Positions 1 through 64,000 are shown, numbered from the stretch's first letter. The stretch: 64,000 bases of DNA from an uncultured Chloroflexia bacterium (GCA_963766685.1 CAVYBJ010000017.1:248107-312106); one strand, 5' to 3'. Numbers and translations: made by a program. Notes: generated from the sequence alone by a model not told the origin.

Positions 1-886
1 GGGCCAGGGTGGCACCGATCGAGAGCTGGGCCAGCACGCTGACCAGCGTGTTCTGGAACAGGGCTCGCTCCCGGCGGAGGAACTGCCAGCCCTCGCGCAG
101 CTCGACGGTGAAGGCAGCCACGGCCCCGGCGACCCGCGGTCCGAGCTCCCGCGCAGCGGGGGGCACGATGATGCCGGCCAGCAGCACGGCACTGACCAGG
201 TAGGTCACCGAATCGACCCAGAAGGCCAGTGCCAGGTTGGTGCCGAGGAAGGCCACGAAGACGCCTGCCAGCGGGTAGCCGGCGATGTCGGCCACGGTCT
301 CGCCCGTCCAGATGGCGCCATTCGCCGGGGTGAGGTCCTCGCGACGCACGATGCGCGGCAAGATGGCCGCCTTGGCCGGCCGGAAGAACAGGCTGACGGT
401 GGTGACCCCGAAGACGAGCGGGTAGACCAGCACCACGTCGGCCTCCACGAGGAACGGGATGACGAGCACGAGGCCCGCACGGAGCAGGTCGCTCACGATC
501 ATCACCATCTTCTGGTCCCAGCGGTCGACGAACGTGCCCGCCAGCGGGCCGAGCAGGAGATTGGGCAGGGTGGCGGCCAGGAAGACCAGGCCGGTCTGAA
601 GGGCTGAGCCGGTGATCGAGAGCACCATGACGCCCAGCGCGATCTGGTGCAGGCGATCGCCGAACAGGCTGATGGTGCCCGCCAGCCAGAAGGCACTGAA
701 GCGCGCGTCCCTGGCGAGGCCGACGTACGGGTGCCTCCGGATCCGCTCGCCCAGGCTCGGCGCGACCGTCGGCCGGGCGACCCCGACGGCGGGCGCGGCA
801 TGCCCAGGATGCTCGAGGACAGCGGCGGTGCCGCGCCCGGGCCCCATCCCGCTTCCGAGCACGACCGGGCGATCCATGGCCATCGT
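1..886 (-). CDS. MFS transporter; its 3' end lies beyond the window start
   Basis: Minus-strand translation gives a typical MFS N-terminus (RHPYVGLARDARFSAFWLAGTISLFGDRLHQIALGVMVLS) followed by multiple TM helices. The ORF is open to position 1, so it is absent from the ORF track. A candidate ATG start lies at about 886. Confidence 0.6.
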
Positions 887-1632
887 CTCGCCTTGGCGCC
901 GGTCGGCTGGGTCGGTCCTCGGCTGACCGCGCCACAGGGACACCACTCCGGTGTTGGGGTCCGAGGAGCCCTTGGCCACGGCCGAGAAGAGGAACCAGGC
1001 GATGCCGGCGGCCAGCAGCACGTCACCCAGGCTGATCACGTTGGACAGGGAGAGGATGACGATGGGCAGGATGTCCCCGAGCGGACCGCCCGCGAGCAGG
1101 AACTCCAGGTTGAGCTGGTCCGGCAGGGCGACGTGGAACGTGGGTGACAGGTCGGCGGCCGTGAGCCCGGCCACCTGGACAGCCGGCACGAAGACCGGCA
1201 TGTACCCGCCGTTGAGCAGGATGGCCAGGCCGTTGGCCGCGACGCCCACCATCGCCAGCAGGAGGCCCGACTGCGAGCGGTTGAGCCACAGGGCTGCCAC
1301 GAGCATCCCGAACGCCGCGGCGAAGAGCGGGGCGCGGAGTTGATCCGCGATGCCCACGTCCTGCTCGATCAGCCATTGCGTTCCGAAGCGCAGGGCCAGC
1401 GCCAGCAGGATCAGGACTCCGTAGCGCAGCTGGATCGACAGGAGGTTGCGAAGCCGGCCGCCCGCCAGCAGGCCGAGAACCATGCCGAGGATGCCGGCGA
1501 TCAGGAGCAACGGATCACCCTCGCGCCCGATGGCGTCGTCGTGGCTTCGGCCAGAGCGATCGCCGTGAGACCCCGGAGGCGCTGCCGTCCCGGCCGACGC
1601 TCCGGCCAGTCGGTCGCGGGCAGGCCCGCCAT
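887..1632 (-). CDS. Polytopic membrane protein of unknown function, in frame with the downstream MFS ORF with no stop between them
   Basis: Minus-strand translation from an ATG at 1632 is hydrophobic and helix-rich (PLLLIAGILGMVLGLLAGG...LAAGIAWFLFSAVAKG). I found no stop codon before the MFS N-terminus. Confidence 0.4.
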
Positions 1633-1651
1633 CTGCTCGGAGGCCCCGAGT

Positions 1652-3025
1652 CTAGGGTTCAGCTACGGCTGAGCTGGACGGCAACGCACCCCGCGCGCGG
1701 ACTGCGGCGACCTGGCCCAGCGTCGGGACTGCCGCGTGCGGACGCTCAGGCTCGCCTCGCTGCTGATCCTCGTCCGCCCGATCCAGCCCCACGATCCGGG
1801 TGCGACTGAAGGCCTCCACCACCTGCGGGTCGAACTGGATGCCTGCGTAGCGCTGAAGCTCTGCCAGTGCCTCGGCCGGCTTCAGCGGCACAGGGCGGTA
1901 GGGTCGCGACGCCGTCATGGCCTCGAACGCGTCGGCTACGTGGAGGACCCTGGCCAGGAGCGGGATCTCCTCGCCGATGAGCCGATCAGGATAGCCCGAC
2001 CCGTTGTACCACTCGTGGTGATGTCGGATCAGCGGCCGAACCTTGGAGAGTTGGTCGACGTCCCTGAGGATCTCCTCGCCCTTCGCGGGATGCTCGTTCA
2101 TGAGCATTCGCTCCTCGCGCGTCAGTCGCTCCGGCTTGAGCAGGACCGCATCCCGGATGCCGATCTTACCGATGTCATGGAGGAGACCAGCCCACTCGAG
2201 TTGCTCGAGTTCGGGCTCGCTGAGGTTCATCACCTGGCCGATCTCCACGGCGATACCCGAGACATGGTCCGAGTGTCGTCGGGTACTTGGATCGCGAGCG
2301 TCGATGGCCGAGGCCAGCGCGCGAACGGTCTGCGTGAACATGTTGCGGATGTCCACGACCGCCTTGTAGGCGGCACGCGTCGTGTACAACGGCAGCGCAA
2401 AGACGAACGCGACCAGCGGCCCGATGAACACGTACGCCAGTGCCATCAGCCAGGCAATCGGCGTCAGGCCGACCATGGTCAGGCCATATGACTTGATGTT
2501 GCCCTCCAGAACCGCGGTGAACGAACGGTCGTCCCGCAGGGCCACGGCGACTGCGGTGAGGGACTCGGTGACAAGGAAGAAGAGGCTGCCTCCTACGAGG
2601 ACGGCGGCCAGCATTTGTGGCGACGTGATGCCTGCGTCGAACCATTGGACGACCACGCCAGCGAGAACGGCCGGAAGGACCACAAACGTGTGGTTGTAGA
2701 GCACGCCCCACCACGGGACCTCGCGACTGAGTTCGCGGCGCTCAATCGTGCCGAAGACAGCGACGATAGCCGCTGCCGTTGGTCCACCGAGCACTGCCAC
2801 AGCCAAAATGGGCGCGAAGTACACGCTCACGAACGGGCCGCGGGGAACATGGACCGGTGCAGCTGTGGTCAGGATGGTCAAGCCAATCCAGAACACCAGC
2901 CCAGGGAACCCGCTCACGGGTCCCTCGATAGCCTCGTCTACGGGCCAGAGATATAGGCTCGCAAATAGGACAATTGCGGCCGTCAGCGCGACGGCCGCAA
3001 CTAGCACCCAGAGCGACCTGTTCAC
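1652..3025 (-). CDS. HD-GYP domain cyclic-di-GMP phosphodiesterase with an N-terminal multi-TM sensor domain
   Basis: HDIGK...HHEWYNGSGYP motifs of the HD-GYP family sit in the C-terminal half. The N-terminal roughly 230 aa are hydrophobic with about 7 helices. Confidence 0.85.
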   Translation of the reverse strand: MNRSLWVLVAAVALTAAIVLFASLYLWPVDEAIEGPVSGFPGLVFWIGLTILTTAAPVHVPRGPFVSVYFAPILAVAVLGGPTAAAIVAVFGTIERRELSREVPWWGVLYNHTFVVLPAVLAGVVVQWFDAGITSPQMLAAVLVGGSLFFLVTESLTAVAVALRDDRSFTAVLEGNIKSYGLTMVGLTPIAWLMALAYVFIGPLVAFVFALPLYTTRAAYKAVVDIRNMFTQTVRALASAIDARDPSTRRHSDHVSGIAVEIGQVMNLSEPELEQLEWAGLLHDIGKIGIRDAVLLKPERLTREERMLMNEHPAKGEEILRDVDQLSKVRPLIRHHHEWYNGSGYPDRLIGEEIPLLARVLHVADAFEAMTASRPYRPVPLKPAEALAELQRYAGIQFDPQVVEAFSRTRIVGLDRADEDQQRGEPERPHAAVPTLGQVAAVRARGALPSSSAVAEP

Positions 3026-3419
3026 TCGAGCCTGTTAGTCACTGCATCCATGGGGCCCCGAGTATGGGCGGGCTGTTCACCATGGCCCAGCGGACCTTGG
3101 TACTACTTGGTGACCGGGAGTTCAGAAGGGCCGAATCCCGGCGCTGCCTGTTGCCAGTACCCCCATGACGAGAGCACTGAGCAGGCCCAACCTGTAGACC
3201 CAGTCGCGCAACTTGTTCATGACAATTACCAGGGCTTGCTTCCGGCGTTCGGGTCCACCTGCTTCTCCTCTCTCGGCGGGACACCCAGTAGGCGTCCACT
3301 AGCGGCTGGCGGTCGGCTCAATTGCCGAACCCGAGGCGACCCTATGTGTGGGACCTGTACGTCCCCAATAAGTACTGGTGAGTACTAGCCCTGTGAAGCC
3401 GAAGGTACTCGCGACTGGG

Positions 3420-6400
3420 TCACGGGTCCTCGGCGACGAGGGTCTCGAACGGGGGCGCTCTGAGGCCCAACTCCCGTTTCATGAGATTGGCGTACTGACG
3501 GTAGTGATCCCCCGCTGCATCGACGGCACCCACGCGCGAAAGGGCCCTTATCAAGAAGGCGCGGAGGCTGAAGGCCAGCGGATCCAACTCAATCGCTCGC
3601 GCGAGCACGTCTATCGCAGTCTGAGTCCGCTCGGAGGCGAGCAGGGCTACTGCCGTGGCTTGAGAGAGGAGTAGGAATTGGGCATGGACCAGTGTTCGCC
3701 AATCCTCCGCCCAGTCCTCGTACTCGAACTCCGGCGCGAACCGTCCTCCGTATAGTCGCGCGATGCTGGGTCCAGCGCGCGCGACATCAACCGAGTTGAG
3801 CGCCTCGGTTGCCTGTCGTACGAAGGCGACGCTGTCGATCTGGACCAACTCCGGGTCTAGGTAGATCAGTTCGGAGTCGAGCGGGACGTAATCGGGGGTT
3901 GCATCTGGTCCAAGCCAAGGTGCGATGTTTCTGCGGACATAGTGCAGCGTCTGGTGCAGACTGTTGACCGCCGCGGCTGGCGATTGGTTGGGCCACAGTG
4001 CTTCCATGATTTGCTCTCTCGGGGCAGCCTGTTTCGGGCGCGTTACCAGGAAGAGCGGAAGAGCGAAGGCCTTACGCCGAGCGGCTGAAGCCGGCATCTC
4101 GATGCCTGACACTTCGTACGAGGTGCGACCGAGATCATGAATCCGGAGGGTCGGGCTGACCCTGCGAACCAGCGCTCTGCTGAGTGACGTCCGTCGCGCT
4201 GGCAGCGCTGTCTGTCGTTCCCAAGCGACCAGTGGTGACGCGTCCTCACGGGACCCAAAGTCGGAGAGGAGCCTGGCCGCCGCGGAAGCCACCACGCCGT
4301 TGCCTTCCTGCAGCTGACGGACGAGCACAGGCCTCCATCTCCCTGGGAAGAGGGCGACGGAGCGTCTCAAGGCAGGTGTAGTTGGGTCCAAGCAGGTGGA
4401 GTGACTTGCCAACGACGTCGGCCGACTCCAGCAGCGCGAGTGCCGAGATCTCCGAGCAGTCGTGAACCCACACGCGCCAAGCTCCGACTGTCCTGGCGTC
4501 GCTGAGGCTTCGATAATCCGAACGCGAGCCTCCCACCTCCACGCTTGCTGGGCATCAGATGCCCTGAGGGCATCCAGGATGTCCTGCGCCAAAGTCGGTC
4601 GACCGGTTAGGTACGACACGAGTGCCACCAAGAAGGCGCTGCGAGAGGCGCCGTCGAGCTCATCGAACCGCCCGACGTCCAGCTCGGACGTTCGTGCAAG
4701 GGCGTCATCAAAGCAACCTGCGGCGACCAGTCTGGACACCCGTGCGACGGCGGCTTGGTGCCGTGCCCCGACTTGGGCTGGCCCACTCGAAATGAGTCTG
4801 TGGAGCTTGTGCTCGAGGGACTCCGCACGCTGGAGATCGCCACAGATGGCCGACAGGTACGCACCGTCCGCAAGAACATCAGGATGTGCATTCGGTGCTG
4901 CCACCGCTTCCTGGGCAAGGGCGATCCCCTGCCCGTAGTCACCCGACTCCGCCAACGCGAGCGCTTGTGTGACCATCGCCGAAGGTCGGATGCTCGCGTC
5001 GACCGGCGAATTGCTCAGAGTCTGCTGCGCGCGCATGGAGAGCCCGACCGCCTCCCGATAGTCGCCCTGAGCCAGTGCAGCGGTCGCCGCGTTGTGGAGG
5101 GCGATTCCTGCGAAGTGAGTCAGCCCACCTCGAACCGAGTCCTCCGCAAGCAGGTCAAGGGACCTCCTCGCATCGCTTATCGATCCTCCTTGGCACGCAG
5201 TGCGCATCAGAGCCCACGCGTGGGCCAGTCGTTTGACGATGCTATCCGAGAGGGCGAGAGCCCCAAGTGCCTCAACCTCCTGCCATAGCAGCTCGCTGTG
5301 TCCTGCCATCTGATGGGCACTCGCTCGCGCGAGACTGAGCAGCCCGCGCTCGTCAGCGCTGAGGGCAGACTGGTCGATAGTGCTCAGAATGGCCAGTGCA
5401 TCGTTCGGGTCGACCCGCTGAAGTCAGGGCCCTCGCCTTGATCACTTCCACCGCGGGAGGGGGGAGGGTATCCGGCATGAGTTCGACGACTTCGACGGCC
5501 GCGCCCCACGCACCGGTCCCGAGTGCCTCGCTCGCGGCGGATCCCAGGACTCGCATGGCGTCTTGGGGCTGCTCTGCCAGTGCGTAGTGCTTGGCGGATG
5601 TCAGCCACGCCGAGGTTTCGGCCGCGCGTGCGATCGCACCGTGCATCGCCTTGATGCGCTCGGGCGGCGTCACGAGCACGAACTGATGCTCCAGGAACTC
5701 GCGGAACAGGGGATGCATGCGCACGCCGCCGCTCTCGACCTCCGGCTCACCCAGCAGGCCAAGTGAGCGTGCATCCTCCAGGTGAGTGGCCACCAGGTCC
5801 CGCCCGATGGGCTCGTCGGTCACCGACAGGCCGGCGGCGACGAGCTCCGGTGTGACCCGGTCGAGCAGGCATGCGTGAAGGAGGACGCGCTCCGTCAGGG
5901 GCGCCATCCTGGTCAGGACCTCCTCGGCAAGGAAGTCGTAGATGGGTCCCGTCGTCCCGCTCAATGCCTCGATGAAGGAGGCCACCTCGCCTGGCCGGCT
6001 GACGGCGATCGAGGCTGCCACGAGCTGAAGGCTGGCCGCCCAGCCTTGCGTCCGCTCGGCGACGACGTCGCAGGCCCGCTGGTCGAGCGGCCGCGAGTAC
6101 GCCGTCGCGAAGAGATCCTCGATCTCCGGCCGCGAGAACCGAAGGTCGTTGGTCGTCAGCTCCGACACGCGCCCCTGGGCGATCATCCGTCCGAGCGTGA
6201 GGTTCGGGCGGCCCCGTCCGGCGATCACGAACCGCATGCCAGCCGGTGCGCGCTCCAGCAGGCGACTCATGATCATGCGGACATCCGCGGAGTCGCTGAC
6301 CAGGTGGTAATCATCGAGGATGACCAGGATCTGACTGGTACCGACCGCGCCAAGGTCGGACAGGAACTGGGATAGGGCCACCTCCCTGGATGAACCCATG

Positions 6401-6852
6401 GATGCGACGTTGCGCAGGAGGGCCTCGGTAGGCCGGCCGAAGTCAGCGACCGCGCCGCGGATGCTGGCCACCAGGTAGCTGAGGAACGTGATCCAGTCGC
6501 CATCTGACCGCTCCAGGCGATACCAGACGCACGTCAGGTCCGAACGGCGGGCGAAGTCATTGAGCAGCGTCGACTTGCCGTAGCCAGCCTCCGCGTTGAT
6601 GAGGACCGCCCGCGCCTGCGTCTGGTGCTCAAGCCAGCCGATCAGCCGCGCGCGCGTCAGGACCAGGCGGCCTTCGACCGCAGGCGAGATCTTGCTGGCG
6701 ATGATGGCCAGGCCTGACGGATGGCCGACAGCGTCACCCGCGCGCTCCGTGGAGGCGGGCAGTTGCGGGGCCGTCTCCGGGCTGTTCTCAAGGGTGCTGT
6801 CTGGCGTCAGCGGCTGGCTCGGCATGGCCGCATCTTCAGGTGGCGTTCTCAT
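3420..6852 (-). CDS. Large STAND-type regulator: N-terminal P-loop NTPase (NB-ARC/MalT-like), a TPR-like region, then a C-terminal winged helix plus BTAD (SARP-type) domain. It is split by one frame break near 5355-5400
   Basis: The upstream ORF (5353..6852) has Walker A (AEAGYGKSTLL) and Walker B (ILVILDDYH) motifs. The downstream ORF (3420..5309) ends with ...LPLFLVTRPKQAAPREQIMEALWPNQSPAAAVNSLHQTLHYVRRNI, which is BTAD-like. The downstream frame stays open upstream of its ATG (..QRVDPNDALAILSTIDQSALSADERGLLSLARASAHQ-MAGH..) and overlaps the end of the upstream ORF. This is consistent with a single gene carrying a 1-nt indel. Confidence 0.7.
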
Positions 6853-6869
6853 CCGCGACTTAGGCGGGC

Positions 6870-6878
6870 TGTGGATAA
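6870..6878 (+). promoter_or_regulatory. Perfect DnaA box (TGTGGATAA, i.e. TTATCCACA)
   Basis: Exact 9-mer consensus in the intergenic region between the STAND regulator start and dodecin. Confidence 0.4.
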
Positions 6879-6894
6879 GTTGGCTGGTGTGGTG

Positions 6895-7101
6895 CTAGGT
6901 GCCCTCGTATTCGAAGTGGATCTTCAATTCCACCTCGAACTCCACGATCCTGCCTTGGTCCACCCGCGCGGTATGCCGCACCACCTCGACCTGGCGGATA
7001 TTGCGCACCGTGTGTGAGGCACGCGCCACGGCGTCCGCAGCGGCAGCGCTCCAGGAATCCGGACTGCTGCCGACCATCTCGCGGATGATGATGACTCCCA
7101 T
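6895..7101 (-). CDS. Dodecin (flavin-binding, about 68 aa)
   Basis: MGVIIIREMVGSSPDSWSAAAADAVARASHTVRNIRQVEVV...VEFEVELKIHFEYE matches the dodecin fold signature. The track ORF (204 aa) is over-extended at its 5' end. Confidence 0.7.
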   Translation of the reverse strand: MGVIIIREMVGSSPDSWSAAAADAVARASHTVRNIRQVEVVRHTARVDQGRIVEFEVELKIHFEYEGT

Positions 7102-7192
7102 GCTCTGCTCCTTCGCTTCGACCTCAGGTCCGGGACACCGAGTGTAGGCAGACGAGGTCGATGTTGGCGCCCGAGCGACGCCGACCGAAGGA

Positions 7193-8554
7193 TCACGCGT
7201 AGGCGCTGTCTGCGTAGTGCTCCTCTTCCGCATAGGAGACGAAGCGCGTCTGGCGCTTGCGGAACCACAACTTCGTCTCACCGGTCGGGCCGTTGCGATG
7301 CTTGGCAAGGCGCAGGTTGATGACTTCGCCGTCACGCTCTTGGTCATCCGCGCCGCGCTCCTTCTCTCGCCACAGGAACATGACCAGATCAGAGTCCTGC
7401 TCCAGGGCACCCGACTCCCGAAGGTCCGACAGGCGAGGCTCGCCCTTCTCGCGGGTCTCCGTCTGCCGCGAGAGCTGCGACAACGCCACGACGGGCACCT
7501 TGAGCTCACGGGCCAGCGCCTTCAGGCCCCGCGAGATGTCGCTGACCTCCTGGACGCGGTTCGCCTCGCGCGACTGGACGCTCGATTGCATGAGCTGCAG
7601 GTAGTCAACGATGATCATGTCCAAGCCGGATTCAGCCTGCAGGCGCCTCGCCTTGGTGCGGAGCTCCATGGTGCTGATGTTGGGCGTGTCGTCGATGAAG
7701 ATCGGCGCCTCCGCCAGCTTGTTCATCGCGGGCGCCAGCCGCGCGAAGTCCATCTCTTCGAGGAAGCCCGTCCTCAGGCGCTGCGAATCGATGTTGGCGA
7801 CCGAGGAGAGCAGCCGAAGCACCAGCTGCTCCTTGCTCATCTCAAGGCTGAAGACGCCGACGACCTTGCCTTCGTTGACGGCGGCGTGTTCGGCGAAATT
7901 GAGGGCCAGGCTGGTCTTGCCGATGGATGGTCGAGCGGCCACCAGCACCAGGTCGGACTTCTGGAGCCCGGTGGTCATCGTGTCCAGGTCCGCGAAACCG
8001 GTGCGGATGCCGCTGATCTCACCCTTGTGCTGGTGGAGGTAGTCGAGCCGATCGTAGGCGTCGTGGAGCAGCGTCTTGAGAGGTGCGAATCCAGACTGCA
8101 CACGTTTCTCGGAGACGGCGAAGAGCTCTGACTCAGCGCGGTCGATGACCTCGCCGACGTCCCCTTCTTCCTGGTAGCCCAACCCGGCGATGCGCCCAGC
8201 CGCGCTGATGAGGTTCCGAAGGACGCTCTTGCGCTCGACGATCCGCGCGTAGTGGACCGCGTTGACCGCTGTCGGAGTGAGGTTGATCAGGCTCGTCAGA
8301 TAGGCAGTCCCGCCGACCTCGTCGAGGTGTCCCTGTCTCTCCAGCGTCTCGCTGACGGTGACGATGTCCACGGGCTCCCGACGCTCGTAGAGATCCAGCA
8401 CGGCGGCGTAGACGGTGCCGTGGTGCTGACGGTAGAAGTCGCCCGGCTGAAGCAGCTCGGCGACCTCGATGACCGCGTCCCGGTCGATGAGAAGCGCGCC
8501 CAGGACCGATTGCTCGGCCTCGATGGACTGGGGTGGCAGACGATCGATGGACAC
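7193..8554 (-). CDS. dnaB: Replicative DNA helicase DnaB
   Basis: N-terminal PPQSIEAEQSVLGALL, Walker A GARPSIGKTSLALN, and a RecA-like C-terminal domain; 453 aa. Confidence 0.9.
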   Translation of the reverse strand: MSIDRLPPQSIEAEQSVLGALLIDRDAVIEVAELLQPGDFYRQHHGTVYAAVLDLYERREPVDIVTVSETLERQGHLDEVGGTAYLTSLINLTPTAVNAVHYARIVERKSVLRNLISAAGRIAGLGYQEEGDVGEVIDRAESELFAVSEKRVQSGFAPLKTLLHDAYDRLDYLHQHKGEISGIRTGFADLDTMTTGLQKSDLVLVAARPSIGKTSLALNFAEHAAVNEGKVVGVFSLEMSKEQLVLRLLSSVANIDSQRLRTGFLEEMDFARLAPAMNKLAEAPIFIDDTPNISTMELRTKARRLQAESGLDMIIVDYLQLMQSSVQSREANRVQEVSDISRGLKALARELKVPVVALSQLSRQTETREKGEPRLSDLRESGALEQDSDLVMFLWREKERGADDQERDGEVINLRLAKHRNGPTGETKLWFRKRQTRFVSYAEEEHYADSAYA

Positions 8555-8704
8555 GCTCTTCTCCGGGTGACAGCAGTCGTTCAGATGGGCATCACGTCAT
8601 GCCCTCGCCATGTTCGAGGCAGTAGGCGGGCACGCGCAAGCGTCATCTCCACGTTCGCTCGTGGTCATGTCCTCAGGTCATGCGCAGCGACTCTCCACGA
8701 GCCA

Positions 8705-8713
8705 TGTGGATAA
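8705..8713 (+). promoter_or_regulatory. Perfect DnaA box (TGTGGATAA)
   Basis: Exact consensus 9-mer in the dnaB upstream / lexA downstream intergenic region. It has the same orientation as the box at 6870. Confidence 0.4.
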
Positions 8714-8749
8714 GTCGTGGAAAGACCCTTGGGCTAGCCTCCCGAGTGA

Positions 8750-9394
8750 CTAGTCCACCCTCCGGATGACCCCTACCAGCTTGCCCTGGATGCGGACCGC
8801 ATCGTAGTACTGGGGCTCATAACGATCGTTGGCGGGCTGGAGGCGGACCCGGTTCCGTTCCTTGAAGAACCGCTTCAGGGTGACGGCATTCTCATCGACC
8901 TGCGCGACCACGATGTCCCCATCCTGCGCCGTTTGCTGCTCGCGGATGACGACCAGGTCTCCGTCCATGATGTGGGCATCGACCATCGAGTCACCACGCA
9001 CGCGCAGGACATACGTCGCCGCGCTCGTGTTGATCATGTCCGGGATCGAGATCGTCTCGCTGGCATCCTGGTAGGCCTCGATCGGACCACCCGCTGCGAT
9101 CTCGCCGACGACCGGGAAGCGATGGTCATCAGACGCGGCCCTCGCCAGCAGGTCGCTCCCGCCATGGCTGAGCAGTGCGGCGGGCGTCAACCGGAGTGCG
9201 CGCGACTGGGTGGCGTCCCGCTCCAGGAGACCCTCCCGCTCCAGGGCCGAGAGATGGTGGTGGACGGCCGACGTGGAGGCCAAGCCGACCGCAGCAGCGA
9301 TCTCGCGGACGGACGGGGGATAGCCGCTGCGGCGCACGCTGGCGGCGATGTACTCGATGATCCGCTGTCTTCGCAACGCGTCGTGCTTGGTCAC
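8750..9394 (-). CDS. lexA: LexA repressor
   Basis: N-terminal winged HTH and a C-terminal S24 peptidase domain (VLRVRGDSMVDAHIMDGDLVVI, Ser/Lys dyad context); 214 aa. Confidence 0.9.
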   Translation of the reverse strand: MTKHDALRRQRIIEYIAASVRRSGYPPSVREIAAAVGLASTSAVHHHLSALEREGLLERDATQSRALRLTPAALLSHGGSDLLARAASDDHRFPVVGEIAAGGPIEAYQDASETISIPDMINTSAATYVLRVRGDSMVDAHIMDGDLVVIREQQTAQDGDIVVAQVDENAVTLKRFFKERNRVRLQPANDRYEPQYYDAVRIQGKLVGVIRRVD

Positions 9395-9418
9395 GAGGCC
9401 TCCTTTGGGCCATCGTAC

Positions 9419-9432
9419 CGAACACTTGTTCG
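9419..9432 (+). promoter_or_regulatory. LexA (SOS) box CGAACACTTGTTCG, Cheo/Gram-positive type
   Basis: Perfect CGAAC-N4-GTTCG palindrome 25 bp upstream of the lexA start, in the divergent lexA/DUF1232 intergenic region. Confidence 0.75.
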
Positions 9433-9539
9433 ATTGTCAAGGGAGGTGGCGGCTCGGCGGGGATGGGAACGGGTCGGCCGCATCGACGTGACGCGCGCTG
9501 GATGCCGTGTGTGGCGCGGGTGCTAGACTCGCGCTCCCG

Positions 9540-10007
9540 ATGGCCCTGCGAACCACCTTCCGGCTGGGGCTGACCGCGCTCAGCTTCTGGCCATTCCTAC
9601 CCCTTCTGCAGCGGACGCCGATCTACGGACGGCTTCTCGTCGAGTTGGCGCTCGACGGCCGGGTACCCTGGTCGCGGAAGGCCATGCTCGGTTTCGCAGG
9701 CGCCTACATCGTGGCCCCCATCGACGTCATCCCGGACTGGATCCCGGTCATCAGCAGGTTCGATGACGTGATGGTCACTATCATCGCCTTGGACCTCTTC
9801 CTGGAGGGGGTCCCGCGTGAGGTGATGATCGAGAAGTTGTACGCGCTCGGCATCGATGGTCGCGAGCTCGAACGGGACATGGAGGCGGCGCGGCGTCTGC
9901 TCCCCATGCCGGTCCGGTCGCTCGCCCGCCGCCTGCCGACCCTTATGGAGACCGGCGCCAGGATCCTGCGCGTGGAGCTGGCAGCGCGCGGCATCGTCGA
10001 GCAGTAG
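9540..10007 (+). CDS. DUF1232 (YkvA-like) membrane protein, divergent from lexA
   Basis: The motif ...YIVAPIDVIPDWIPVISRFDDVMVTIIALDLFL is characteristic of DUF1232. Start taken at MALRTTF. Confidence 0.6.
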   Translation: MALRTTFRLGLTALSFWPFLPLLQRTPIYGRLLVELALDGRVPWSRKAMLGFAGAYIVAPIDVIPDWIPVISRFDDVMVTIIALDLFLEGVPREVMIEKLYALGIDGRELERDMEAARRLLPMPVRSLARRLPTLMETGARILRVELAARGIVEQ

Positions 10008-10032
10008 TGAGACCTAGGAGGCTTCTGAGACC

Positions 10033-10479
10033 GTGAAGGTGATCCTGACAGCGGACGTCGAGTCGGTGGGCAAGAGCGGTGAGCTCAAGGACGTGACCAA
10101 CGGCTACGCCCGCAATTACCTCATCCCGCGCAACCTGGCCGTGCCGGCGTCGGGTGGGACCTTCCGCGCCTGGCAGCACGACATCGCCAGCCGCGAAGAA
10201 CAGCGCAAGCGCGAGCGCGAGGAGGCCGAGATCGCCGCCCAGCGCATCAGCAGCACGACGCTCACGATGGGCGTGAAGGTCGGAGAGGGCGGCAAGCTTT
10301 ACGGGTCCATCACGGCCAAGGACATCGCGGATGCGCTGGCTCGCCGGGGCATCGAGATCGATCGCCATCGCATCGACCTCGAGGAGCCCCTCCGACACCT
10401 CGGGACCTACAAGGTCGCCATCCGTGTCGCACCCGAGATGGTCTCGGAGGTCACCATCGCGGTCGAACCCAAGGGCTAG
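10033..10479 (+). CDS. rplI: 50S ribosomal protein L9
   Basis: MKVILTADVESVGKSGELKDVTNGYARNYLIPRNLAV is the canonical L9 N-terminus; 148 aa. Confidence 0.9.
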   Translation: MKVILTADVESVGKSGELKDVTNGYARNYLIPRNLAVPASGGTFRAWQHDIASREEQRKREREEAEIAAQRISSTTLTMGVKVGEGGKLYGSITAKDIADALARRGIEIDRHRIDLEEPLRHLGTYKVAIRVAPEMVSEVTIAVEPKG

Positions 10480-10522
10480 CCAGACGCGCGGTGGGGCTTG
10501 CCCGCCGCGTCATCATTGCGGC

Positions 10523-11773
10523 GTGAGGCTTGCCACCACGCTGCACGTCGACCTGGACGCCTTCTTCGCGTCCGTCGAGCAGCGGGACCGCCCTGAGCTC
10601 CGCGGTCGACCCGTGGTCGTGGGTGGTGGTGGCCCCACCGACCGTGGCGTCGTCAGCGCCGCATCCTACGAGGCGCGGCGCTTCGGGATCCACTCGGCGA
10701 TGCCGTTGCGCACCGCCGCAGCCCTGTGTCCCACGGTGGTCTTCCTGCCTGTCGATGGCCGCCGGTACGCGGCGGTCAGCCGAGAGGTCATGCGCATCCT
10801 GCAGCGCTTCACGCCGCTGGTGGAGCCCATCTCCATCGACGAGGCCTTTCTGGACGTCGCCGGCTCAGAGCGGCTTCACGGCAGCCCGGTCGATATCGCT
10901 CGCTCGATCAAGGCTGCCATCCGCGACGAGCTGCAACTGACCGCCTCGGTCGGGGTCGCGACCAACAAGCTGGTGGCCAAGGTCGCCTCGGACCTGCAGA
11001 AGCCGGACGGCCTGGTGGTCGTCGAGCCGGGCCACGAGGCCGCATTCCTGGCGCCGCTTCCCGTCGGCCGGCTGTGGGGTGTCGGTGCGCGTACGGCCGA
11101 CGTGCTGGCGGAGTACGGCGTCCGGACCATCGGCGACCTGGCCGCCCTCCCGGACGACCTCCTGGCGCGCCGACTCGGCAAGCAGGGTCCCGTCCTGGCC
11201 GCCCGGGCCAGGGGTATCGACCCGTCCGAGGTCTCCGATGCGGAGGCTGCGCGGTCCATCAGCCACGAACACACCTTCGACATCGACACGTCCGATCGCG
11301 AGGCCCTGGAGCGCACGTTGCTGGCGCTCTGCGACGGCGTCGCAGCACGGCTGCGGGCCGGCCACGTCATGGCGCACACCGTGACCGTCAAGGTGCGCGA
11401 TGCATCCTTCACCACGGCGACCCGCCAGAGGACACTGGCCGCGCCGACCGACGAGACCGAGGTCATCTTCCGTGCTGCCCTCGAATTGGCCCGTCCTCGA
11501 TTCAGGGGTGTCAAGGTGAGGTTGCTGGGCGTGTCGGCTTCCCACCTCGACGCAGGCGAGCAGCTCTCGCTCTTCCGTGCCTCGGACGACCGCCACCGGC
11601 GCGCGACCCAGGCCGCGGACGAGATCCGCCGCCGGTTCGGCTCCAGGGCCATCCAGCGCGCCCGGCTCATCGGATCGGGCGTCCCGGAACCATTCGAGCG
11701 CGACCCGCTGCATCATCCCGACGCCGGCGCTGGCAAGTCTGCACGCTCGCGCGGTCCGAGCTCCGAGCCCTGA
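10523..11773 (+). CDS. dinB: DNA polymerase IV (Y-family translesion polymerase)
   Basis: LHVDLDAFFASVEQRDRPELRGRPVVVGG...SIDEAFLDV and palm/finger/little-finger motifs. A GTG start near 10523 is likely; the track ORF is over-extended at its 5' end. Confidence 0.85.
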   Translation: MRLATTLHVDLDAFFASVEQRDRPELRGRPVVVGGGGPTDRGVVSAASYEARRFGIHSAMPLRTAAALCPTVVFLPVDGRRYAAVSREVMRILQRFTPLVEPISIDEAFLDVAGSERLHGSPVDIARSIKAAIRDELQLTASVGVATNKLVAKVASDLQKPDGLVVVEPGHEAAFLAPLPVGRLWGVGARTADVLAEYGVRTIGDLAALPDDLLARRLGKQGPVLAARARGIDPSEVSDAEAARSISHEHTFDIDTSDREALERTLLALCDGVAARLRAGHVMAHTVTVKVRDASFTTATRQRTLAAPTDETEVIFRAALELARPRFRGVKVRLLGVSASHLDAGEQLSLFRASDDRHRRATQAADEIRRRFGSRAIQRARLIGSGVPEPFERDPLHHPDAGAGKSARSRGPSSEP

Positions 11774-11855
11774 GCCGAGCTCAGGGCGACGCGTGACAGG
11801 CTAGCTGGCACGGCTCATCGGCAGGCTTCGACGATGAGCGGTACGAGTTGACATT

Positions 11856-11869
11856 CGAACACTCGTTCT
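11856..11869 (+). promoter_or_regulatory. LexA-like box CGAACACTCGTTCT
   Basis: GAAC-N4-GTTC core with one mismatch to the lexA box. It lies between dinB and the 93-aa ORF. Confidence 0.55.
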
Positions 11870-11881
11870 GTATCGTGAGAT

Positions 11882-11895
11882 AGAACAGATGTTCG
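11882..11895 (+). promoter_or_regulatory. Second LexA-like box AGAACAGATGTTCG
   Basis: GAAC-N4-GTTC core 26 bp after the first box and about 60 bp upstream of the 11957 ORF. Confidence 0.55.
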
Positions 11896-11956
11896 TTGCA
11901 GCCGATGCGTGCCCCCTCGGCCTCCGCCGCTCGACCCGCATTGAGGAGGCGATGTC

Positions 11957-12238
11957 ATGATCAACTTCGAGGGTCTGTCGCTCGGCACGGCGGTCGCGGT
12001 CGATGGTCGTACCGGACGCCCGCGGGAGATCCGGGCCGGTGGCCAACGGCTGGCCATCACGGCCCTGGAGGCCGTTCGGGACGAGACCTCGGCCTATCCC
12101 GCGGACACCGGGCCGCGAACGGTCTTCGTGGTCCGCTCGGATGCGCGGCGCTATCGACTCGTGCACCTGCTCGGTGAGCGGCGCTGGACGATCGAGGAGT
12201 TGTCGTCTCAGGGCACCGCCGCCACGCGTGCCGCCTGA
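11957..12238 (+). CDS. Uncharacterised 93-aa protein downstream of the twin SOS boxes
   Basis: ATG ORF, MINFEGLSLGTAVAVDGRTGRPREIRAGGQRLAITALEAV.... I recognise no family. Confidence 0.45.
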   Translation: MINFEGLSLGTAVAVDGRTGRPREIRAGGQRLAITALEAVRDETSAYPADTGPRTVFVVRSDARRYRLVHLLGERRWTIEELSSQGTAATRAA

Positions 12239-12377
12239 AGCAGGACCGCGGTCATCGCCAAGCCCATCCTGACGACCGGGACGTCGGTGGCCCCCGGCCA
12301 CCATGCGAGAATGCGCCGCATGACTGAAGAGCGCAGGGGCTTCCGCGGATCAGACCCTCGAGGAGTTCAGCACCGCC

Positions 12378-12983
12378 TTGGCATCCGGGGAGCCGGTTCC
12401 GGGAGGCGGGAGCGCCGCCGCCGTCGCGGGCGCGCTCGCAGCCAGCCTGTGCAGCATGGTCGTCCGCCTCTCGCTCGATCGACCAGCCCTGCAGGCGCAC
12501 GCCAGCCTCCACGTAGAGGGGCTCGCCATCTCGGATGCGGCCCGCTCGCGCTTCCTCGATCTCGCGGATGAGGACGCCGCAGCCTACGCGGCCTATCGTG
12601 CGGCACGCCGCATGCCACACGACACGGACGAGCAGTCGGCGGCTCGCGATGCCGCCACTCGCCAGGCTGCCCTGGTGTCCGCTGAGGTACCCCTCAGAGT
12701 CGTTGATGCCTGCCGCCAGCAGGTGGCGATCGCGGAGCGTCTCGTGGGCCGGACGAACCGAAACGCTGCCAGCGATCTGGATGTGGCGGCTCTGCTGCTG
12801 GATGCGTCCGCGAGAGCTGCCGCCGCCAACGTGCTCGTCAATCTTCCTGCCATCGGTGATGAGGGCCTCGCATCCGGGATGCGCCTCCGCGTGGAGGAAG
12901 ACCTCCAGCAGGTCAGGGAGACAGCCTCCCGCGTCAGGGGTCTGGTCGCGACGGGCGGGCAGCGACCAGTGGAACCCGCATGA
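12378..12983 (+). CDS. Formiminotransferase-cyclodeaminase C-terminal-like (cyclodeaminase / methenyl-THF cyclohydrolase family) protein
   Basis: PVPGGGSAAAVAGALAASLCSMV motif of the FTCD_C family. TTG start; the frame is open from 12313. The stop overlaps the folD ATG (ATGA). Confidence 0.7.
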   Translation: MASGEPVPGGGSAAAVAGALAASLCSMVVRLSLDRPALQAHASLHVEGLAISDAARSRFLDLADEDAAAYAAYRAARRMPHDTDEQSAARDAATRQAALVSAEVPLRVVDACRQQVAIAERLVGRTNRNAASDLDVAALLLDASARAAAANVLVNLPAIGDEGLASGMRLRVEEDLQQVRETASRVRGLVATGGQRPVEPA

Positions 12984-13879
12984 GCCAGGTCGGGGGGCCC
13001 GGCAGCGCAGCCACGCTGCTTGACGGGCGTTCCATGGCGCAGGCGATGCTCGCGGAGACCCGGGAGGAGATCGCCGCGCTGACCTTGCGGCGCGGCTCGG
13101 TCCCGGAGATCCGCGTGCTGCTGGTGGGAGACGATGCAGCCTCGGCGGTGTACGCCAGGCGCATCCTTCGCTCGGCGGAGGCCGTGGGCTCGACCGGCCG
13201 CCTGGTCACGCTCCCCGGCGACTCGGAGGTGGCGTCCGTGCGCGCAGCTCTGGCTGAGCTGAGCAGTGACCCTGCCGTCGCCGGGATCATCATGCAGTTG
13301 CCGCTCCCTCCGGGACTGGAACTGGCGAGCATCATCGACGCGCTCGACCCTCGCAAGGATCTTGACGGCATCCACCCCTTCAATGCCGGGCTGGTGTCGC
13401 GAGGGGCGGGTGGCTTCGCGCCGTCCTGCGCAGAAGCCGCCATCGAGATCCTGAAACGATCAGGGATCGCCATGGCGGGTCGTCCCGCCGTGGTCGTCGG
13501 TCGCAGCAACGTCGTGGGCCGTCCGGCACAGCTGCTCCTCATCGCGGAGGACGCCACGGTCACGGTCTGCCACCGCAAGACCACGGACCTCGACGCGCAG
13601 ATGCGGCGAGCGGAGATCGTCGTCGTGGCTGCCGGCGCGGCCGGGCTCGTCAGGGGTGGGGCCATCCAGCCCGGTGCCACGGTGATCGACTGCGGGATCA
13701 ACGTCCTCGAGGACGGCTCGATCGTGGGTGACGTCGACCTCGCTTCGGTGCTGCCCGTGGCCGGCGCCATCACCCCGGTGCCGGGCGGTGTCGGTCCGGT
13801 CACCAACGCGGTGCTCATGCGCCATCTTGCGCGCGCGGCGCGCATGCGACTGGCTGACGGGCCGAACGCGGCTGACTGA
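12980..13879 (+). CDS. folD: Bifunctional methylene-THF dehydrogenase / methenyl-THF cyclohydrolase
   Basis: LLDGRSMAQAMLAET..., IIMQLPLP, VVVGRSNVVGRPAQLLL and PVPGGVGPVT motifs. Confidence 0.9.
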   Translation: MSQVGGPGSAATLLDGRSMAQAMLAETREEIAALTLRRGSVPEIRVLLVGDDAASAVYARRILRSAEAVGSTGRLVTLPGDSEVASVRAALAELSSDPAVAGIIMQLPLPPGLELASIIDALDPRKDLDGIHPFNAGLVSRGAGGFAPSCAEAAIEILKRSGIAMAGRPAVVVGRSNVVGRPAQLLLIAEDATVTVCHRKTTDLDAQMRRAEIVVVAAGAAGLVRGGAIQPGATVIDCGINVLEDGSIVGDVDLASVLPVAGAITPVPGGVGPVTNAVLMRHLARAARMRLADGPNAAD

Positions 13880-13920
13880 GCGACACGGACATGGGTGCTG
13901 CGGGCATGGCATCCTGACGC

Positions 13921-15617
13921 GCATGCCCACCAGCCTTCAGATCGCCCAGGACGCGGCGCTGCGTCCGATCACCGACATCGCGTCCGAACTCGGACTCCTG
14001 CCCGACGAGATCGAGCCCTACGGTCGCTACAAGGCCAAGATCCGCCTCGAGGTGCTCGATCGCCTGGCCGATCAGCCCGATGGCCGGGAGATCATCGTCA
14101 CGGCCATCACGCCCACGCCGCTCGGGGAAGGCAAGACCACCACCACCATCGGCCTTGCCCAGGGGCTCAACCGCCTCGGCGTTCGCGCGGCGGTGGCGAT
14201 CCGGCAGCCCTCCCTTGGGCCGGTCTTCGGCATCAAGGGTGGCGGCGCCGGTGGCGGCTACAGCCAGGTGCTGCCGATGGAGGACATCAACCTCCATTTC
14301 ACGGGCGACATCCACGCCGTCACGGCAGCTCACGACCTTGGAGCAGCCTTCCTCGACAACCACCTGCTGCGCGGCAACCAGTTCGGCATCGATGTCTCCA
14401 CCGTCCGCTGGCCGCGGGTGCTGGACGTGAACGACCGCATCCTGCGACGCGTGCGCCTGGGCCTGGGTGAGGCAGAAGAGCTCCAGCACGAGGGCGAGTT
14501 CCACATCACGGCCGCATCCGAGGTGATGGCCGTGCTGGCCCTCTCCACGGACCTCCAGGACCTGCGCCGTCGCATCGGCCGCATCATCGTGGCCGAGACC
14601 AGCGATGGCCGCGCGGTCACGATGGAGGACCTCAAGGCGGCCGGTGCCATGACCGTCCTGCTGCGCGACGCCATCAAGCCCAACCTGGTGCAGACAGTCG
14701 AGGGTGGGCCGGCCTTCGTGCACGCCGGGCCGTTCGCCAACATCGCCCATGGCAACTCGTCCGTCGTGGCCGACCGCGTGGCTCTCAAGCTGAACGAGGC
14801 GGTCTGCACGGAGGGCGGCTTCGCGTCCGACATGGGCCTCCAGAAGTTCATGGACATCAAGTGCCGCCTGTCCGGGCTGCGCCCATCCGCAGCCGTCATC
14901 GTGGCCACCATCCGCGCTCTCAAGATGCACGGCGGCGTCGGCAAGGTCGTGGCCGGTCAGCCACTCGACCCTGAGTTGCTGAAGGAGGACCCGGACGCGG
15001 TACGCCGTGGGGCTGAGAACCTTGCCCAGCACATCGCCATCGTGGCCAACTACGCCGTGCCGGCCGTCGTCGCCATCAACACGTTCCCGACCGACCACGC
15101 CTCGGAGTTCCAGGCGGCTCGCGAGGCGGCGCTGGCCGCGGGCGCGGAGGACGTCGTGGTCTCGCGGCACTTCGCCGATGGGGGAGAGGGCGCGCTGGAC
15201 CTTGCCCGCGCGGTCTGGGCCGCCGCCCAGAAGGGCGCCCCGGACTTCCGGCTCCTTTCCCGGGAGGGCGCCTCGCTGCGCGAGCAGATCGAAGACATCG
15301 CGACGCGCGTGTACGGCGCAGACGGTGTGGACCTCGCGCCGCAGGCGGAGGCCTCTCTCGATGCCATCGAGCGCCTGGGCTACGGCGGCGTGCCGATCTG
15401 CATGGCCAAGACGCAGTCCTCGCTGAGCCATGACCCGGCGCTCAAGGGACGCCCGCGCGGCTGGCGGCTGCCGATCCGGGACGCTCGCCTCTTCGCCGGG
15501 GCGGGCTTCGTGACGGCCTACTGCGGGAACATGATGACGATGCCTGGGCTTCCCACCCACCCGGCTGGGGAGGACGTGGACATCGACGCCGATGGACGGA
15601 TCGTCGGTCTCTTCTAG
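13921..15617 (+). CDS. fhs: Formate--tetrahydrofolate ligase
   Basis: TPTPLGEGKTTTTIGLAQGL P-loop and full-length FTHFS homology from MPTSLQIAQDAALRPI. The track ORF starts too early. Confidence 0.9.
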
Positions 15618-15683
15618 GCTCGGTCCCGGGCCCGCCCGGACGAGGCCGTCACCCGCGCGGCCGTTGACCTCCCGCGGTCGCGC

Positions 15684-15909
15684 TCACGTGTGCGAGGCGA
15701 CGTAGAGAGCGAGGGCAGTGACCAGGCCCACGGCACCTCCGGCGACCGCATATGCCCAGGCGACGAGGTCCGGCGGCCCCAGCGGCTCAGCCGCATCCCG
15801 GTGGCCGTGCGCCACCGGCCATGCCCGGGTCGTGGTCAACGGCAGCCTGATGGTCGTCGTGGGCAAGGGCGGCGTCGACGGAGCCGGCGTGGGGATCGGT
15901 GACGGACAT
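15684..15909 (-). CDS. Small His-rich protein with a C-terminal TM helix (about 75 aa; one frame break near 15795)
   Basis: MSVTDPHAGSVDAALAHDDHQAAVDHDPGMAGGA then, after a frame break, HGHRDAAEPLGPPDLVAWAYAVAGGAVGLVTALALYVASHT. It sits immediately downstream of the ABC substrate-binding gene on the same strand. Confidence 0.3.
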
Positions 15910-15929
15910 GGGTGCAGTATCTGACATCG

Positions 15930-17000
15930 TCAGGGCAGCAGCTGGTCCGTGACGAGCTCGTCGACGGGCGGCGGGGTCGAGACGACGGTGTCCGGCAGGG
16001 CTGCCACGGTGCTCACGGCGGAGGCCCAGGTCTCCAGGTCGATGCTGCCCAGGCCGTGGAGCTTCGTGTCGTCGCTCTGCCAAGCGTCGATGGTGGCCTC
16101 CAGGATCGCCAGCTGGGTGGCCGGATCGGCCGCCAGCTCCGGCACGCGAGCGAAGGTGGCGTCGAGCCCTCGTTGCGGGTCGGCGGCGATGTCCTCCATC
16201 GCTCGCAAGGTGGCCTTGGTGAACGCCCGCAATGCGTCGCCCTTGGTTTCCAGCGTGCTCGTCCCCACGACGAGACCAGGCCCCGGAAGTGGGGCCACGT
16301 CATCGACACGCATGACGCGGACGTCCAGCCCCTCGCGAGCCAGTTGGACCGGCTCGTTGTTGAGGTAGCCGATGGCCGCGTCGACCTGGCCCTCCGCGAC
16401 GGCCACGCCGTGCCCGAAGTCCGGATAGGACACGATCTCCACGTCGTCCGGGGTCAGGCCTCCGGATGCCAGCAGCGCCTGGAGCGCGATCCAGGACGAT
16501 CCGAAGCGGCCGGGGATGCCGATCGACTTCCCCGCCAGGTCCGAGACCTCGTTGATGCCGCTCTCCGCGAGAGAGAAGAGGACGTTCGGGAAGCGCGCGA
16601 AGATGGTGGCACCGTAGCGGACCGGGATGCCCTGGCTCACCGCCGGGATGAGGCTTGTCCCGTCGGCCAGGCCGACGTCCACGGCGCCCTGCCCGATGAG
16701 CGTGATGAGCTCCGGGTCCACCTTGTTCTGGAACGTCACGTCCAGCCCCGCGTCGGCGTAGTAGCCGGCCTCATCGGCCAGGTAGAACTGCGCGAACTGA
16801 ACGCTGGGGATGTAGCCCAGGCCCACCGTCAGGCTCGTCGGCGCCGGAGAGGGGCTGGCCTCCTGAGCCAGCACCGGGACGCTGGCTGGGCTGCCCGCCA
16901 GAAGGCCCGCCAGCAGCAGGCCAGCCAGCAGGGTGGAGCGTGAGCGATGGGCGTGCCACGGCCGTGCCCCTGGGGTCGGTCGGTCCTGGGATCTCGACAT
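15930..17000 (-). CDS. ABC transporter substrate-binding protein, NitT/TauT (NMT1/SsuA-like) family
   Basis: A signal peptide followed by an SsuA/THI5-like periplasmic domain. Confidence 0.8.
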   Translation of the reverse strand: MSRSQDRPTPGARPWHAHRSRSTLLAGLLLAGLLAGSPASVPVLAQEASPSPAPTSLTVGLGYIPSVQFAQFYLADEAGYYADAGLDVTFQNKVDPELITLIGQGAVDVGLADGTSLIPAVSQGIPVRYGATIFARFPNVLFSLAESGINEVSDLAGKSIGIPGRFGSSWIALQALLASGGLTPDDVEIVSYPDFGHGVAVAEGQVDAAIGYLNNEPVQLAREGLDVRVMRVDDVAPLPGPGLVVGTSTLETKGDALRAFTKATLRAMEDIAADPQRGLDATFARVPELAADPATQLAILEATIDAWQSDDTKLHGLGSIDLETWASAVSTVAALPDTVVSTPPPVDELVTDQLLP

Positions 17001-17020
17001 GCGTGCCTGCCTTTCGGGTC

Positions 17021-17827
17021 TCAGTGTGCGGCCGGCACGAGCCGGCGCTCGATGGAGATGACGATGAGGTAGAGCCCAACGCCAAGGAGTGCGATGGTGA
17101 GGAGCGTCGCGAACATGAGGGGCACGTCGAACATGCTGCCGCGCGCCAGGTTGACGAGCACACCCAGCCCCTGGTCACCGCCGGCCCACTCGGCCACGAT
17201 GGCGCCCACCACGGCCAACGTGACGCCGACGCGCAGGCCACCCAGGATCTGGGGCAGGGCCGAGGGCACCTCGATGCGGCTCAGCAGCTGCCAGCGCGTC
17301 GCCCGCAGGCTTCGCCCCATCTCGACCAGACGAGAGTCGACCGAGCGGATGCCGACCATGGTCCCGACCGCGATGGGGAAGTAGCAGATGAGCGCGCAGA
17401 TGAGCAGCCGGCTGGTCAGCCCCGTGCCGAACCAGAGGGCGATGAGCGGTGCCAGGGCCAGGATCGGGGTGGCCTGCGCCGCCACGAGGTAGGGCGAAAG
17501 CATGCGCGCCGCCAGCCGCGAGCGGGCCAGGAGGATGCCCGTCAGGATGCCCGCCAGGCCGCCCACGGCGAGTCCCAGCAGGACCTCCGCCAGGGTGGTC
17601 ACGAAGTGCGGCCAGATGGTGCCTTCAAGCCAGCCGCTTGCGAAGCGCTGTCCCACCACCAGTGGCCCGGGCAGGATGAAGCGCGGGTAGTCGCCCACGA
17701 TGACGACGAGCTGCCAGGCGAGGACGAAGACGCCCGCCGCGACGGCCACCGGCGCCACGTCGTGGCGCAGGCGACGCCAGGCGGATGACGTTCCCGCGAC
17801 GGGCGGCTGTTCCGCGGTCGCTGTCAT
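17021..17827 (-). CDS. ABC transporter permease (NitT/TauT family)
   Basis: Six predicted TM helices and a BPD_transp_1 signature region. Confidence 0.8.
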   Translation of the reverse strand: MTATAEQPPVAGTSSAWRRLRHDVAPVAVAAGVFVLAWQLVVIVGDYPRFILPGPLVVGQRFASGWLEGTIWPHFVTTLAEVLLGLAVGGLAGILTGILLARSRLAARMLSPYLVAAQATPILALAPLIALWFGTGLTSRLLICALICYFPIAVGTMVGIRSVDSRLVEMGRSLRATRWQLLSRIEVPSALPQILGGLRVGVTLAVVGAIVAEWAGGDQGLGVLVNLARGSMFDVPLMFATLLTIALLGVGLYLIVISIERRLVPAAH

Positions 17828-18762
17828 CAGGCCGCCGTCCCGCGAACGTCGATCGTGCCCTGCCCGAGATCGGCATCACCTTGGGCCAGGAGTGCGCGGA
17901 CCTGGTCGGCGGCGATCCCGAAGGTGGCGGCGTCACTGCCGGAGAGTCGGCGCGGACGCGCGGCCGTGACCGCCACCTCGGCGAGGATGCGACCCGGCCG
18001 GGGCGTCATCACGAGCACGCGATCGGATACGAACACGGCCTCGGAGATGCTGTGCGTGACCAGCACGATGGTGGTGCCCGTGCGACCCCAGAGATCCAAC
18101 AGCTCGGCATCCAGGCGCTCGCGCGTCATGGCGTCGAGGGCGCTGAACGGCTCGTCCAGCAGCAGCACGTCCGGTCTGGGGGCCAGCGCGCGGGCCAGCG
18201 CGGCACGCTGGGCCATGCCGCCGGAAAGCTGATGGGGCGACGCCCCCGCGAACGACTCGAGGTCGGTCAGGGCCAGCACCTCGCGGGCCCGCGCCTCGCG
18301 CTCACCTCGCTCCATACCCGCCAGCTCCAAGGGCAGCGCCACGTTGTCCAGGACCGTTCGCCAGGGCAGCAGGCGGGGTTCCTGGAAGACCAGCCCGACA
18401 CGTGGGTCGACCCCGGTGACGCTGGAGCCGAACGACAGGACCGTGCCGCGATCGGGTGGGAGCAGGCCGCTGATGACGCGAAGGAGCGTGGACTTGCCAC
18501 ACCCGTTGGGGCCCACGATGGCCACCACCTCGCGCTCGCGGACACGCAGGTCCAGCCCGTCAAGGGCAGCCAGGCGAGTGCCCGTGATCTCGAAGCTGCG
18601 GCTGACCCCGCGGAGCTCGATGGCGTCCGTTGATGCGACCTCCCGCCCCGGGCCGTCTGGGGTCGAACGGAGGAGACGGACGCGACCGGACGTGCCGGTT
18701 TGCGCGCCACGAGCGACGGACGCCGACTCGTTCGTCGGCGGTCGCCTCTCTCCTTCTTCCAT
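17827..18762 (-). CDS. ABC transporter ATP-binding protein (NitT/TauT family)
   Basis: GPNGCGKSTLLRVISGL Walker A, LSGGMAQRAALARAL signature, LLLDEPFSALD Walker B. The start is uncertain; the track ORF begins about 77 codons upstream in an Arg-rich stretch. Confidence 0.8.
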   Translation of the reverse strand: MEEGERRPPTNESASVARGAQTGTSGRVRLLRSTPDGPGREVASTDAIELRGVSRSFEITGTRLAALDGLDLRVREREVVAIVGPNGCGKSTLLRVISGLLPPDRGTVLSFGSSVTGVDPRVGLVFQEPRLLPWRTVLDNVALPLELAGMERGEREARAREVLALTDLESFAGASPHQLSGGMAQRAALARALAPRPDVLLLDEPFSALDAMTRERLDAELLDLWGRTGTTIVLVTHSISEAVFVSDRVLVMTPRPGRILAEVAVTAARPRRLSGSDAATFGIAADQVRALLAQGDADLGQGTIDVRGTAA

Positions 18763-19025
18763 CCGGACTGTGACCGTCGGCTCCCTGCGAAGGATCGACC
18801 GCCGTGCTGAGCGGCGGCTCGTGGGCTGGCAGCGAACCATCCTGGCCCGTCTGCCGACCACCGGTAGGGGATTGCACCCGACCCCGAAGGTGAGGCGTGC
18901 TATGGCGAGTTGTGACTCGACTATAGCAGTGGGTCCCGGCAGTCCCGGTGAGGCGATGGTCACCATGCGGAGGGCCACATGGTTCGCGTGCACGTCTTGG
19001 GCTTCTGGGGCATCCTTGCCGCGGA

Positions 19026-19739
19026 ATGACGCGCCGACTCACCCCAGCCGGCATCCTCGTCGTCGCGCTGGCCGGCCTCGTCGCCGGAGGCTGCAGCGCA
19101 CCAGTGGGTGCCGTGTTCCAAACCCTGCTCGACCCATTGGAGGCGCCAGCCTCCCCGATGGAGGCTGTCCTGGAGGTCCCCGAGGCGGTCTCCAGCGCTG
19201 GTGGTGAGACGTGGTGGCCGCACCCGGACGGCTACGCCATGACGCTGCCGTCCGGCTGGAGCGGTGCCGCGCTGGATGACGCGCAGCTCAGCCAGCTCGT
19301 TGACGCGGTCTCGCTGGCGTCGCCCGACCTGGCACTGCGCATCGAGGACGTCCTCGATGTCACCAACTCTCGGGTGAGCGCCGTGGCGGGCGACCTGGGC
19401 GCGATCGATGACCTGCCGCCACTGCTCATCGTCCTGGCGGAGCCGACCGAGGACCAGCAAGCGCACGCCGTCAAGTCGCTCGTGAAGGACCAGATCTCCA
19501 GCCTTCCCGGCCTGAGCGGCGGCCCCTTCCGCGACGACGTCACCTTGCCGACCGCACGGGGAGTTCGCTTCGACTTCAGCCTCGAGGACCCGGACCTCGG
19601 CGCCATCCAGGTCCGTTCGTACCTGTTCCGCTTCGGCGGTGATGCCTACCTCGTCTGCTTCGTGGCATCGGAGGACGGCTTCGAGGACGCGGAGGCCGTC
19701 TTCGAGGCCATCGCTGCCAGCCTCCGCTTCGGGGTCTGA
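19026..19739 (+). CDS. Putative lipoprotein of unknown function
   Basis: Signal peptide with a lipobox LVAGGC, then a soluble domain with no recognised family. Confidence 0.5.
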   Translation: MTRRLTPAGILVVALAGLVAGGCSAPVGAVFQTLLDPLEAPASPMEAVLEVPEAVSSAGGETWWPHPDGYAMTLPSGWSGAALDDAQLSQLVDAVSLASPDLALRIEDVLDVTNSRVSAVAGDLGAIDDLPPLLIVLAEPTEDQQAHAVKSLVKDQISSLPGLSGGPFRDDVTLPTARGVRFDFSLEDPDLGAIQVRSYLFRFGGDAYLVCFVASEDGFEDAEAVFEAIAASLRFGV

Positions 19740-19757
19740 CGGCCGTAGACTCAGCCG

Positions 19758-20561
19758 GTGAACAGGCAGCAAGACGTCCGGATCGTGGATGTCACCGATG
19801 ATGCCTCCTGGTCGCTGCTGCCCGCCTGCGCCGACCCCCGCTTCGACCATCGCAGCTGCGACTACTGGGAGGACGCCGTCCGGGGCTTGAAGACGGCGCG
19901 CGCCTCCTGGTGGCAGGCCAGTCCCGCGCCAGCGCCCCGCGCCAACCCGCGAGCGATGGCTGACAATCCGTTCGCTCCGCCTCCGGGCAGCGGGCCAACC
20001 TTCAACCCCTTCGCGCCGACGCCCGACAGGCCGACACCTGACCCATGGTCCCTCCTGGCAGATGAGGACGATGCCTCGACGGGGTCTGCCTTCAACCCGT
20101 TCCTGGCACCGCCACCGACCGACCCCCGGCCCGGTGCCGACGTACCCCGCAAGCTGCGCCTGCTGACCAGGGGCCTCGTGGTCTTCGGGTCGTACGCCAA
20201 GGTCTTGCTGGTGGACGGCGCCCCGATGGCCTATGCGCAGTTCGGACCGCTGTCCGCGTATCCGCGGGCCCAGCAGATCCGCGATCTCTATCCGGCGCTT
20301 CCCAGCTCGCCACTGCCGGCGGTCATCACCTGCGTGTCCACGAGCCGTGCGGCCCGGGGGGCCGGCCTGGGCACGCAGCTCGTCAGTGCGGTGATCGCGG
20401 ACCTGGCCTCCCGCGGCTTTGCGGCGGTGGAGGCCTATCCGGACCTGACCCTGACCGAGGACGAGGCGTCCGCCGCGCACCCCCGCTTCTGGGAACGCTG
20501 CGGGTTCGCCATGGCCATCGCCGACGAGCGCTATCCGGTGATGCGCACCGAGCTGCACTAG
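19758..20561 (+). CDS. GNAT-fold acetyltransferase-like protein with a Pro-rich insert containing three NPF(A/L)PPP repeats
   Basis: The C-terminal region carries the GNAT core, including the ...RGAGLGTQLV... segment. The insert carries DNPFAPPP, FNPFAPTP and FNPFLAPPP. Confidence 0.5.
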   Translation: MNRQQDVRIVDVTDDASWSLLPACADPRFDHRSCDYWEDAVRGLKTARASWWQASPAPAPRANPRAMADNPFAPPPGSGPTFNPFAPTPDRPTPDPWSLLADEDDASTGSAFNPFLAPPPTDPRPGADVPRKLRLLTRGLVVFGSYAKVLLVDGAPMAYAQFGPLSAYPRAQQIRDLYPALPSSPLPAVITCVSTSRAARGAGLGTQLVSAVIADLASRGFAAVEAYPDLTLTEDEASAAHPRFWERCGFAMAIADERYPVMRTELH

Positions 20562-20571
20562 GAGGGACGAC

Positions 20572-21537
20572 TTGGAAAGCCTGCTCGAGTGCGTCCCCAA
20601 CTTCAGCGAGGGCACCCGACCCGAGACGTTGGAGGCTATCGCGGAAGTCATCCGTGGTCACGCGGGGGTGTGGCTCCTGGACCAGACGGCCGACGCGGAC
20701 CATCAGCGCAGCGTCTACACCATGGCGGGCTACCCGGGCCGTGTGATGACGGCCATGGAGACAGCCGCTGAGGTGGCCATCGAGCGCATCGATATGCGCG
20801 TGCAGCAGGGCAGGCACCCTCGGGTGGGGGCCGTGGATGTCGTCCCTTTCGTACCCCTTGGCGACACGACCATGGAGCAGTGCGTCGAGGGCGCCCGCCG
20901 CTTTGCCGCGACCCTGGCCGAGCGTTTCGACCTGCCCGTCTACCTGTACGCCGAGGCTGCCCTGCGGCCTGACCGGCGTGTCCTCGCGGATATCCGGCGG
21001 CCCGGGTTCGAGGGTCTCGCGGAGGCCATGCGCGAGAAGGCGCATGAGCCGGACTTCGGGCCGGCCAGGCCACACATCACGGCCGGTGCCACGGTCGTGG
21101 GTGCGCGCCCCTTCCTCATCGCCTGGAACATCCAGCTCTCCAGCACGGACGTGACGGTCGCGCGCCGTCTGGCGGGCCAGGTCCGCGAACGCGATGGCGG
21201 CCTGCCCGCCGTGCAGGCGCTCGGCATCGACCTCCCCTCGCAAGGCTGCGTCCAGCTATCCATGAACGTGCTCGACCACCACCGCACATCGCTCTGGCGC
21301 ATCTGGGAGACGGTCGACGGCCTGGCCCGCCAGGCAGGCGTCAGCATGCTCGACTCCGAGCTCATCGGGCTGGCGCCAGCGGCGGCTCTACTCGACGTGG
21401 CCGATCACATCGGCGTTGCCTCCGGCAGGCCGATCGAGGAGCGCGTGCGCGAGGCAGCCGAATGGCTGCGCATCCGGCGCTATGAGCCCGGCATGGTGCT
21501 GGAGCTTCGCCTGGCCGCGGCACGCACGGGCCGCTGA
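20572..21537 (+). CDS. ftcD: Glutamate formimidoyltransferase (FTCD N-terminal domain family)
   Basis: ECVPNFSEGTRPE N-terminus and full-length similarity to formiminotransferase. Confidence 0.85.
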   Translation: MESLLECVPNFSEGTRPETLEAIAEVIRGHAGVWLLDQTADADHQRSVYTMAGYPGRVMTAMETAAEVAIERIDMRVQQGRHPRVGAVDVVPFVPLGDTTMEQCVEGARRFAATLAERFDLPVYLYAEAALRPDRRVLADIRRPGFEGLAEAMREKAHEPDFGPARPHITAGATVVGARPFLIAWNIQLSSTDVTVARRLAGQVRERDGGLPAVQALGIDLPSQGCVQLSMNVLDHHRTSLWRIWETVDGLARQAGVSMLDSELIGLAPAAALLDVADHIGVASGRPIEERVREAAEWLRIRRYEPGMVLELRLAAARTGR

Positions 21538-21610
21538 GCACCAGGCTCTGGCGCTGAAACGCCCGAGCCAGTCCGTCGGGGTGCCAGGCCAGTCGCCGGC
21601 CGACACGGCC

Positions 21611-22300
21611 TCAGGTCTTGCCGCGCTGCTCCAGCAGGACGATCGTGGTCTCCGCGGGCAGCGACGAGATCGTCACGTTCAGGCGGGGGACCGGCTGCGG
21701 GTGATCGGCGCTCATCTCCTTGAGGAAGCGTGAGAGGTCGCCATCCGGGGCGGCCGCGGCGTCCGTCAGGGGCATCGGGACGACCATGGCAGCGTCCAGC
21801 TGCGTGACGATCTCGGCCGCCTGTGCGGCGCTCAGCTGAGGGCCGATCCCGAGGCAGACCACGTCCACGTGACCCATCTCCCGGATGGTGTCCGCGTCGA
21901 GCACGTGCCCAACATCGCCAAGGTGCGCCGTGAGGATGCCGTCCAACTCGCACACGAAGGCCGTGCTGGCGCCGCGCTTGCCGCCTCGCTCCGCGTCTCG
22001 ATAGGTGCGCACGCCGGTGATCATCACGTCGTGCACCTCGAACTCACCGGGTGAATCGAGGACGTATGCCGCCTCCAGGCTGGTCGGCAGCGGCACGCCA
22101 AGCTGACGCGACACCACGCCAGCCTTGGACCTGGCGCCGCGCCCGACGAGCTCTGCCTCATCGGGATACCCGAACGAGACGATGTCCGCCGTGATGCCGC
22201 GGCCGGTCGGCCCGACGACCGACCTGAACGGGTCTGCTGCGACGACGCCCTCCCGCCCTTTCAGCCGAACACACGACGCGCCGAACCAGGTGATCTCCAT
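21611..22300 (-). CDS. MBL-fold metallo-hydrolase
   Basis: The ...ILTAHLGDVGHVLD... segment carries the beta-lactamase-fold metal-binding motifs. Start taken at MEITWFGAS. Confidence 0.7.
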   Translation of the reverse strand: MEITWFGASCVRLKGREGVVAADPFRSVVGPTGRGITADIVSFGYPDEAELVGRGARSKAGVVSRQLGVPLPTSLEAAYVLDSPGEFEVHDVMITGVRTYRDAERGGKRGASTAFVCELDGILTAHLGDVGHVLDADTIREMGHVDVVCLGIGPQLSAAQAAEIVTQLDAAMVVPMPLTDAAAAPDGDLSRFLKEMSADHPQPVPRLNVTISSLPAETTIVLLEQRGKT

Positions 22301-22336
22301 GGCGGGCATGGTGCCACACGTGGGGCACACAAAGAG

Positions 22337-22373
22337 GAACGAGGGGCGCCTGCCCAATCAGCGCCCCTCGTTC
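22337..22373. other. Perfect 13-bp inverted repeat (GAACGAGGGGCGC - 11 nt - GCGCCCCTCGTTC) in a divergent promoter region
   Basis: Seen directly in the sequence. No T-tract follows, so it is not an obvious intrinsic terminator. Confidence 0.4.
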
Positions 22374-22464
22374 CGGAGGGAGGGAGAGGGAACGATGAAG
22401 GTCTACTTCACGGTTCCGTGGCTGAAGAGTAGTGCTCGTCGATGAAGGCGCCAGACCGTGAACG

Positions 22465-23904
22465 ATGAAGAAACGCACACTCGGTCGATCGCCCAGCGTC
22501 CGATCCCCGGTCCTGGGCCTGTCCGACGGGAGGCTGTCAGAATGCGAGGCGATGGCAGCCAGCGATGATCGCCGCCCGTGCGCGCCAGGTCGATGGAGGC
22601 TCACCGGCCCCGCGGCCGTGGCCCTCGCCCTCGTCCTCACGTCCGCGGCGCCGGCCGGGCGTCGCCATCGGGAAATCAGCGGCCGCTCCCTCTGCAACGC
22701 CGCAGGTCGGAGTCGTCACCGTGCCCGAGGGGCTCGATGCCAGGACGGCCAGGCAGGTGGACCGGGTGGTCGACTCGGTGCAGCCGATCCGAGGCCTGCC
22801 GCCCGCTGACGGCGTGCGGTACCGCATCGTCGACGCCGCGACCCTCGCGGCGGAGATCGAGGCCGACTACCCGCGAGCGAGTCACCGACGCCGACGTGGC
22901 CGCCGAAGACGCGGCCTTCACCCGTCTCGGGCTCATCGGTCCCGAAGACGAACTGGCGGCCTGGCTTCCCTCACTCGGCGCCGGCCAGGCGCTGGCCGCG
23001 TACGATCCCCGATCGGAGACCTTCTCGCTCGTCGGTCCCATCCGCAAGATCAGGGCTCCCGAGTCGGTCGTCGTGGCACACGAGTATGCGCACGCGCTCC
23101 AGGATGCCGCCTTCGACCTTGAGGCCGGGCGCGTGACTGATCTCGACCGGGCGGACGCCGCTCTCGCGCGGCAGGCCTTGGTCGGAGGGTGACGCCACCG
23201 CCGTCATGTATGACTGGGCAGCACGTGAGCTCGACCTGGCGGACCTCCTGGCGGTCTCCGCCCGCGCGTTCACGCGCCAGGACGACAAGGCGCTCCGGAA
23301 GATGCCCGTCCTGCTCCGACGCCAGCTCGAGTTCCCGTACATCGAGGGCTTCGCCTTCGTGAACGCCATTCGAGGTCGAGGGGACTGGGCAGCCGTGGAT
23401 GAGGCATGGCGAACTCGACCGACCTCGACCGAGCAGATCCTCCACCCCGAGCTCTACCCCGATGAAGCGCCGGTCGACATCGAGCTGCCCGACGTGGCAG
23501 CTCGACTCGGCGACGGTTGGTCGGCGACCTACCAACAGACGCTGGGCGAGATGCAGATGGGGGTCTGGTTGGCGGATGGCCAGAAGGCCCGGTCGGTCTA
23601 CCCGGTCCTGCCCGCGCGGCTGCCTCGGGCCGATGCTGCTGCCGGATGGGGAGGCGATCGACTCGTCAGCCTGGATGGGCCGGAGGGTGCCTGGGCCGTC
23701 GCTTGGCAGACCGACTGGGACAGCCGAGCCGATGCCAGGGAGTTCAGGGACGCCGCTCGCGAGGTCGTCAAGGACCTGCCCGGCGCACAGGCCATCTTGA
23801 ATGTCGACCTGGATGGAGGGCTATCCTCTCCAGTACTTGTTCTGCTGGCCGATAGCGAGACGACACTGGAGACCGTTCGGGCGGCGCTGGGGCTTGCGCC
23901 CTGA
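22465..23904 (+). CDS. Secreted or membrane-anchored MA-clan zinc metallopeptidase-like protein (HExxH...EG; Peptidase_MA_2-like). It carries three frame breaks near 22665, 22880 and 23192
   Basis: Signal/TM segment (AAVALALVLTSAAPAG), then VVAHEYAHALQD and a downstream FPYIEGFAFV motif. It aligns with the C-terminal domain of the giant protein at 30800-31997. Confidence 0.6.
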
Positions 23905-23944
23905 CCCTCGGTAGGTGGGCACGTGAAGCGAGGAGCGGCGGACG

Positions 23945-24040
23945 ATGAAGAAACGGACACCTGCGCCGGTACCGGCCCAGGTCGCGTATCCAGGGTGCTC
24001 GCACCCGCAGCCGAAGTCACCTAAGGTCCGCCTGCCATGA
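23945..24040 (+). CDS. 31-codon upstream ORF (MKKRTPAPVPAQVAYPGCSHPQPKSPKVRLP) whose TGA overlaps the ATG of the giant gene
   Basis: An ATGA start/stop overlap, and 5' sequence ACGATGAAGAAACG(G/C)ACAC shared with the start of the 22465 gene. Confidence 0.3.
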   Translation: MKKRTPAPVPAQVAYPGCSHPQPKSPKVRLP

Positions 24041-27000
24041 CTGATCAGCGGCCGGATCCCGGCGACCCTACTGCGTTCTCCGACCCCGTCGATCCCACTG
24101 GAGCATCGCCCGGCCAGGCGGAGGCCGAGGTCAACGCGACCGACCTGTCCGCAGCTAGCGCGACCGCCGACTCCGGCGATCTGGTCACCGGCCCCGACGC
24201 CGAGCCTTCCGAAGCGGACAGCGCGGACCAGGCTGCCGACGCGGGTCTTGGCGCGGCTGCCGTCTCAGCTGCCGCCTGGACGACGACGCCGGTGGCTCCC
24301 GATCCAGAGGCCACAGAGGCCGCCTTGGCCGCGCTGGCAGCGCGGCCCGAGGTGACCCTGGAGCCGCCTGAGGGTCCACCTCCGCAGCCACTCGGCATGG
24401 ACGAAGAGCCACCTGACGAGGGCACGCCCGTGCTGCTCGTGGGCGGCATCCTGGTGGGCGCCTTCATCGTGGCGCTGGCCATCGTCATCCTGCTCTTCCG
24501 GCCCTTCGACTCCGGCTCACCGGACGCGACCCTCTCGCCGTCGCCGGTCATGACGGAGGCCCCAAGCGCGAGCCCCTCGGCTCAAGCCGTCATCGACACC
24601 CCCAACTTCCAGGGCCTCAGCCTTGAGGAGGCCGAGCTCACGGCCGAGGACTATGGGCTCGTCGTCCGCGTCATCTCGGTCGTGAACGACGAAGCCGCGC
24701 CGGGCACCGTTCTGGGTCAGCAACCGCCCCCCGGCGAAGCCGTGCCCGTGGGATCCACCATCGAACTGTCCGTGGCTGTGGCCTCACCCACCGTCGCGGT
24801 GCCCGACATCCTCGACCTGCCCGAGGCGGAGGCCATGAAGGCCCTCGCCGATGCCGGTCTCTCGGCCGGTCTGCGCAGCACGGCCGCCGACCCGACCATC
24901 GTGGCCGGCAACATCGTCAGCTCGAACCCGGTGGCTGCCACGGAGGTGGCTCCCGGCTCGGCCATCAGCTACGTCGTCTCCAGCGGTCCCGCCCTGGTCG
25001 CGGTGCCCGACATCCTCGACCTGCCCGAGGCGGAGGCCATGAAGGCCCTCGCCGATGCCGGTCTCTCGGCCGGTCTGCGCAGCACGGCCGCCGACCCGAC
25101 CATCGTGGCCGGCAACGTCGTCAGCTCGAACCCGGTGGCTGCCACGGAGGTGGCTCCCGGCTCGGCCATCAGCTACGTCGTCTCCAGCGGTCCCGCCCTG
25201 GTCGCGGTGCCCGACATCCTCGACCTGCCCGAGGCGGAGGCCATGAAGGCCCTCGCCGATGCCGGTCTCTCGGCCGGTCTGCGCAGCACGGCCGCCGACC
25301 CGACCATCGTGGCCGGCAACATCGTCAGCTCGAACCCGGTGGCTGCCACGGAGGTGGCTCCCGGCTCGGCCATCAGCTACGTCGTCTCCAGCGGTCCCGC
25401 CCTGGTCGCGGTGCCGTCCTTCGAAGGCCAGTCGCTGACCGACGCCACGACGGCCGCCACCTCGGTCGGCCTGTTCCTCCGCGCGACCTCGATCGAAACC
25501 ACCGAGGCCGAGCCTGAGACCATCCTCGACCAGGATCCATCAACCGGCACCATGGTGGTGCGAGGCTCCACGGTAGATGTGGATGTCGCCGTCGCACCGG
25601 AGACCACCGCCGTGCCCGACCTGGCCGGCTCCGCCGACGAGGCCGCACAGGCCCTCGCCGACGCCCGCCTGGTGGGCGCCCCCTCCGAGGCCTTCAGCGC
25701 CGACGTGGCCGCCGGTGACGTCATGAGCCAGGATCCCGCCGCCGGCACCAGCGTGCCCGTGGGCTCCCGGTCGCCTACGTCGTCTCGCTGGGCGTCGAGA
25801 CCACCGCCGTGCCCGACCTGGCCGGCTCCGCCGACGAGGCCGCGCAGGCCCTCGCCGACGCCCGCCTGGTGGGTGCCCCCTCCGAGGCCTTCAGCGCCGA
25901 CGTGGCCGCCGGTGACGTCATGAGCCAGGATCCCGCCGCCGGCACCAGCGTGCCCGTGGGCTCCTCCGTCAGCCTACGTCGTCTCGCTGGGCGTCGAGAC
26001 CACCGCCGTGCCCGACCTGGCCGGCTCCGCCGACGAGGCCGCGCAGGCCCTCGCCGACGCCCGCCTGGTGGGCGCCCCCTCCGAGGCCTTCAGCGCCGAC
26101 GTGGCCGCCGGTGACGTCATGAGCCAGGATCCCGCCGCCGGCACCAGCGTGCCCGTGGGCTCCTCGGTCGCCTACGTCGTCTCGCTGGGCGTCGAGACCA
26201 CCGCCGTGCCCGACCTGGCCGGCTCCGCCGACGAGGCCGCGCAGGCCCTCGCCGACGCCCGCCTGGTGGGTGCCCCCTCCGAGGCCTTCAGCGCCGACGT
26301 GGCCGCCGGTGACGTCATGAGCCAGGATCCCGCCGCCGGCACCAGCGTGCCCGTGGGCTCCACGGTCAGCCTACGTCGTCTCGCTGGGCGTCGAGACCAC
26401 CGCCGTGCCCGACCTGGCCGGCTCCGCCGACGAGGCCGCGCAGGCCCTCGCCGACGCCCGCCTCGTGGGTGCCCCCTCCGAGGCCTTCAGCGCCGACGTG
26501 GCCGCCGGTGACGTCATGAGCCAGGACCCCGCCGCCGGCACCAGCGTGCCCGTGGGCTCCTCCGTCGCCTACGTCGTCTCGCTGGGCGTCGAGACCACCG
26601 CCGTGCCCGACCTGGCCGGCTCCGCCGACGAGGCCGCGCAGGCCCTCGCCGACGCCCGCCTGGTGGGCGCCCCCTCCGAGGCCTTCAGCGCCGACGTGGC
26701 CGCCGGTGACGTCATGAGCCAGGACCCCGCCGCCGGCACCAGCGTGCCCGTGGGCTCCTCGGTCGCCTACGTCGTCTCGCTGGGCGTCGAGACCACCGCC
26801 GTGCCCGACCTGGCCGGCTCCGCCGACGAGGCCGCGCAGGCCCTCGCCGCCGCCCGCCTGGTGGGTGCCCCCTCCGAGGCCTTCAGCGCCGACGTGGCCG
26901 CCGGTGACGTCATGAGCCAGGACCCCGCCGCCGGCACCAGCGTGCCCGTGGGCTCCCGGTCGCCTACGTCGTCTCGCTGGGCGTCGAGACCACCGCCGTG

Positions 27001-30000
27001 CCCGACCTGGCCGGCTCCGCCGACGAGGCCGCGCAGGCCCTCGCCGACGCCCGCCTGGTGGGTGCCCCCTCCGAGGCCTTCAGCGCCGACGTGGCCGCCG
27101 GTGACGTCATGAGCCAGGACCCCGCCGCCGGCACCAGCGTGCCCGTGGGCTCCACCGTCAGCCTACGTCGTCTCGCTGGGCGTCGAGACCACCGCCGTGC
27201 CCGACCTGGCCGGCTCCGCCGACGAGGCCGCGCAGGCCCTCGACGACGCCCGCCTGGTGGGTGCCCCCTCCGAGGCCTTCAGCGCCGACGTGGCCGCCGG
27301 TGACGTCATGAGCCAGGATCCCGCCGCCGGCACCAGCGTGCCCGTGGGCGCCACCGTCGCCTACGTCGTCTCGCTGGGCGTCGAGACCATCGCCGTGCCC
27401 GACCTGGCCGGCTCCGCCGACGAGGCCGCGCAGGCCCTCGAGGCCGCCCGCCTCGTGGGTGCCCCCTCCGAGGCCTTCAGCGCCGACGTGGCCGCCGGTG
27501 ACGTCGTCAGCCAGGATCCCGCCGCGGGCACCAGCGTGCCCGTGGGCGCCACCGTCAGCCTACGTCGTCTCGCTGGGCGTCGAGACCGTGGCCGTGCCCG
27601 ACCTGGCCGGCTCCGCCGACGAGGCCGCGCAGGCCCTCGAGGCCGCCCGCCTCGTGGGTGCCCCCTCCGAGGCCTTCAGCGCCGACGTGGCCGCCGGTGA
27701 CGTCGTCAGCCAGGATCCCGCCGCGGGCACCAGCGTGCCCGTGGGCGCCACCGTCAGCTACGTCGTCTCGCTGGGCGTCGAGACCGTGGCCGTGCCCGAC
27801 CTGGCCGGCTCCGCCGAGGAGGCCGCGCAGGCCCTCGAGGCCGCCCGCCTCGTGGGTGCCCCCTCCGAGGCCTTCAGCGCCGACGTGGCCGCCGGTGACG
27901 TCGTCAGCCAGGATCCGCCGCGGGCACCAGCGTGCCCGTGGGCGCCACCGTCGGCTACGTCGTCTCCCTGGGCGTCGAGACCGTGGCCGTGCCCGACCTG
28001 GCCGGCTCCGCCGAGGAGGCCGCGCAGGCCCTCGAGGCCGCCCGCCTCGTGGGTGCCCCCTCCGAGGCCTTCAGCGCCGACGTGGCCGCCGGTGACGTCG
28101 TGAGCCAGGATCCCGCCGCGGGCACCAGCGTGCCCGTGGGCGCCACCGTCAGCTACGTCGTCTCGCTGGGCGTCGAGACCGTGGCCGTGCCCGACCTGGC
28201 CGGCTCCGCCGAGGAGGCCGCGCAGGCCCTCGAGGCCGCCCGCCTCGTGGGTGCCCCCTCCGAGGCCTTCAGCGCCGACGTGGCCGCCGGTGACGTCGTG
28301 AGCCAGGATCCCGCCGCGGGCACCAGCGTGCCCGTGGGCGCCACCGTCAGCTACGTCGTCTCGCTGGGCGTCGAGACCGTGGCCGTGCCCGACCTGGCCG
28401 GCTCCGCCGACGAGGCCGCGCAGGCCCTCGAGGCCGCCCGCCTCGTGGGTGCCCCCTCCGAGGCCTTCAGCGCCGACGTGGCCGCCGGTGACGTCGTCAG
28501 CCAGGATCCCGCCGCGGGCACCAGCGTGCCCGTGGGCGCCACCGTCAGCTACGTCGTCTCCCTGGGCGTCGAGACCGTGGCCGTGCCCGACCTGGCCGGC
28601 TCCGCCGAGGAGGCCGCGCAGGCCCTCGAGGCCGCCCGCCTCGTGGGTGCCCCCTCCGAGGCCTTCAGCGCCGACGTGGCCGCCGGTGACGTCGTGAGCC
28701 AGGATACCCGCCGCGGGCACCAGCGTGCCCGTGGGCGCCACCGTCAGCTACGTCGTCTCCCTGGGCGTCGAGACCGTGGCCGTGCCCGACCTGGCCGGCT
28801 CCGCCGAGGAGGCCGCGCAGGCCCTCGAGGCCGCCCGCCTCGTCGGCTGCCCCCTCCGAGGCCTTCAGTGCCGACGTGGCCGCCGGTGACGTCGTCAGCC
28901 AGGATCCCGCCGCGGGCACCAGCGTGCCCGTGGGCGCCACCGTCAGCTACGTCGTCTCCCTGGGCGTCGCACCGACCGTCCTCGTTCCGGACGTCAGTGA
29001 CCTACCGAAAGCGGACGCCATCTCCACCATCGAGGCCACAGGTCTGGTCGTCGGCGAGACTGTGGAGAAGGGCAGTGAGTCTGTCGCCGCGGGCGACGTC
29101 ATCAAGACGGATCCTCCCGCCGACACTGAGCTCCAGCTCGGCGCGTCGGTGGACCTGTATCGTCTCGACTGGCTCGAGCCTCACCCTCGTGCCCGAGGTC
29201 AAGGGCCTCGCCGAGGCCGACGCCAACGCCACCATCGCGGCCGCCGGCCTCGTGGTGGGTGCCACCGAGCAGAAGACCAACGCCACCATCCCCGCCGGCC
29301 AGGCCGTCAAGACCGAGCCCGCCGCGGGCACCGAGGTGCAGCTCGGCTCGGCCGTCACCCTCACCGTCAGCAAGGGTCCCAAGCAGGTCAGCGTGCCCGC
29401 CATCGTGGGGCTCCTGCAGCCCGACGCCAAGGCCGCCATCACAGGCCGCCGAGCTCACGGTCGGCACCAACGGCGTGGTCGAGGACCCCAGCCCCAAGAA
29501 CACCGTCCTCTCCCAGGATCCGCCGGCCGACAGCATCGTGGCCGCCGGCAGCGCGGTGAACTACACCGTGAGCTCCGGTCCGCCGCTCACCCTCGTGCCC
29601 GAGGTCAAGGGCCTCGCCGAGGCCGACGCCAACGCCACCATCGCGGCCGCCGGCCTCGTGGTGGGGGCCACCGAGCAGAAGACCAACGCCACCATCCCCG
29701 CCGGCCAGGCCGTCAAGACCGAGCCCGCCGCGGGCACCGAGGTGCAGCTCGGCTCGGCCGTCACCCTCACCGTCAGCAAGGGTCCCAAGCAGGTCAGCGT
29801 GCCCGCCATCGTGGGGCTCCTGCAGCCCGACGCCAAGGCCGCCATCCAGGCCGCCGAGCTCACGGTCGGCACCAACGGCGTGGTCGAGGACCCCAGCCCC
29901 AAGAACACCGTCCTCTCCCAGGATCCGCCGGCCGACAGCATCGTGGCCGCCGGCAGCGCGGTGGACTACACCGTGAGCTCCGGTCCGCCGCTCACCCTCG

Positions 30001-31997
30001 TGCCCGAGGTCAAGGGCCTCGCCGAGGCCGACGCCAACGCCACCATCGCGGCCGCCGGCCTCGTGGTGGGTGCCACCGAGCAGAAGACCAACGCCACCAT
30101 CCCCGCCGGCCAGGCCGTCAAGACCGAGCCCGCCGCGGGCACCGAGGTGCAGCTCGGCTCGGCCGTCACCCTCACCGTCAGCAAGGGTCCCAAGCAGGTC
30201 AGCGTGCCCGCCATCGTGGGGCTCCTGCAGCCCGACGCCAAGGCCGCCATCCGGCCGCCGAGCTCACGGTCGGCACCAACGGCGTGGTCGAGGACCCCAG
30301 CCCCAAGAACACCGTCCTCTCCCAGGATCCGCCGGCCGACAGCATCGTGGCCGCCGGCAGCGCGGTGGACTACACCGTGAGCTCCGGTCCGCCGCTCACC
30401 CTCGTGCCCGAGGTCAAGGGCCTCGCCGAGGCCGACGCCAACGCCACCATCGCGGCCGCCGGCCTCGTGGTGGGGGCCACCGAGCAGAAGACCAACGCCA
30501 CCATCCCCGCCGGCCAGGCCGTCAAGACCGAGCCCGCCGCGGGCACCGAGGTGCAGCTCGGCTCGGCCGTCACCCTCACCGTCAGCAAGGGTCCCAAGCA
30601 GGTCAGCGTGCCCGCCATCGTGGGGCTCGCGGAACCGGATGCCCTGGCCACACTTGCGGCGGCCGAAGTCACGCCTGGCGCCCGCTCCGAGGCCAACAAC
30701 GACACCATCCCCTTCGGGGTCGTCGCGTCCCAGGACCCGCCCCAAGGCACGGTCGTGAACGCCGGAACCCCCGTCGCCTACACCGTCTCGATCGGCCCGG
30801 CGATCCAGCCGCGCGGTGTCGGGGGGACGCTCCAGGCGCCCGCCGTCATCGGCCAGCTCGACGCGATCGCCGCGACCATCCCGGCCCTGCGCGAGCTCCC
30901 GCCCGCGAACGCGCCATACGACGCGGTCAGCGCCAAGGACCAGCGCTCACTCCTCGCCGACCGGGCCGCGGCGATCCACCCGCCGGCCACCATCGCCGGT
31001 CGAGGAGGCCGCCCTCAAGCGCCTCGGCCTTCTCGCCGGAGGCGACGACCTCCAGAAGCTCCTGCGGCAGCTGTACGGGCAGCCGCTACCGGTGGCCTAC
31101 ACGGGCGGTGTCATCACCGTCGTCGACTCGCTCGAGAGCCTCTCGACGGGCGACCAGGCCCATGCAGCGCGCGAACTGGGCCGCTCGGCCACGGACGTCG
31201 CCTTCGGCCTCGGCCGGCTGCGCGTCGACGACGCCTCCCAGGGCGACCGAGCCCTCGCCGGCGTGGCGCTGGAGCAGGGCGACGGCACCGCCGTCATGCT
31301 CGACTGGCCCGCCGTGAGCGGGGCCACCGACCAGGCTGCCGTGGACGACGTCATCGTCCCTGGCGACGATGGGCTCCTGGCATCCATGCCCCAGCTCCTC
31401 CAGCGCGAGTACTCGCTGCCGTTCCTGGAGGGCCGGCTCTTCGTGGACAGGCTCCGCGAGAGCGGTGGCTGGGGCGCCGTGAACGCTGCCTGGTCCGACC
31501 CGCCGCGATCCACGGAGCAGATCCTCCATCCGAAGCTCTATCCCGGGGAGCAGCCTCGCCCGGTCGACCTGCCAGACCTCCGCGGCGCTCTCGGCGAGGG
31601 CTGGGGTGAGGCCTGGCGCCAGACCATGGGCGAGATGCGCATCGGCGTGTGGCTGGCCGACGGCCAGCCAGGGACCCAGGAGGGCCCGAAGGCACCCGTC
31701 AAGCTGCCGCGTGCCAACGCGGCGGCAGGCTGGGCGGGCGACCGCCTGGTCAGCCTCGACGGTCCCGGCGGCGCCTGGGCGATCGTCTGGCAGACGTCGT
31801 GGGACGGCGCGGAGGACGCGGGCCAGTTCACGGAGGCGGCGGCGGCCGCCATCGCGGACCTGCCCGGCGCCCATGCGGTGACCCCGGTGGATGTCTCCGG
31901 CACGGCTCCCGACCCCGTCCTCGTGCTCCTCACGAGCGATCCGGCCACGCTGGCGACCCTGCAGGCTGGCCTCGGGTTGGCGCCGCCCGCCGGCTGA
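24037..31997 (+). CDS. Giant (about 2,650 aa) single-pass membrane protein: an acidic low-complexity N-terminus, one TM helix, about 30 tandem PASTA domains, and a C-terminal degenerate MA-peptidase-like domain. It contains many single-nt frame breaks
   Basis: TM segment VLLVGGILVGAFIVALAIVILLF. The repeats VPDLAGSADEAAQALADARLVGAPSEAFSADVAAGDVMSQDPAAGTSVPVGSSVAYVVSLG match the PASTA fold pattern. The C-terminal domain aligns with the 22465 peptidase but reads QAHAAREL in place of HEYAH. Confidence 0.7.
24590..30800. repeat. Tandem coding repeat array: one divergent unit, 3 x 204 bp, one divergent unit, about 17 x 198 bp, one divergent unit, about 3.6 x 396 bp, one divergent unit
   Basis: Near-identical periodic units are visible directly. 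There is a graded variation along the array (ALADARL/GDVMSQ early, ALEAARL/GDVVSQ later). Confidence 0.85.
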
Positions 31998-32022
31998 GCG
32001 GCGCTCCCAGAACGAGTGAACG

Positions 32023-32050
32023 ACTGCGGCGGCTCCGCCCGCCGCAGTCT
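32023..32050. terminator. Hairpin GACTGCGGCGG-ctccgc-CCGCCGCAGTC between the convergent giant gene and argS
   Basis: An 11-bp perfect stem with a 6-nt loop at the convergent gene ends, followed by a TCTACATC stretch. Confidence 0.5.
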
Positions 32051-33749
32051 CTACATCGACTCGGGTGCGGAGATGCCCAGCAGCGCCAGGGTGTTGCGGA
32101 TGACGACGCGCGTCAGGTCGATGAGCGCCAGCCGTCCGGCCGAGGTGACGGGGTCCGCCGGATCGATGACGCGCCGGTCCCGGTAGAAGGCGTGGAAGGT
32201 GGTGGCCAACTCCGTGGCATAGGCGGTCACGCCCTGCGCCTCCTCTGAGCGCGCCGCGTCCTCCACGACCTCCGGCAGTCGCAGCAGGTCGCGCGCCAGC
32301 CCGCTGGCCACCGCGTCTCCAGCCAGCACGCCCTGGAAGGAGGTCGCCGGCGCCAGGCCTGCGTCCGCAGCCTTGGCCAGGATGGAACAGATGCGTGCGT
32401 GCGCGTACTGCACGTAGTACACGGGGTTCTCGGCCGACTGGCGGCGGGCCAGCTCGATGTCCACGTCGATGGGCGAGCTCGCCGAGCGCGTGGCGAAGGA
32501 CCATCGAGCGGCGTCCACGCCGATCTCCTCGAGCAGCTCGTCCAGCGTCAGGAACTCCCCGGAGCGCTTGCTCATGGGGATCTCCACGCCGTCCCGCACG
32601 AAGCGCACCCAGGCCACCATGAGCATCTCCACGGCGTCCTTGTCGAAGCCCATGGCCTCAGCCGCGTTGCGGACGCGGGCCACGGTGCCGTGGTGGTCGG
32701 CACCCCAGACGTAGATGAGCTTGTCAAAGCCCCGGCTGAACTTCTCGCTGACGTAGCCGATGTCCGACGCGAAGTACGTCGGCTCGCCGCCCGTGCGGTA
32801 GATGACGCGGTCCTTGTCGTCGCCGAAGGCCGTCGAGCGGAACCACGTGGCGCCCTCCGACTCGAACACGTGACCGCCGTCACGCAGCGCGGCCACGCCG
32901 CGGGCGACCCAGCCTTCCTCGTGCAGGCTGGCCTCGCTCTTCCAGACGTCGAAGTGGACGCCGAGCCGCTCCAGGCTGGCCTCGATGCCATCGCGGATGC
33001 GAGCCCCCGCCCAGTCGCCGACGCGAGCCTCCCGGTCCACGCCGGGAGCGGTGGCGGCCTCCCAGGCATCATCGGGCATGTCTGCTGCCAGCTCATCCAC
33101 GTAGCTGCCGCGATAGGCCTCTTCCGGCAGCGGCTCACCGAGGCGGCGGGCGATCACGGACGCGCCGAGCACGCGCACCTGGCGCCCCGAATCGTTGAAG
33201 TAGTACTCGCGCGTGACGCGGTGGCCGCCGCCTTCCAGGACTCGGCAGAGCAGGTCGCCGACGAAGGCGCCGCGCGCATTGCCTACGGTCAGGGGGCCGG
33301 TGGGGTTTGCCGAGACGAACTCCACGTTCACGTGTCGGGGGGTCTCCGGCGTGACCTTCCCGAAGTCCCGCCCGGCCGCGGTGGCCTCATCCAGCACGGC
33401 CTCCAGCCAGGCCGCGGAGAGGCGCAGGTTGAGGAAGCCGGGCGCGGCGACCTGGACGTCAGCGACCGCGGAGCCCTCCGGATGGGAGCGCAGGCTGGTC
33501 GCCAACGCCTCTGCGATCTGGAGCGGCGGGCGCCGCATCGGCCGCGCGAGCTTGAGGGCCAGGTTGGTGGCCAGGTCGCCATGGTCCGCGTTGGCAGGCC
33601 GCTCGACCTCCACCTCGGGGGTCTGACCGGGCTCGAGCCCCGGCAGCGCGCCCGCGCTGATGGCACTGCGCCAGCGCGGCCTCGACGAGCGCTCGCACGC
33701 GGGTCCGAACCGAGAGGACCGGGCTGCCGCTGCTGGGCGTCGACGTCAC
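32051..33749 (-). CDS. argS: Arginine--tRNA ligase, with one frame break near 33665 in the N-terminal domain
   Basis: ERPANADHGDLATNLAL, class I HIGH region (SANPTGPLTVGNARG), and a C-terminal DALR/anticodon-binding region. The N-terminal about 30 aa (..RVRALVEAALAQ) are in another frame. Confidence 0.85.
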
Positions 33750-34507
33750 GGCTGGCTTCCGATGTGCAGGCTGCCACCGGGTTCCGCCAGGCTCACCGGG
33801 CCCGGGAAGACCCGGTCGGCGACCTCCAGGGCAGCCCCGGGGTCGTGGGACTCGAGGATGTGGGTCAGGACGAGGCGGCCCGCGCGCCCGCGCAGGGCCA
33901 CATCGGCCGCCTGGGCGGCGGTCAGGTGATGGGCGCCGGCCTGGGGTGGCCGCGTCGACCAGAAGGCCTCGCAGAGCACGGTGTCACCCTCGTGGATGAG
34001 TGGCAGCAGGTCCTCGGCGCGGCCGCAGTCGCCGCTGTAGACGAGTCCGGGCCCGGCAGGGTCGTCCTGGGCCGTGACACGGAAGGCGTAGCTGTGCTCG
34101 GAGTGCAGCACGGGGTGAGTCTGCAGGTTGAACGGCCCGATCTCGCGGACGCCCGCCACGAGCTCCGGCCCGACGAGGTCACCCAGGAAGTCGGCTTCGC
34201 CGCAGAAGACGTCGTAGCGACGCCGGAGCTCATCGGGGACATGCAGTCCGATGCTGCGCGGCCGCTCGAACTGGTAGCGCAGGTGGTGACGCAGCGGGAT
34301 GAGGTCGACATGGTGGTCGGCGTGCATGTGGCTGATGACGACAGCTCGAAGACTCGACGGCTCCCGGTGTCCGAACAGCGCACCCAGCGAGCCCTGCCCA
34401 AGGTCCAGCACCAGCGCTTCTTCGCCGAGCTCCACGAGATACGACGACGACGGGCGACCGGGGCGCTGGGACCATGCGGCCGACGAGCCGAGGACGGTGA
34501 GCTTCAC
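33746..34507 (-). CDS. MBL-fold metallo-hydrolase
   Basis: Histidine motif (VISHMHADHHVDLIPL) and metallo-beta-lactamase fold. GTG start at VKLTVLGSSAA. Confidence 0.65.
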   Translation of the reverse strand: MKLTVLGSSAAWSQRPGRPSSSYLVELGEEALVLDLGQGSLGALFGHREPSSLRAVVISHMHADHHVDLIPLRHHLRYQFERPRSIGLHVPDELRRRYDVFCGEADFLGDLVGPELVAGVREIGPFNLQTHPVLHSEHSYAFRVTAQDDPAGPGLVYSGDCGRAEDLLPLIHEGDTVLCEAFWSTRPPQAGAHHLTAAQAADVALRGRAGRLVLTHILESHDPGAALEVADRVFPGPVSLAEPGGSLHIGSQP

Positions 34508-34592
34508 GCCCACGCACGCAGCGGGTGATTGCTCATGCTCGTGATCCGTGCTCCCCGTCCTGTCTGGCCTGTGATGGTCCCGGACAGGCAGC

Positions 34593-35510
34593 CTAGCGTG
34601 CCGGGGCGGTCCCTGCTGCGAGCCTGGCGGCCACCGAGGCCGCCTCGTTGATGCGGTCGGGCAACACCACGATCCCGGCTTCCCGTGCCCCGTCCCAGCT
34701 GGCGCTGCGGCCGCCGACCGCGAAGATGGGGCTGTGGCCGGCGTTGCGGAGCGCGGCGGCCACCTCGAGGGCCTGGAGCTGCTCGGAATCCTGGACGACG
34801 GCCAGCACCACGACCCGTGCTCTCTGCTGCCTGATGACGTGCACCCAGCTGGCCACGGGGACATCCGCGCCCAGGTACAGCACGCCGACGCCCAGGCGCC
34901 GCAACGCCACCGCGAACGCCAGCGCACCGAGCTCGTGGCGACCCTCCGGTGGCAGGCCGACCACCACGCTGGCCTCCCCGACGACCGCGGCCGCCTCGTA
35001 GAGGGCTGACAGCCGGCGGTGGATGGCGGCGCTCGCAGCGTGCTCTGCTGCCACGTCCAGCTGGCCGTCGACCCAGGCCGAGCCGAGCGAGCCAAGGGCC
35101 GGCATGAGCAGGTCGTCGACGATGGATTCGAACGATCCCTGCGCGAACATCTCGTCGAGGATGGCACCGGTCGCCGCGATGTCCATGGCCGTGGCGGCGG
35201 CCAGGAACCGCCCGGTGAGGTCTGCCTGGCGGACGCGCGTGGACTCGTCGCCGAGGGGCGCGGTCGCCGGCTGGACGAGCGGCAGCACGCCGATCTCGCC
35301 GGCCAGGATGGCGCGACTGGCCTCGCTGGCACTCCAGCCGCTATCGGTCAGCTCACGAACGCGCATCAACGTGGCGATGGCCTGATCGTCGTAGAGCCGG
35401 TAGCCGGACGCGGTGCGCTTGGGACTGACCACGCCGTAGCGGCGTTCCCACGCTCGGATGAGCGGGACGCTGACGCCGGAGCGGATCGAGGCTTGCTTGA
35501 TGTTGTACAT
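34593..35510 (-). CDS. carH: CarH/LitR-type light-responsive regulator: MerR-family HTH plus B12-binding domain
   Basis: N-terminal MYNIKQASIRSGVSVPLIRAWERRYGV matches a MerR HTH. The C-terminal PPEGRHELGALAFAVALRRLGVGVLYLGADVP closely resembles the B12-binding His loop of Thermus CarH. Confidence 0.8.
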   Translation of the reverse strand: MYNIKQASIRSGVSVPLIRAWERRYGVVSPKRTASGYRLYDDQAIATLMRVRELTDSGWSASEASRAILAGEIGVLPLVQPATAPLGDESTRVRQADLTGRFLAAATAMDIAATGAILDEMFAQGSFESIVDDLLMPALGSLGSAWVDGQLDVAAEHAASAAIHRRLSALYEAAAVVGEASVVVGLPPEGRHELGALAFAVALRRLGVGVLYLGADVPVASWVHVIRQQRARVVVLAVVQDSEQLQALEVAAALRNAGHSPIFAVGGRSASWDGAREAGIVVLPDRINEAASVAARLAAGTAPAR

Positions 35511-35798
35511 GCTTTGTGGAGCATATCACGGCTCTGTGACAGCCACAACGGAGAATCTCGCAACAAACCCTTGACAAGCAGTGAACAGCTGGGCTATCGT
35601 TCCGCCATCAGGTCAACAGACCTTGGACACCAAGCGCAGAGCGAGGAGACAACCACATGACCGACCGGTGGTCCCGCTAGGGGCCCACGCCCGGGGGCGC
35701 AGAGCGCCTCGTCCGTCCCGCCGGTGGGCCTCGAGGCTCGCCTGACAGAGCAAGAGGCTCATCCCACTCATCAGGACTCGTGGAAAGGAACCAACCAG

Positions 35799-36566
35799 AT
35801 GCGAACCCAGAAGCTTTCCATCCTCGGCGCCGCCGTCGCGCTCGCAGCCGTCTCGGTCATCCCGGTCGGCGTTGCCGCCCAGGACGACGCAGCGGAGATG
35901 GCCAAGGTCCGCGTCGGGCACTTCAGCCCGGATGCGCCCGCGGTCGACGTCTACGCCAACGGTGGGGCCATCCTCACCGACGTTCCCTTCGGCGTGCTCT
36001 CGGAGTACCTCGAGGTCCCCGGCGGCACCTACACCATCGAAGTCGTGGCTGCAGGCGCTGATCCTGCTGACGGCGCCGTCATCGGCCCGGTCGATCTCGA
36101 CTTCGCGGCTGGCACCATGACCACCGTGGCCGCGACCAACGCCCTGGCCTCCATCGAGGCGCAGGTCCTGGTCGACGAGCCCAACCCGCAGGACGGCATC
36201 GCCCAGGTGCGCGTCGTCCACTACAGCGCTGACGCGCCGGCCGTGGACGTCGCCCTCGATGGCGGCGACGTGGTCGTCGAGAACCTTGCCTACCCTGCCG
36301 CCGCTGGCTACCTCGACCTGCCCGAGGGCGAGTACGACCTCGAGATCCGCCCGACCGGCACGACCGACGTCGCCTTCGACATCGATCCGCTGGCGCTGGC
36401 AGGTGGCAACAGCTTCACGGTCTTCGCCATCGGCTCCCTGGCTGACGGCTCCTTCACGGTCCTGCCCGCGGTCGATGCCAGCCTCATGGCTGACGACGAC
36501 ATGACGGCCGAGGAGTCCATGGCCGCCGAGGACGAGGCCATGGCCGAGGAGTCCCCCGAGGCCTAA
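35799..36566 (+). CDS. Secreted DUF4397 domain protein
   Basis: Signal peptide, then repeated VRVGHFSPDAPAVDVYANG / VRVVHYSADAPAVDVALDG motifs. A GGAAAGGAA ribosome-binding site precedes the ATG. Confidence 0.75.
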   Translation: MRTQKLSILGAAVALAAVSVIPVGVAAQDDAAEMAKVRVGHFSPDAPAVDVYANGGAILTDVPFGVLSEYLEVPGGTYTIEVVAAGADPADGAVIGPVDLDFAAGTMTTVAATNALASIEAQVLVDEPNPQDGIAQVRVVHYSADAPAVDVALDGGDVVVENLAYPAAAGYLDLPEGEYDLEIRPTGTTDVAFDIDPLALAGGNSFTVFAIGSLADGSFTVLPAVDASLMADDDMTAEESMAAEDEAMAEESPEA

Positions 36567-36664
36567 GCCCGACACCTTCCCCTGGGCCGGCAGTGTGCTT
36601 CCCCTTCGCACTGCCGGCCTACCCCACCCCGCTGACCCGAACGACCCGAAAGGAAGTCACCCAG

Positions 36665-37976
36665 ATGTCTCAACCAACCACCCGAGGGCGCAAGATGGCG
36701 CTCCTTGGCATGGCCGCCGCCCTCTCGGCCGCAGCGGTCGTCCCGACCGCCGCCGCTGCCCAGGACGAGATGGCCGCTGAGATGGCCAAGGTCCGCGTCC
36801 TCCACGGCGCCGGCGACGCCCCGGCCGTCGATGTCTACGCCGGCGGCAACCTGGTCGTCGAGGGCCTCGAGTACGCCAAGCATCACGGACTACCTCGAGG
36901 TCCCCGGTGGCGAGTACCAGATCCAGGTCGTGCCCAGCGGCGCCACCCTGGAGGAAGGCCCCGTCGTCATCGACGCACCCCTGACCTTCGACGCCGGCAC
37001 CATGACCACGGTCGCGGCGACCGGCAGCCTGGCCGCCGGCATCATCCCCCAGGTCCTGGCCGACGCCCCGGCGCCCACCGCTGATGGCTCGCAGGTCCGC
37101 GTCGTCCACTTCAGCTTCGACGCCCCGGCCGTGGACGTCGCTCCCGACGGCGGCGACGCGCTCATCACCGACCTGGCCTTCCCGAACAACACCGGCTACG
37201 TCGACCTGCCGGCCGGCGCCTACGACCTCGAGATCCGCGCCGCGGGCACGGACACCGTGGCCTTCGACATCCCCGAGGTCACGCTTCGACGCCGGGCACC
37301 AGCTACTCCGTGTTCGCCGTCGGCGGGCTGGAGGACGGCAGCTTCACGGTCGTGCCGGCCGTCGATGCGGCCCTGGCCGGCGTGCGTGTCGGTCACTTCT
37401 CGGCCGATGCCCCCAACGTCGACGTCTACGCCAATGGCAGCGCCATCCTGACCGACGTGCCCTTCGGCGCCATCTCCGACTATCTCTTCGTGCCGGCTGG
37501 CACGTACCAGATCCAGGTCGTGCCCGCGGGCGCATCCCTCGAGGAGGGCCCCGTGGTCATCGATGCCCCGCTCACCTTCGAGGGCGGCACGCTGACGACC
37601 GTGGCAGCCACCAATGAGCTCGCCAACATCACCCCGGTCGTCCTCAAGGACAAGCCGGCTCCGGTCGCCGATGAGGCCCAGATCCGCGTCGTGCACCTGA
37701 GCGCCGATGCGCCCAAGGTCGACGTGGCCGCTGACGGCAGCAGCGTCAAGGACGCCATCTTCAAGGGACCTCAAGTACGGCAAGGCCAAGGGCTACGCCA
37801 CCGTTCCCGCCGGCGAGTACGACCTTGAGGTCCGTCCCGCGGGCGAGAAGAAGGCCGCCTTCGACATCGACCCCCTGATGCTCGAGGCGGGCAAGTCCTA
37901 CAGCGCCATGGCCATCGGCCAGCTCGGCGGTGGCTCGTTCAACGTCATCCTCGTCGAGGATGCCGCGGTCAACTAG
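36665..37976 (+). CDS. Secreted DUF4397 domain protein with three or four DUF4397 repeats; 3-4 frame breaks
   Basis: Signal peptide and the same repeat motifs (VRVLHGAGDAPAVDVYAGG, VRVVHFSFDAPAVDVAPDG, VRVGHFSADAPNVDVYANG, IRVVHLSADAPKVDVAADG), spread across three reading frames. Confidence 0.6.
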
Positions 37977-38073
37977 ACCATCCGCGGAGACTCACGGGGA
38001 CCGGTGTCCATCGGTCCCCCCTCCGCTCCCTCACCCCTCTGACATCCGACACGAAGGAAGGAAGGAACCCCTG

Positions 38074-38640
38074 ATGTTCAAGAAGCTCATGGCCGGCGTC
38101 ATCCTGGCCGCCGTCTCCGTCACGGCCCTCGTCCCCGCCGCCGTCTCTGCCGCGCCTGGCACGACGATCGTGGACAAGGCGATCGCGGTGAACAGCCGAA
38201 CCGGTGACTACGACACGCTCCTGACCGCCGCGACCTGTGACTACCTGGGCGGTGCCGTCGTGGACGTGCTCTCCTCCCCCGACAAGACGCTCTTCGCCCC
38301 GACCGACGCAGCCTTCCGCCGCCTGGGCGATGCCCTCGGCCTCGGCAAGGCCGGCCTGAACCCCAGCAACGTCTGCAGCGTTGACAGCCTCCTTGGCGAC
38401 GGCGTCCTGCTCGACATCCTGGCCTACCACGTCATCGACGGCAAGGTGAATGCCAAGACGGCCGTCTCTGCCATCGGCTCGAAGGTCGAGATGCTCAACG
38501 GCGACAAGGCCGAGATCTCCGTGCGCGGCGGCAAGCTGCGCATCGACGACGCGGTCATCCTGGCGACGGACATCCGCGCCAGCAACCTGGGCATCATCCA
38601 CGTCATCCAGAAGGTCATGCTGCCGCCCTCCCTGGGCTGA
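38074..38640 (+). CDS. Secreted fasciclin (FAS1) domain protein
   Basis: Signal peptide, TLFAPTDAAFRRL and ILAYHVIDGKV FAS1 motifs. An AAGGAAGGAAGGAA ribosome-binding site precedes the ATG. Confidence 0.8.
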   Translation: MFKKLMAGVILAAVSVTALVPAAVSAAPGTTIVDKAIAVNSRTGDYDTLLTAATCDYLGGAVVDVLSSPDKTLFAPTDAAFRRLGDALGLGKAGLNPSNVCSVDSLLGDGVLLDILAYHVIDGKVNAKTAVSAIGSKVEMLNGDKAEISVRGGKLRIDDAVILATDIRASNLGIIHVIQKVMLPPSLG

Positions 38641-38776
38641 CAGCGACAGACAGCTTCTCCCTCTGCTGATCAGGCCGGTCCCCTCGGGGACCGGCCTGAT
38701 CGATTCGTGGGGCTCGGAGGTGGGCGGTCAGCCGCCGCGATCGACCCGGCACCCGACGGGGCCGTGACGGGGTCCG

Positions 38777-40141
38777 TCAGGCAGGGGCTGCCACGACGCT
38801 GCTCGGCGCCGTGGCCGTGGCCGTCGTCGGGCGAGGTGGGCGACGGCCGCCTCCCGACAGCGCCTCGTACGCGATCTCGGGGCCCGGCATCGCCCGGAGG
38901 CGGTCGGAGATGCGGCCGGGCGTCCTCGGTGTCGATCGCAGCAGGCCGCGGATGCTGCCGGCGATGAGCGGCCGGCTGGACCGATTGGGATCGAGGGCCA
39001 CACCGGCCAGGTGTCGTTCGATGGCGGCGGCGCCGTCGAACTGGTCGCTCGAGAAGGGCATGACCAGCAGGGGTACGCCATGGGTGAGGGCTTCGGTCAC
39101 GCTGTTGTTGCCGCCGTGCGTCACGAGCAGGGACGCGTGCTCCAGGAGTGCCACCTGGGGCAGGCTGGCACGCACGAGCCAGTCCGAGGGGAGCGGACCG
39201 ATGCCCTCGGGACGATTGGCGCCGATGGCCATGGCCACGCGGGCCTCGACCCGGCGCAGTGCTGCGGCGATCCGCGCCAGGACGTCGCTGCGAGCAGACA
39301 GGAAGGTGCCGAGCGACACGACCACCAGCGGTCGTCCATCGGCACCCGCCAGCCAGGCTGCCGTCTCGTCGTCGGGCGACTCGTGGCGCACGGCACTGCC
39401 CAGGAAGGCGTGGCGAGGCAGGAGTGCCGTTCGCGCCGCTTCGTGGAGCTCCTCGGGGTAGGCGTAGAGGACCATGTCGCCGTGGGCGGCGAAGGCATCG
39501 CCGACGGGTTCGCTCCCCGGCGCCAGCGATCGCAGGACGCCGTCGTAGGCATCGCCGAAGGCTTCGCTGACGCCGCGCGCGATGGCCCGCAGCGTCGCCA
39601 GCTGGACCGGATCGGCGGTGATGGCGGACGGCCAGTCGGATGGCACGCCGTAGACCTCCGCGCCGACCGGCAAGGCCGTGGGGTGTCCGACGACGACGTC
39701 CGCGAACGGCGCGCCCATGGCGCGCAGGCCGATGGTGGCCGCGAAGGCGAGGTGATCCACGAGGATGGCGTCGGGACGCACGCGCTCGACGACACGGATC
39801 GTCCGCCGGGCCACGAGCTGCGGCCGCCACAGGAGATCGACGGCGCGGGCCTCCGCCTGGAAGCGCAGGGTGTCGAGCATGCCTCGGCGCGTGGCCGTGA
39901 AGAAGGCCTCCAGCGAACGAGCCTCGGCGCGGGAGCCCTGTCCGGCCCCGGCGGTGCCCGCGTTGGACCCGCGGGACATGACGAGCTCGACGTGCTCGAA
40001 CCCGGCAGCTGCCACCAGCGGGGCGACGGCCGGCCCGGTGGCCACCACGACCCGCTCGCCTCTCCTGGCCCAGGCTCGCGCGATGGTGAGCAGCGGGGTG
40101 GCGTGCGAGACGTAGTCGGGGCTGATGACCAGCAGCGTCAC
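38777..40141 (-). CDS. GT1-family (UDP-glycosyltransferase, MGT-like) glycosyltransferase
   Basis: HGGNNSVTEALTHGVPLLVMPFSSDQF signature. GTG start at VTLLVISPDY. The track ORF is over-extended at its 5' end. Confidence 0.7.
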   Translation of the reverse strand: MTLLVISPDYVSHATPLLTIARAWARRGERVVVATGPAVAPLVAAAGFEHVELVMSRGSNAGTAGAGQGSRAEARSLEAFFTATRRGMLDTLRFQAEARAVDLLWRPQLVARRTIRVVERVRPDAILVDHLAFAATIGLRAMGAPFADVVVGHPTALPVGAEVYGVPSDWPSAITADPVQLATLRAIARGVSEAFGDAYDGVLRSLAPGSEPVGDAFAAHGDMVLYAYPEELHEAARTALLPRHAFLGSAVRHESPDDETAAWLAGADGRPLVVVSLGTFLSARSDVLARIAAALRRVEARVAMAIGANRPEGIGPLPSDWLVRASLPQVALLEHASLLVTHGGNNSVTEALTHGVPLLVMPFSSDQFDGAAAIERHLAGVALDPNRSSRPLIAGSIRGLLRSTPRTPGRISDRLRAMPGPEIAYEALSGGGRRPPRPTTATATAPSSVVAAPA

Positions 40142-42388
40142 GCCGCTCGGCCTTCCTCCACGGTCAGGGCCACCGTGCTGGCGCCGGCCGCGATGCGGTA
40201 GACGGCGGCCAGGGTGCGAGCCATCCGGCTGAGGGTGAAGCGGGCGTCCACCACCGACCTGGTGCGCTGACCTGTCGCCGCGTCCTTGGCGAGGCGCAGC
40301 ACCTCGTGGATGCCGGCCGCGATGGCACCGGGGTCGGACGTGTCCACGAGCGCGCCGGTGACGCCAGGCTCGACGTAGGTGGCAGGACCGCCGGTCAGCG
40401 GCGCCACGACGGGCAGCCCAGCCGCCATGGCCTCGAGGATCGCGAGACCGAACTCCTCCTTGAGGCTGCCACAGGCGTAGGCGCCGCCGGGCGCGACGAG
40501 GTCGCCCCAGCCATGCCTCGCGACGGCGAGGACCAGGCCAGCCTCGGCGTGGCGGCGGTGTCCGAGCAGGATCGACTCGGTCGCTGAGGCCCGCGTGCCG
40601 GCGCAAGAGCGCGCCGATGCGGGCCAGCTCGGCGGCCTCGCCGGCAGACGGGTCGTCGAGATCGCCTCCCACGAGGACGAGGTTCGCGGTCGCGCCCAGG
40701 GACGTGTCGAGGGCGAAGGCCTCGACGATGCGCGCCATGCCCTTGACCTCGTGCAGTCGGCCCGACGCTCACGACGATGGGCAGCCCGCGCCGCTGCCCG
40801 GGCAGTCGCTCGATGGCTCGCGCCAGGTCGTCCAGCACCTCCGCGCTCGCGCCGGCCGCCAGCGCGGACGCAGATCGCATCGGCCTGATGGGTATCCACG
40901 CCCTCGGCCACGACGGTGTGGCGCGGCGGACCGGCGGACAGGTCGATGCCCACGAGTTCGGCAAGCTGTCTCGCCAGGTCCGGTCGGGGCATGAGGGCCA
41001 GCTCACTGGGCCTCGCCGGCCAGCCGTTCCACGAGCCGGACGCGGTACCAGAGCGCCGCCTGGGCGTCCTGCGTCCCGAAGGTCCGCCGGTCGAGCGTGC
41101 CACGGCGCTCGGCGGCCGCGATCGGGCCGTGCGGGTCCGGGGCGAGCGTGAAGACGGTGGGGACACCAAGCTCGCGGGCCACGCGTGCTGCGGCCAGGCT
41201 GCCGGGGTCGGCCATGCGCAGGTGGAGGACGTCTGGCGTGCCTGATGCCAGCAGGGCGGCGCGGATGCCGCGCTCGGCTGCCACGAGCGAGGGCCAGGCA
41301 CTCGCGAAGCTGGCACCCTCGCCGTCTTCCAGGGGCACGTTCTCGAAGCGGTGGCCGCCCATCGCGGGCTGCTCGAGCAGGCGTTTGGCTGCCGGCACGC
41401 CGGGCAGTGCCCGGCCGATGCTGATGGTCTCGAGGATGCGCGGCTGCGAGGCCAGCGCTGCCCCCAGCCGCGGCAGCAGCGTGGCCACGCCTCCGGCATC
41501 GCCCATGCCGGCCCGGGTCGCCTCCGCGTCCAGGAAGGCGCCGAGATGGACCTGGGCGACCTTGAGGCCCTCGTCCCGTGTATGGCTGCGGCGCGGGCCG
41601 CGGTGTCGGAGCACCTGCAGGGCACGCGCCAGCCGCACGGCCTCGCCGATGCGGCCCCCCTGCGCGGCCAGGGACGCCACCGCGGGTGGCAGTCGTTCGC
41701 CGAGCCGATCGCCCAATGAAGCCACGGCCTCGACCCGCACCGCCGGCACCTCCGAGGCATCGGTGGCCAGGCGCTCAAGGAGCTGCCGAGCGGCAGGCCC
41801 GGGCACCAGGCCCGCGACCTCGGCCAGGTAGCGGCGCGAAGTCGCGACACCCGTGCGACGGAGCGCCGCGTCAAGGGCGACCACGACGGCTGACGCGATG
41901 TCCGCGTCAGCGCGTGCCCACCGCGCCAGGGCCTGCTGGGCGTGCATGCCGGCCAGGCCACCGCGCCCCACGGCGTCGGTGAGCGGCTCGATGAGTGCCA
42001 GCGACGCCGGCCGACCGCCCAGGGCCCAAGCGGCGTGGGCGTCCAAGCCGTTCACGGCCGTGCACAGCGACCCGGACAGCTCGCTCTCGACTCGGCGACC
42101 CGGGACCTGGCCAAGAGCATGGATGGCGGCCACCGCCGTGACCGTGTCTCGCTCGTCACGGATGGCCTCCAGGAGAGGCCCCAGCAGGAACGCCGGGTGG
42201 CTGCCTTCGCCGATGGCGGCGATGGCCGCCTCCTTGACCCGTGGGGCCAATCGGATGGCGGACAGGATGGTGGGTGCGCGCCGCACCGCATCGAGCGACG
42301 AGACCAGTGCCACTGGAGGTCTCGCCCACAGGGCTGGCCACGGGGGCGTGGCGGCGATGCGCGACGGGTCGTCGTGGACCGCGGACAC
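40138..42388 (-). CDS. Glycosyltransferase family 4 protein with an N-terminal HEAT/PBS-lyase repeat extension; 2-3 frame breaks
   Basis: The C-terminal EEFGLAILEAMAAGLPVV (E-x7-E) is the GT4 motif. The middle region (..ANLVLVGGDLDD..) and the N-terminal HEAT-like repeats lie in three different frames. Confidence 0.55.
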
Positions 42389-42448
42389 GTCAGCGTGCGG
42401 ACCTGCGCCAGTCGACCACCGCCTGGCGTCTGGCTGCCGAGGCGCACG

Positions 42449-43889
42449 TCAGGCGGCATGCCGCAGACTCCCCGCGCGTCCGTCGATGGTGGTGGTCGAG
42501 GCGTGCCGCGGGCCAAGGTAGGTGGCCAGGCCGGCCTCCAGCGGCGTGAGCGTGCGAGGCATGGCTCGAAGCAGGGGTTCGACATCCACGGTCGCCGGCT
42601 GGTTGACGAAGTCCACCCCGTCCGGGCTGAGGGGCGGGTCGGGCAGGAAGCGCATCGGCCAGGCGGCCAGCTTGATGAGGGGCGCCGGCCCAGGGATGAC
42701 GGGCTTGTGGATGCCTGCCACGCTCATGGCTCGGCCGATGACCTCTCGCATGGACATGGTCTCTGGACCGCCGACCTCGAAGACCTGCTCGAGGGCAGCC
42801 TCCTGCTCCAGCGAATCGGCCGCCAGGCGAGCCACGTCCCCGACGTAGACCGGGGCCAGCTGCTGGCGACCCAGGTTCGTGAGCGGGACGAAGGGCAGGG
42901 TCCGCGCGAACCCCAGGAAGCGATTGAGCGAGACGTCGCCAGGGCCGTAGACCCAGGTCGGTCGCAGGATGGTCCAGGCCATCCCGGAGCCGCGCACGGC
43001 GTCCTCCGCGACCGCCTTGGCGCGGAACCAGTGGCGCTGGGCGTCATGACCAGCACCCGCACCCGAGAGGTAGACGACACGGCGCACGCCGGCCTGCCGG
43101 CCGGCCGCGACGAGCTGCTGCCGTGCCGCCGGCATCGACTTCCATGAAGGTGTAGCCCTTCCTGGGCTGCTCGATGGGCAGGCCCGGGAACGCCAGCGAG
43201 ATGACCATCTCATCCACGCCCTCGAGTGCGGCGCGCAGGGCGGCCGGGTTCCGGATGTCGGCAGGTCGCAGCTCGATGTCGTCCGGCAGCTGTCCGCGGG
43301 CGGCCTCGCCCCTCGAGGAGAGGACGACGACGTGGCGTCCGCGACGGCGGAGCTCACGGGCGATCTCGCTGCCCACGAAGCCTGTCCCACCCGCGACGGC
43401 GATGGTGCCTGGGCGCCCACTCGCCGGGTCGCCGGCCGGCTCGAAGATCTGGTCGATGGCGGTGGCGCGAAAGGCGAAGATGTGCTCGAGCTGCGAACGC
43501 ACGACGAGGCGATGGCCGAGCTCGCCGACCGGACCGAACGGCAGTTCGTACTCGACGTGATCGTCCATGCGGACTCCGTCCGTCACGGGCGTGAAGCGAT
43601 GATCGTGGACCCAGGACTTGTATGGGCCCTTGGCCTGCACGTCACGGAAGCGCAGGGGAGCCTCGACCGCGTCGATGTGCGTCTGCCAGTGGGCGGGGAT
43701 GCCGAAGAGCGGTCGCACCGTGTAGTCGATGACGGCCCCGGTCTCCGTCACCGGGTCGGGCGTGTGGATGTCGAAGCCCATCGAGCGGGGGGTGATGCGT
43801 CCGAGGTTACGGGCCCGGGAGAAGAAATCCCAGACTCGGTCCAGGTCTGCCTTCACGATATGACTGCTGTCGAGCGTGTGCTTGGTCAT
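42449..43889 (-). CDS. SRPBCC (cyclase/dehydrase) domain fused to an NAD(P)-binding NmrA/epimerase-like domain; one frame break near 43110
   Basis: N-terminal SRPBCC fold, then a Rossmann segment IAVAGGTGFVGSEIARELRRRGRHVVVLSSR, then a C-terminal NmrA-like part in the second frame. Confidence 0.6.
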
Positions 43890-43906
43890 CGAACCGTTCC
43901 ATATGT

Positions 43907-43939
43907 GTATAGGGTTTGTATAGACTGAGGATAGGGCAG
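43907..43939 (+). promoter_or_regulatory. Three 11-bp direct repeats (TGTATAGGGTT / TGTATAGACTG / AGGATAGGGCA), a candidate CarH operator upstream of the photolyase gene
   Basis: GTATAG, GTATAG and GGATAG are spaced exactly 11 bp apart, about 90-120 bp upstream of the phr start. The 10-mer GTACAATGTT follows at 43963-43972. Confidence 0.5.
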
Positions 43940-44028
43940 CCGCGAGCGAGTGTCAACCATCTGTACAATGTTCTGGCGGTCGCAGGGGTCGCCGATCGCC
44001 AGGACAGGGCAACGGCCGGAGGTACAGG

Positions 44029-45462
44029 TTGGAGGAGTCGATCGACACCGCCATCGTCTGGTTTCGGCGCGACCTGCGGGTCACCGACCATCCGGCTCTC
44101 AGCACGGCGGCGGCCAGTGCACGATGGGTCATCCCGCTCTTCGTGCTCGACGAGCGGCTCATGACCGGATCGATGGCCGCGCCGGCACGTACGTGGTTCC
44201 TGCTGCGATCGCTGGCGGAGCTCGATGCCTCGCTGCGTGCGCGCGGCAGCGGCCTGCTCGTGCGGAGCGGACGCCCGGAGGATGTCGTGCCGAGGCTGGC
44301 TCACGAGACCGGTGCCTCCACCGTCCTGGCGACCCGAGACGTCACCCCCTTCAGCCACCGACGCGACCAGGCCGTTTCAGCGGCGCTCGAGCGCGACGGC
44401 CGTCGCCTCCGGCTGCAGCCCGGCCTGCTGCTGGCCGAGCCAGAGGCCATGCACACCGCCGCGGGCCGCCCATACAGCGTCTTCACGCCCTTCTGGAAGG
44501 CGCTCCAGCAGGCCTCCCGCCGACGACTGCTCCCAGCCGTCGGGGCCATCCGTACCCCAGCCGATCTCCTGGCTGGATCGCTGGGGGTCACTGCCGCGCT
44601 GGCTGATCGCGAGGCACCGCATCTCGGGTTGCCGGAGCCGGGTGAACCGGCCGCGCAGCAACGCCTCATGGCCTGGGTGCTCGAAGGGCTCCCCGGCTAC
44701 GGTCGCGGCCGGGACGGACTCGATGGCCAGGCCACCTCGCGCCTGGGGCCCGACCTCCACCTCGGCACGCTGTCGCCGCTGCAGGTGGAGCGTGCCGCCC
44801 TGGAGGTGGGGGAGGCGGGCCAGCCGTTCGTGCGGCAGGTCGCCTGGCGCGAGTTCTACCACCACCTGCTCTTCCATCGACGCGCGGCCGTCGACCCCGT
44901 GGCCGACAGCCCCTTCATGGCCATCTTCCGTTCCGAGCGGGAAGACCCCGATGCGGTCGCCGCGTGGCGCGAAGGACGCACGGGCATCCCGGCCGTGGAC
45001 GCCGGGATGCGCCAGCTGGCCACGACCTCGTGGCTGGGCAACCGGGCACGCCTGGTGGTGGCCTCCTTCCTGACCCGTCACCTGCTCATGGACTACCGCA
45101 TCGGCGAGCGTCACTTCATGCGGCACCTCATCGATGGCGATGTCGCGAACAACGCGGGTGGCTGGCAGTGGACCGCGGGCGTGGGCGCGGACCCGCAGCC
45201 CTGGTTCCGTGTCTTCAACCCGGTCCTGCAAGGGCAGCGCTTCGATCCCGACGGTGACTGGGTGCGCCGCTGGGTGCCCGAGCTTGGCCAGGTCCCGGCA
45301 CGTCACGTCCACGCGCCGTGGGAGATGCCCGACCATGCCGCGGCTGCCGTGGGCGTCCGCCTCGGTGAGACCTATCCGAGGCCCATCGTGGACCTGCACG
45401 CGGGTCGCGAGCGCGCCCTGGCAGCCTTCCGCTCGATCTCAGGCGCCCCGGATCGCCCCTGA
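44029..45462 (+). CDS. phr: Deoxyribodipyrimidine photolyase / cryptochrome family protein
   Basis: IVWFRRDLRVTDHPAL N-terminus and a C-terminal FAD-binding domain (..WREFYHH.., ..GWQWTAGVGAD..). Confidence 0.9.
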   Translation: MEESIDTAIVWFRRDLRVTDHPALSTAAASARWVIPLFVLDERLMTGSMAAPARTWFLLRSLAELDASLRARGSGLLVRSGRPEDVVPRLAHETGASTVLATRDVTPFSHRRDQAVSAALERDGRRLRLQPGLLLAEPEAMHTAAGRPYSVFTPFWKALQQASRRRLLPAVGAIRTPADLLAGSLGVTAALADREAPHLGLPEPGEPAAQQRLMAWVLEGLPGYGRGRDGLDGQATSRLGPDLHLGTLSPLQVERAALEVGEAGQPFVRQVAWREFYHHLLFHRRAAVDPVADSPFMAIFRSEREDPDAVAAWREGRTGIPAVDAGMRQLATTSWLGNRARLVVASFLTRHLLMDYRIGERHFMRHLIDGDVANNAGGWQWTAGVGADPQPWFRVFNPVLQGQRFDPDGDWVRRWVPELGQVPARHVHAPWEMPDHAAAAVGVRLGETYPRPIVDLHAGRERALAAFRSISGAPDRP

Positions 45463-45479
45463 CCACATGGCCGGGCCGT

Positions 45480-46982
45480 TCATCCGGAGGTCTCTTGCTC
45501 AGCCTTTGCCCGCTCCGCCCGTCTCACGAGCTCGCGGATGGAACCTCGGAAGATGAGCAGGTGGGCCGGTAGCAGCGCGTACCAGTAGAGCAGCCCGCTG
45601 AGGCCGCGGGGTTCGAAGAAGGCCGTCTGCACGAGCAGGCTGCTGTGTTCGTCACCACTGACCTCGTACTGCAGCCATGCCCGGCCGGGCAACGTCATCT
45701 CCGCCCTGAGGCGCAGCAATTCCGGTCGGCGCACGGACTCGACGCGCCAGAAGTCCACGGCGTCACCGACGCGCACGCGGTCCGGGTCGCGCCGACCAAG
45801 GCGCATCCCTGGTCCACCGACCGCTCGATCCATGAGGCCGCGGATCCTCCACAAGGGGTTGGCATACGGCCAGCCGGCCGCACCTCCCAGCCGCTCGACC
45901 TCGGCGAAGGTGACGGCAGCTCCGGCGCGAACGGAGCGACGATGGCGGTCCACGATCATGCCCTCTCGAGAGCGCTCGGCGGCCAGGTCCGTACGACCGT
46001 GAACACCCAGCGAGTCGAACCAGGTGGTCTCGACGTCGTGGCCCTCGACGCGCTCGATGGCCCTGCGCACGGCCAGCTCGAATGGGGTCGCGGCGACGCC
46101 GAAGGCCGCTGACGGGACTGGGTCACGAACCACCACCTCGTGACGCAGGCCTTCGATGAGTGGTCGGGCGATCGAACTCGGGACGGGGGTCACGAGGCTG
46201 CACCAGTAGGAGCTCAGGCGGGGTGTCAGGACGGGCACCGGGATCATGAGTCGCCTCATGCCCCGCAGGCGCGCGTAGGTCTGCATCATCTCGGCGTAGG
46301 AGAGGACGTCCGGCCCGCCGATCTCCACGACACCCGCGCGCTCGGGATGGCCGGCCGCGGCGGTCAGGTAGTCGAGCACGTCGCGGATGGCGATGGGCTG
46401 GCAGAGCGTGCGCACCCAGCGTGGCGTGATCATGACCGGCAGGTGCTCGACAAGGCTGCGCAGCAGCTCGAAGGAGGCGCTCCCGGAGCCGATGACGATG
46501 GCGGCCCGGAACTCCGTCACGGGGACGCCGTGCGCGGCCAGCTCCGCCCCCACCTGCTGGCGGCTGGCGAGATGCGCGGAGAGCTTGCTGTCAGGGTCTC
46601 CGAGTCCGCCGAGATAGACGATGTGGCCGAGGCCGGCGTCCCTGGCTGCCCGCGCGAACGAGCGCGCCGCGAGCAGGTCGCGCCGCTCGAAGCCGGCTTC
46701 GCCGCCGGCCATCGAGTGTGCCAGGTAGTAGGCCAGCTCGACCCCCTCCAGGGCAGCCGGCAGGGTCGTCGGGTCCAGCAGATCCAGGCGCACGACTTCC
46801 GCCGTGGGGAAGCGATCCGCCAACCCACGCGTGTCCCGGCTGGCCAGCCGCACCTGGTGGCCCCGCTCCACCAGTCGTGCGGCCAGGCGGCCGCCGACGT
46901 ACCCGCTGGCACCGACCACCAGGATGCGCATCGGCGCTGCCGCAGGGATGGCTCCCCGATCGAGCGTCGATGCCTCGCTCAT
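45480..46982 (-). CDS. NAD(P)-dependent SDR-type oxidoreductase with a C-terminal DUF2867 domain
   Basis: MRILVVGASGYVGGRLAARLVERGH Rossmann motif. The C-terminal 160 aa match the DUF2867 pattern. Confidence 0.75.
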   Translation of the reverse strand: MSEASTLDRGAIPAAAPMRILVVGASGYVGGRLAARLVERGHQVRLASRDTRGLADRFPTAEVVRLDLLDPTTLPAALEGVELAYYLAHSMAGGEAGFERRDLLAARSFARAARDAGLGHIVYLGGLGDPDSKLSAHLASRQQVGAELAAHGVPVTEFRAAIVIGSGSASFELLRSLVEHLPVMITPRWVRTLCQPIAIRDVLDYLTAAAGHPERAGVVEIGGPDVLSYAEMMQTYARLRGMRRLMIPVPVLTPRLSSYWCSLVTPVPSSIARPLIEGLRHEVVVRDPVPSAAFGVAATPFELAVRRAIERVEGHDVETTWFDSLGVHGRTDLAAERSREGMIVDRHRRSVRAGAAVTFAEVERLGGAAGWPYANPLWRIRGLMDRAVGGPGMRLGRRDPDRVRVGDAVDFWRVESVRRPELLRLRAEMTLPGRAWLQYEVSGDEHSSLLVQTAFFEPRGLSGLLYWYALLPAHLLIFRGSIRELVRRAERAKAEQETSG

Positions 46983-46998
46983 GGCCGGCTCCTTCGGC

Positions 46999-48180
46999 TC
47001 ACGCCAGGCCGCGGCGCTTCTGGAAGGAGATCTGGAGGTCCTGGGTCATGCCGGTGCGGAAGCCCGCCTCGCTGATGGACAGGTAGTAGTCCCACATGCG
47101 GATGAAGCGGTCGTCGAAGCCCATGGCGCGCACCTCGCCGAGGTGTGCGAAGAAGCTCGTCCGCCACGTCTGCAGGGTGCGCGCGTAGCTGTCGCGGATG
47201 TCCTGCACGTCCGGTCACCAGCAGCTGCGTCCCCTCCAGCGAGGCCTCGATGGCCGCCAGGGAGGGCAGCACGCCGCCCGGGAAGATGTAGCGCTGGATC
47301 CAGTTGGCGCCCCGCAACTGGGCCTCGTACGCGTCATGCGGGAAGGTGATGACCTGCACGCTCATGCTGCCGCCGGTCTTCAGCGCCTTCCCGCAGGCGC
47401 TGAAGAAGTCGCGGTAGTACTCGGCCCCGACCGCCTCCAGCATCTCGATGGAGACGATGGCGTCGTAGGTGCCCTGCACGTCGCGGTAGTCGCGAAGCTG
47501 GATATCCACCTGGTCGCTGAGCCCGGCTGCCGCGATGCGCGCGCTGGCCAGCTCGTGCTGTGCCTGGCTGATGGTCAGGCTGGTCACTCGGCAGCCCAGC
47601 TCGCCGGCGGCATACAGCGCGAAGCCGCCCCAGCCGGTGCCGATCTCGAGCACGTGCTGCCCGCGCTCGAGGCCGGCCAGCTCGGCCATGCGGCGGTACT
47701 TGTTGCGCTGGGCGTCAGCCAGCGATTGCTCGCTCGATTCGAAGACGGCGCTCGAATAGGTCATCGTCTCGTCGAGCCAGAGCCGGTAGAAGTCGTTGCC
47801 CAGGTCATAGTGGGCCGTGATGTTGCGCCGTGCCCCAGCGCTTCGTGTTGCGGTTGCGCCGGTGGGCGATCGTCCGGCCGACCTGGGCCGGAAGGCGCCA
47901 CCAGCCCTTGGACAGGGCCAGGTCGGTCCGATTGGCCACCGCCAGGGAGATGAGCCCCACGAGGTCCGGACTCGACCAGAGGCCATCCATGTAGGCTTCA
48001 CCACCGCCGACCTCGCCGCCCAGGAGGAGCCGTCGGAGCGCATCCAGGTCGTGGATGTGCATCTCGCCGCGCAGCTCGGAGTCGCGGTCACCGAAGACTC
48101 GTCTCGAGCCATCAGGCAACCGTACCGTCAGGCAGCCGCGGCGGATGCGCGAGGCGGCGGCCAGGCCGATGCGCCCGGCA
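46999..48180 (-). CDS. cfa: Cyclopropane-fatty-acyl-phospholipid synthase family methyltransferase; 2 frame breaks near 47215 and 47815. The boundary with the upstream DUF1365 gene is approximate
   Basis: GEAYMDGLW, HYDLGNDFYRLWLD, VLEIGTGWGGFALYAA (SAM motif), and C-terminal ..ARTLQTWRTSF..RMWDYYLSISEAGF. Confidence 0.7.
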
Positions 48181-48980
48181 ACGGTCGTGAGCAGGGGGTC
48201 GAGTGGCCCGGCCAGGCGGTCCAGGCGCATCAGGTCGGTCAACGCGTCAACTCCGAGTGGCGGTGGAAACGGATGCCTCGGCGCCACAGTCGCCAGGCGT
48301 GCAGGTGGATGGCCGTGATCGTCTTGTGGGTCGCGAAGGGGATGCGAAGCAGGCACCGGGCCAGCGTGCGGTCGGTCAGACGCGCTCGCTGCAGCAACGA
48401 GGCTGGCGGTGAGCACGGGCTGTCCGTGCTCGGTCTCGGACATGGCGATGCGCAGGAGCCCGGGGTCGTCCTGGACGCGCACCGTGTAGCGAGCGTCCAT
48501 GTCGATGAACGGCGAGACGTAGAAGTCCTTGTCCATCTCGTCCACCCAGCCCGAGCCGCGCCGTTCCGGGCGCAGCGTGTAGAGACGTCGCTCGCCGTGC
48601 GTGTTGTGCACTTCGATGATGAAGGCGCGCAGGACACCCTCTCCGTCGCGACAGAGGTAGAAGCTCGCCGGGTTGAACTGGTACCCGAAGATGCGCGGCG
48701 TGGCGATGAAGGTGATGCGCCAGCCCTGGGGGTCGAAGCCTTCATCCCCGAGGTGCTGTCGGACCGAGACAGCCAGGTCAGCGGCAGCTGGGAGCCAGTG
48801 ATCCCGATCGCGGAAGGTGAGCACGTTGAGGCGGTTGCGGCTCAGGAGGCGCAACCTGCCGACCACGGCATCGATCTCGGACAGATCGAGCGCCAGGTAG
48901 AAGACGTCGTGCTCCAGCTCATACTCGATGGGTCGCAGACGCCGGTGCCGGACCTTGCCGTGCAGCAGGTGCGAGCGCAT
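48180..48980 (-). CDS. DUF1365 family protein
   Basis: MRSHLLHGKVRHRRLRPIEYELEHDVFYLALDLSEID N-terminus typical of DUF1365. I found no stop before the cfa N-terminal region in this frame. Confidence 0.6.
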
Positions 48981-49033
48981 GGCAGGCGACCGAGCCTGCC
49001 CACGACCCCTCGGCGCTCCGGGCTGGCTGGTCG

Positions 49034-50368
49034 TCATGGCGTTCGTGCTCCGACGACAGGGATCGCGCCGACCGGCGTGGCCTCGACCTCAGCGGCGCTC
49101 ACGGTCCTCTCCAGGATGCCCGCCGCGATCCGCTCGGCAGCCTCGAAGCCGGAGCGGCAGCCGTCCTCGTGGAAGCCATAACCGAGGTGCGCCCCGGCAT
49201 AGAGGGTGCGCCGGTGTCCCTGCAGTCGGCCCAGCGCGGTCTGGCCATCCAGCGTCCGGAAGGTGTACTTGGGGTGGCTCATGGCCCGCGTCACGATGAC
49301 CGTGGCGGGGTCCACGAGGTCGCCCGGGTTGACCGAGGTGCAATACGCGGTCTCGCCGGGCAGGTGCTGGAGGCGGTTCATGAAGTAGGTCATGGTGAGC
49401 TGTCGTCCAGGCCTGCGGCAGTCCACGGTGTCCACGTTCCAGGACTCCCGCGCCCCCTCGCGACGCGGCAGCATCGACTCGTCGGTGTGGAGGACCACGT
49501 CGTTCGTGGTGTACTCGAAAAGGCCGAGGGCGTCGCGCTCCTCGTCATCGGCATCGACCAGGAGGGCCAGGGTGACGTCAGCGTGGGTGGCCATGATGAC
49601 GCCGTCGAAGCGCCCGCTGGCACCGCTGGCGGTGACCACGGTCACGCCGTCGGGGGCGCGCAGGACCCTGACCACCGGGTCGCCAGCGCGGATGGAACCC
49701 TCGGGCAGTCGATCCTGGATGCGCTCCACGTAGGTCTTCGAGCCGCCCTTGATGGTGCGCCAGGGATGCCCCTTGCCGAACCCGATGAGACCGTGGTTGT
49801 CCAGGAAGCGCAGCAGGTAGTCGACGGGGAAGTCCATGATCTCCGCCGCGGAGGTCGACCAGACCGCCGAGACGACCGGAACCAGGAAGTGACTGCGGAA
49901 GGCGATGCCGTAGCCCCCCTCGTCAAGGAAGGCGCCCAGGGTCTCTCGCGTCCAGAGGTCCGCGTCGAGGCGCGCCCGCGCCACCCTGTAGAAGCGGCGG
50001 ATGTCGGCGATCATGCGCCAGTGGGAGGCGTGCAGCAGGCTGGACGGCTGCGCGAACATGCCACGCACTCCGAGCGAGCTGAACTCCAGGCCGCAGGCGC
50101 GACAGGTATGCCCCAGCGACATCTCCGTGGGCTGGGTCTCAACGCCCAGCTCGGCGAGCAGCCTGGTGAAGCGCGGATAGGTGGGCTCGTTGTAGACGAT
50201 GAAGCCGGTGTCCACGGCGAGGGGGCCGTCCGGCGTGGCCACGGCCACGGTCTTGACGTGTCCGCCTGGCTCCGGCTCGGCCTCGTAGAGCGCCACGCGG
50301 TGTTCCTCACGGAGGGCGTAGGCTGCCGACAGACCGCTGATGCCCGACCCGATGACCGCGATATCCAT
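49034..50368 (-). CDS. FAD-dependent oxidoreductase (amine-oxidase-like)
   Basis: [19 protein letters not shown] dinucleotide-binding motif. Conserved partner of DUF1365 and cfa. Confidence 0.8.
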
Positions 50369-50423
50369 GATGCTCGACTCTCCCCCGAGTGTGATGCACG
50401 CATTGACGCGTCGCCGTGTCCAA

Positions 50424-50454
50424 GGATAGTACAATGTTTGTAGAACGTCTATCC
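50424..50454 (+). promoter_or_regulatory. Inverted repeat GGATAG-N19-CTATCC enclosing GTACAATGTT in the divergent FAD-oxidoreductase/SRPBCC promoter
   Basis: Seen directly. It shares the 10-mer GTACAATGTT and GGATAG/GTATAG elements with the phr upstream region. Confidence 0.4.
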
Positions 50455-50475
50455 CGTACCGATCGGAGGATCTCG

Positions 50476-51006
50476 ATGACCACGCTGGTCGAGCATGTCA
50501 CGACCCCCCTGCCACGTGAAGCGGCCTTCGCCTACGTGGCCGATTTCTCCCGCCAGGCCGAGTGGGATCCCAACACCGTCTCGTCGAAGCGCATCGACGA
50601 TGGCGACCTCGGTGTCGGCGCCCGCTTCGCCCTGAACGTGAAGATGGGTACCCGGACCACACCGATGGAGTACCGCATCACCGAGTATCAGGCACCTTCC
50701 AGGGTCGTGCTGATCGGCGAGGGCTCGGGTGTCTGGAGCCAGGACATCATCACCTTCAGCGATGACCCGGAGGGCACCCGGGTCGACTACGTGGCCGAGA
50801 TCAAGCTCTCCGGGCTGCTGGGTGTCATCCAGCCGCTCCTTGGCCGTGCCTTCGCCGGCATCGCCAAGGGCGCCGTGACCGGCATGAAGCGAGAGCTGGA
50901 CGCCCTGGCGGCGCGCGGGGATGGCGTCAGAGCCAAGGATGCCGCCGGCACGGGCGCCGCCGGCACGGGCGCCGCCGGCACGGGCGCCGCCGCTGGCCAG
51001 GACTGA
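50476..51006 (+). CDS. SRPBCC family protein
   Basis: Polyketide cyclase/START-like fold. GGAGGA ribosome-binding site. The C-terminal tail has a 3 x 15-bp repeat encoding AGTGA. Confidence 0.7.
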
Positions 51007-51012
51007 CCGCTC

Positions 51013-52012
51013 ATGGACCTGCGCCAGCTCGCGGACGACGCGCTCGAGATCACGGTCGTGGGCAGCTTCAGCCGCCTCGGCTACCAGGCGCGGCGGCGCC
51101 TCTACGAGTGGCACGACCCGCTGCCCGGTACGCTGGCCGGCCGGACGGCACTGGTGACCGGGCCGACCTCCGGCCTGGGCCGCGCCACGGTCGACGCCCT
51201 GGCGTCGCTCGGCGCCCGCGTCGATCCTGGTCGGTCGCAGTCGCGAACGACTGTCGGCCACGGCCGCCGAACTGGCGCAACGGCATGGTGACGCGGAGCG
51301 CTTCCCGGTCGTGGTGGCTGACATGTCCTCCCTCGCCGGCGTGCGCGAGGCCGTGGCTGCGATCGAGGCCTCAGAGTCGCGCCTGGACATCCTCGTCGAC
51401 AGCGCCGGAGCCATCCACGCCACACGCACGGTCACCGAGGAAGGCCTGGAGGCCACCTTCGCCACGATGGTCGTGGGACCGTTCGTGCTCATCTCCGGGT
51501 TGCTGCCGATGCTGGAGCGGAGCGGCGACGGGCGTGTCATCACGGTCGTCTCTGGTGGCATGTACGGCCAGGCGCTGCCGCTGGACGACCTCGGGTTCGA
51601 GCGGGGCGATTTCAACGGTACGCTCGCCTATGCCCGGGCGAAGCGGGCGGCCACCGCCCTGACCCGCGAGTGGGGGCGACGCCTGCGCGGTCGCCCAGTG
51701 CGGGTCAACGCCATGCACCCGGGCTGGGCGGACACGCCCGGCCTGGCCGCATCGCTGCCTGGATTCCACGGCCTCATGGGTCCGCTCCTGAGGACGCCTG
51801 CCCAGGGCATCGACACGGTCACCTGGCTGGCCGCGGATCCGCGGGCCGGCCTCGCTGGCGGCCGGCTCTACCTTGACCGACGGTCGCGTCCCTTCGACCG
51901 GCTGCCCTCCACTCGCCTCTCGTCAGCACAGCGACGCTGGCTCTGGGATGAGGTCGTCCGGCTGGCCGGCATCCCCGACCCGATGCCCGACCTCAGCGGT
52001 CGGCGCGACTGA
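51013..52012 (+). CDS. Short-chain dehydrogenase/reductase; one frame break near 51230
   Basis: TALVTGPTSGLGRA Rossmann motif, YARAKRA catalytic motif, and PGWADTPGL in the second frame. Confidence 0.7.
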
Positions 52013-52018
52013 GGACCG

Positions 52019-52663
52019 CTACCCCCAGGCCTCCTCGATGCGCTCGGCCAGCTCTGCCAGGGAGCGCACCACGAGGCTCGCCTGCCGTGGCGCCTCGCGC
52101 GGGATGACACCCCAGGGACCGCGGCGCAGCCAGACCGCTCGCATGCCCGCCCCTGCCGCGGGGAGGACGTCGTTGTCGATGCGGTCGCCGACGTAGGCCA
52201 CGCTGCCGGGCTCGGGTCCGCCGAGCAGGGCAAGGGCCGCCTGGAAGAACCCCGGGTCGGGCTTGGAGACGCCCATCTCGTCGCTCATGGCCATGACCTC
52301 GGCCTCCACCCCCAGGGCGCGCAGCTCGCGGTTCCGCCGCACGGGCTGGTTGGCGATGATGGCAGTTCGATAGCCCTGCTCACGAAACGACTCGAGAGCC
52401 GGCAGGGCATCCGGGTACAGATCCTCCGGGCGGAAGCCTCCGGTGGCCCGCTCGACCGCGTCGCGGTGGGCTCCCCAGTCGACGGGGAAGTAGTCGGCCA
52501 GCTGAGGGTAGTTCAGGCCGCGTTCCACCAGCGAGCCGAAGACGGACATGAACGTCGTGCGCGGGATGCCCAGCGCGTCCGCCCAGGCGGCCCAGATGCG
52601 CGATTCGTCGATGAGCGTCTCACCGACGTCGAGGACCACCCACCGCACCTTCGGATCGGTCAT
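52019..52663 (-). CDS. HAD-IA family hydrolase
   Basis: VVLDVGETL (DxG/DxT motif I) and VGDRIDNDV motif IV. Confidence 0.8.
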   Translation of the reverse strand: MTDPKVRWVVLDVGETLIDESRIWAAWADALGIPRTTFMSVFGSLVERGLNYPQLADYFPVDWGAHRDAVERATGGFRPEDLYPDALPALESFREQGYRTAIIANQPVRRNRELRALGVEAEVMAMSDEMGVSKPDPGFFQAALALLGGPEPGSVAYVGDRIDNDVLPAAGAGMRAVWLRRGPWGVIPREAPRQASLVVRSLAELAERIEEAWG

Positions 52664-52673
52664 GCGGCGGCAG

Positions 52674-53048
52674 TCACAGCTCGCAGAACCACTCGCGGCT
52701 GCGCGGCCGGCGCAGGGCCCAGACCAGCGCCCCGAAGGCGACCAGCAGCACGACGGAGAGGATCCAGCCGCCCGCGCCGAAGAAGACGATGGCCGCCAGC
52801 GGCAGGAGCAGGGTCGTGAGGCCCAGCGATAGCCCGAAGGCAGCCTGCTTGCGCTGCAGGACCAGGGTCATGGTGAAGATGAGGTAGGCCAGCAGGCCCA
52901 TCCAGACGAGGCCGATGAACGTGATGGGGGTCTGCACGGCCTGGTCGATGACGACGGGCATGGTCAGGCCGAGGATGGAGAGCACCACGAAGGCGTAGGC
53001 CAGGAAGAGGAGGACCCCTGGTGGCATCTGGCGGACGAGCTGGAGCAT
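52674..53048 (-). CDS. Small membrane protein (four TM helices), unknown function
   Basis: Hydrophobic 124-aa ORF. Confidence 0.5.
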   Translation of the reverse strand: MLQLVRQMPPGVLLFLAYAFVVLSILGLTMPVVIDQAVQTPITFIGLVWMGLLAYLIFTMTLVLQRKQAAFGLSLGLTTLLLPLAAIVFFGAGGWILSVVLLVAFGALVWALRRPRSREWFCEL

Positions 53049-53137
53049 CGGTCCGATTGTCCCACGGGCGCGACCTCACGAGCCGGCCGGGCGAGCCTGC
53101 ACGGTCCCCATCGCTTGCCCCGGATACCCTGTCCGAC

Positions 53138-54734
53138 ATGAGCATCGACATCCCCGCCTGGGTCAGGGACGCCGTCTTCTACCAGGTCTTCCCGGACCGC
53201 CTGGCCCGCAGCGGCCGTGTCCCGGCTCCCGGCGAGCTGGAGCCCTGGGAGGTGCCGCCGACCCGACACGGCTTCAAGGGCGGCGACCTCTACGGCGTCG
53301 TCGCCCACCTCGACCGCCTGCACAGCCTCGGCATCACGGCGCTGTACCTGAACCCCGTGTTCACCTCCGCCTCCAACCACCGCTATCACACCGACGACTA
53401 CTTCCACGTGGACCCCCTGCTGGGCGGCGACGAGGCCCTGCGCGAGTTGCTCGACGAGGCCCACGCCCGCGGCATGCGCGTCATCCTCGACGGCGTCTTC
53501 AACCACAGCGGTCGCGGCTTCTGGCCGTTCCATCACGTGCTGGAGAACGGCGCCCGTTCGCCCTATCGCGGCTGGTTCCATCTCGACCCCGGCGTCCTCG
53601 CCGGGGTGCGTCCGCTCGTCGCGTTCCCGTCGGCGGACGAGCAGGCGGCCATCGACGGACTGCGGGCGCAGGGCGTGCCGAGTGGCGCCGCCTCGCGGAC
53701 CGTCCTTGGCTACGAGGCCTGGTGGGACCTGGCGGCCCTTCCCAAGCTCGACCTCGACGAGCCGCACCTGCGGGCCCTCATCCTCGATGTCGCCGAGCAC
53801 TGGCTTCGCTTCGGGATCGACGGCTGGCGCCTGGACGTGGCCGAGGAGATCGGCATCGACTTCTGGCGCGAGTTCCGGGCGCGGGTGCGCACCGTCAAGC
53901 CGGACGCCTACCTGGTGGCAGAGATCTGGAGCGTGAAGCCGGACTGGCTGGCGGGTGACACCTTCGACGCCCTCATGGACTACCCGCTGACGGAGGCCAT
54001 CCTGGGGTTCGCGGCCCAGCACCGCCTGGCGACCGGCATCGACCTGCCCTGGGAGTACCAGGGCAAGCTCGCCCCCCTGGACGGCGCGACGCTCTGGTCT
54101 CGCATCGACCGGCTCGTCCAGGTCTACGGGCCGGAGCGCCTGTCGGCACAGCTCAACCTCCTGGGCAGCCACGACACGCCGCGCCTCCGGACACTGTGTG
54201 GTGGCGACCTCGACGCCGTGCGCCTGGCCATGCTGCTGCAGATGACGCTGCCCGGGGCGCCCTGCGTCTACTACGGCGACGAGATCGGCATGGAAGGCCT
54301 GCATGGATCCCGATTGCCGGCGTGCCTTGCCGGCCGACCCGGCCGCCTGGGAGCGGGAGCCTGCCGACTGGCTGGCCGACCTGGCAGCACGACGGCATGC
54401 CAGCCGGGCGCTGCGTGACGGCGAGCTGACGCTGCTGTGGGCCGAGGGGGCGGCACTGGCCTACCTGCGCCACGACGAGGAGGACGCGTACGTCTGCATC
54501 CTCGATGCCGCGGACGAGCCGCTCGCCTGTGACCTCCGGCTCCCGCTCAGCGTCGACTCCGCGGACCTCGTGCCGCTCCGCAGCGAGCGCCCGGACGGCC
54601 GCGCACAGCTCGTGGGCGACCGCGTGCTGCACGTGGAGCTCCCGGCTCGCCACGGCGCCATCGTGCGGCTCCAGCCGGCCGGACGCCCGCCCTTCGGCTC
54701 CCTCCCGCAGGCCGAACCTATACTCGCCCCGTGA
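53138..54734 (+). CDS. GH13 alpha-amylase-family glycoside hydrolase; one frame break near 54300
   Basis: GFKGGDLYGVVAHLDRLHSLGITALYLNPVF, GMRVILDGVFNHS, GWRLDVAEEI, YYGDEIGMEG, then the C-terminal domain in a second frame. Confidence 0.75.
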
Positions 54735-55030
54735 CGTTCGCCCGCCTCGCCGTCGTCGTCCTGCTGATCCTCTCCGGGGTCCTGGCCTTCTACGGCATGG
54801 TCCTGGACCGCTCCGGCCAGAACATCACCTTCACCGTGATCGGGCTGCTCGTCTTCGGCCTCTGCCTGGTCTTCGTGGCAGCCTGGCTGCTGAGCCGCGC
54901 GCTGGCCGACGCGCGGCACGGACGGACAGCTGGCGCTCTCGTCGGCGGTGTGGCCGGCGGGCTCTGCGCGATCGGCGCCGCCATGGCCCTGGCAGCGGCC
55001 TCCGTCTTCGCCATCGTCACCGGACTCTGA
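54731..55030 (+). CDS. Small membrane protein, unknown function
   Basis: 99-aa ORF with three predicted TM helices. Confidence 0.45.
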   Translation: MTFARLAVVVLLILSGVLAFYGMVLDRSGQNITFTVIGLLVFGLCLVFVAAWLLSRALADARHGRTAGALVGGVAGGLCAIGAAMALAAASVFAIVTGL

Positions 55031-55101
55031 CCGCACATCCGGGTCGGGCCCCGCGGCAGACCGACCCGGACGCGGCCTCGGGTACACTCCCGGAGTCTCC
55101 G

Positions 55102-55179
55102 GCCCCCATCGTCTAGAGGCCCAGGACGCCACCCTTTCAAGGTGGAGATCGACCGGTTCGAATCCGGTTGGGGGTACCA
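55102..55179 (+). tRNA. tRNA-Glu (anticodon TTC)
   Basis: Cloverleaf: acceptor stem GCCCCCA/TGGGGGT with G1-U72, D arm TCTAGAGGCCCAGGAC, anticodon stem-loop CCACC-CTTTCAA-GGTGG, T arm GGTTCGAATCC, and an encoded CCA. Confidence 0.8.
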
Positions 55180-55337
55180 GTTCCGGCACGATGTCGTCGA
55201 GGCGTCCCGGGCGCTCCGACATGGGACGCTTCTCACACTCGGCTCACCGAGGCCACATGACCCGCGGGCGTGTCGTGACACATGCTCGGTCCCTGAGCCG
55301 ATGGGCTGATGCCCGCGGCGCCTAGGAGGACCCGATC

Positions 55338-55637
55338 ATGGCCTACGCCATCGCCGCACCCTGCGTCGACCACATGGACCGTGCCTGCATGGACGTCTGT
55401 CCCGTCGCCGCCATCGATTTCCAGGACGGGGTCGACCGCAAGCTCTACATCGACCCGGACGGGTGCATCGACTGTGGGGCATGCGAGACCGCCTGTCCGA
55501 ACTCGGCCATCTTCCGCGCGGACAGGCTGCCGACCGCCTGGGCGGACTTCGCCTGGACGGACATGGCCTGGTACCGCGACATGAGCGCCGCCCGGGCCGT
55601 CGTCGACGACCTGGTGCCGCGGGGCCTGGCGTCGTGA
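55338..55637 (+). CDS. fdxA: Ferredoxin (7Fe FdxA-type)
   Basis: MAYAIAAPCVDHMDRACMDVCPVAAI and CIDCGACETACP cysteine motifs. Confidence 0.85.
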   Translation: MAYAIAAPCVDHMDRACMDVCPVAAIDFQDGVDRKLYIDPDGCIDCGACETACPNSAIFRADRLPTAWADFAWTDMAWYRDMSAARAVVDDLVPRGLAS

Positions 55638-55699
55638 CCGCGGCCGCGCTGGCCACCGGAGCGGCGTGGCGCCGACCGGCGTGGCGCAGTCCACGTCGG

Positions 55700-56463
55700 T
55701 CAGGCCCGATCTCTCGGCCGTCGCGCCACGCCCCAAGGCGGACGTCGTCGCCAACGCCAGCCTGGTGAGCCCGCGACCTGCTGACGCCTGCCCTGGCCAG
55801 GCTCACGTTGCGCCCCGACCATGGCGGCCTGTCCTTCGTGGCAGGCCAGTACGTGCAGGTCCGGACGATGGACGCGCGGATCCCGCCGCGCCCGTACTCG
55901 ATCGCCTCAGCACCCGGTGCCCGGGATCTCGAGCTCCTGGTCGCTCGTGTCGACGGAGGGTCGCTCTCGCCACGGCTCTTCGAGCTGCCGACCGGCTCAC
56001 GTCTCTTCGTGGGCACGCCTGCCGGTCGGTTCCGACTGGAGCGCGACGACGGTCGGGATCACCTGCTGGTCGCGACCGGCAGCGGCATCGCGCCACTGCT
56101 CTCCATGGCAGCCGAGCTCGGCGCTCGCCCGCGGCCCCCACGGACGATCGCGCTCCACGGCGTGCGGATCGAAGAGGAGCTTGCCGGTCGCGCCGTTCTC
56201 GAACGGCTCGACGGCACGTGGCTGCGGTATCGGCCCAGCCTGTCGCGACCGCGGGACCCCTCGCGCTGGCGCGGGCTGGCAGGCCGGGTCGACCGGCACC
56301 TCGCGGATCTGCTCGTCAGCCACGGCTTTGCCGCCGACCGCACCGTCGCCTACCTGTGCGGCAACCCCTCGATGGTCGCTGCCTGCGAGGCACGCCTGTT
56401 GGCACGGGCTTCCCCGCTGCCAGCATCCACACGGAGGCGTTCACGATCGACGCCACGGACTGA
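55700..56463 (+). CDS. Ferredoxin-NADP+ reductase-like FAD/NAD(P)-binding oxidoreductase; frame breaks near 55760 and 56400, start approximate
   Basis: RPYSIAS (RxYS FAD motif), LLVATGSGIAPLLSM, AYLCGNPSMV; the C-terminal ..GFPAASIHTEAFT is in another frame. Confidence 0.6.
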
Positions 56464-57421
56464 CGCGCTGGCGATCAGGCGGCCGAGCGTGAACTCCGTC
56501 GTCGACTCGAGCTCCGGCTCGGGCCGTCCGGTCGTGGTGGGGCTCCGGCGGCCCGACGGGCTCGCTGGCGGGCGGCGGTGCGTCACGCACGGAGCGGCGC
56601 CCCCGGATGACCCAGGCGCAGATGGCCAGCGAGAGACCCACGATGGCGACCTGTGCCACGAGCACGGCGGGTCCCACGATGCCGAGCAGGCTGAGCACGT
56701 TCTCGGCGTTGTAGACGAGGATCATGCCGCCCACCAGGCCCCCCAGCACCTTGTGGTCCAGCCGGCTCACGAGCCAGGCGGCGATGGGTGCCGCGAAGAG
56801 GCCGCCGATCAGCAGCAGCGCGGTGGCGCCCCATTCGATGGCCTCGCCTCCCAGGGCGGCCAGGAAGCCGAGCGTGGCCCCGATGGCCACGATGAACTCG
56901 GACATGCTGACCGTGCCGATGACCTGGTTGGGGCTCATGCGGTTGGAGGCCATGAGCGTGGAGGTGGTGACCGGCCCCCATCCGCCACCGCCGACCGAAT
57001 CGATGAAGCCGCCGATCAGGCCGAGCGGGCCGAGCACCCTCGTGGTCGGGTCGTGGAACCGGATGGCCGCCTGGCGACCGAACACGGTCCGCAGCAGCAC
57101 GACCAGTCCGAGGACGGCCAGGATGACGCTGACCCACGGAGCGGCCACATCGGCTGCGATGTAGCTGATGGCCAGGGCTCCCGCGAAGGCGCCGATCGTG
57201 CCGGGGATGGCGAGCATGAAGACGGCCCGCCAGTGGACGTTCCCGAAGCGCCAGTGCGCGGTCCCGGACATGATCCCGGTGCCGATCTTGGCGACGTGGA
57301 TGGTGGCCGAGGCGACGGCCGGGGCGAAGCCGATGGCCGCCAGCATCGTCGCCGATGTGACGCCGTAGCCCATGCCCAGCGACCCGTCGACCAGCTGGGC
57401 GACGAACCCGATGAGCAGCAC
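56441..57421 (-). CDS. TauE/SafE (DUF81) family membrane exporter
   Basis: Two tandem 4-TM halves with GxGGG motifs (FIDSVGGGGWGPV). Confidence 0.75.
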   Translation of the reverse strand: MLLIGFVAQLVDGSLGMGYGVTSATMLAAIGFAPAVASATIHVAKIGTGIMSGTAHWRFGNVHWRAVFMLAIPGTIGAFAGALAISYIAADVAAPWVSVILAVLGLVVLLRTVFGRQAAIRFHDPTTRVLGPLGLIGGFIDSVGGGGWGPVTTSTLMASNRMSPNQVIGTVSMSEFIVAIGATLGFLAALGGEAIEWGATALLLIGGLFAAPIAAWLVSRLDHKVLGGLVGGMILVYNAENVLSLLGIVGPAVLVAQVAIVGLSLAICAWVIRGRRSVRDAPPPASEPVGPPEPHHDRTARAGARVDDGVHARPPDRQRVSPWRRS

Positions 57422-57544
57422 GAGCAGGATGTAGCCGAGAATCCACGCCTCGCCTCGGTATTCCCGGTATTTCCTACCTGAGAGACAGAGAATATAGGTG
57501 ATGACGCGCGGCCCTGCTCAGCCGAGCCGCAGGCCGCGCCCGGT

Positions 57545-58462
57545 TCAGATCCAGTCGATCCGCCAGAAGTAGATGTAGACGGCCAGGCCGATGCCCAGCA
57601 CGACGCCCGTCACGACCCAGAAGCCCAGGTTGCCGGGCAGATCCAGCGCCTTGGCCGCCTCGCTCATGCCGAAGAGGCCGGCGGCGGCACCCACTCCGGC
57701 CAGCACGGCCGTGATGGCGGTGAGCCGCTTCATGACGTCGGAGAGGCTGTTGTTGACGCTCGAGAGGTAGGCGTCCAGGACGCCGTTGGCGAGCTCGCGG
57801 TGCGTGTCCAGCTCGTCCGTGACACGCACGGTCAGGTCGTAGACGTCGCGGAAGTAGAGGCGCCGCTGCTCGTCGATGAGGCTGATGTCACGGTTGGAGA
57901 GCTGGTTCAGGATCTCGCGCTCGGGGCTCACCAGGTGCCTGATCTCGAGCAGCGAGCGGCGGACGCGGAAGAGCCGCTCGACGACGTCACCGCGCTGTCC
58001 GGACACGACCGCCACCTCCAGGTCGTCGATGTCATCGCTGATGCGGTCGATGACGGGGAAGTAGCCATCCACGATCTCGTCGACGAGGGCGTACAGGAGC
58101 AGGTCCGTCCCTTGGGCGATCAGCGGCCCGACGCTTCGCGCGTCGCCGTCCAGGGCGGCCGACGGCTGCCACTCGGGGGGATGCGACGTGATCAGGAAGC
58201 GCGGGCCGAGGACGACGTCCACTTCGCTGCTCGTCAGCACGCCGTGGTGATGGAGGGCGAACAGGACGAGGTGCAGGCTTCCATCCCAGTAGACGATCTT
58301 GGCGCGTTGGTTGCGCTCGATGATGTCCTCGGCCACCAGGTGATGCAGGCCGAACATGGCAGCCAGCTCGGTCAGGGTCTCGGCCGCGGCGTCCTGGACG
58401 TCGACCCAGAGCCGACTCTCCTCGTCATCGAGGGCGGCCTGGACCTCTGACAGCTCATGCAC
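57545..58462 (-). CDS. CorA-family divalent cation transporter
   Basis: Cytoplasmic alpha/beta domain plus a C-terminal two-TM region with FGMSE in place of YGMNF. Confidence 0.7.
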   Translation of the reverse strand: MHELSEVQAALDDEESRLWVDVQDAAAETLTELAAMFGLHHLVAEDIIERNQRAKIVYWDGSLHLVLFALHHHGVLTSSEVDVVLGPRFLITSHPPEWQPSAALDGDARSVGPLIAQGTDLLLYALVDEIVDGYFPVIDRISDDIDDLEVAVVSGQRGDVVERLFRVRRSLLEIRHLVSPEREILNQLSNRDISLIDEQRRLYFRDVYDLTVRVTDELDTHRELANGVLDAYLSSVNNSLSDVMKRLTAITAVLAGVGAAAGLFGMSEAAKALDLPGNLGFWVVTGVVLGIGLAVYIYFWRIDWI

Positions 58463-58774
58463 GACGCGCAGTGACCCGTGGCTCCAGACATGGGCGACGA
58501 GCCGGTCTCGCTGCCGCGGCAGGGGATGCCGTCAGGCCGGCCGGCCGTGCAGGGTCTGAGCCGTCGGGGTCGGACCGCGGCACCCGAGCCGGTCGATGCC
58601 GTGACGGCCACCCAGGGGCTCCACCATCTCGTGCGCATGGTGGCACGCCGGCGAGGTCCCGGGGCGCTCGTCCTGCCACCCGTCCCTCGGGGCGCGCGTC
58701 ACAGCCTTCCAGGGCGCCGATCGGCCGACCCCTCTGCTACGATCGACCCGTGACCGCCACCCGTTTCCGCGGCG

Positions 58775-59127
58775 GCCGGATCATGGGCATCCGGATCCCG
58801 ACCGTCTTCTCCGAGAATGACGCCAAGCGCTGCGCCGGCTGTGGAGAGCCCATCGAGGGGACACCCTTCCGGGTCTCCATCCTGGACAACGTGGCGAGGG
58901 AGACGGCACCCAGCTGGGCTGAGCGGGCACCCCTGAACCCCGGACCGCACCAGTTCCACGCCGACCCGGCGCACTTCCAGGACTGGGCCCGGCGGCGCGG
59001 ACACCTCCTCTGCTCGCTCTCCGGCGTCAGGGAGCTGATGCGGCCCGTGCCGCTGCCCGTCGATCCTCCGGCCTGGGGCCTCTGCGACGGCAACCACCGC
59101 GAGGATCACGTCTTCGAGCCGGCCTGA
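58775..59127 (+). CDS. Hypothetical protein
   Basis: ORF from MGIRIPTVFSENDAKRCAGCGEP; no recognised family. Confidence 0.4.
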
Positions 59128-59149
59128 CCGGCTGATCCTGGACCCGGAC

Positions 59150-60211
59150 ATGGACGCCAGCATCGCCATCCCGGCGCTCACCGCCGTCCTGGCAGGCGTC
59201 TTCGCCCTCCTCCTGTTCGACCAGTGGCGCGGCCGGCGGCGCGGCTACCAGCTCATCTGGGCGCTGGGCATGGCCTTCTACGCCATCGCCGTGGGCTGCG
59301 AGGCCGTCGCGGCTGCCGTCGGCTGGAGCCAGCCCGTCTACCAGCTGTGGTACCTCACCGGTGCCGTATGGACGGCCGGCTGGTTGGGGCTCGGCACGGC
59401 GTTCCTGCTGGGCCGCACGCGCTTCGGCTTCGGCTTCGCGCTGTGCCTCTTCCTGGCCGGCCTGTTCACCTTCCTGACGGCCCGCCGGAACCCGGAGATC
59501 TACGCCGACGCCTCCACGACGGCCATGCTCTACTTCCTCGTCGCCGGCGTCCTCGCCCTGGCCGTCTCCGTCGAGACCTACTTCCAGAACTGGCGCTGGC
59601 CATGGATGGCGCTGGCGGCCGTGGGCGGTGCCACGCTGCTCTCGATCGTGCTCATGGCCATGGCCGACCTGCCCGCACCCGGCTACTCGCTCGATCCGAC
59701 GACGGGCGTCCCCACGGCCGCGATCCTGCCGCCCGAGCTGCGCCTGCTGACGCCCTTCCTCAACGTCACGGGAGCCTTCTCGCTCATCCTGGGCGCGCTC
59801 TTCTCGGCCTACGTCTTCATGCCCAAGCGCCGCGTGCTGGCCTATTCGCTCGACCCGGGCCAGCCGGGCGAGCAGTTCCTCTTCAACCTGCTCATCGCGC
59901 CGATCGCCATCACCGTCAACTTCGTGGCTTCGCTACCCGGCGCGCTGCGCGCGCTCGCCAGCGGCAAGATCAACAGCCGGGTGCCGGCCACGCTGCTCAT
60001 CGCGCTGGGCGCGTTCATCCCGGCCCTGACCGACAGCCTCAATCGCTTCGGGTCCACGGAGTGGTTCCAACTGGGCAAGCTCCTGGGTGCGCTCCTGCTG
60101 CTGGCCGGCTTCCTCGTCTCGACCGAGACGTTCGGTGAGATCCGCGTGCCCTTCACGTCGATCGTCCTGCGGCGCGCGCGCAGCGAGCCCGCCGAGGCGA
60201 TCGAACCCTGA
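59150..60211 (+). CDS. Polytopic membrane protein, unknown function
   Basis: 353-aa ORF with about 10 predicted TM helices. Confidence 0.5.
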   Translation: MDASIAIPALTAVLAGVFALLLFDQWRGRRRGYQLIWALGMAFYAIAVGCEAVAAAVGWSQPVYQLWYLTGAVWTAGWLGLGTAFLLGRTRFGFGFALCLFLAGLFTFLTARRNPEIYADASTTAMLYFLVAGVLALAVSVETYFQNWRWPWMALAAVGGATLLSIVLMAMADLPAPGYSLDPTTGVPTAAILPPELRLLTPFLNVTGAFSLILGALFSAYVFMPKRRVLAYSLDPGQPGEQFLFNLLIAPIAITVNFVASLPGALRALASGKINSRVPATLLIALGAFIPALTDSLNRFGSTEWFQLGKLLGALLLLAGFLVSTETFGEIRVPFTSIVLRRARSEPAEAIEP

Positions 60212-60213
60212 AC

Positions 60214-61160
60214 CGCTCGACCACCACCGGCGCTGCGCTGATCGTCATCGCCGCGGTCGGCTACGGCACGCTGGGGGTGCTCTCGCGCTTCGCCACGGAG
60301 GTGGGCATCTCCACCATCACCTTCGTGACCTGGCGCGCCCTGCTCGGGGCGCTCATCCTCATCGTCTCGGTGGCCCTGGCCCTTGGCTTCGGCCTCATCC
60401 GCTCGGTGCGTTTCGCGGACGTGCCACCGAAGCACTGGCTCCAGATCAGCACCGTGGCGATCCTCAACGTCGTCATCAACCTGGCCGTCTTCACGGGCTT
60501 CGAGTACGCCAGCATCGCGCTCGTGCTCATCTGCTTCTACACCTACCCGGTCATCGTGGCCGTGGCTGCCACCCGCGTCTACCACGAACCGCTCACGGGG
60601 CTTCGAGTGGGGGCGCTGGCGCTGGCCTCGGCCGGCCTGGTGCTTGTCGTCGTGGTCCCCATGCTCGGCCAGGGCGATGCCGACGTGTCTGCCATCGGAC
60701 TGCTCCTGGGTCTGCTGGCAGCGGTCGCCCAGGCCGTGCACTCGCTCATCGCCGGGCGCGGCTACTCGTCGCTCCCCGCCCCCCAGGCAGCCGCGGCTCT
60801 CTCGGTCATCCAGGCCATCGGGTTCGTTGGCGTCGCGCTCCTGGCCGGCGCAGCCTCGACGCTGACCGAGCCCTTCGCCGTGGAAGGCGCCTGGGTCTGG
60901 ATCGATCCTGGCGGCCACCATCGGCCTGGCGATCCCGACCGCAGCGGTCCTGGCCGGCTACCGTCGCCTTGGTCCCACGCGGGCCTCCATCCTCATGCTG
61001 CTCGAGCCGGTGGTCGCGGTCCTGCTGGCCGCCGTGCTGCTCGCCGAGCAGCCGGCCCTCGTGCAGCTCCTCGGTGGGGCCCTCGTGCTGGCCGGCAGCC
61101 TGCTGGCCCAGGTGCATCGCCAGCCGGCTGGCAGCCGGCCCCGCAGCCGGCCTGAGGGAG
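60214..61160 (+). CDS. EamA/DMT-family transporter; one frame break near 60905, 3' end approximate
   Basis: Two EamA-like halves. The second half (ILAATIGLAIPTAAVLAGYRRLGPTRASILMLLEPVVAVLLAAVLLAEQP) is in a +1 frame. Confidence 0.6.
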
Positions 61161-61303
61161 CGGCCACCGGCACCGGCAGAGCCGACCGACCGGTTCGGCC
61201 GAGCCACCGCGGCCCGCGCTACACTCGGGGCCATTCGCGTCAGCGAGACCCGTGGCGACCGCCTGATCCGGGTCCGGACCGGGCAGCGCCCCATGGAGGA
61301 TGG

Positions 61304-62182
61304 ATGCGCGTTCGCAAGGCAGTCTTTCCGGCCGCAGGCTGGGGCACTCGCTTCCTGCCCGCCACCAAGGCGCAGCCCAAGGAGATGCTGCCGCTGGTCG
61401 ACAAGCCGGTCATCCAGTACGCGGTCGAGGAGGCGGTGGCGGCCGGCATCGAGCAGGTCATCATCGTCACGAGCAGCCAGAAGCGCGCCATCGAGGACCA
61501 CTTCGACCACAGCTTCGAGCTGGAATCGCTCCTCGAGGCGCGCGGCGACATCGAGATGCTGCGCCGGGTGCGCCGCATCGGCGACATGGCCCAGGTGAGC
61601 TACGTGCGCCAGAAGGAGCAGCTCGGCCTCGGGCATGCCGTGCTCATGGCCAAGGAGCTGGTCGGGCACGAGCCCTTCGCGGTCATCCTGTCGGACGACG
61701 TCGTGACCGGTCCGCGATCCTGCATCGGCCAGCTGGTGGACGCCTACCACCGCACGGGCGGCTCCACGCTCGCGGTCATGCCGGTGCCGCACGAGGAGAC
61801 CAGCCGCTACGGCGTGGTCGACGTGGACCCGGCCTGGGACGGTGACGACGCCCGGCTCACCCGCATCCGAGGTGTCGTCGAGAAGCCGGCTCCGGACGAC
61901 GCCCCGAGCAACCTGGCCATCATCGGCCGTTACGTCCTGACCCCCAAGATCTTCGCCAAGCTCGAGCAGACGCCGGCCGGGTCCGGCGGCGAGATCCAGC
62001 TCACCGACGCCATCGAGGCCCTCATGCAGGAGCAGGAGGTCTTCGCCTATGCGTTCGAGGGGACTCGCCACGATGCGGGCACCACGATGGGCTGGCTGAA
62101 GGCCTCGCTGGAGCTGGCGCTCGACCGCGAGGAGTTCGCTCCGGAGCTCCGCGCGTACCTGGCGGGGCTCGACCTGCGGTGA
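61304..62182 (+). CDS. galU: UTP--glucose-1-phosphate uridylyltransferase
   Basis: AAGWGTRFLPATKAQPKEMLPLVDKPVIQY and full-length GalU similarity. Confidence 0.9.
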   Translation: MRVRKAVFPAAGWGTRFLPATKAQPKEMLPLVDKPVIQYAVEEAVAAGIEQVIIVTSSQKRAIEDHFDHSFELESLLEARGDIEMLRRVRRIGDMAQVSYVRQKEQLGLGHAVLMAKELVGHEPFAVILSDDVVTGPRSCIGQLVDAYHRTGGSTLAVMPVPHEETSRYGVVDVDPAWDGDDARLTRIRGVVEKPAPDDAPSNLAIIGRYVLTPKIFAKLEQTPAGSGGEIQLTDAIEALMQEQEVFAYAFEGTRHDAGTTMGWLKASLELALDREEFAPELRAYLAGLDLR

Positions 62183-62230
62183 CACCGGCCGAGCTCATCG
62201 GTCCCGCAAGGCCTCCGGGGGGCAGGCAGC

Positions 62231-64000
62231 GTGGCTGAGCTCGGCCGGGTCCTGGCCGGCCGCTACCGGCTCGACCAGGTCCTCGGTCAGGGTGGCATGG
62301 CCACCATCTTCCGCGCCACGGACAGCAAGCTCGGCCGCGAGGTGGCCGTCAAGGTCCTGCGCCCGGAGTTCGGCAGTGACGCCCAGTTCGTGGAGCGCTT
62401 CCGCCACGAGGCCCAGGCCGCCGCGTCCCTGAGCCACCCCAACATCGTGCAGGTCTACGACTTCGGGACCGACCCGGCCGGGCCCTACATCGTCATGGAG
62501 CAGGTGGCCGGCGGCGACCTTTCCGTGGCTCTCGGCGAGCACGGAGCGCTGCCCCCTACCGCCGTCGCGCGCATCGGCCAGCAGGTCGCCGACGCTCTCG
62601 GCGGCCGCGCATGTCCGGGGCCTCATCCACCGCGACATCAAGCCCAGCAACATCCTGCTCTCGCCGGACGGCCGGGTGCAGGTGGCCGACTTCGGGATCG
62701 CCCACGTCGCCGCTCGCTCGCCCGTCACGTCGACCGGCATCACGCTCGGCAGCGTCCTCTACTTCAGCCCGGAGCAGGCTCGCGGCGACACGGCCAGCCC
62801 GGCCTCGGACGTCTACTCCCTGGGTCTCGTGATGTACGAGCTGCTCACCGGCCAGCGGCCCTTCTCCGGCGACTCGCCGGCGGCGGTCGCGGTGGCACGC
62901 CTGAGCGGCAGCGTGCCCTCGCCGATGCTCGTGCGGCCGGAGACGCCGCCACCGCTGGACGCCATCGTGCGCTGGTGCCTGGCCGTCGACCCGGCAGCGC
63001 GCCCAACGGCATCCGAGCTCTCACTGGCGCTGGCGCGCTTCGTCGCCGATCCCTCGGGTGCCGCCGCACTGGCAGCGGTGGGCATGACGGCCGGCCCCAG
63101 CGCCCCGGGGCCCGTTCCCGGGAGCGTGGCGCCCGCCCGGCTCAGCCAGCGGCCGGGGCATCGTCAAGGGGCTGCGGATGCCGAGCACGCCGGTTCGGGG
63201 CCCCTGGCCTGGGCAGCCGCCGGTCTGGGGCTGCTCGTCATCGTGGCCTCGGGGATCCTGCTCTTCATCCTCTTCAGCGGCATCGGGGACAGCGCCGCCT
63301 CGCCCAGCCCCAGCCCAACGGCCGAGGTGGCCATGGTCCGGACCCCACAGCTGGTCGGTCGCAGCGAAGAGGACGCCGTCACCGTCGCACGCCGGCGCGG
63401 CCTGGTGCTGGAGATCGACTACGTCGGATTCCGCGAGCGAGGTCGGATCGGTCATCGACCAGCTGCCCGGACCCGGCGTCCAGGTTCCCTCCGGCACATC
63501 GATCCAGGTGACCGTGGGCACGCAGGTGGAGACCGTCGTCGTGCCCGACGTGCACGGCTTCAAGGAGGCCACCGCCGTCGCCGAGCTGGAGGCGGCGGGC
63601 CTGAAGGCGGGCATGCGCTACAGCGCGGACGACCTGCTGCCTGAGGGGTACGTCGTCGCCACCGATCCCCGTCCAGGTGAGTCGCTGACGCGAGGCTCTG
63701 ACGTCGACTACGTGGTATCCACGGGTCGCCGCACGGGCGCCGCGACCAGGCCGGCCGGTCACTCCCCGCCCCGTGGTGACCCTCCGGCCGAGCGCCACCT
63801 TCACGCCCCTACCCGCTCAGGACGTCGTGCTCGTGGGCGACTTCCAGTGCCTGAAACTGGCCGAGGCGCGAAGGCACATCGAGGAGGCCGGCCTGCTCGT
63901 CGGGGCCATCATCCCAAGCGAGCCGACACCACTGGACGACTGGTTCGTCCACGACCAGCTGCCCAAGCCAGGCGAGATGGTGCCCGTGGGCTCCAACGTG
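62231..64000 (+). CDS. PknB-like Ser/Thr protein kinase with a TM segment and extracellular PASTA domains; runs off the window end, with several frame breaks
   Basis: [15 protein letters not shown] (Gly loop and Lys), [20 protein letters not shown]; TM segment [15 protein letters not shown]; PASTA-like segments follow. Confidence 0.8.

Follow-up and report, generated by a model that had tools for sequence, protein, structure and literature searches.

Organization of the locus

The window, i.e., the whole stretch of 64,000 nucleotides analyzed, stems from an uncultured soil member of the Chloroflexota (Limnocylindrales). It contains a gene of about 8 kb coding for a giant protein with an acidic N-terminal tail, a transmembrane helix, a long array of PASTA domains and a C-terminal domain related to the product of the gene directly upstream (Table 1). 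As sequenced, this stretch is not a single open reading frame, its longest open stretches comprising 628 and 1,225 codons; removal of 13 single-base indels (nine insertions and four deletions) yields one stop-free ORF of 7,956 nt. The single gene proposed in an earlier, sequence-only reading of this DNA thus exists in the corrected sequence, but not in the uncorrected one. Conserved neighbors code for FTCD, metallo-β-lactamase-fold proteins, ArgRS, a MerR-B12 protein, a DUF4397 protein and a fasciclin protein. The conventional PASTA kinase gene that had been reported from the same stretch is present, with positions 1–111 of the Pkinase model matched in one frame and a PASTA domain (63535–63735) in another.

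Table 1. Features of the giant PASTA-array locus; positions refer to the window, except for the two orthologs
Feature	Position	Strand	Remarks
Upstream DUF8575 paralog	22552..23904	+	hydrophobic N-terminal signal-like segment; HEYAHALQD and EGDAT intact
Conserved 5' leader with uORF	23925..24040	+	alignment more conserved than coding DNA
uORF, 31 codons	23945-24040	+	MKKRTPAPVPAQVAYPGCSHPQPKSPKVRLP, then stop; TGA overlaps ATG of giant gene (ATGA)
Giant PASTA-array gene	24037..31997	+	2,651 codons after 13 corrections; intact ORFs in relatives
Cytoplasmic N-terminal tail, aa 1–131	24037..24429	+	acidic, low-complexity
Single TM helix, aa 132–154	24430..24498	+	read from translation
PASTA array, 31 domains	24592..30805	+	TRF, Pfam, own HMM on three forward frames, unit typing
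Unit A	24592-24792	+	
Units B (3), 204 bp	24793-25404	+	
Unit C	25405-25605	+	
Units D (17), 198 bp	25606-28974	+	
Unit E	28978-29182	+	
F/G pairs, 405 bp	29183-30601	+	
Unit H	30602-30805	+	terminal variant
C-terminal DUF8575 (PF26686)/Hvo_1808-like domain	30806..31997	+	gluzincin-like fold; presumed zinc ligands replaced
Indel sites 1–7 of giant gene (about)	25770(-1), 25974(+1), 26371(+1), 26959(-1), 27164(+1), 27561(+1), 27914(-1)		
Indel sites 8–13 of giant gene (about)	28705(+1), 28845(+1), 29161(+1), 29441(+1), 30252(-1), 31000(+1)		
PknB-type kinase gene with PASTA domain	62231..64000	+	context only; frameshifted, runs off window
Ortholog, locus L008	4577..12430		uninterrupted ORF, 2,617 aa, 30 PASTA domains
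Ortholog, locus L010	2564..12232		uninterrupted ORF, 3,222 aa, 38 PASTA domains

The Pfam model PF03793 matches the corrected protein in 31 stretches (983 bits, at a cut-off of 23.2), in agreement with the about 30 domains estimated before, and also matches each uncorrected in-frame piece; no other real Pfam domain was found in the protein. The reported absence of kinase and transpeptidase domains was likewise borne out, as Pkinase matched neither residues 1–251 (E ≤ 1) nor the full-length protein (E ≤ 0.001), and Pfam searches of the corrected protein gave no match to transpeptidase or PBP-dimer domains. Many units are identical at the protein level. TRF detected 3.1 copies of a 204-bp repeat (99% matches), 17.0 copies of a 198-bp repeat (98%), and 3.6 copies of a 405-bp repeat (99%). 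Of the three repeat sub-families described in the sequence-only reading, those of 204 and 198 bp were recovered, but the third has a period of 405 bp, which corresponds to two PASTA domains (68 + 67 aa), and not of 396 bp; the “396/397 bp” period is merely twice the 198-bp unit. Structural modeling predicts head-to-tail copies of the PASTA fold, consisting of one helix and a small β-sheet. In a two-domain model of an ortholog, which covers neither D-type units nor long arrays, the two adjacent domains can be superimposed on PknB in its linear arrangement; PASTA ectodomains have been described as linear and regular (PMC3601408).

No Pfam domain was found in the N-terminal 185 residues, and their sole hydrophobic stretch, VLLVGGILVGAFIVALAIVILLF, fits the cytoplasmic tail and single TM helix postulated earlier. 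An alignment of the window with loci L001, L008, and L010 indicated that the tail is conserved at its start (MTDQRPDPGDP) and in a juxtamembrane motif of 35 residues, AAWTTTPVAPDPEATEAALAALAARPEVTLEPPEG (nt 24268–24372). This motif and the TM helix are nearly invariant among orthologs at loci whose ArgRS genes are only ~75% identical, whereas the tail varies elsewhere. The array begins about 30 residues past the helix. The features of the translated sequence are best explained by a type II topology (N-in, C-out), with the protein presumably being membrane-anchored at the cell surface.

The uORF preceding the gene is exactly 96 nt long, with conserved ends, in seven loci and in five metagenome contigs that contain it completely. 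A sixth contig stops inside the uORF, and a seventh carries a 32-codon ORF without an ortholog downstream; with this exception, the uORF is followed by an ortholog of the giant protein wherever the sequence is readable. An Rfam search of the leader gave no match.

A C-terminal domain without the presumed zinc ligands

The last ~390 residues of the giant protein share 44% identity (E 4e-89) with the reconstructed HExxH paralog encoded upstream, in line with the homology noted before. In the window, three 1-nt insertions (22655, 22870, 23176) disrupt the reading frame of the paralog gene, but L001, L004, L008, and L010 each have an intact ortholog of 448–471 aa at this place. The active paralog is always paired with the giant gene, being encoded 90–130 bp upstream on the same strand, and looks secreted. 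The catalytic motif of the giant protein is replaced, as had been claimed, but the aligned residues are RELGR rather than QAHAAREL: RELGR aligns with HEYAH (His to Arg, Glu kept, His to Arg) and QGDGT with EGDAT, so that the HExxH motif and the downstream Glu are absent from the giant protein and present in the paralog. Likewise, members P0001–P0048 of the dead clade show REFGR/QGDGT, as opposed to HEYGHALQD/EGDAT in the active clade, and about 48 ortholog clusters share the loss of the three presumed zinc ligands. STEQILHP and GD of the active-site region are invariant in both clades. The dN/dS values of the dead domain, 0.09–0.24 (0.09 versus L008), are on a par with those of the active paralog (0.25–0.26), indicating that purifying selection still acts on the domain. 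With both His residues replaced by Arg and the distal Glu by Gln, it cannot be an active gluzincin member; most likely, the domain can no longer bind zinc and would serve as a binding module, not as a protease. These data strengthen the earlier suggestion of a pseudo-enzyme.

The NF038145 model scored the C-terminal domain with E 1e-23 (84 bits) and the paralog with E 2e-43 (149 bits), at an equivalog cut-off of 200 bits. Assignment to PF26686 derives from precomputed matches of orthologs at 58–70% identity; a Pfam search with the window’s own C-terminal domain gave no match. The fold of the domain is thermolysin-like, matching 3cmn and the catalytic domains of M1, M30, collagenase, and thermolysin. 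Other members of the family have an intact HExxH motif, either fused to PASTA domains (P0050, P0051, P0054, P0095) or TM-anchored without PASTA domains (P0083, P0096).

Orthologs and repeat copy number

Intact syntenic orthologs occur in at least eight other long-read MAGs. The uninterrupted ORFs of L008 and L010, along with open frames of 1,918 aa in L001 and 1,260 aa in L004, speak for a real gene rather than an artifact. Nine full loci carry 31, 30, 34, 34, 38, 36, 36, 36, and 24 PASTA units, counts which rest on long-read consensus assemblies and may each be off, since identical repeats can be miscounted. Across the loci, module B is present in 3–22 copies, D in 2–18 copies, and F/G in about 3–6 pairs (approximate where frameshifted). 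The closest pair, the window and L008, with 92–97% nucleotide identity in the flanks, differs in B (3 versus 4) and F/G (4 versus 3). The order A-B-C-D-E-FG-H is found in the window, L008, L001, and L002; the more distant loci contain extra or substituted units. The three repeat modules expand and contract in a lineage-specific manner, with the order of unit types being kept; this comparison is one between related MAGs, not between strains of one species.

A profile search retrieved 20–32 PASTA domains combined with quite different heads in at least 15 further protein clusters, hence the design is not unique among metagenomic proteins. The statement that no equivalent had been described holds for the literature searched, in which we found no published account of such a giant PASTA-array protein, but not for the sequences, given these clusters and the orthologs.

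Possible function of the giant protein

Overall, the observation of a giant PASTA-array protein is confirmed, and its initial interpretation is partly supported. We favor, while giving it no better than an even chance, a membrane-anchored surface stalk of variable length, composed of 31 PASTA domains and bearing a dead, gluzincin-fold binding head at its far end. The rise per PASTA domain in the ectodomains of PknB and PrkC is roughly 3–3.5 nm; an extended stalk of 31 units would measure about 100 nm. Repeat number could be tuned by unequal recombination, by analogy with the Periscope proteins. The head might hold a ligand without cleaving it, or it might dock to or regulate the secreted active paralog, with which the giant protein probably works, and the membrane-proximal PASTA units may also touch peptidoglycan. 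Free variation of the modules (24–38 units) and the 98–99% identity of the repeat DNA fit a stalk of variable length better than a fixed ruler.

The clustering of totals at 30–38 units in eight of the nine loci, despite expansion of different modules, could equally mean selection for a set length. It would agree with a multivalent peptidoglycan binder, ruler, or scaffold, an alternative going back to the sequence-only reading that we consider rather unlikely. Here the array would extend inside the wall or alongside it, serve to anchor or to gauge it, and position the dead-peptidase domain, while its PASTA domains would keep the muropeptide- or lipid II-binding role known from PknB-type kinases. 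Muropeptides are indeed bound by the PASTA ectodomains of PrkC and PknB (PMC3601408; see also PMC6428115). The short distance between TM helix and array would suit such a function as well, and the PASTA kinase of the genome suggests a peptidoglycan wall. However, the array if extended would far exceed typical wall thickness, one locus has merely about 24 units, and arrays of 20–30 units also carry cadherin/PKD/dockerin, β-helix, or α/α-toroid heads, which are typical of extracellular stalks.

Less probable still is a transmembrane receptor, comparable to a PASTA kinase whose kinase domain is a protein apart, with an array that senses an outside cue and a juxtamembrane motif that signals to a separate cytoplasmic partner. 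Near-invariance of this motif and of the TM helix next to an otherwise variable tail would be expected of such a protein, but Pfam recognizes no signaling domain in the tail, the conserved neighbors include no evident partner gene, and to our knowledge there is no precedent among receptors for thirty-one near-identical sensor domains.

The frameshifts in the giant gene look like long-read consensus errors, not like gene decay, because the indels occur at unit-variable sites, other genes of the window are hit too, and the syntenic orthologs are intact. Indels within the repeats fall on sites that are polymorphic among units and generate hybrid sequences (GTCGCCTAC and GTCAGCTAC giving GTCAGCCTAC; GGT and GGC giving GGCT). 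Compared with the intact L008 ortholog (92–94% nucleotide identity), the non-repeat frameshifts are all 1-nt insertions in the window. Some indels of the giant gene are found at GATC or CCAGG, sequence contexts in which nanopore errors typically arise. The upstream paralog, the DUF4397 gene, and the kinase gene of the window are frameshifted as well, and the ArgRS gene itself is in pieces in the sister assembly L002. A true pseudogene in the course of decay would account for 13 frame breaks in 8 kb plus the three in the paralog, and the intact ArgRS, LactB, and UDPGT genes of the window indicate that the error rate is not uniform; nevertheless, we deem decay very improbable, as the 13 one-base edits leave no in-frame stop, all 31 corrected units match PASTA with its consensus kept, and dN/dS of the C-terminal domain versus L008 is low.

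Inflation of a few PASTA units by repeat mis-assembly can be virtually dismissed: identical repeats are hard to count, and the 100% identity of units within L008 and within L010 could reflect consensus homogenization, but nine independent assemblies from different samples agree on 24–38 units with lineage-specific sequences in conserved order, the short-read contig L005 contains 14 different units before reaching its end, the unique units A, C, E, and H separate the three modules, and the D units of the window fall into two sequence sub-blocks, which is unexpected for a collapsed and expanded repeat.

Comparison with known systems

The PASTA Ser/Thr kinases PknB, PrkC, and StkP resemble the giant protein in being N-in proteins with one TM helix and an extracellular, linear head-to-tail PASTA region. 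They contain, however, 3–4 PASTA domains instead of 31, and a kinase domain in place of the acidic tail of 131 residues, and they lack the C-terminal DUF8575 domain; moreover, the conventional PASTA kinase of the window has its own gene at 62231. Class B PBPs with PASTA domains (PBP2x type) differ by their N-terminal transpeptidase domain.

In the literature searched, the sole role in which HVO_1808 is met is that of a model Tat lipoprotein (PMC2945643). The giant protein resembles the DUF8575/Hvo_1808 family in its match to the family model, which stays below the equivalog cut-off, and the MA-clan gluzincins (M1 aminopeptidases, thermolysin) in its fold; the paralog retains HExxH and EGDAT, whereas the giant protein has lost both His residues and the distal Glu. 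The dLytM factors EnvC and NlpD are catalytically dead homologs of cell-envelope hydrolases that act as regulators or binders. As in dLytM factors and pseudopeptidases (cf. the review PMC11266112), metal ligands are lost in the giant protein while residues of fold and groove are under purifying selection, and its gene adjoins that of an active relative, but its head belongs to another protease family.

Other giant arrays are similar in that 20–32 tandem PASTA domains make up most of a large extracellular protein that lacks a kinase or PBP domain, an example being MHC4645350.1 from a Planctomycetota MAG (3,298 aa, 30 PASTA domains), known from its automatic annotation as “PASTA domain-containing protein”. 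These proteins come from different phyla, have a signal peptide instead of a tail and TM helix, and carry an α/α-toroid head (“QNxDGGWD”) with a dockerin-like C-terminus, Big_9/cadherin/PKD domains, or a β-helix.

The Periscope proteins SasG, Aap, Rib, and Sgo_0707, fibrillar stalks of Gram-positive bacteria (Whelan et al. 2021, PMC8201768), likewise consist of a tandem array of folded domains encoded by near-identical DNA repeats (98–99% in the giant gene). They are attached to the cell surface and have a non-repeat functional domain at the membrane-distal end, a layout that the N-terminal TM helix and C-terminal non-repeat domain of the giant protein would fit. Repeat number differs among relatives, which in our case are related MAGs and not strains of one species, and short-read assemblies break within the array. 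In contrast to the classical C-terminal LPXTG wall anchor and N-terminal head, the giant protein has an N-terminal TM helix with cytoplasmic tail, and its head is a C-terminal dead metallopeptidase. Its stalk is built from PASTA domains, which are not mentioned in the Periscope papers and the fibrillar-adhesin survey, in three independently expanding modules, and its host is an uncultured soil Chloroflexota bacterium, whereas Periscope proteins are found in host-associated Firmicutes.

Reading frame of the giant PASTA gene

The giant gene has a G+C content of 72–78% with a strongly negative GC skew, and is built largely of tandem repeats that fall into three families (3.1 x 204 bp, 17.0 x 198 bp, 3.6 x 405 bp), in all of which the copies are 98–99% identical; the period of the third family, given as 396 bp in a preceding sequence-only reading, is corrected to 405 bp by the tandem-repeat count. 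As sequenced, the frame of the open stretches changes repeatedly. When the 198-bp units are aligned, single copies prove to be 197, 198 or 199 bp long, with the surplus or lost bases falling at sites that vary between units and producing hybrid sequences, such as GTCAGCCTAC from GTCGCCTAC and GTCAGCTAC, GGCTCC-CG from GGCTCC[TCG], GGCT from GGT/GGC, and GCCATCCAGG changed to GCCATCACAGG in one copy and to GCCATCCGG in another. Thirteen one-base edits (nine deletions and four insertions) result in one stop-free open reading frame of 7,956 nt, coding for 2,651 amino acids. The gene announced by the sequence-only reading is confirmed, but in the sequence as deposited it is not a single open reading frame and requires all 13 corrections.

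The 13 indels are probably long-read consensus errors, because other genes are affected as well, the closest relative is intact, the source looks error-prone, and purifying selection is visible. The upstream paralogue is broken into three frames, a DUF4397 gene into four, and the PknB-like kinase gene is also interrupted, whereas ArgRS, LactB, MerR-B12, UDPGT and other neighbours in the window are intact. In locus L008, the closest relative, whose flanking genes are 92–97% identical to those of the window, the orthologue is an uninterrupted open reading frame of 2,617 codons, and by comparison with it all frameshifts outside the repeats are one-base insertions in the window (22655, 22870, 23176, 29161 and 31000). 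The genomes of the relatives carry 'MFD...' labels and Flye-style contig names, and in L002 even ArgRS is fragmented. The corrected C-terminal domain shows a dN/dS of 0.09 towards L008. GATC and CCAGG contexts are known trouble spots of nanopore sequencing, and some of the indels fall there. Mixed strains or mixed repeat units in the read pile-up are one likely cause of these errors, which also make the exact number of units in the window less certain. That the window copy, with its shifting frame, is a true pseudogene is unlikely in view of the stop-free corrected frame, the low dN/dS and the intact L008 counterpart, against which the frameshifts outside the repeats are one-base insertions in the window.

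Frameshifts are unevenly distributed over the window: besides the kinase gene, those hit are the genes of secreted or surface proteins (DUF4397, DUF8575, PASTA), which suggests that consensus errors accumulated where the co-assembled strains diverge most.

Domain architecture and topology

Features of the giant gene, its product and its surroundings
Feature	Residues	Window position	Strand	Basis or remark
Conserved non-coding stretch of ~200 nt		22360-22560		between divergent Lactamase_B_3 and DUF8575 paralogue genes
Upstream paralogue		22552-23904	+	DUF8575 protein with intact HExxH
Conserved leader		23925-24040		
uORF, 31 codons		23945-24040	+	conserved ends MKKRT...KVRLP
Giant gene		24037-31997	+	
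Acidic low-complexity tail	1-131			no Pfam domain; start MTDQRPDPGDP near-invariant in orthologues
Juxtamembrane motif AAWTTTPVAPDPEATEAALAALAARPEVTLEPPEG	78-112	24268-24372		35 residues, near-invariant in distant orthologues
Single hydrophobic helix	132-154			from translation
31 PASTA domains	186-2255			Pfam
C-terminal non-repeat domain (head)	~2256-2651			NF038145 match and paralogue alignment
Three DUF4397 paralogues, fasciclin-domain protein, then glycosyltransferases		35724-38640		
DUF4397 gene in four frames		36665-37704		
PknB-like kinase gene		62231-63644		

A Pfam scan of the corrected protein detected the 31 PASTA domains, bearing out the predicted array, and neither a kinase nor a transpeptidase domain, as had also been predicted; a hidden kinase or penicillin-binding protein (PBP) domain was rejected accordingly. 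The PASTA units follow each other in the order A, three B (68 aa), C, 17 D (66 aa), E and F/G pairs, the latter consisting of 68 + 67 aa and corresponding to the 405-bp repeat; the pairs end in F, followed by a variant unit H.

Apart from its start and the motif AAWTTTPVAPDPEATEAALAALAARPEVTLEPPEG, the tail is hypervariable among orthologues; judged from its conservation, the motif may allow a partner in the cytoplasm to dock, or may act in sorting. In all characterised proteins known to us, PASTA domains lie outside the cell, and the upstream paralogue of the head begins with a hydrophobic, signal-peptide-like segment, from which we infer an N-in, C-out topology. The corresponding segment of the L010 paralogue includes RRKRLF, a possible twin-arginine motif.

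Relatives and variation in copy number

Eight other distinct loci (L001–L004, L006, L008, L010 and L012; L001 and L011 are one contig) share the gene order Lactamase_B_3 (-) / DUF8575 / giant PASTA gene / ArgRS (-). They all come from uncultured Chloroflexota, with homologues labelled Candidatus Limnocylindrales. Using a hidden Markov model built from the window's units and run on all three forward frames of each locus, we counted 31 PASTA units in the window, 30 in L008, 34 each in L001 and L006, 38 in L010, about 36 each in L012, L003 and L004, and about 24 in L002. The search for homologues with more than ten units was thus positive, with 24–38 units in nine loci including the window. The L010 gene is one open reading frame of 3,222 codons, in which the B module is present in 22 copies and D in only two or three, the reverse of the situation in the window. 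Units are homogenised inside each genome but are not alike from one genome to the next, a pattern indicative of concerted evolution. The notion that mis-assembly expanded the array from a few units is rejected by the counts and the unit typing across loci.

Several short-read contigs (L005, L007, L009 and L085–L090) end at or within the array. Since short-read assemblies break in such arrays, leaving 'partial' proteins, and frameshifts in error-prone long-read consensus sequences fragment them, PASTA-array genes are systematically under-counted in assemblies.

Just downstream of the ArgRS / LactB / MerR-B12 block lies the conserved cluster of DUF4397, fasciclin-domain and glycosyltransferase genes, which is also present in L001 (15427-18253); it may be a cell-surface locus that accompanies the PASTA gene in all relatives.

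The C-terminal head and the upstream paralogue

The head shares 44% identity over 388 aa with the upstream paralogue. Both match the NCBIfam model NF038145 (Hvo_1808 family surface protein) with scores under its cut-off, and in precomputed annotation, orthologues of the head are assigned to Pfam family PF26686 (DUF8575); a local Pfam search of head and paralogue gave no match even at E <= 1, so that PF26686 is seen only through the annotation of homologues. A PDB sequence search with the family profile returned 3cmn alone (E 0.88), and the relation becomes clear only through fold comparison.

The active clade is characterised by HEY[GAD]HALQD, followed about 30 residues on by EGDAT, which by analogy we take to correspond to the HExxH...NEGxA of gluzincins. 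At the aligned positions, the giant protein has RELGR in place of HExxH and QGDGT in place of EGDAT. The same substitutions, with occasional variants (RAFDG in P0005, EGDGT in P0003 and P0012), occur in those of the clusters P0001–P0048, all relatives at >= 50% identity, that cover the motifs. The catalytic-type Glu and the groove motifs STEQILHP and GD are kept in both the dead and the active clade, and in deep comparisons dN/dS is 0.23–0.24 for the head and 0.25–0.26 for the active paralogue. Conserved loss of the presumed metal ligands, retention of groove residues and low dN/dS mark the head, as judged from sequence, as a conserved pseudo-peptidase under selection rather than debris, in agreement with the pseudo-enzyme proposed earlier.

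PASTA-fused members with intact HExxH (P0050, P0051, P0054 and P0095) likely mark the ancestral state; P0054 adjoins ArgRS, as does the giant gene. Intact HExxH also occurs in membrane-anchored members devoid of PASTA domains (P0083 and P0096). The likely history would start from an anchored active protease that was duplicated, the free secreted copy remaining active and the anchored copy losing its metal site while the stalk lengthened.

Conserved leader and uORF

In the alignment of loci, the 132-bp spacer preceding the giant gene is conserved above the level of coding DNA. It contains a small upstream open reading frame (uORF), whose length is exactly 96 nt in seven loci as well as in the five metagenome contigs where it is complete; GAGGAG is located 8 nt upstream of its start, and its TGA overlaps the ATG of the giant gene (ATGA). 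An exact 26-nt leader pattern matched seven metagenome contigs, four of which have a giant-gene orthologue directly downstream and two of which end before the downstream region is readable; the seventh, L091, has a 32-codon open reading frame with a different C-terminus and no recognisable orthologue after it. Other MAG loci and metagenome contigs share both leader and uORF, and an orthologue follows immediately in those that are readable beyond the uORF. Conservation of the uORF, the overlap, GAGGAG and the orthologue downstream point to translational coupling or leader-peptide control of the giant gene. Structure prediction gives a long-range helix in which the main start region would be buried, but its two strands are invariant and thus provide no covariation evidence for it.

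In the conserved stretch preceding the paralogue gene, a hairpin (GGGAACnnTGAAG...CTTCAcGGTTCC) is invariant, and the MKKRT-type element 'GAACGATGAAGAAACGCACAC', resembling that in front of the giant gene, occurs a second time. Rfam searches of both leaders yielded nothing meaningful.

The paralogue gene is on the same strand as the giant gene, separated by the 132-bp gap, and co-expression of the giant protein with this secreted, active paralogue is probable. As promoter and terminator scans around the giant gene were uninformative, we can only infer that the two genes form an operon.

Other giant PASTA arrays

PASTA kinases and PBPs govern cell-wall growth and beta-lactam responses, and to our knowledge PASTA domains have been studied almost only as sensor modules of these proteins, in one to five copies. 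Among 1.84 billion representative proteins, a profile of the window's units detected at least 15 clusters with 20–32 PASTA stretches, and dozens more with 10–20. Of the 80 clusters with the best scores, as tabulated, a single one has DUF8575; the remainder carry other heads (Big_9, cadherin, PKD, dockerin, a right-handed beta-helix or a 'QNxDGGWD' C-terminus). The idea that all giant arrays are fragments of the DUF8575 family was therefore rejected. A kinase domain was absent from all eight other giant PASTA-array proteins scanned. One family from other phyla (P0123, P0126, P0130, P0141, P0150, P0181 and P0185; one member is MHC4645350.1 of a Planctomycetota MAG) has 10–30 PASTA domains followed by about 374 aa of conserved C-terminal sequence, in which 'LVELQNxDGGWD' repeats, alpha/alpha-toroid-like by reading, occur together with a tail resembling dockerin. 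This further PASTA-stalk design, likewise uncharacterised, is separate from the giant-gene family.

In the literature searched, no paper deals with such PASTA-array proteins, with DUF8575 or with a stalk role of PASTA, none joins PASTA arrays with Chloroflexi or Limnocylindria, and HVO_1808 features only as a lipoprotein test substrate; the papers on Periscope proteins and fibrillar adhesins do not mention PASTA. The earlier statement that no equivalent is described holds for this literature but not for genomes, given the eight further syntenic loci and the other clusters of 20–32 PASTA domains. A conserved family with 24–38 PASTA domains and no enzyme attached implies that the PASTA fold is also a bulk structural element; together with the adhesin-like heads found elsewhere, this calls for caution where automatic annotation assigns the name 'beta-lactam-binding protein with PASTA domain'. 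The pair of dead and live DUF8575 gluzincins offers a first approach to the function of a family without known role.

Proposed function and comparison with known systems

With a rise of roughly 3–3.5 nm per PASTA domain, an array of 31 would reach a length of about 100 nm. A modelled tandem PASTA pair superposes as one body on PASTA1-2 of PknB and on PASTA domains of S. aureus Stk1, and the PASTA ectodomains of these kinases are described as linear and regular (PMC3601408). We favour a variable-length surface stalk that would present a non-catalytic, putatively ligand-binding gluzincin domain. The protein might instead act at the wall, binding it multivalently as the scaffold or ruler proposed in the sequence-only reading, or be a signalling receptor working through the conserved cytoplasmic motif.

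A more comprehensive reading, to which we assign a rather low probability, would regard PASTA as a widespread, unrecognised building block of very long, length-variable extracellular stalks in uncultured Chloroflexota, Planctomycetota and others. Here, a zinc-less gluzincin 'bait', up to ~100 nm from the membrane, would either catch substrate for the active paralogue secreted by the cell or hold that paralogue itself, forming an enzyme/pseudo-enzyme pair with a working distance set by repeat number, and synthesis would be gated by the family-specific 31-codon uORF translationally coupled to the giant gene.

The preference for a variable-length stalk is based on three features shared with the Periscope class of surface proteins (PMC8201768), namely near-identical DNA repeats, modules that expand and contract independently between relatives, and a non-repeat head at the presumed distal end. 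We accordingly classify the giant protein as a periscope-like stalk of PASTA domains with a pseudo-gluzincin head.

Follow-up and report, generated by a model that had tools for sequence, protein, structure and literature searches.

Light regulons that combine photolyase with genes for furan or cyclopropane fatty acids have precedents in class II LitR and sigmaE-ChrR; phrA and cfaS belong to the sigmaE-ChrR regulon of Rhodobacter sphaeroides. Class II LitR proteins have no functional Rossmann B12 domain, are B12-independent and under the control of short LOV proteins, and their sites read TGTACA-N12-TGTACA (PMC9758184). For CarH the published operator consensus is nnnnTnnACAn, in tandem 11-bp direct repeats, and the protein motifs are defined as RxWERRY, Wx9EH (which separates CarH from the B12-independent CarA) and D/ExHx2G/P-x41-SxT/V-x22-27-GG (PMC9304148).

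We analysed a 64-kb stretch of DNA (hereafter the window), whose host is an uncultured high-GC Chloroflexota bacterium from soil or freshwater. An earlier note had proposed that a CarH with 11-bp operators on phr and on the promoter of a cfa cluster controls a compact light regulon, a type of regulon already known for LitR-family regulators. The core of this proposal is supported, since the sites match the consensus, show a phylogenetic footprint in 15 relatives and co-occur with carH; its details are revised. On sequence grounds we consider it likely that the locus encodes a class I, AdoCbl-type CarH photoreceptor-repressor with a local regulon at three promoter pairs.

As read from its sequence, the carH gene (34593..35510, minus strand) encodes a full-length class I CarH/LitR protein of 305 aa, composed of a MerR wHTH, a four-helix bundle and a Rossmann B12-binding domain. 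Pfam recognises MerR_1 (E=2e-14), B12-binding_2 and B12-binding in the product, and Thermus CarH (5C8D/3WHP) aligns with it over the full length at 36% identity (E=2e-31), RHELGALAF facing RHEIGAMLA. Domains and alignment thus bear out the first description of carH as a MerR plus B12-binding protein with a Thermus-like RHELGALAF. The best NCBIfam match is the equivalog NF052513 TransRegCarH (E=1.4e-40, covering profile positions 7-266 of 274), at 139.3 bits far under the cut-off of 400; this model is narrow, so that the low score reflects distance from its seed sequences and not family membership.

The motifs were compared in an alignment of nine sequences (the window CarH, six orthologues and two Chromatiaceae homologues). 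RAWERRY at residues 19-25 corresponds to the RxWERRY recognition-helix motif of the MerR-type winged helix, with R19, A20, W21, E22, R23 and R24 invariant. In the four-helix-bundle subdomain Wx9EH is intact (W146-x9-E156-H157, invariant in 9/9 sequences), opposite what we take to be W131, E141 and H142 in the Thermus CarH numbering. The B12 module has exactly the published spacing (His192-x2-Gly195, x41, A237-V-V239, x26, GG266-267), and His192, the axial His, is correctly spaced and invariant in orthologues. B12 binding and an oligomeric state are predicted for this protein. The module nevertheless deviates in the whole clade, with a Gly at the -2 acidic position (a Glu stands at -3) and an Ala instead of the Ser, and its Pfam B12-binding score is marginal (32.4 bits, barely above the cut-off of 32.1). 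A B12 site without the usual acidic and Ser residues may imply an altered cofactor chemistry. These deviations could be taken to mean that CarH is B12-independent or cofactor-altered, like CarA, and that it keeps its binding to the repeats but depends for its light response on another factor, for instance an anti-repressor or a different chromophore. But Wx9EH, the motif that tells CarH from CarA (PMC9304148), is intact and invariant, and the axial His, the Gly, the GG and both the x41 and x26 spacings are kept; we hold such a CarA-like behaviour to be improbable.

Eleven phased TnnACA-type units, 10 of them exact TnnACA, are found in three divergent promoter regions and none elsewhere in the 64 kb. 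These regions separate carH from the DUF4397/fasciclin genes (absent from the earlier note), an SRPBCC-SDR gene from phr, and the FADox-DUF1365-CFA synthase-NmrA genes from an SRPBCC-SDR pair. A regular-expression search of the 64 kb for TnnACA-N5-TnnACA gave five occurrences, each lying in the carH or the phr intergenic region. With an operator PWM built from relatives only, the carH region being left out of training, 8/8 single, 6/6 double and 5/5 triple matches in the 64 kb fall inside the three intergenic regions (null expectation 1.07, 0 and 0 respectively). The candidate units overlap sigma70-like promoters of the form TTGACA-N17/18-TAnnnT. The GTATAG repeats and the 10-mer GTACAATGTT, presented initially as two motifs, are one TnnACA unit read on opposite strands. 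The 10-mer, allowing up to one mismatch, occurs twice in 64 kb (0.10 expected), as does the spaced GKATAG pair (0.12 expected).

Over 133 orthologous units from 15 Chloroflexota relatives, conservation is 99% for the T, 62% and 63% for the two n, then 100%, 100% and 87% for A, C and A. Judged by sequence, this pattern with its free nn is that of the published CarH consensus. In 16 syntenic relatives sites occur at these three regions only, and all three are present in 15/16, L012 having the phr site only on a short contig that ends before the other two. Wherever the fetched locus of a relative includes the carH upstream region, there are sites at the carH promoter; in L011 and L022, truncated by the locus end, a nearby site is still visible. 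Strong tandem sites exist at 4 of 64 other phr loci, all from Chromatiaceae, and in 4/4 a carH homologue lies about 200 bp from the site, directly upstream of phr. The motif alone is not diagnostic, since most metagenomic arrays with a perfect 3xTGTACA are unrelated repeats that resemble iterons or satellites.

The arrays might instead serve another regulator, for example a B12-independent LitR paralogue or an unrelated HTH dimer, in which case their linkage to carH would be partial or a coincidence. With 64 kb of genome visible a paralogue encoded elsewhere could be the binder, TGTACA is self-complementary so that tandem units are also inverted repeats, and class II LitR binds TGTACA-type sites and controls like genes (PMC9758184). 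However, the spacing is the 11 bp of CarH and not the N12 (18 bp) of class II, and degenerate units keep T..ACA directionally and not symmetrically. Moreover the sites lie at the carH promoter in relatives and next to homologues of carH from a different phylum, and the 64-kb window holds no paralogue. Another binder is in our opinion quite unlikely. A class II LitR identity for CarH itself was rejected on its B12-binding domain with axial His and on the spacing of 11 rather than 18 bp.

The phr gene (44029..45462, plus strand; TTG start, GGAGG ribosome-binding site) encodes a class I CPD photolyase, with DNA_photolyase and FAD_binding_7 domains in Pfam and matches to the NCBIfam photolyase models. 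Divergent from it is an SRPBCC-NAD(P)-binding (SDR/NmrA-like) fusion gene (42449..43889, minus strand), whose frame break near 43120 leaves two ORFs (43044-43889 and 42449-43420), both with Pfam matches; its orthologues occupy the same position in 15 relatives. What had been called an operator upstream of phr does contain sites, but the region is a divergent promoter shared with this fusion gene. Site A, TATACA/TATACA direct repeats (43906..43927, minus strand; PWM 26.1 bits), lies downstream of the -10 box of the SRPBCC-SDR gene, ahead of its start codon, and reads TGTACA-N5-TGTACA in most relatives. Of the three repeats reported here as an operator (GTATAG 43907-12, GTATAG 43918-23 and GGATAG 43929-34), all are present with an exact 11-bp spacing and the first two are candidate operator units. 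The third, GGATAG, fails the consensus and coincides with the conserved TAnnnT of the divergent SRPBCC-SDR promoter (TTGACA-N17-TATCCT), of which it is probably the -10 box. This core promoter (43928..43956, minus strand; promoter scan 10/12) has its -35 TTGACA at 43956-43951, then N17 and the -10 TATCCT at 43933-43928; the invariant columns are the complete -35 hexamer and, in the -10, the T, the A and the last T. Site B, TTGACA and TGTACA 11 bp apart (43951..43972, minus strand; PWM 25.9 bits), shares its TTGACA with the -35 box of the SRPBCC-SDR gene and holds the 10-mer GTACAATGTT. The TACAAT inside site B (43964-69, plus strand) is likely the -10 box of phr; no conserved -35 box was found to go with it. 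Both copies of the 10-mer announced earlier, at 43963-72 and 50429-38, are confirmed.

The second copy lies in front of the FADox/DUF1365/CFA-synthase-like/NmrA operon (45480..50368, minus strand; Pfam and NCBIfam), the synteny of which is held in 15 relatives. It comprises, all on the minus strand, an FAD oxidoreductase (UfaD-like, 49034-50368), a DUF1365 protein (UfaO-like, about 48300-49037), a CFA-synthase-like methyltransferase (CMAS, 46979 to about 48375, in two frames split near 47830) and an NmrA/DUF2867 protein (45480-46982). On the other side are genes, assigned by Pfam and NCBIfam, for an SRPBCC protein (50476-51006, plus strand) and a short-chain dehydrogenase (51013-52012, plus strand; frame break near 51300). 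Frame breaks are carried by several candidate CarH target genes. Domain searches agree with the identities first given to the photolyase, to this operon (FADox/DUF1365/cfa/SDR) and to the SRPBCC-SDR pair. Likeness to the Rhodobacter ufaD-ufaO-RSP1089 operon was assessed by domain order and gene sizes: the order FAD, DUF1365, CMAS fits RSP1091, RSP1090 (250 aa) and RSP1089 (402 aa) by size (PMC7380195), and no separate ufaM-type methylase was identified.

The candidate operator of the cfa cluster is composed of three tandem 11-bp units (50417..50449, minus strand; TCTACA / TGTACT / TGGACA) and gives the best triple PWM match of the window, at 43.1 bits where the null is 0. Its central unit bears candidate -10 boxes in both directions, TACAAT (50430-35, plus strand) and TACTAT (50431-26, minus strand). 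In 11 more distant relatives (L004-L026) it mostly reads TGTACA-N5-GGTACA-N5-TGTACA; the outer units are variant in the window's own clade (L001-L003, L013) as in the window. The inverted repeat noticed previously, GGATAG (50424-29) and CTATCC (50449-54) with a 19-bp gap, is indeed present, but among 15 relatives it is kept only in the nearest one, L001; the conserved feature is the tandem array.

At the carH end, TGTACA (35504-09; PWM 14.7 bits) overlaps the carH start codon and TGTGGA (35515-20; PWM 13.3 bits) lies near it. Both are invariant in 8/8 relatives aligned and possibly form an autoregulatory site, although the TGTACA is weak evidence because it is forced by the Met-Tyr-Axx codons. 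The carH transcript is probably leaderless, with a predicted promoter whose putative -10 box is TATGCT (35525-35520, minus strand). Towards the DUF4397 gene, direct-repeat pair I, TTGACA and TGAACA 11 bp apart (35571..35587, plus strand), was found by regular expression and by PWM, with a double match of 21.8 bits in a region outside the PWM training. Its TTGACA doubles as the -35 box of the DUF4397 promoter (TTGACA-N18-TATCGT, plus strand; -10 at 35595-35600; promoter scan 10/12). Among the 8 relatives aligned its TnnACA is kept with varying nn, except in L020 (second unit TAGACG). Pair II, TCAACA and TGGACA 11 bp apart (35613..35629, plus strand), sits downstream of the DUF4397 -10 box; in relatives its units read TAGACA, TATACA, TGAACA, TTAACA, etc., T and ACA being fixed and nn free, with L007 (first unit TAGACG) as the sole exception.

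The leader of the DUF4397 gene, of about 190 nt, contains a 7-codon uORF encoding MTDRWSR (35657..35680, plus strand, stop included). In the relatives where it is fully visible its length is fixed and Arg-Trp at codons 4-5 is invariant; it has a GAGGAG ribosome-binding site and its stop codon, only partly read in L001, varies. Downstream, the putative CarH target (35799..38640, plus strand) encodes secreted DUF4397 proteins (35799-36566 and about 36705-37451), with an N-terminus that reads as signal-peptide-like, and a fasciclin-domain protein (37930-38640), all identified by Pfam; strand and spacing suggest a single operon.

Promoter geometry bears on the direction of control. Proteins of the MerR family are often activators, and a positive role has reportedly been proposed for Streptomyces LitR at litS, so CarH could be a MerR-like promoter remodeller that activates in the light or works in both directions. 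But the promoter spacers are of 17-18 bp and not the 19-20 bp of MerR-type activation, units over the -35, -10 and start regions are the usual geometry of repression by occlusion, and all biochemically characterised class I CarH are dark repressors. Activation thus appears very unlikely. That the repeats are simply sigma70 elements (TTGACA, TACAAT) with chance AT-rich hexamers is strongly disfavoured: 2/11 units are indeed -35 boxes and GTACAATGTT holds a good -10 box, but 11 phased units occur in three regions and none elsewhere, those downstream of the -10 and in the leader are equally conserved, and in 15 genomes nn drifts while T and ACA are fixed.

By analogy with CarH of Thermus, Bacillus and myxobacteria, AdoCbl-bound CarH oligomers would sit in the dark on the 11-bp nnnnTnnACAn arrays. 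There they would cover the -35 and -10 boxes and the starts in three pairs of back-to-back promoters and repress six units: the DUF4397/fasciclin operon and possibly carH itself; the SRPBCC-SDR gene and phr; the ufaD/ufaO/CFA-synthase-like lipid operon and the SRPBCC+SDR pair. In the light, photolysis of the Co-C bond would break up the oligomer and release all six units from repression, allowing DNA photorepair and probably the synthesis of fatty acids, furan or methylated, by which singlet oxygen is scavenged. Repression rather than activation, the light response and the lipid product are inferred. CarH-type sites on three nearby promoter regions suggest that CarH probably switches on photorepair and protective membrane-lipid genes in the light.

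Two of the three operator regions have a 2+2 arrangement: the core promoter has a pair of repeats on either flank, the pairs being separated by 31-34 bp (42-46 bp from start to start), and about 15 genomes conserve this. Such a promoter might be clamped from both sides by one tetramer, or by two dimers acting in concert, and two divergent genes silenced simultaneously. That this split layout represents a CarH binding mode of a kind yet undescribed is a tentative idea, and rather doubtful. The same idea takes in the altered cofactor chemistry that the B12 site of this clade may have; if true, a class I CarH would also directly command, in Chloroflexota, a photoprotection regulon not based on carotenoids but made of photolyase, furan fatty acids and secreted DUF4397/fasciclin proteins.

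In mycobacteria MPT70 and MPT83 have the fasciclin fold, and Rv0449c-Rv0446c holds FAD-oxidoreductase/ufaA1. The present locus would resemble the SigK-RskA system (mpt70/mpt83 and the Rv0449c operon), in which secreted fasciclin-domain proteins are co-regulated with an Rv0449c-headed operon; the SigK-RskA regulon and the Rv0449c promoter (PMC7509140) are however under ECF sigma control, with no CarH and no TnnACA repeats. With sigmaE-ChrR of R. sphaeroides it appears to share both the effector genes and their order: an FAD desaturase comes first, then a protein of about 250 aa and a CFA-synthase-like one of about 400 aa, followed by genes of dehydrogenase type. That regulon, with its ufaD-ufaO-RSP1089-1087 operon, serves photo-oxidative protection (PMC7380195). 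There an ECF sigma/anti-sigma pair senses singlet oxygen, whereas here the regulator would be a photoreceptor-repressor. An ECF sigma/anti-sigma regulon was rejected, no such domains being present among about 20 long ORFs scanned with Pfam from 32.4 to 52 kb. As in class II LitR (PplR1-3 of P. putida, PmlR1/2 of P. mendocina), a MerR/LitR repressor would act on TGTACA-type sites over the -35 and leader.

Compared with CarH of Thermus and Bacillus, the predicted targets are photolyase, ufa/CFA lipid, SRPBCC/SDR and DUF4397/fasciclin genes, and none of the ORFs scanned from 32.4 to 52 kb was identified as a carotenoid gene. In place of 3-4 contiguous repeats, two operators have their repeats divided 2+2 by the core promoter; in the B12 motif other residues stand for the acidic one and the Ser, and the host belongs to Chloroflexota. 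The protein nevertheless matches Thermus thermophilus CarH (LitR; PDB 5C8D/5C8E/3WHP) in domain order, full-length alignment, RxWERRY, Wx9EH and axial His loop. As in Thermus and Bacillus megaterium CarH/LitR, both class I and AdoCbl-dependent, the operators are tandem 11-bp nnnnTnnACAn repeats of which one is the TTGACA -35 box, and the regulator gene stands at a divergent promoter. The system itself is known, and the locus adds a new example to it.

The minus-strand ORF at 34593-35510, read as carH in the earlier note, encodes MerR_1, B12-binding_2 and B12-binding domains. It aligns over its full length with the CarH of Thermus thermophilus (3WHP/5C8D; E ~2e-31, 36% identity, 260 residues). 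The motifs that define B12-dependent CarH have been described (PMC9304148), among them Wx9EH, which separates CarH from the B12-independent CarA (PMC9304148). The recognition helix RxWERRY is found as RAWERRY (residues 19-25), Wx9EH as W146...E156-H157, and the spacing of the Rossmann motif is exact (H192-x2-G195, x41, x-V, x26, GG266-267). Two deviations are shared by the whole clade: the acidic residue at -2 from the His is a Gly, with a Glu one position further away, and the motif Ser is an Ala. The Pfam B12-binding score narrowly passes (32.4 vs a cut-off of 32.1), and the best NCBIfam match, the CarH equivalog, reaches 139 bits, far under the 400-bit cut-off of this narrow model. On this evidence the protein is assigned to class I CarH/LitR, and B12 binding is very likely. 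No second carH-like gene was found by tblastn within the 64-kb window.

The other gene calls also stand. The photolyase gene phr is the ORF 44029-45462 (+), and a minus-strand run from 50368 to 45480 encodes an FAD/amine-oxidase-type oxidoreductase (FADox), a DUF1365 protein, a CFA-synthase-type methyltransferase (CMAS) and an NmrA/DUF2867 protein; the genes for an SRPBCC protein and an SDR diverge from this run. Overlooked in the earlier note was that phr itself is divergent from a second gene of this kind, an SRPBCC-SDR fusion (43889 to ~42449). Between the fasciclin gene and the SRPBCC-SDR gene, and in the same orientation as SRPBCC-SDR, lies a run of glycosyltransferase-type ORFs (38777-42388, minus strand) of UDPGT/EryCIII-like, GT1/GT4 and HEAT-repeat types. 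Three target genes have a broken frame, as judged by domain continuity: the SRPBCC-SDR fusion at ~43120 (ORFs 43044-43889 and 42449-43420, minus strand) and the SDR at ~51300 (ORFs 51013-51291 and 51311-52012, plus strand) and the minus-strand CFA synthase at ~47830, whose N-terminal part is read in phase with the DUF1365 ORF (47805-49037) and whose catalytic part is in the ORF 46979-48112. The breaks could be real, but relatives also show shifted frames in the three genes; this points to long-read indel errors, the probable cause, rather than to pseudogenes. The minus-strand ORF 35613-36611 (“unk332”, 332 aa) was rejected as a gene: it has no Pfam match and, in spite of 40-75% tblastn identities in relatives, is a typical high-GC antisense ORF artefact, the shadow of the plus-strand DUF4397 gene.

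Relatives were found by a photolyase scan, keeping one genome per species. Sixteen loci are syntenic (L001-L013, L020, L022 and L026, but not L014), with photolyases 65-88% identical to that of the window. Their records name them as uncultured Chloroflexia, Chloroflexota or Candidatus Limnocylindrales MAGs. All 16 keep the gene order, barring ends of contigs or of fetched flanks: carH, then SRPBCC-SDR divergent from phr, then NmrA-DUF2867, CMAS, DUF1365 and FADox on one strand, divergent from SRPBCC. The window is accordingly assigned to a Chloroflexota bacterium of high GC content (about 70%), probably a member of the Limnocylindrales group. One locus, L002 (CAVQQK010000007.1), is titled “uncultured beta proteobacterium”; its photolyase is 87% identical and its synteny with the Chloroflexota loci is full, and this MAG is probably mislabelled or mis-binned.

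The CarH proteins of Thermus, Bacillus megaterium and myxobacteria bind tandem 11-bp direct repeats, 5'-nnnnTnnACAn-3' (PMC9304148). The repeats are three or four, imperfect pseudo-repeats are tolerated, and a TTGACA -35 box is often one of them (PMC9304148). The operators proposed in the earlier note were three direct repeats in exact 11-bp phase (GTATAG at 43907 and 43918, GGATAG at 43929), the 10-mer GTACAATGTT (43963-72 and 50429-38) and an inverted repeat made of GGATAG (50424-29) and CTATCC (50449-54) separated by 19 bp. All these elements are present. The 10-mer and the spaced repeat pair occur twice each in the window, vs 0.10 and 0.12 occurrences expected from dinucleotide shuffles of the window. 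The interpretation given there is partly supported: the idea of a CarH system and its regulon holds, whereas the motif was parsed incorrectly in its details and an operator region escaped notice. Phylogenetic footprinting shows that most relatives have TGTACAnnGTT-TGTACA in place of the GTATAG repeats, and that in relatives the 10-mer belongs to TGTCAAnnnnn-TGTACAATGTT. The cfa-cluster promoter, upstream of FADox, carries TGTACAnGGAT-GGTACAATGTT-TGTACA in most relatives, but not in the window's own clade. The inverted repeat was rejected as the operator because it is kept solely in L001. From these alignments the GTATAG repeats, the 10-mer and the cfa-promoter repeats are read as copies of one 11-bp unit with the core TnnACA.

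Eleven phased units are present in the window. Four are on the plus strand of the region between the divergent carH and DUF4397 genes: TTGACA (35571), TGAACA (35582), TCAACA (35613) and TGGACA (35624). The region between SRPBCC-SDR and phr has four on the minus strand, in two pairs: site A, with TATACA at 43906-11 and 43917-22, and site B, with TTGACA at 43951-56 and TGTACA at 43962-67. The cfa-cluster promoter has three, also on the minus strand: TGGACA (50417-22), TGTACT (50428-33, the central unit) and TCTACA (50439-44). TnnACA is matched exactly by 10 of the 11. Over 133 orthologous units of relatives, not counting those of the window, conservation at the six positions is 99, 62, 63, 100, 100 and 87%. 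Drift is confined to the bases that the published consensus leaves as “n”, the T and the ACA being fixed, and this directional pattern argues for a CarH-type recognition of half-sites and not of a symmetric palindrome.

TGTACA occurs just 3 times in the 64 kb, and TnnACA-N5-TnnACA 5 times, all within the carH and phr intergenic regions. A weight matrix was trained on relatives alone, from their phr and cfa sites, and applied with a single-unit threshold of at least 12 bits. In the window it gave 8 single, 6 double and 5 triple matches, all in the three intergenic regions, against 1.07, 0 and 0 with Markov nulls. The carH-DUF4397 region was matched although absent from the training. Tandem matches in the 16 syntenic relatives are confined to the same regions of each locus, and 15 of these loci (~21 kb each) have all three regions matched; L012 shows the phr site alone because its short 11-kb contig ends before the other two.

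Among 64 non-syntenic photolyase loci strong tandem matches appear in only four, all Chromatiaceae: L054 (8800-8845), L072 and L078 (8780-8825 in each) and L065 (700-750). The array of these MAGs consists of four tandem 11-bp units, GTAACAAGTT (also cGTAACAAGTT), TGTACAATATT, TGTATAATTAT and GGTATAACAT, ~200 bp upstream of a carH homologue that is itself directly upstream of phr. In the two homologues that were aligned, from L054 and L065, both Wx9EH and the axial His are present; those of L072 and L078 match over the N-terminal 72 residues only. These loci are an independent carH-phr module in Gammaproteobacteria. Isolated matches without carH were found in L032, L056 and L079, two of them in 45%-GC DNA. 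Metagenome contigs were also scanned for perfect TGTACA-N5-TGTACA-N5-TGTACA arrays. None of the 120 loci returned encodes a homologue of carH, phr, FADox, DUF1365, CMAS, SRPBCC, DUF4397 or fasciclin; the matches are 11-bp satellites and iteron-like inverted arrays. The bare motif is therefore non-diagnostic and informative only in context. Some metagenome contigs (L120 3865-3951, L123 3987-4073, L132 3816-3902, L160 3191-3277 and ~8 similar loci) have an element in common. In it, TGTACAGTATA-like direct repeats of 11 bp, four in number, are followed by the short GC palindrome GCTTCAGAAGC and by the four repeats inverted, and a longer inverted repeat encloses the whole. The element resembles iterons or the arm sites of a recombinase and has no relation to carH.

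Promoters were assigned from consensus and conservation. TTGACA-N17-TATCCT at 43956-43928 (minus strand) scores 10/12 in the promoter scan; its invariant columns are all six -35 bases plus the T, the A and the final T of the -10 box. This is the predicted promoter of the SRPBCC-SDR gene. GGATAG, taken earlier for a third direct repeat, was rejected as a CarH repeat: it reads TATCCT on the oriented strand, and the positions conserved in it match this predicted -10 box. Site B covers the -35 box, and on the opposite strand it contains TACAAT (43964-69), which is likely to be the phr -10 box; site A is downstream of the SRPBCC-SDR -10 box and ahead of the start codon. TTGACA-N18-TATCGT at 35571-35600 also scores 10/12 and is inferred to drive the plus-strand DUF4397/fasciclin genes. 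Here one repeat pair covers the -35 box and the spacer, and the second pair is 42 bp downstream. At the cfa-cluster promoter the three contiguous units (50417-50449) include both candidate -10 boxes, which are held by the central one. A -35/-10 candidate at 50403 (TTGACG-N16-GATAGT) was discarded, not being conserved, and no conserved -35 box was found for phr or the SRPBCC2 gene. carH appears to start 9 nt after a TAnnnT box, so its mRNA is probably leaderless. A TGTACA overlaps the carH ATG, but autoregulation is weakly supported because this hexamer is dictated by Met-Tyr-Axx codons.

The DUF4397 leader (35607-35798, ~190 nt) matches no known RNA in Rfam, and RNAalifold gives small invariant hairpins with no covariation. 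It contains a conserved 7-codon uORF, MTDRWSR* (35657-35680, plus strand), with a GAGGAG ribosome-binding site. In the relatives examined its length is fixed, the stop varies between TAG, TAA and TGA (that of L001 being partly read), and Arg-Trp is invariant at codons 4-5, the sole change there being synonymous (CGG to AGG). An invariant GGGCCCAC and then a small hairpin (GGGCG-N5-CGCC) follow 3' of the uORF, which may be a regulatory leader peptide. The Rfam search of the whole window gave no cobalamin riboswitch; an ordinary FMN riboswitch (18747-18895, minus strand, 74.9 bits) and an ordinary tRNA gene (55102-55176, plus strand) are present.

Taken together, we consider it probable from comparative genomics that a CarH-type light regulon acts on these three promoter regions. 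In the proposed mechanism, modelled on the class I CarH proteins that have been characterised, oligomers of AdoCbl-bound CarH would sit on the repeat arrays in darkness and keep RNA polymerase out, and AdoCbl photolysis would release them in the light. The 17-18-bp promoter spacers argue against MerR-type activation. The set of effectors is functionally sensible: photolyase, for one, repairs UV damage.

The predicted regulon, obtained from comparative genomics alone, is compact and well delimited: six transcription units are served by three operator regions. The locus yields exactly defined fragments for EMSA and footprinting, and the natural operator variants (three contiguous units vs split 2+2) could serve CarH-based optogenetic tools. 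The secreted DUF4397 and fasciclin proteins, co-regulated according to this prediction, recall the mycobacterial SigK regulon. Its members are mpt70/mpt83 and the Rv0449c operon (PMC7509140). By order and gene sizes alone, FADox-DUF1365-CFA synthase is likened to the Rhodobacter ufaD-ufaO-RSP1089 operon, which is induced through sigmaE-ChrR (PMC7380195); its first two genes, ufaD and ufaO, together with ufaM produce furan fatty acids that scavenge singlet oxygen (PMC7380195).

With class I CarH/LitR the present system shares the regulator and the operator grammar. Class I LitR proteins mainly control carotenogenesis (PMC9758184); here, no carotenoid genes were recognized in the ORFs scanned from 32.4 to 52 kb. 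It is class II LitR of Pseudomonas that is described with the same regulon content (phrB, SDR, FAD oxidoreductase, the CFA-like ufaM and hypothetical genes), under a B12-independent, LOV-controlled regulator with TGTACA-N12-TGTACA sites (PMC9758184). The understanding of how such systems work is unchanged by this locus. What is new is the host phylum, Chloroflexota, the split 2+2 operator layout and, apparently, that a B12 photoreceptor is wired directly to genes for photolyase and lipid modification. The CarH paradigm is thereby extended to uncultured soil and freshwater Chloroflexota, where a class I CarH appears to control directly a photolyase and an operon of furan/cyclopropane fatty-acid type, rather than carotenoid genes. 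This would link a B12 photoreceptor to effectors otherwise known to be controlled by class II/III LitR, sigmaE-ChrR and SigK.
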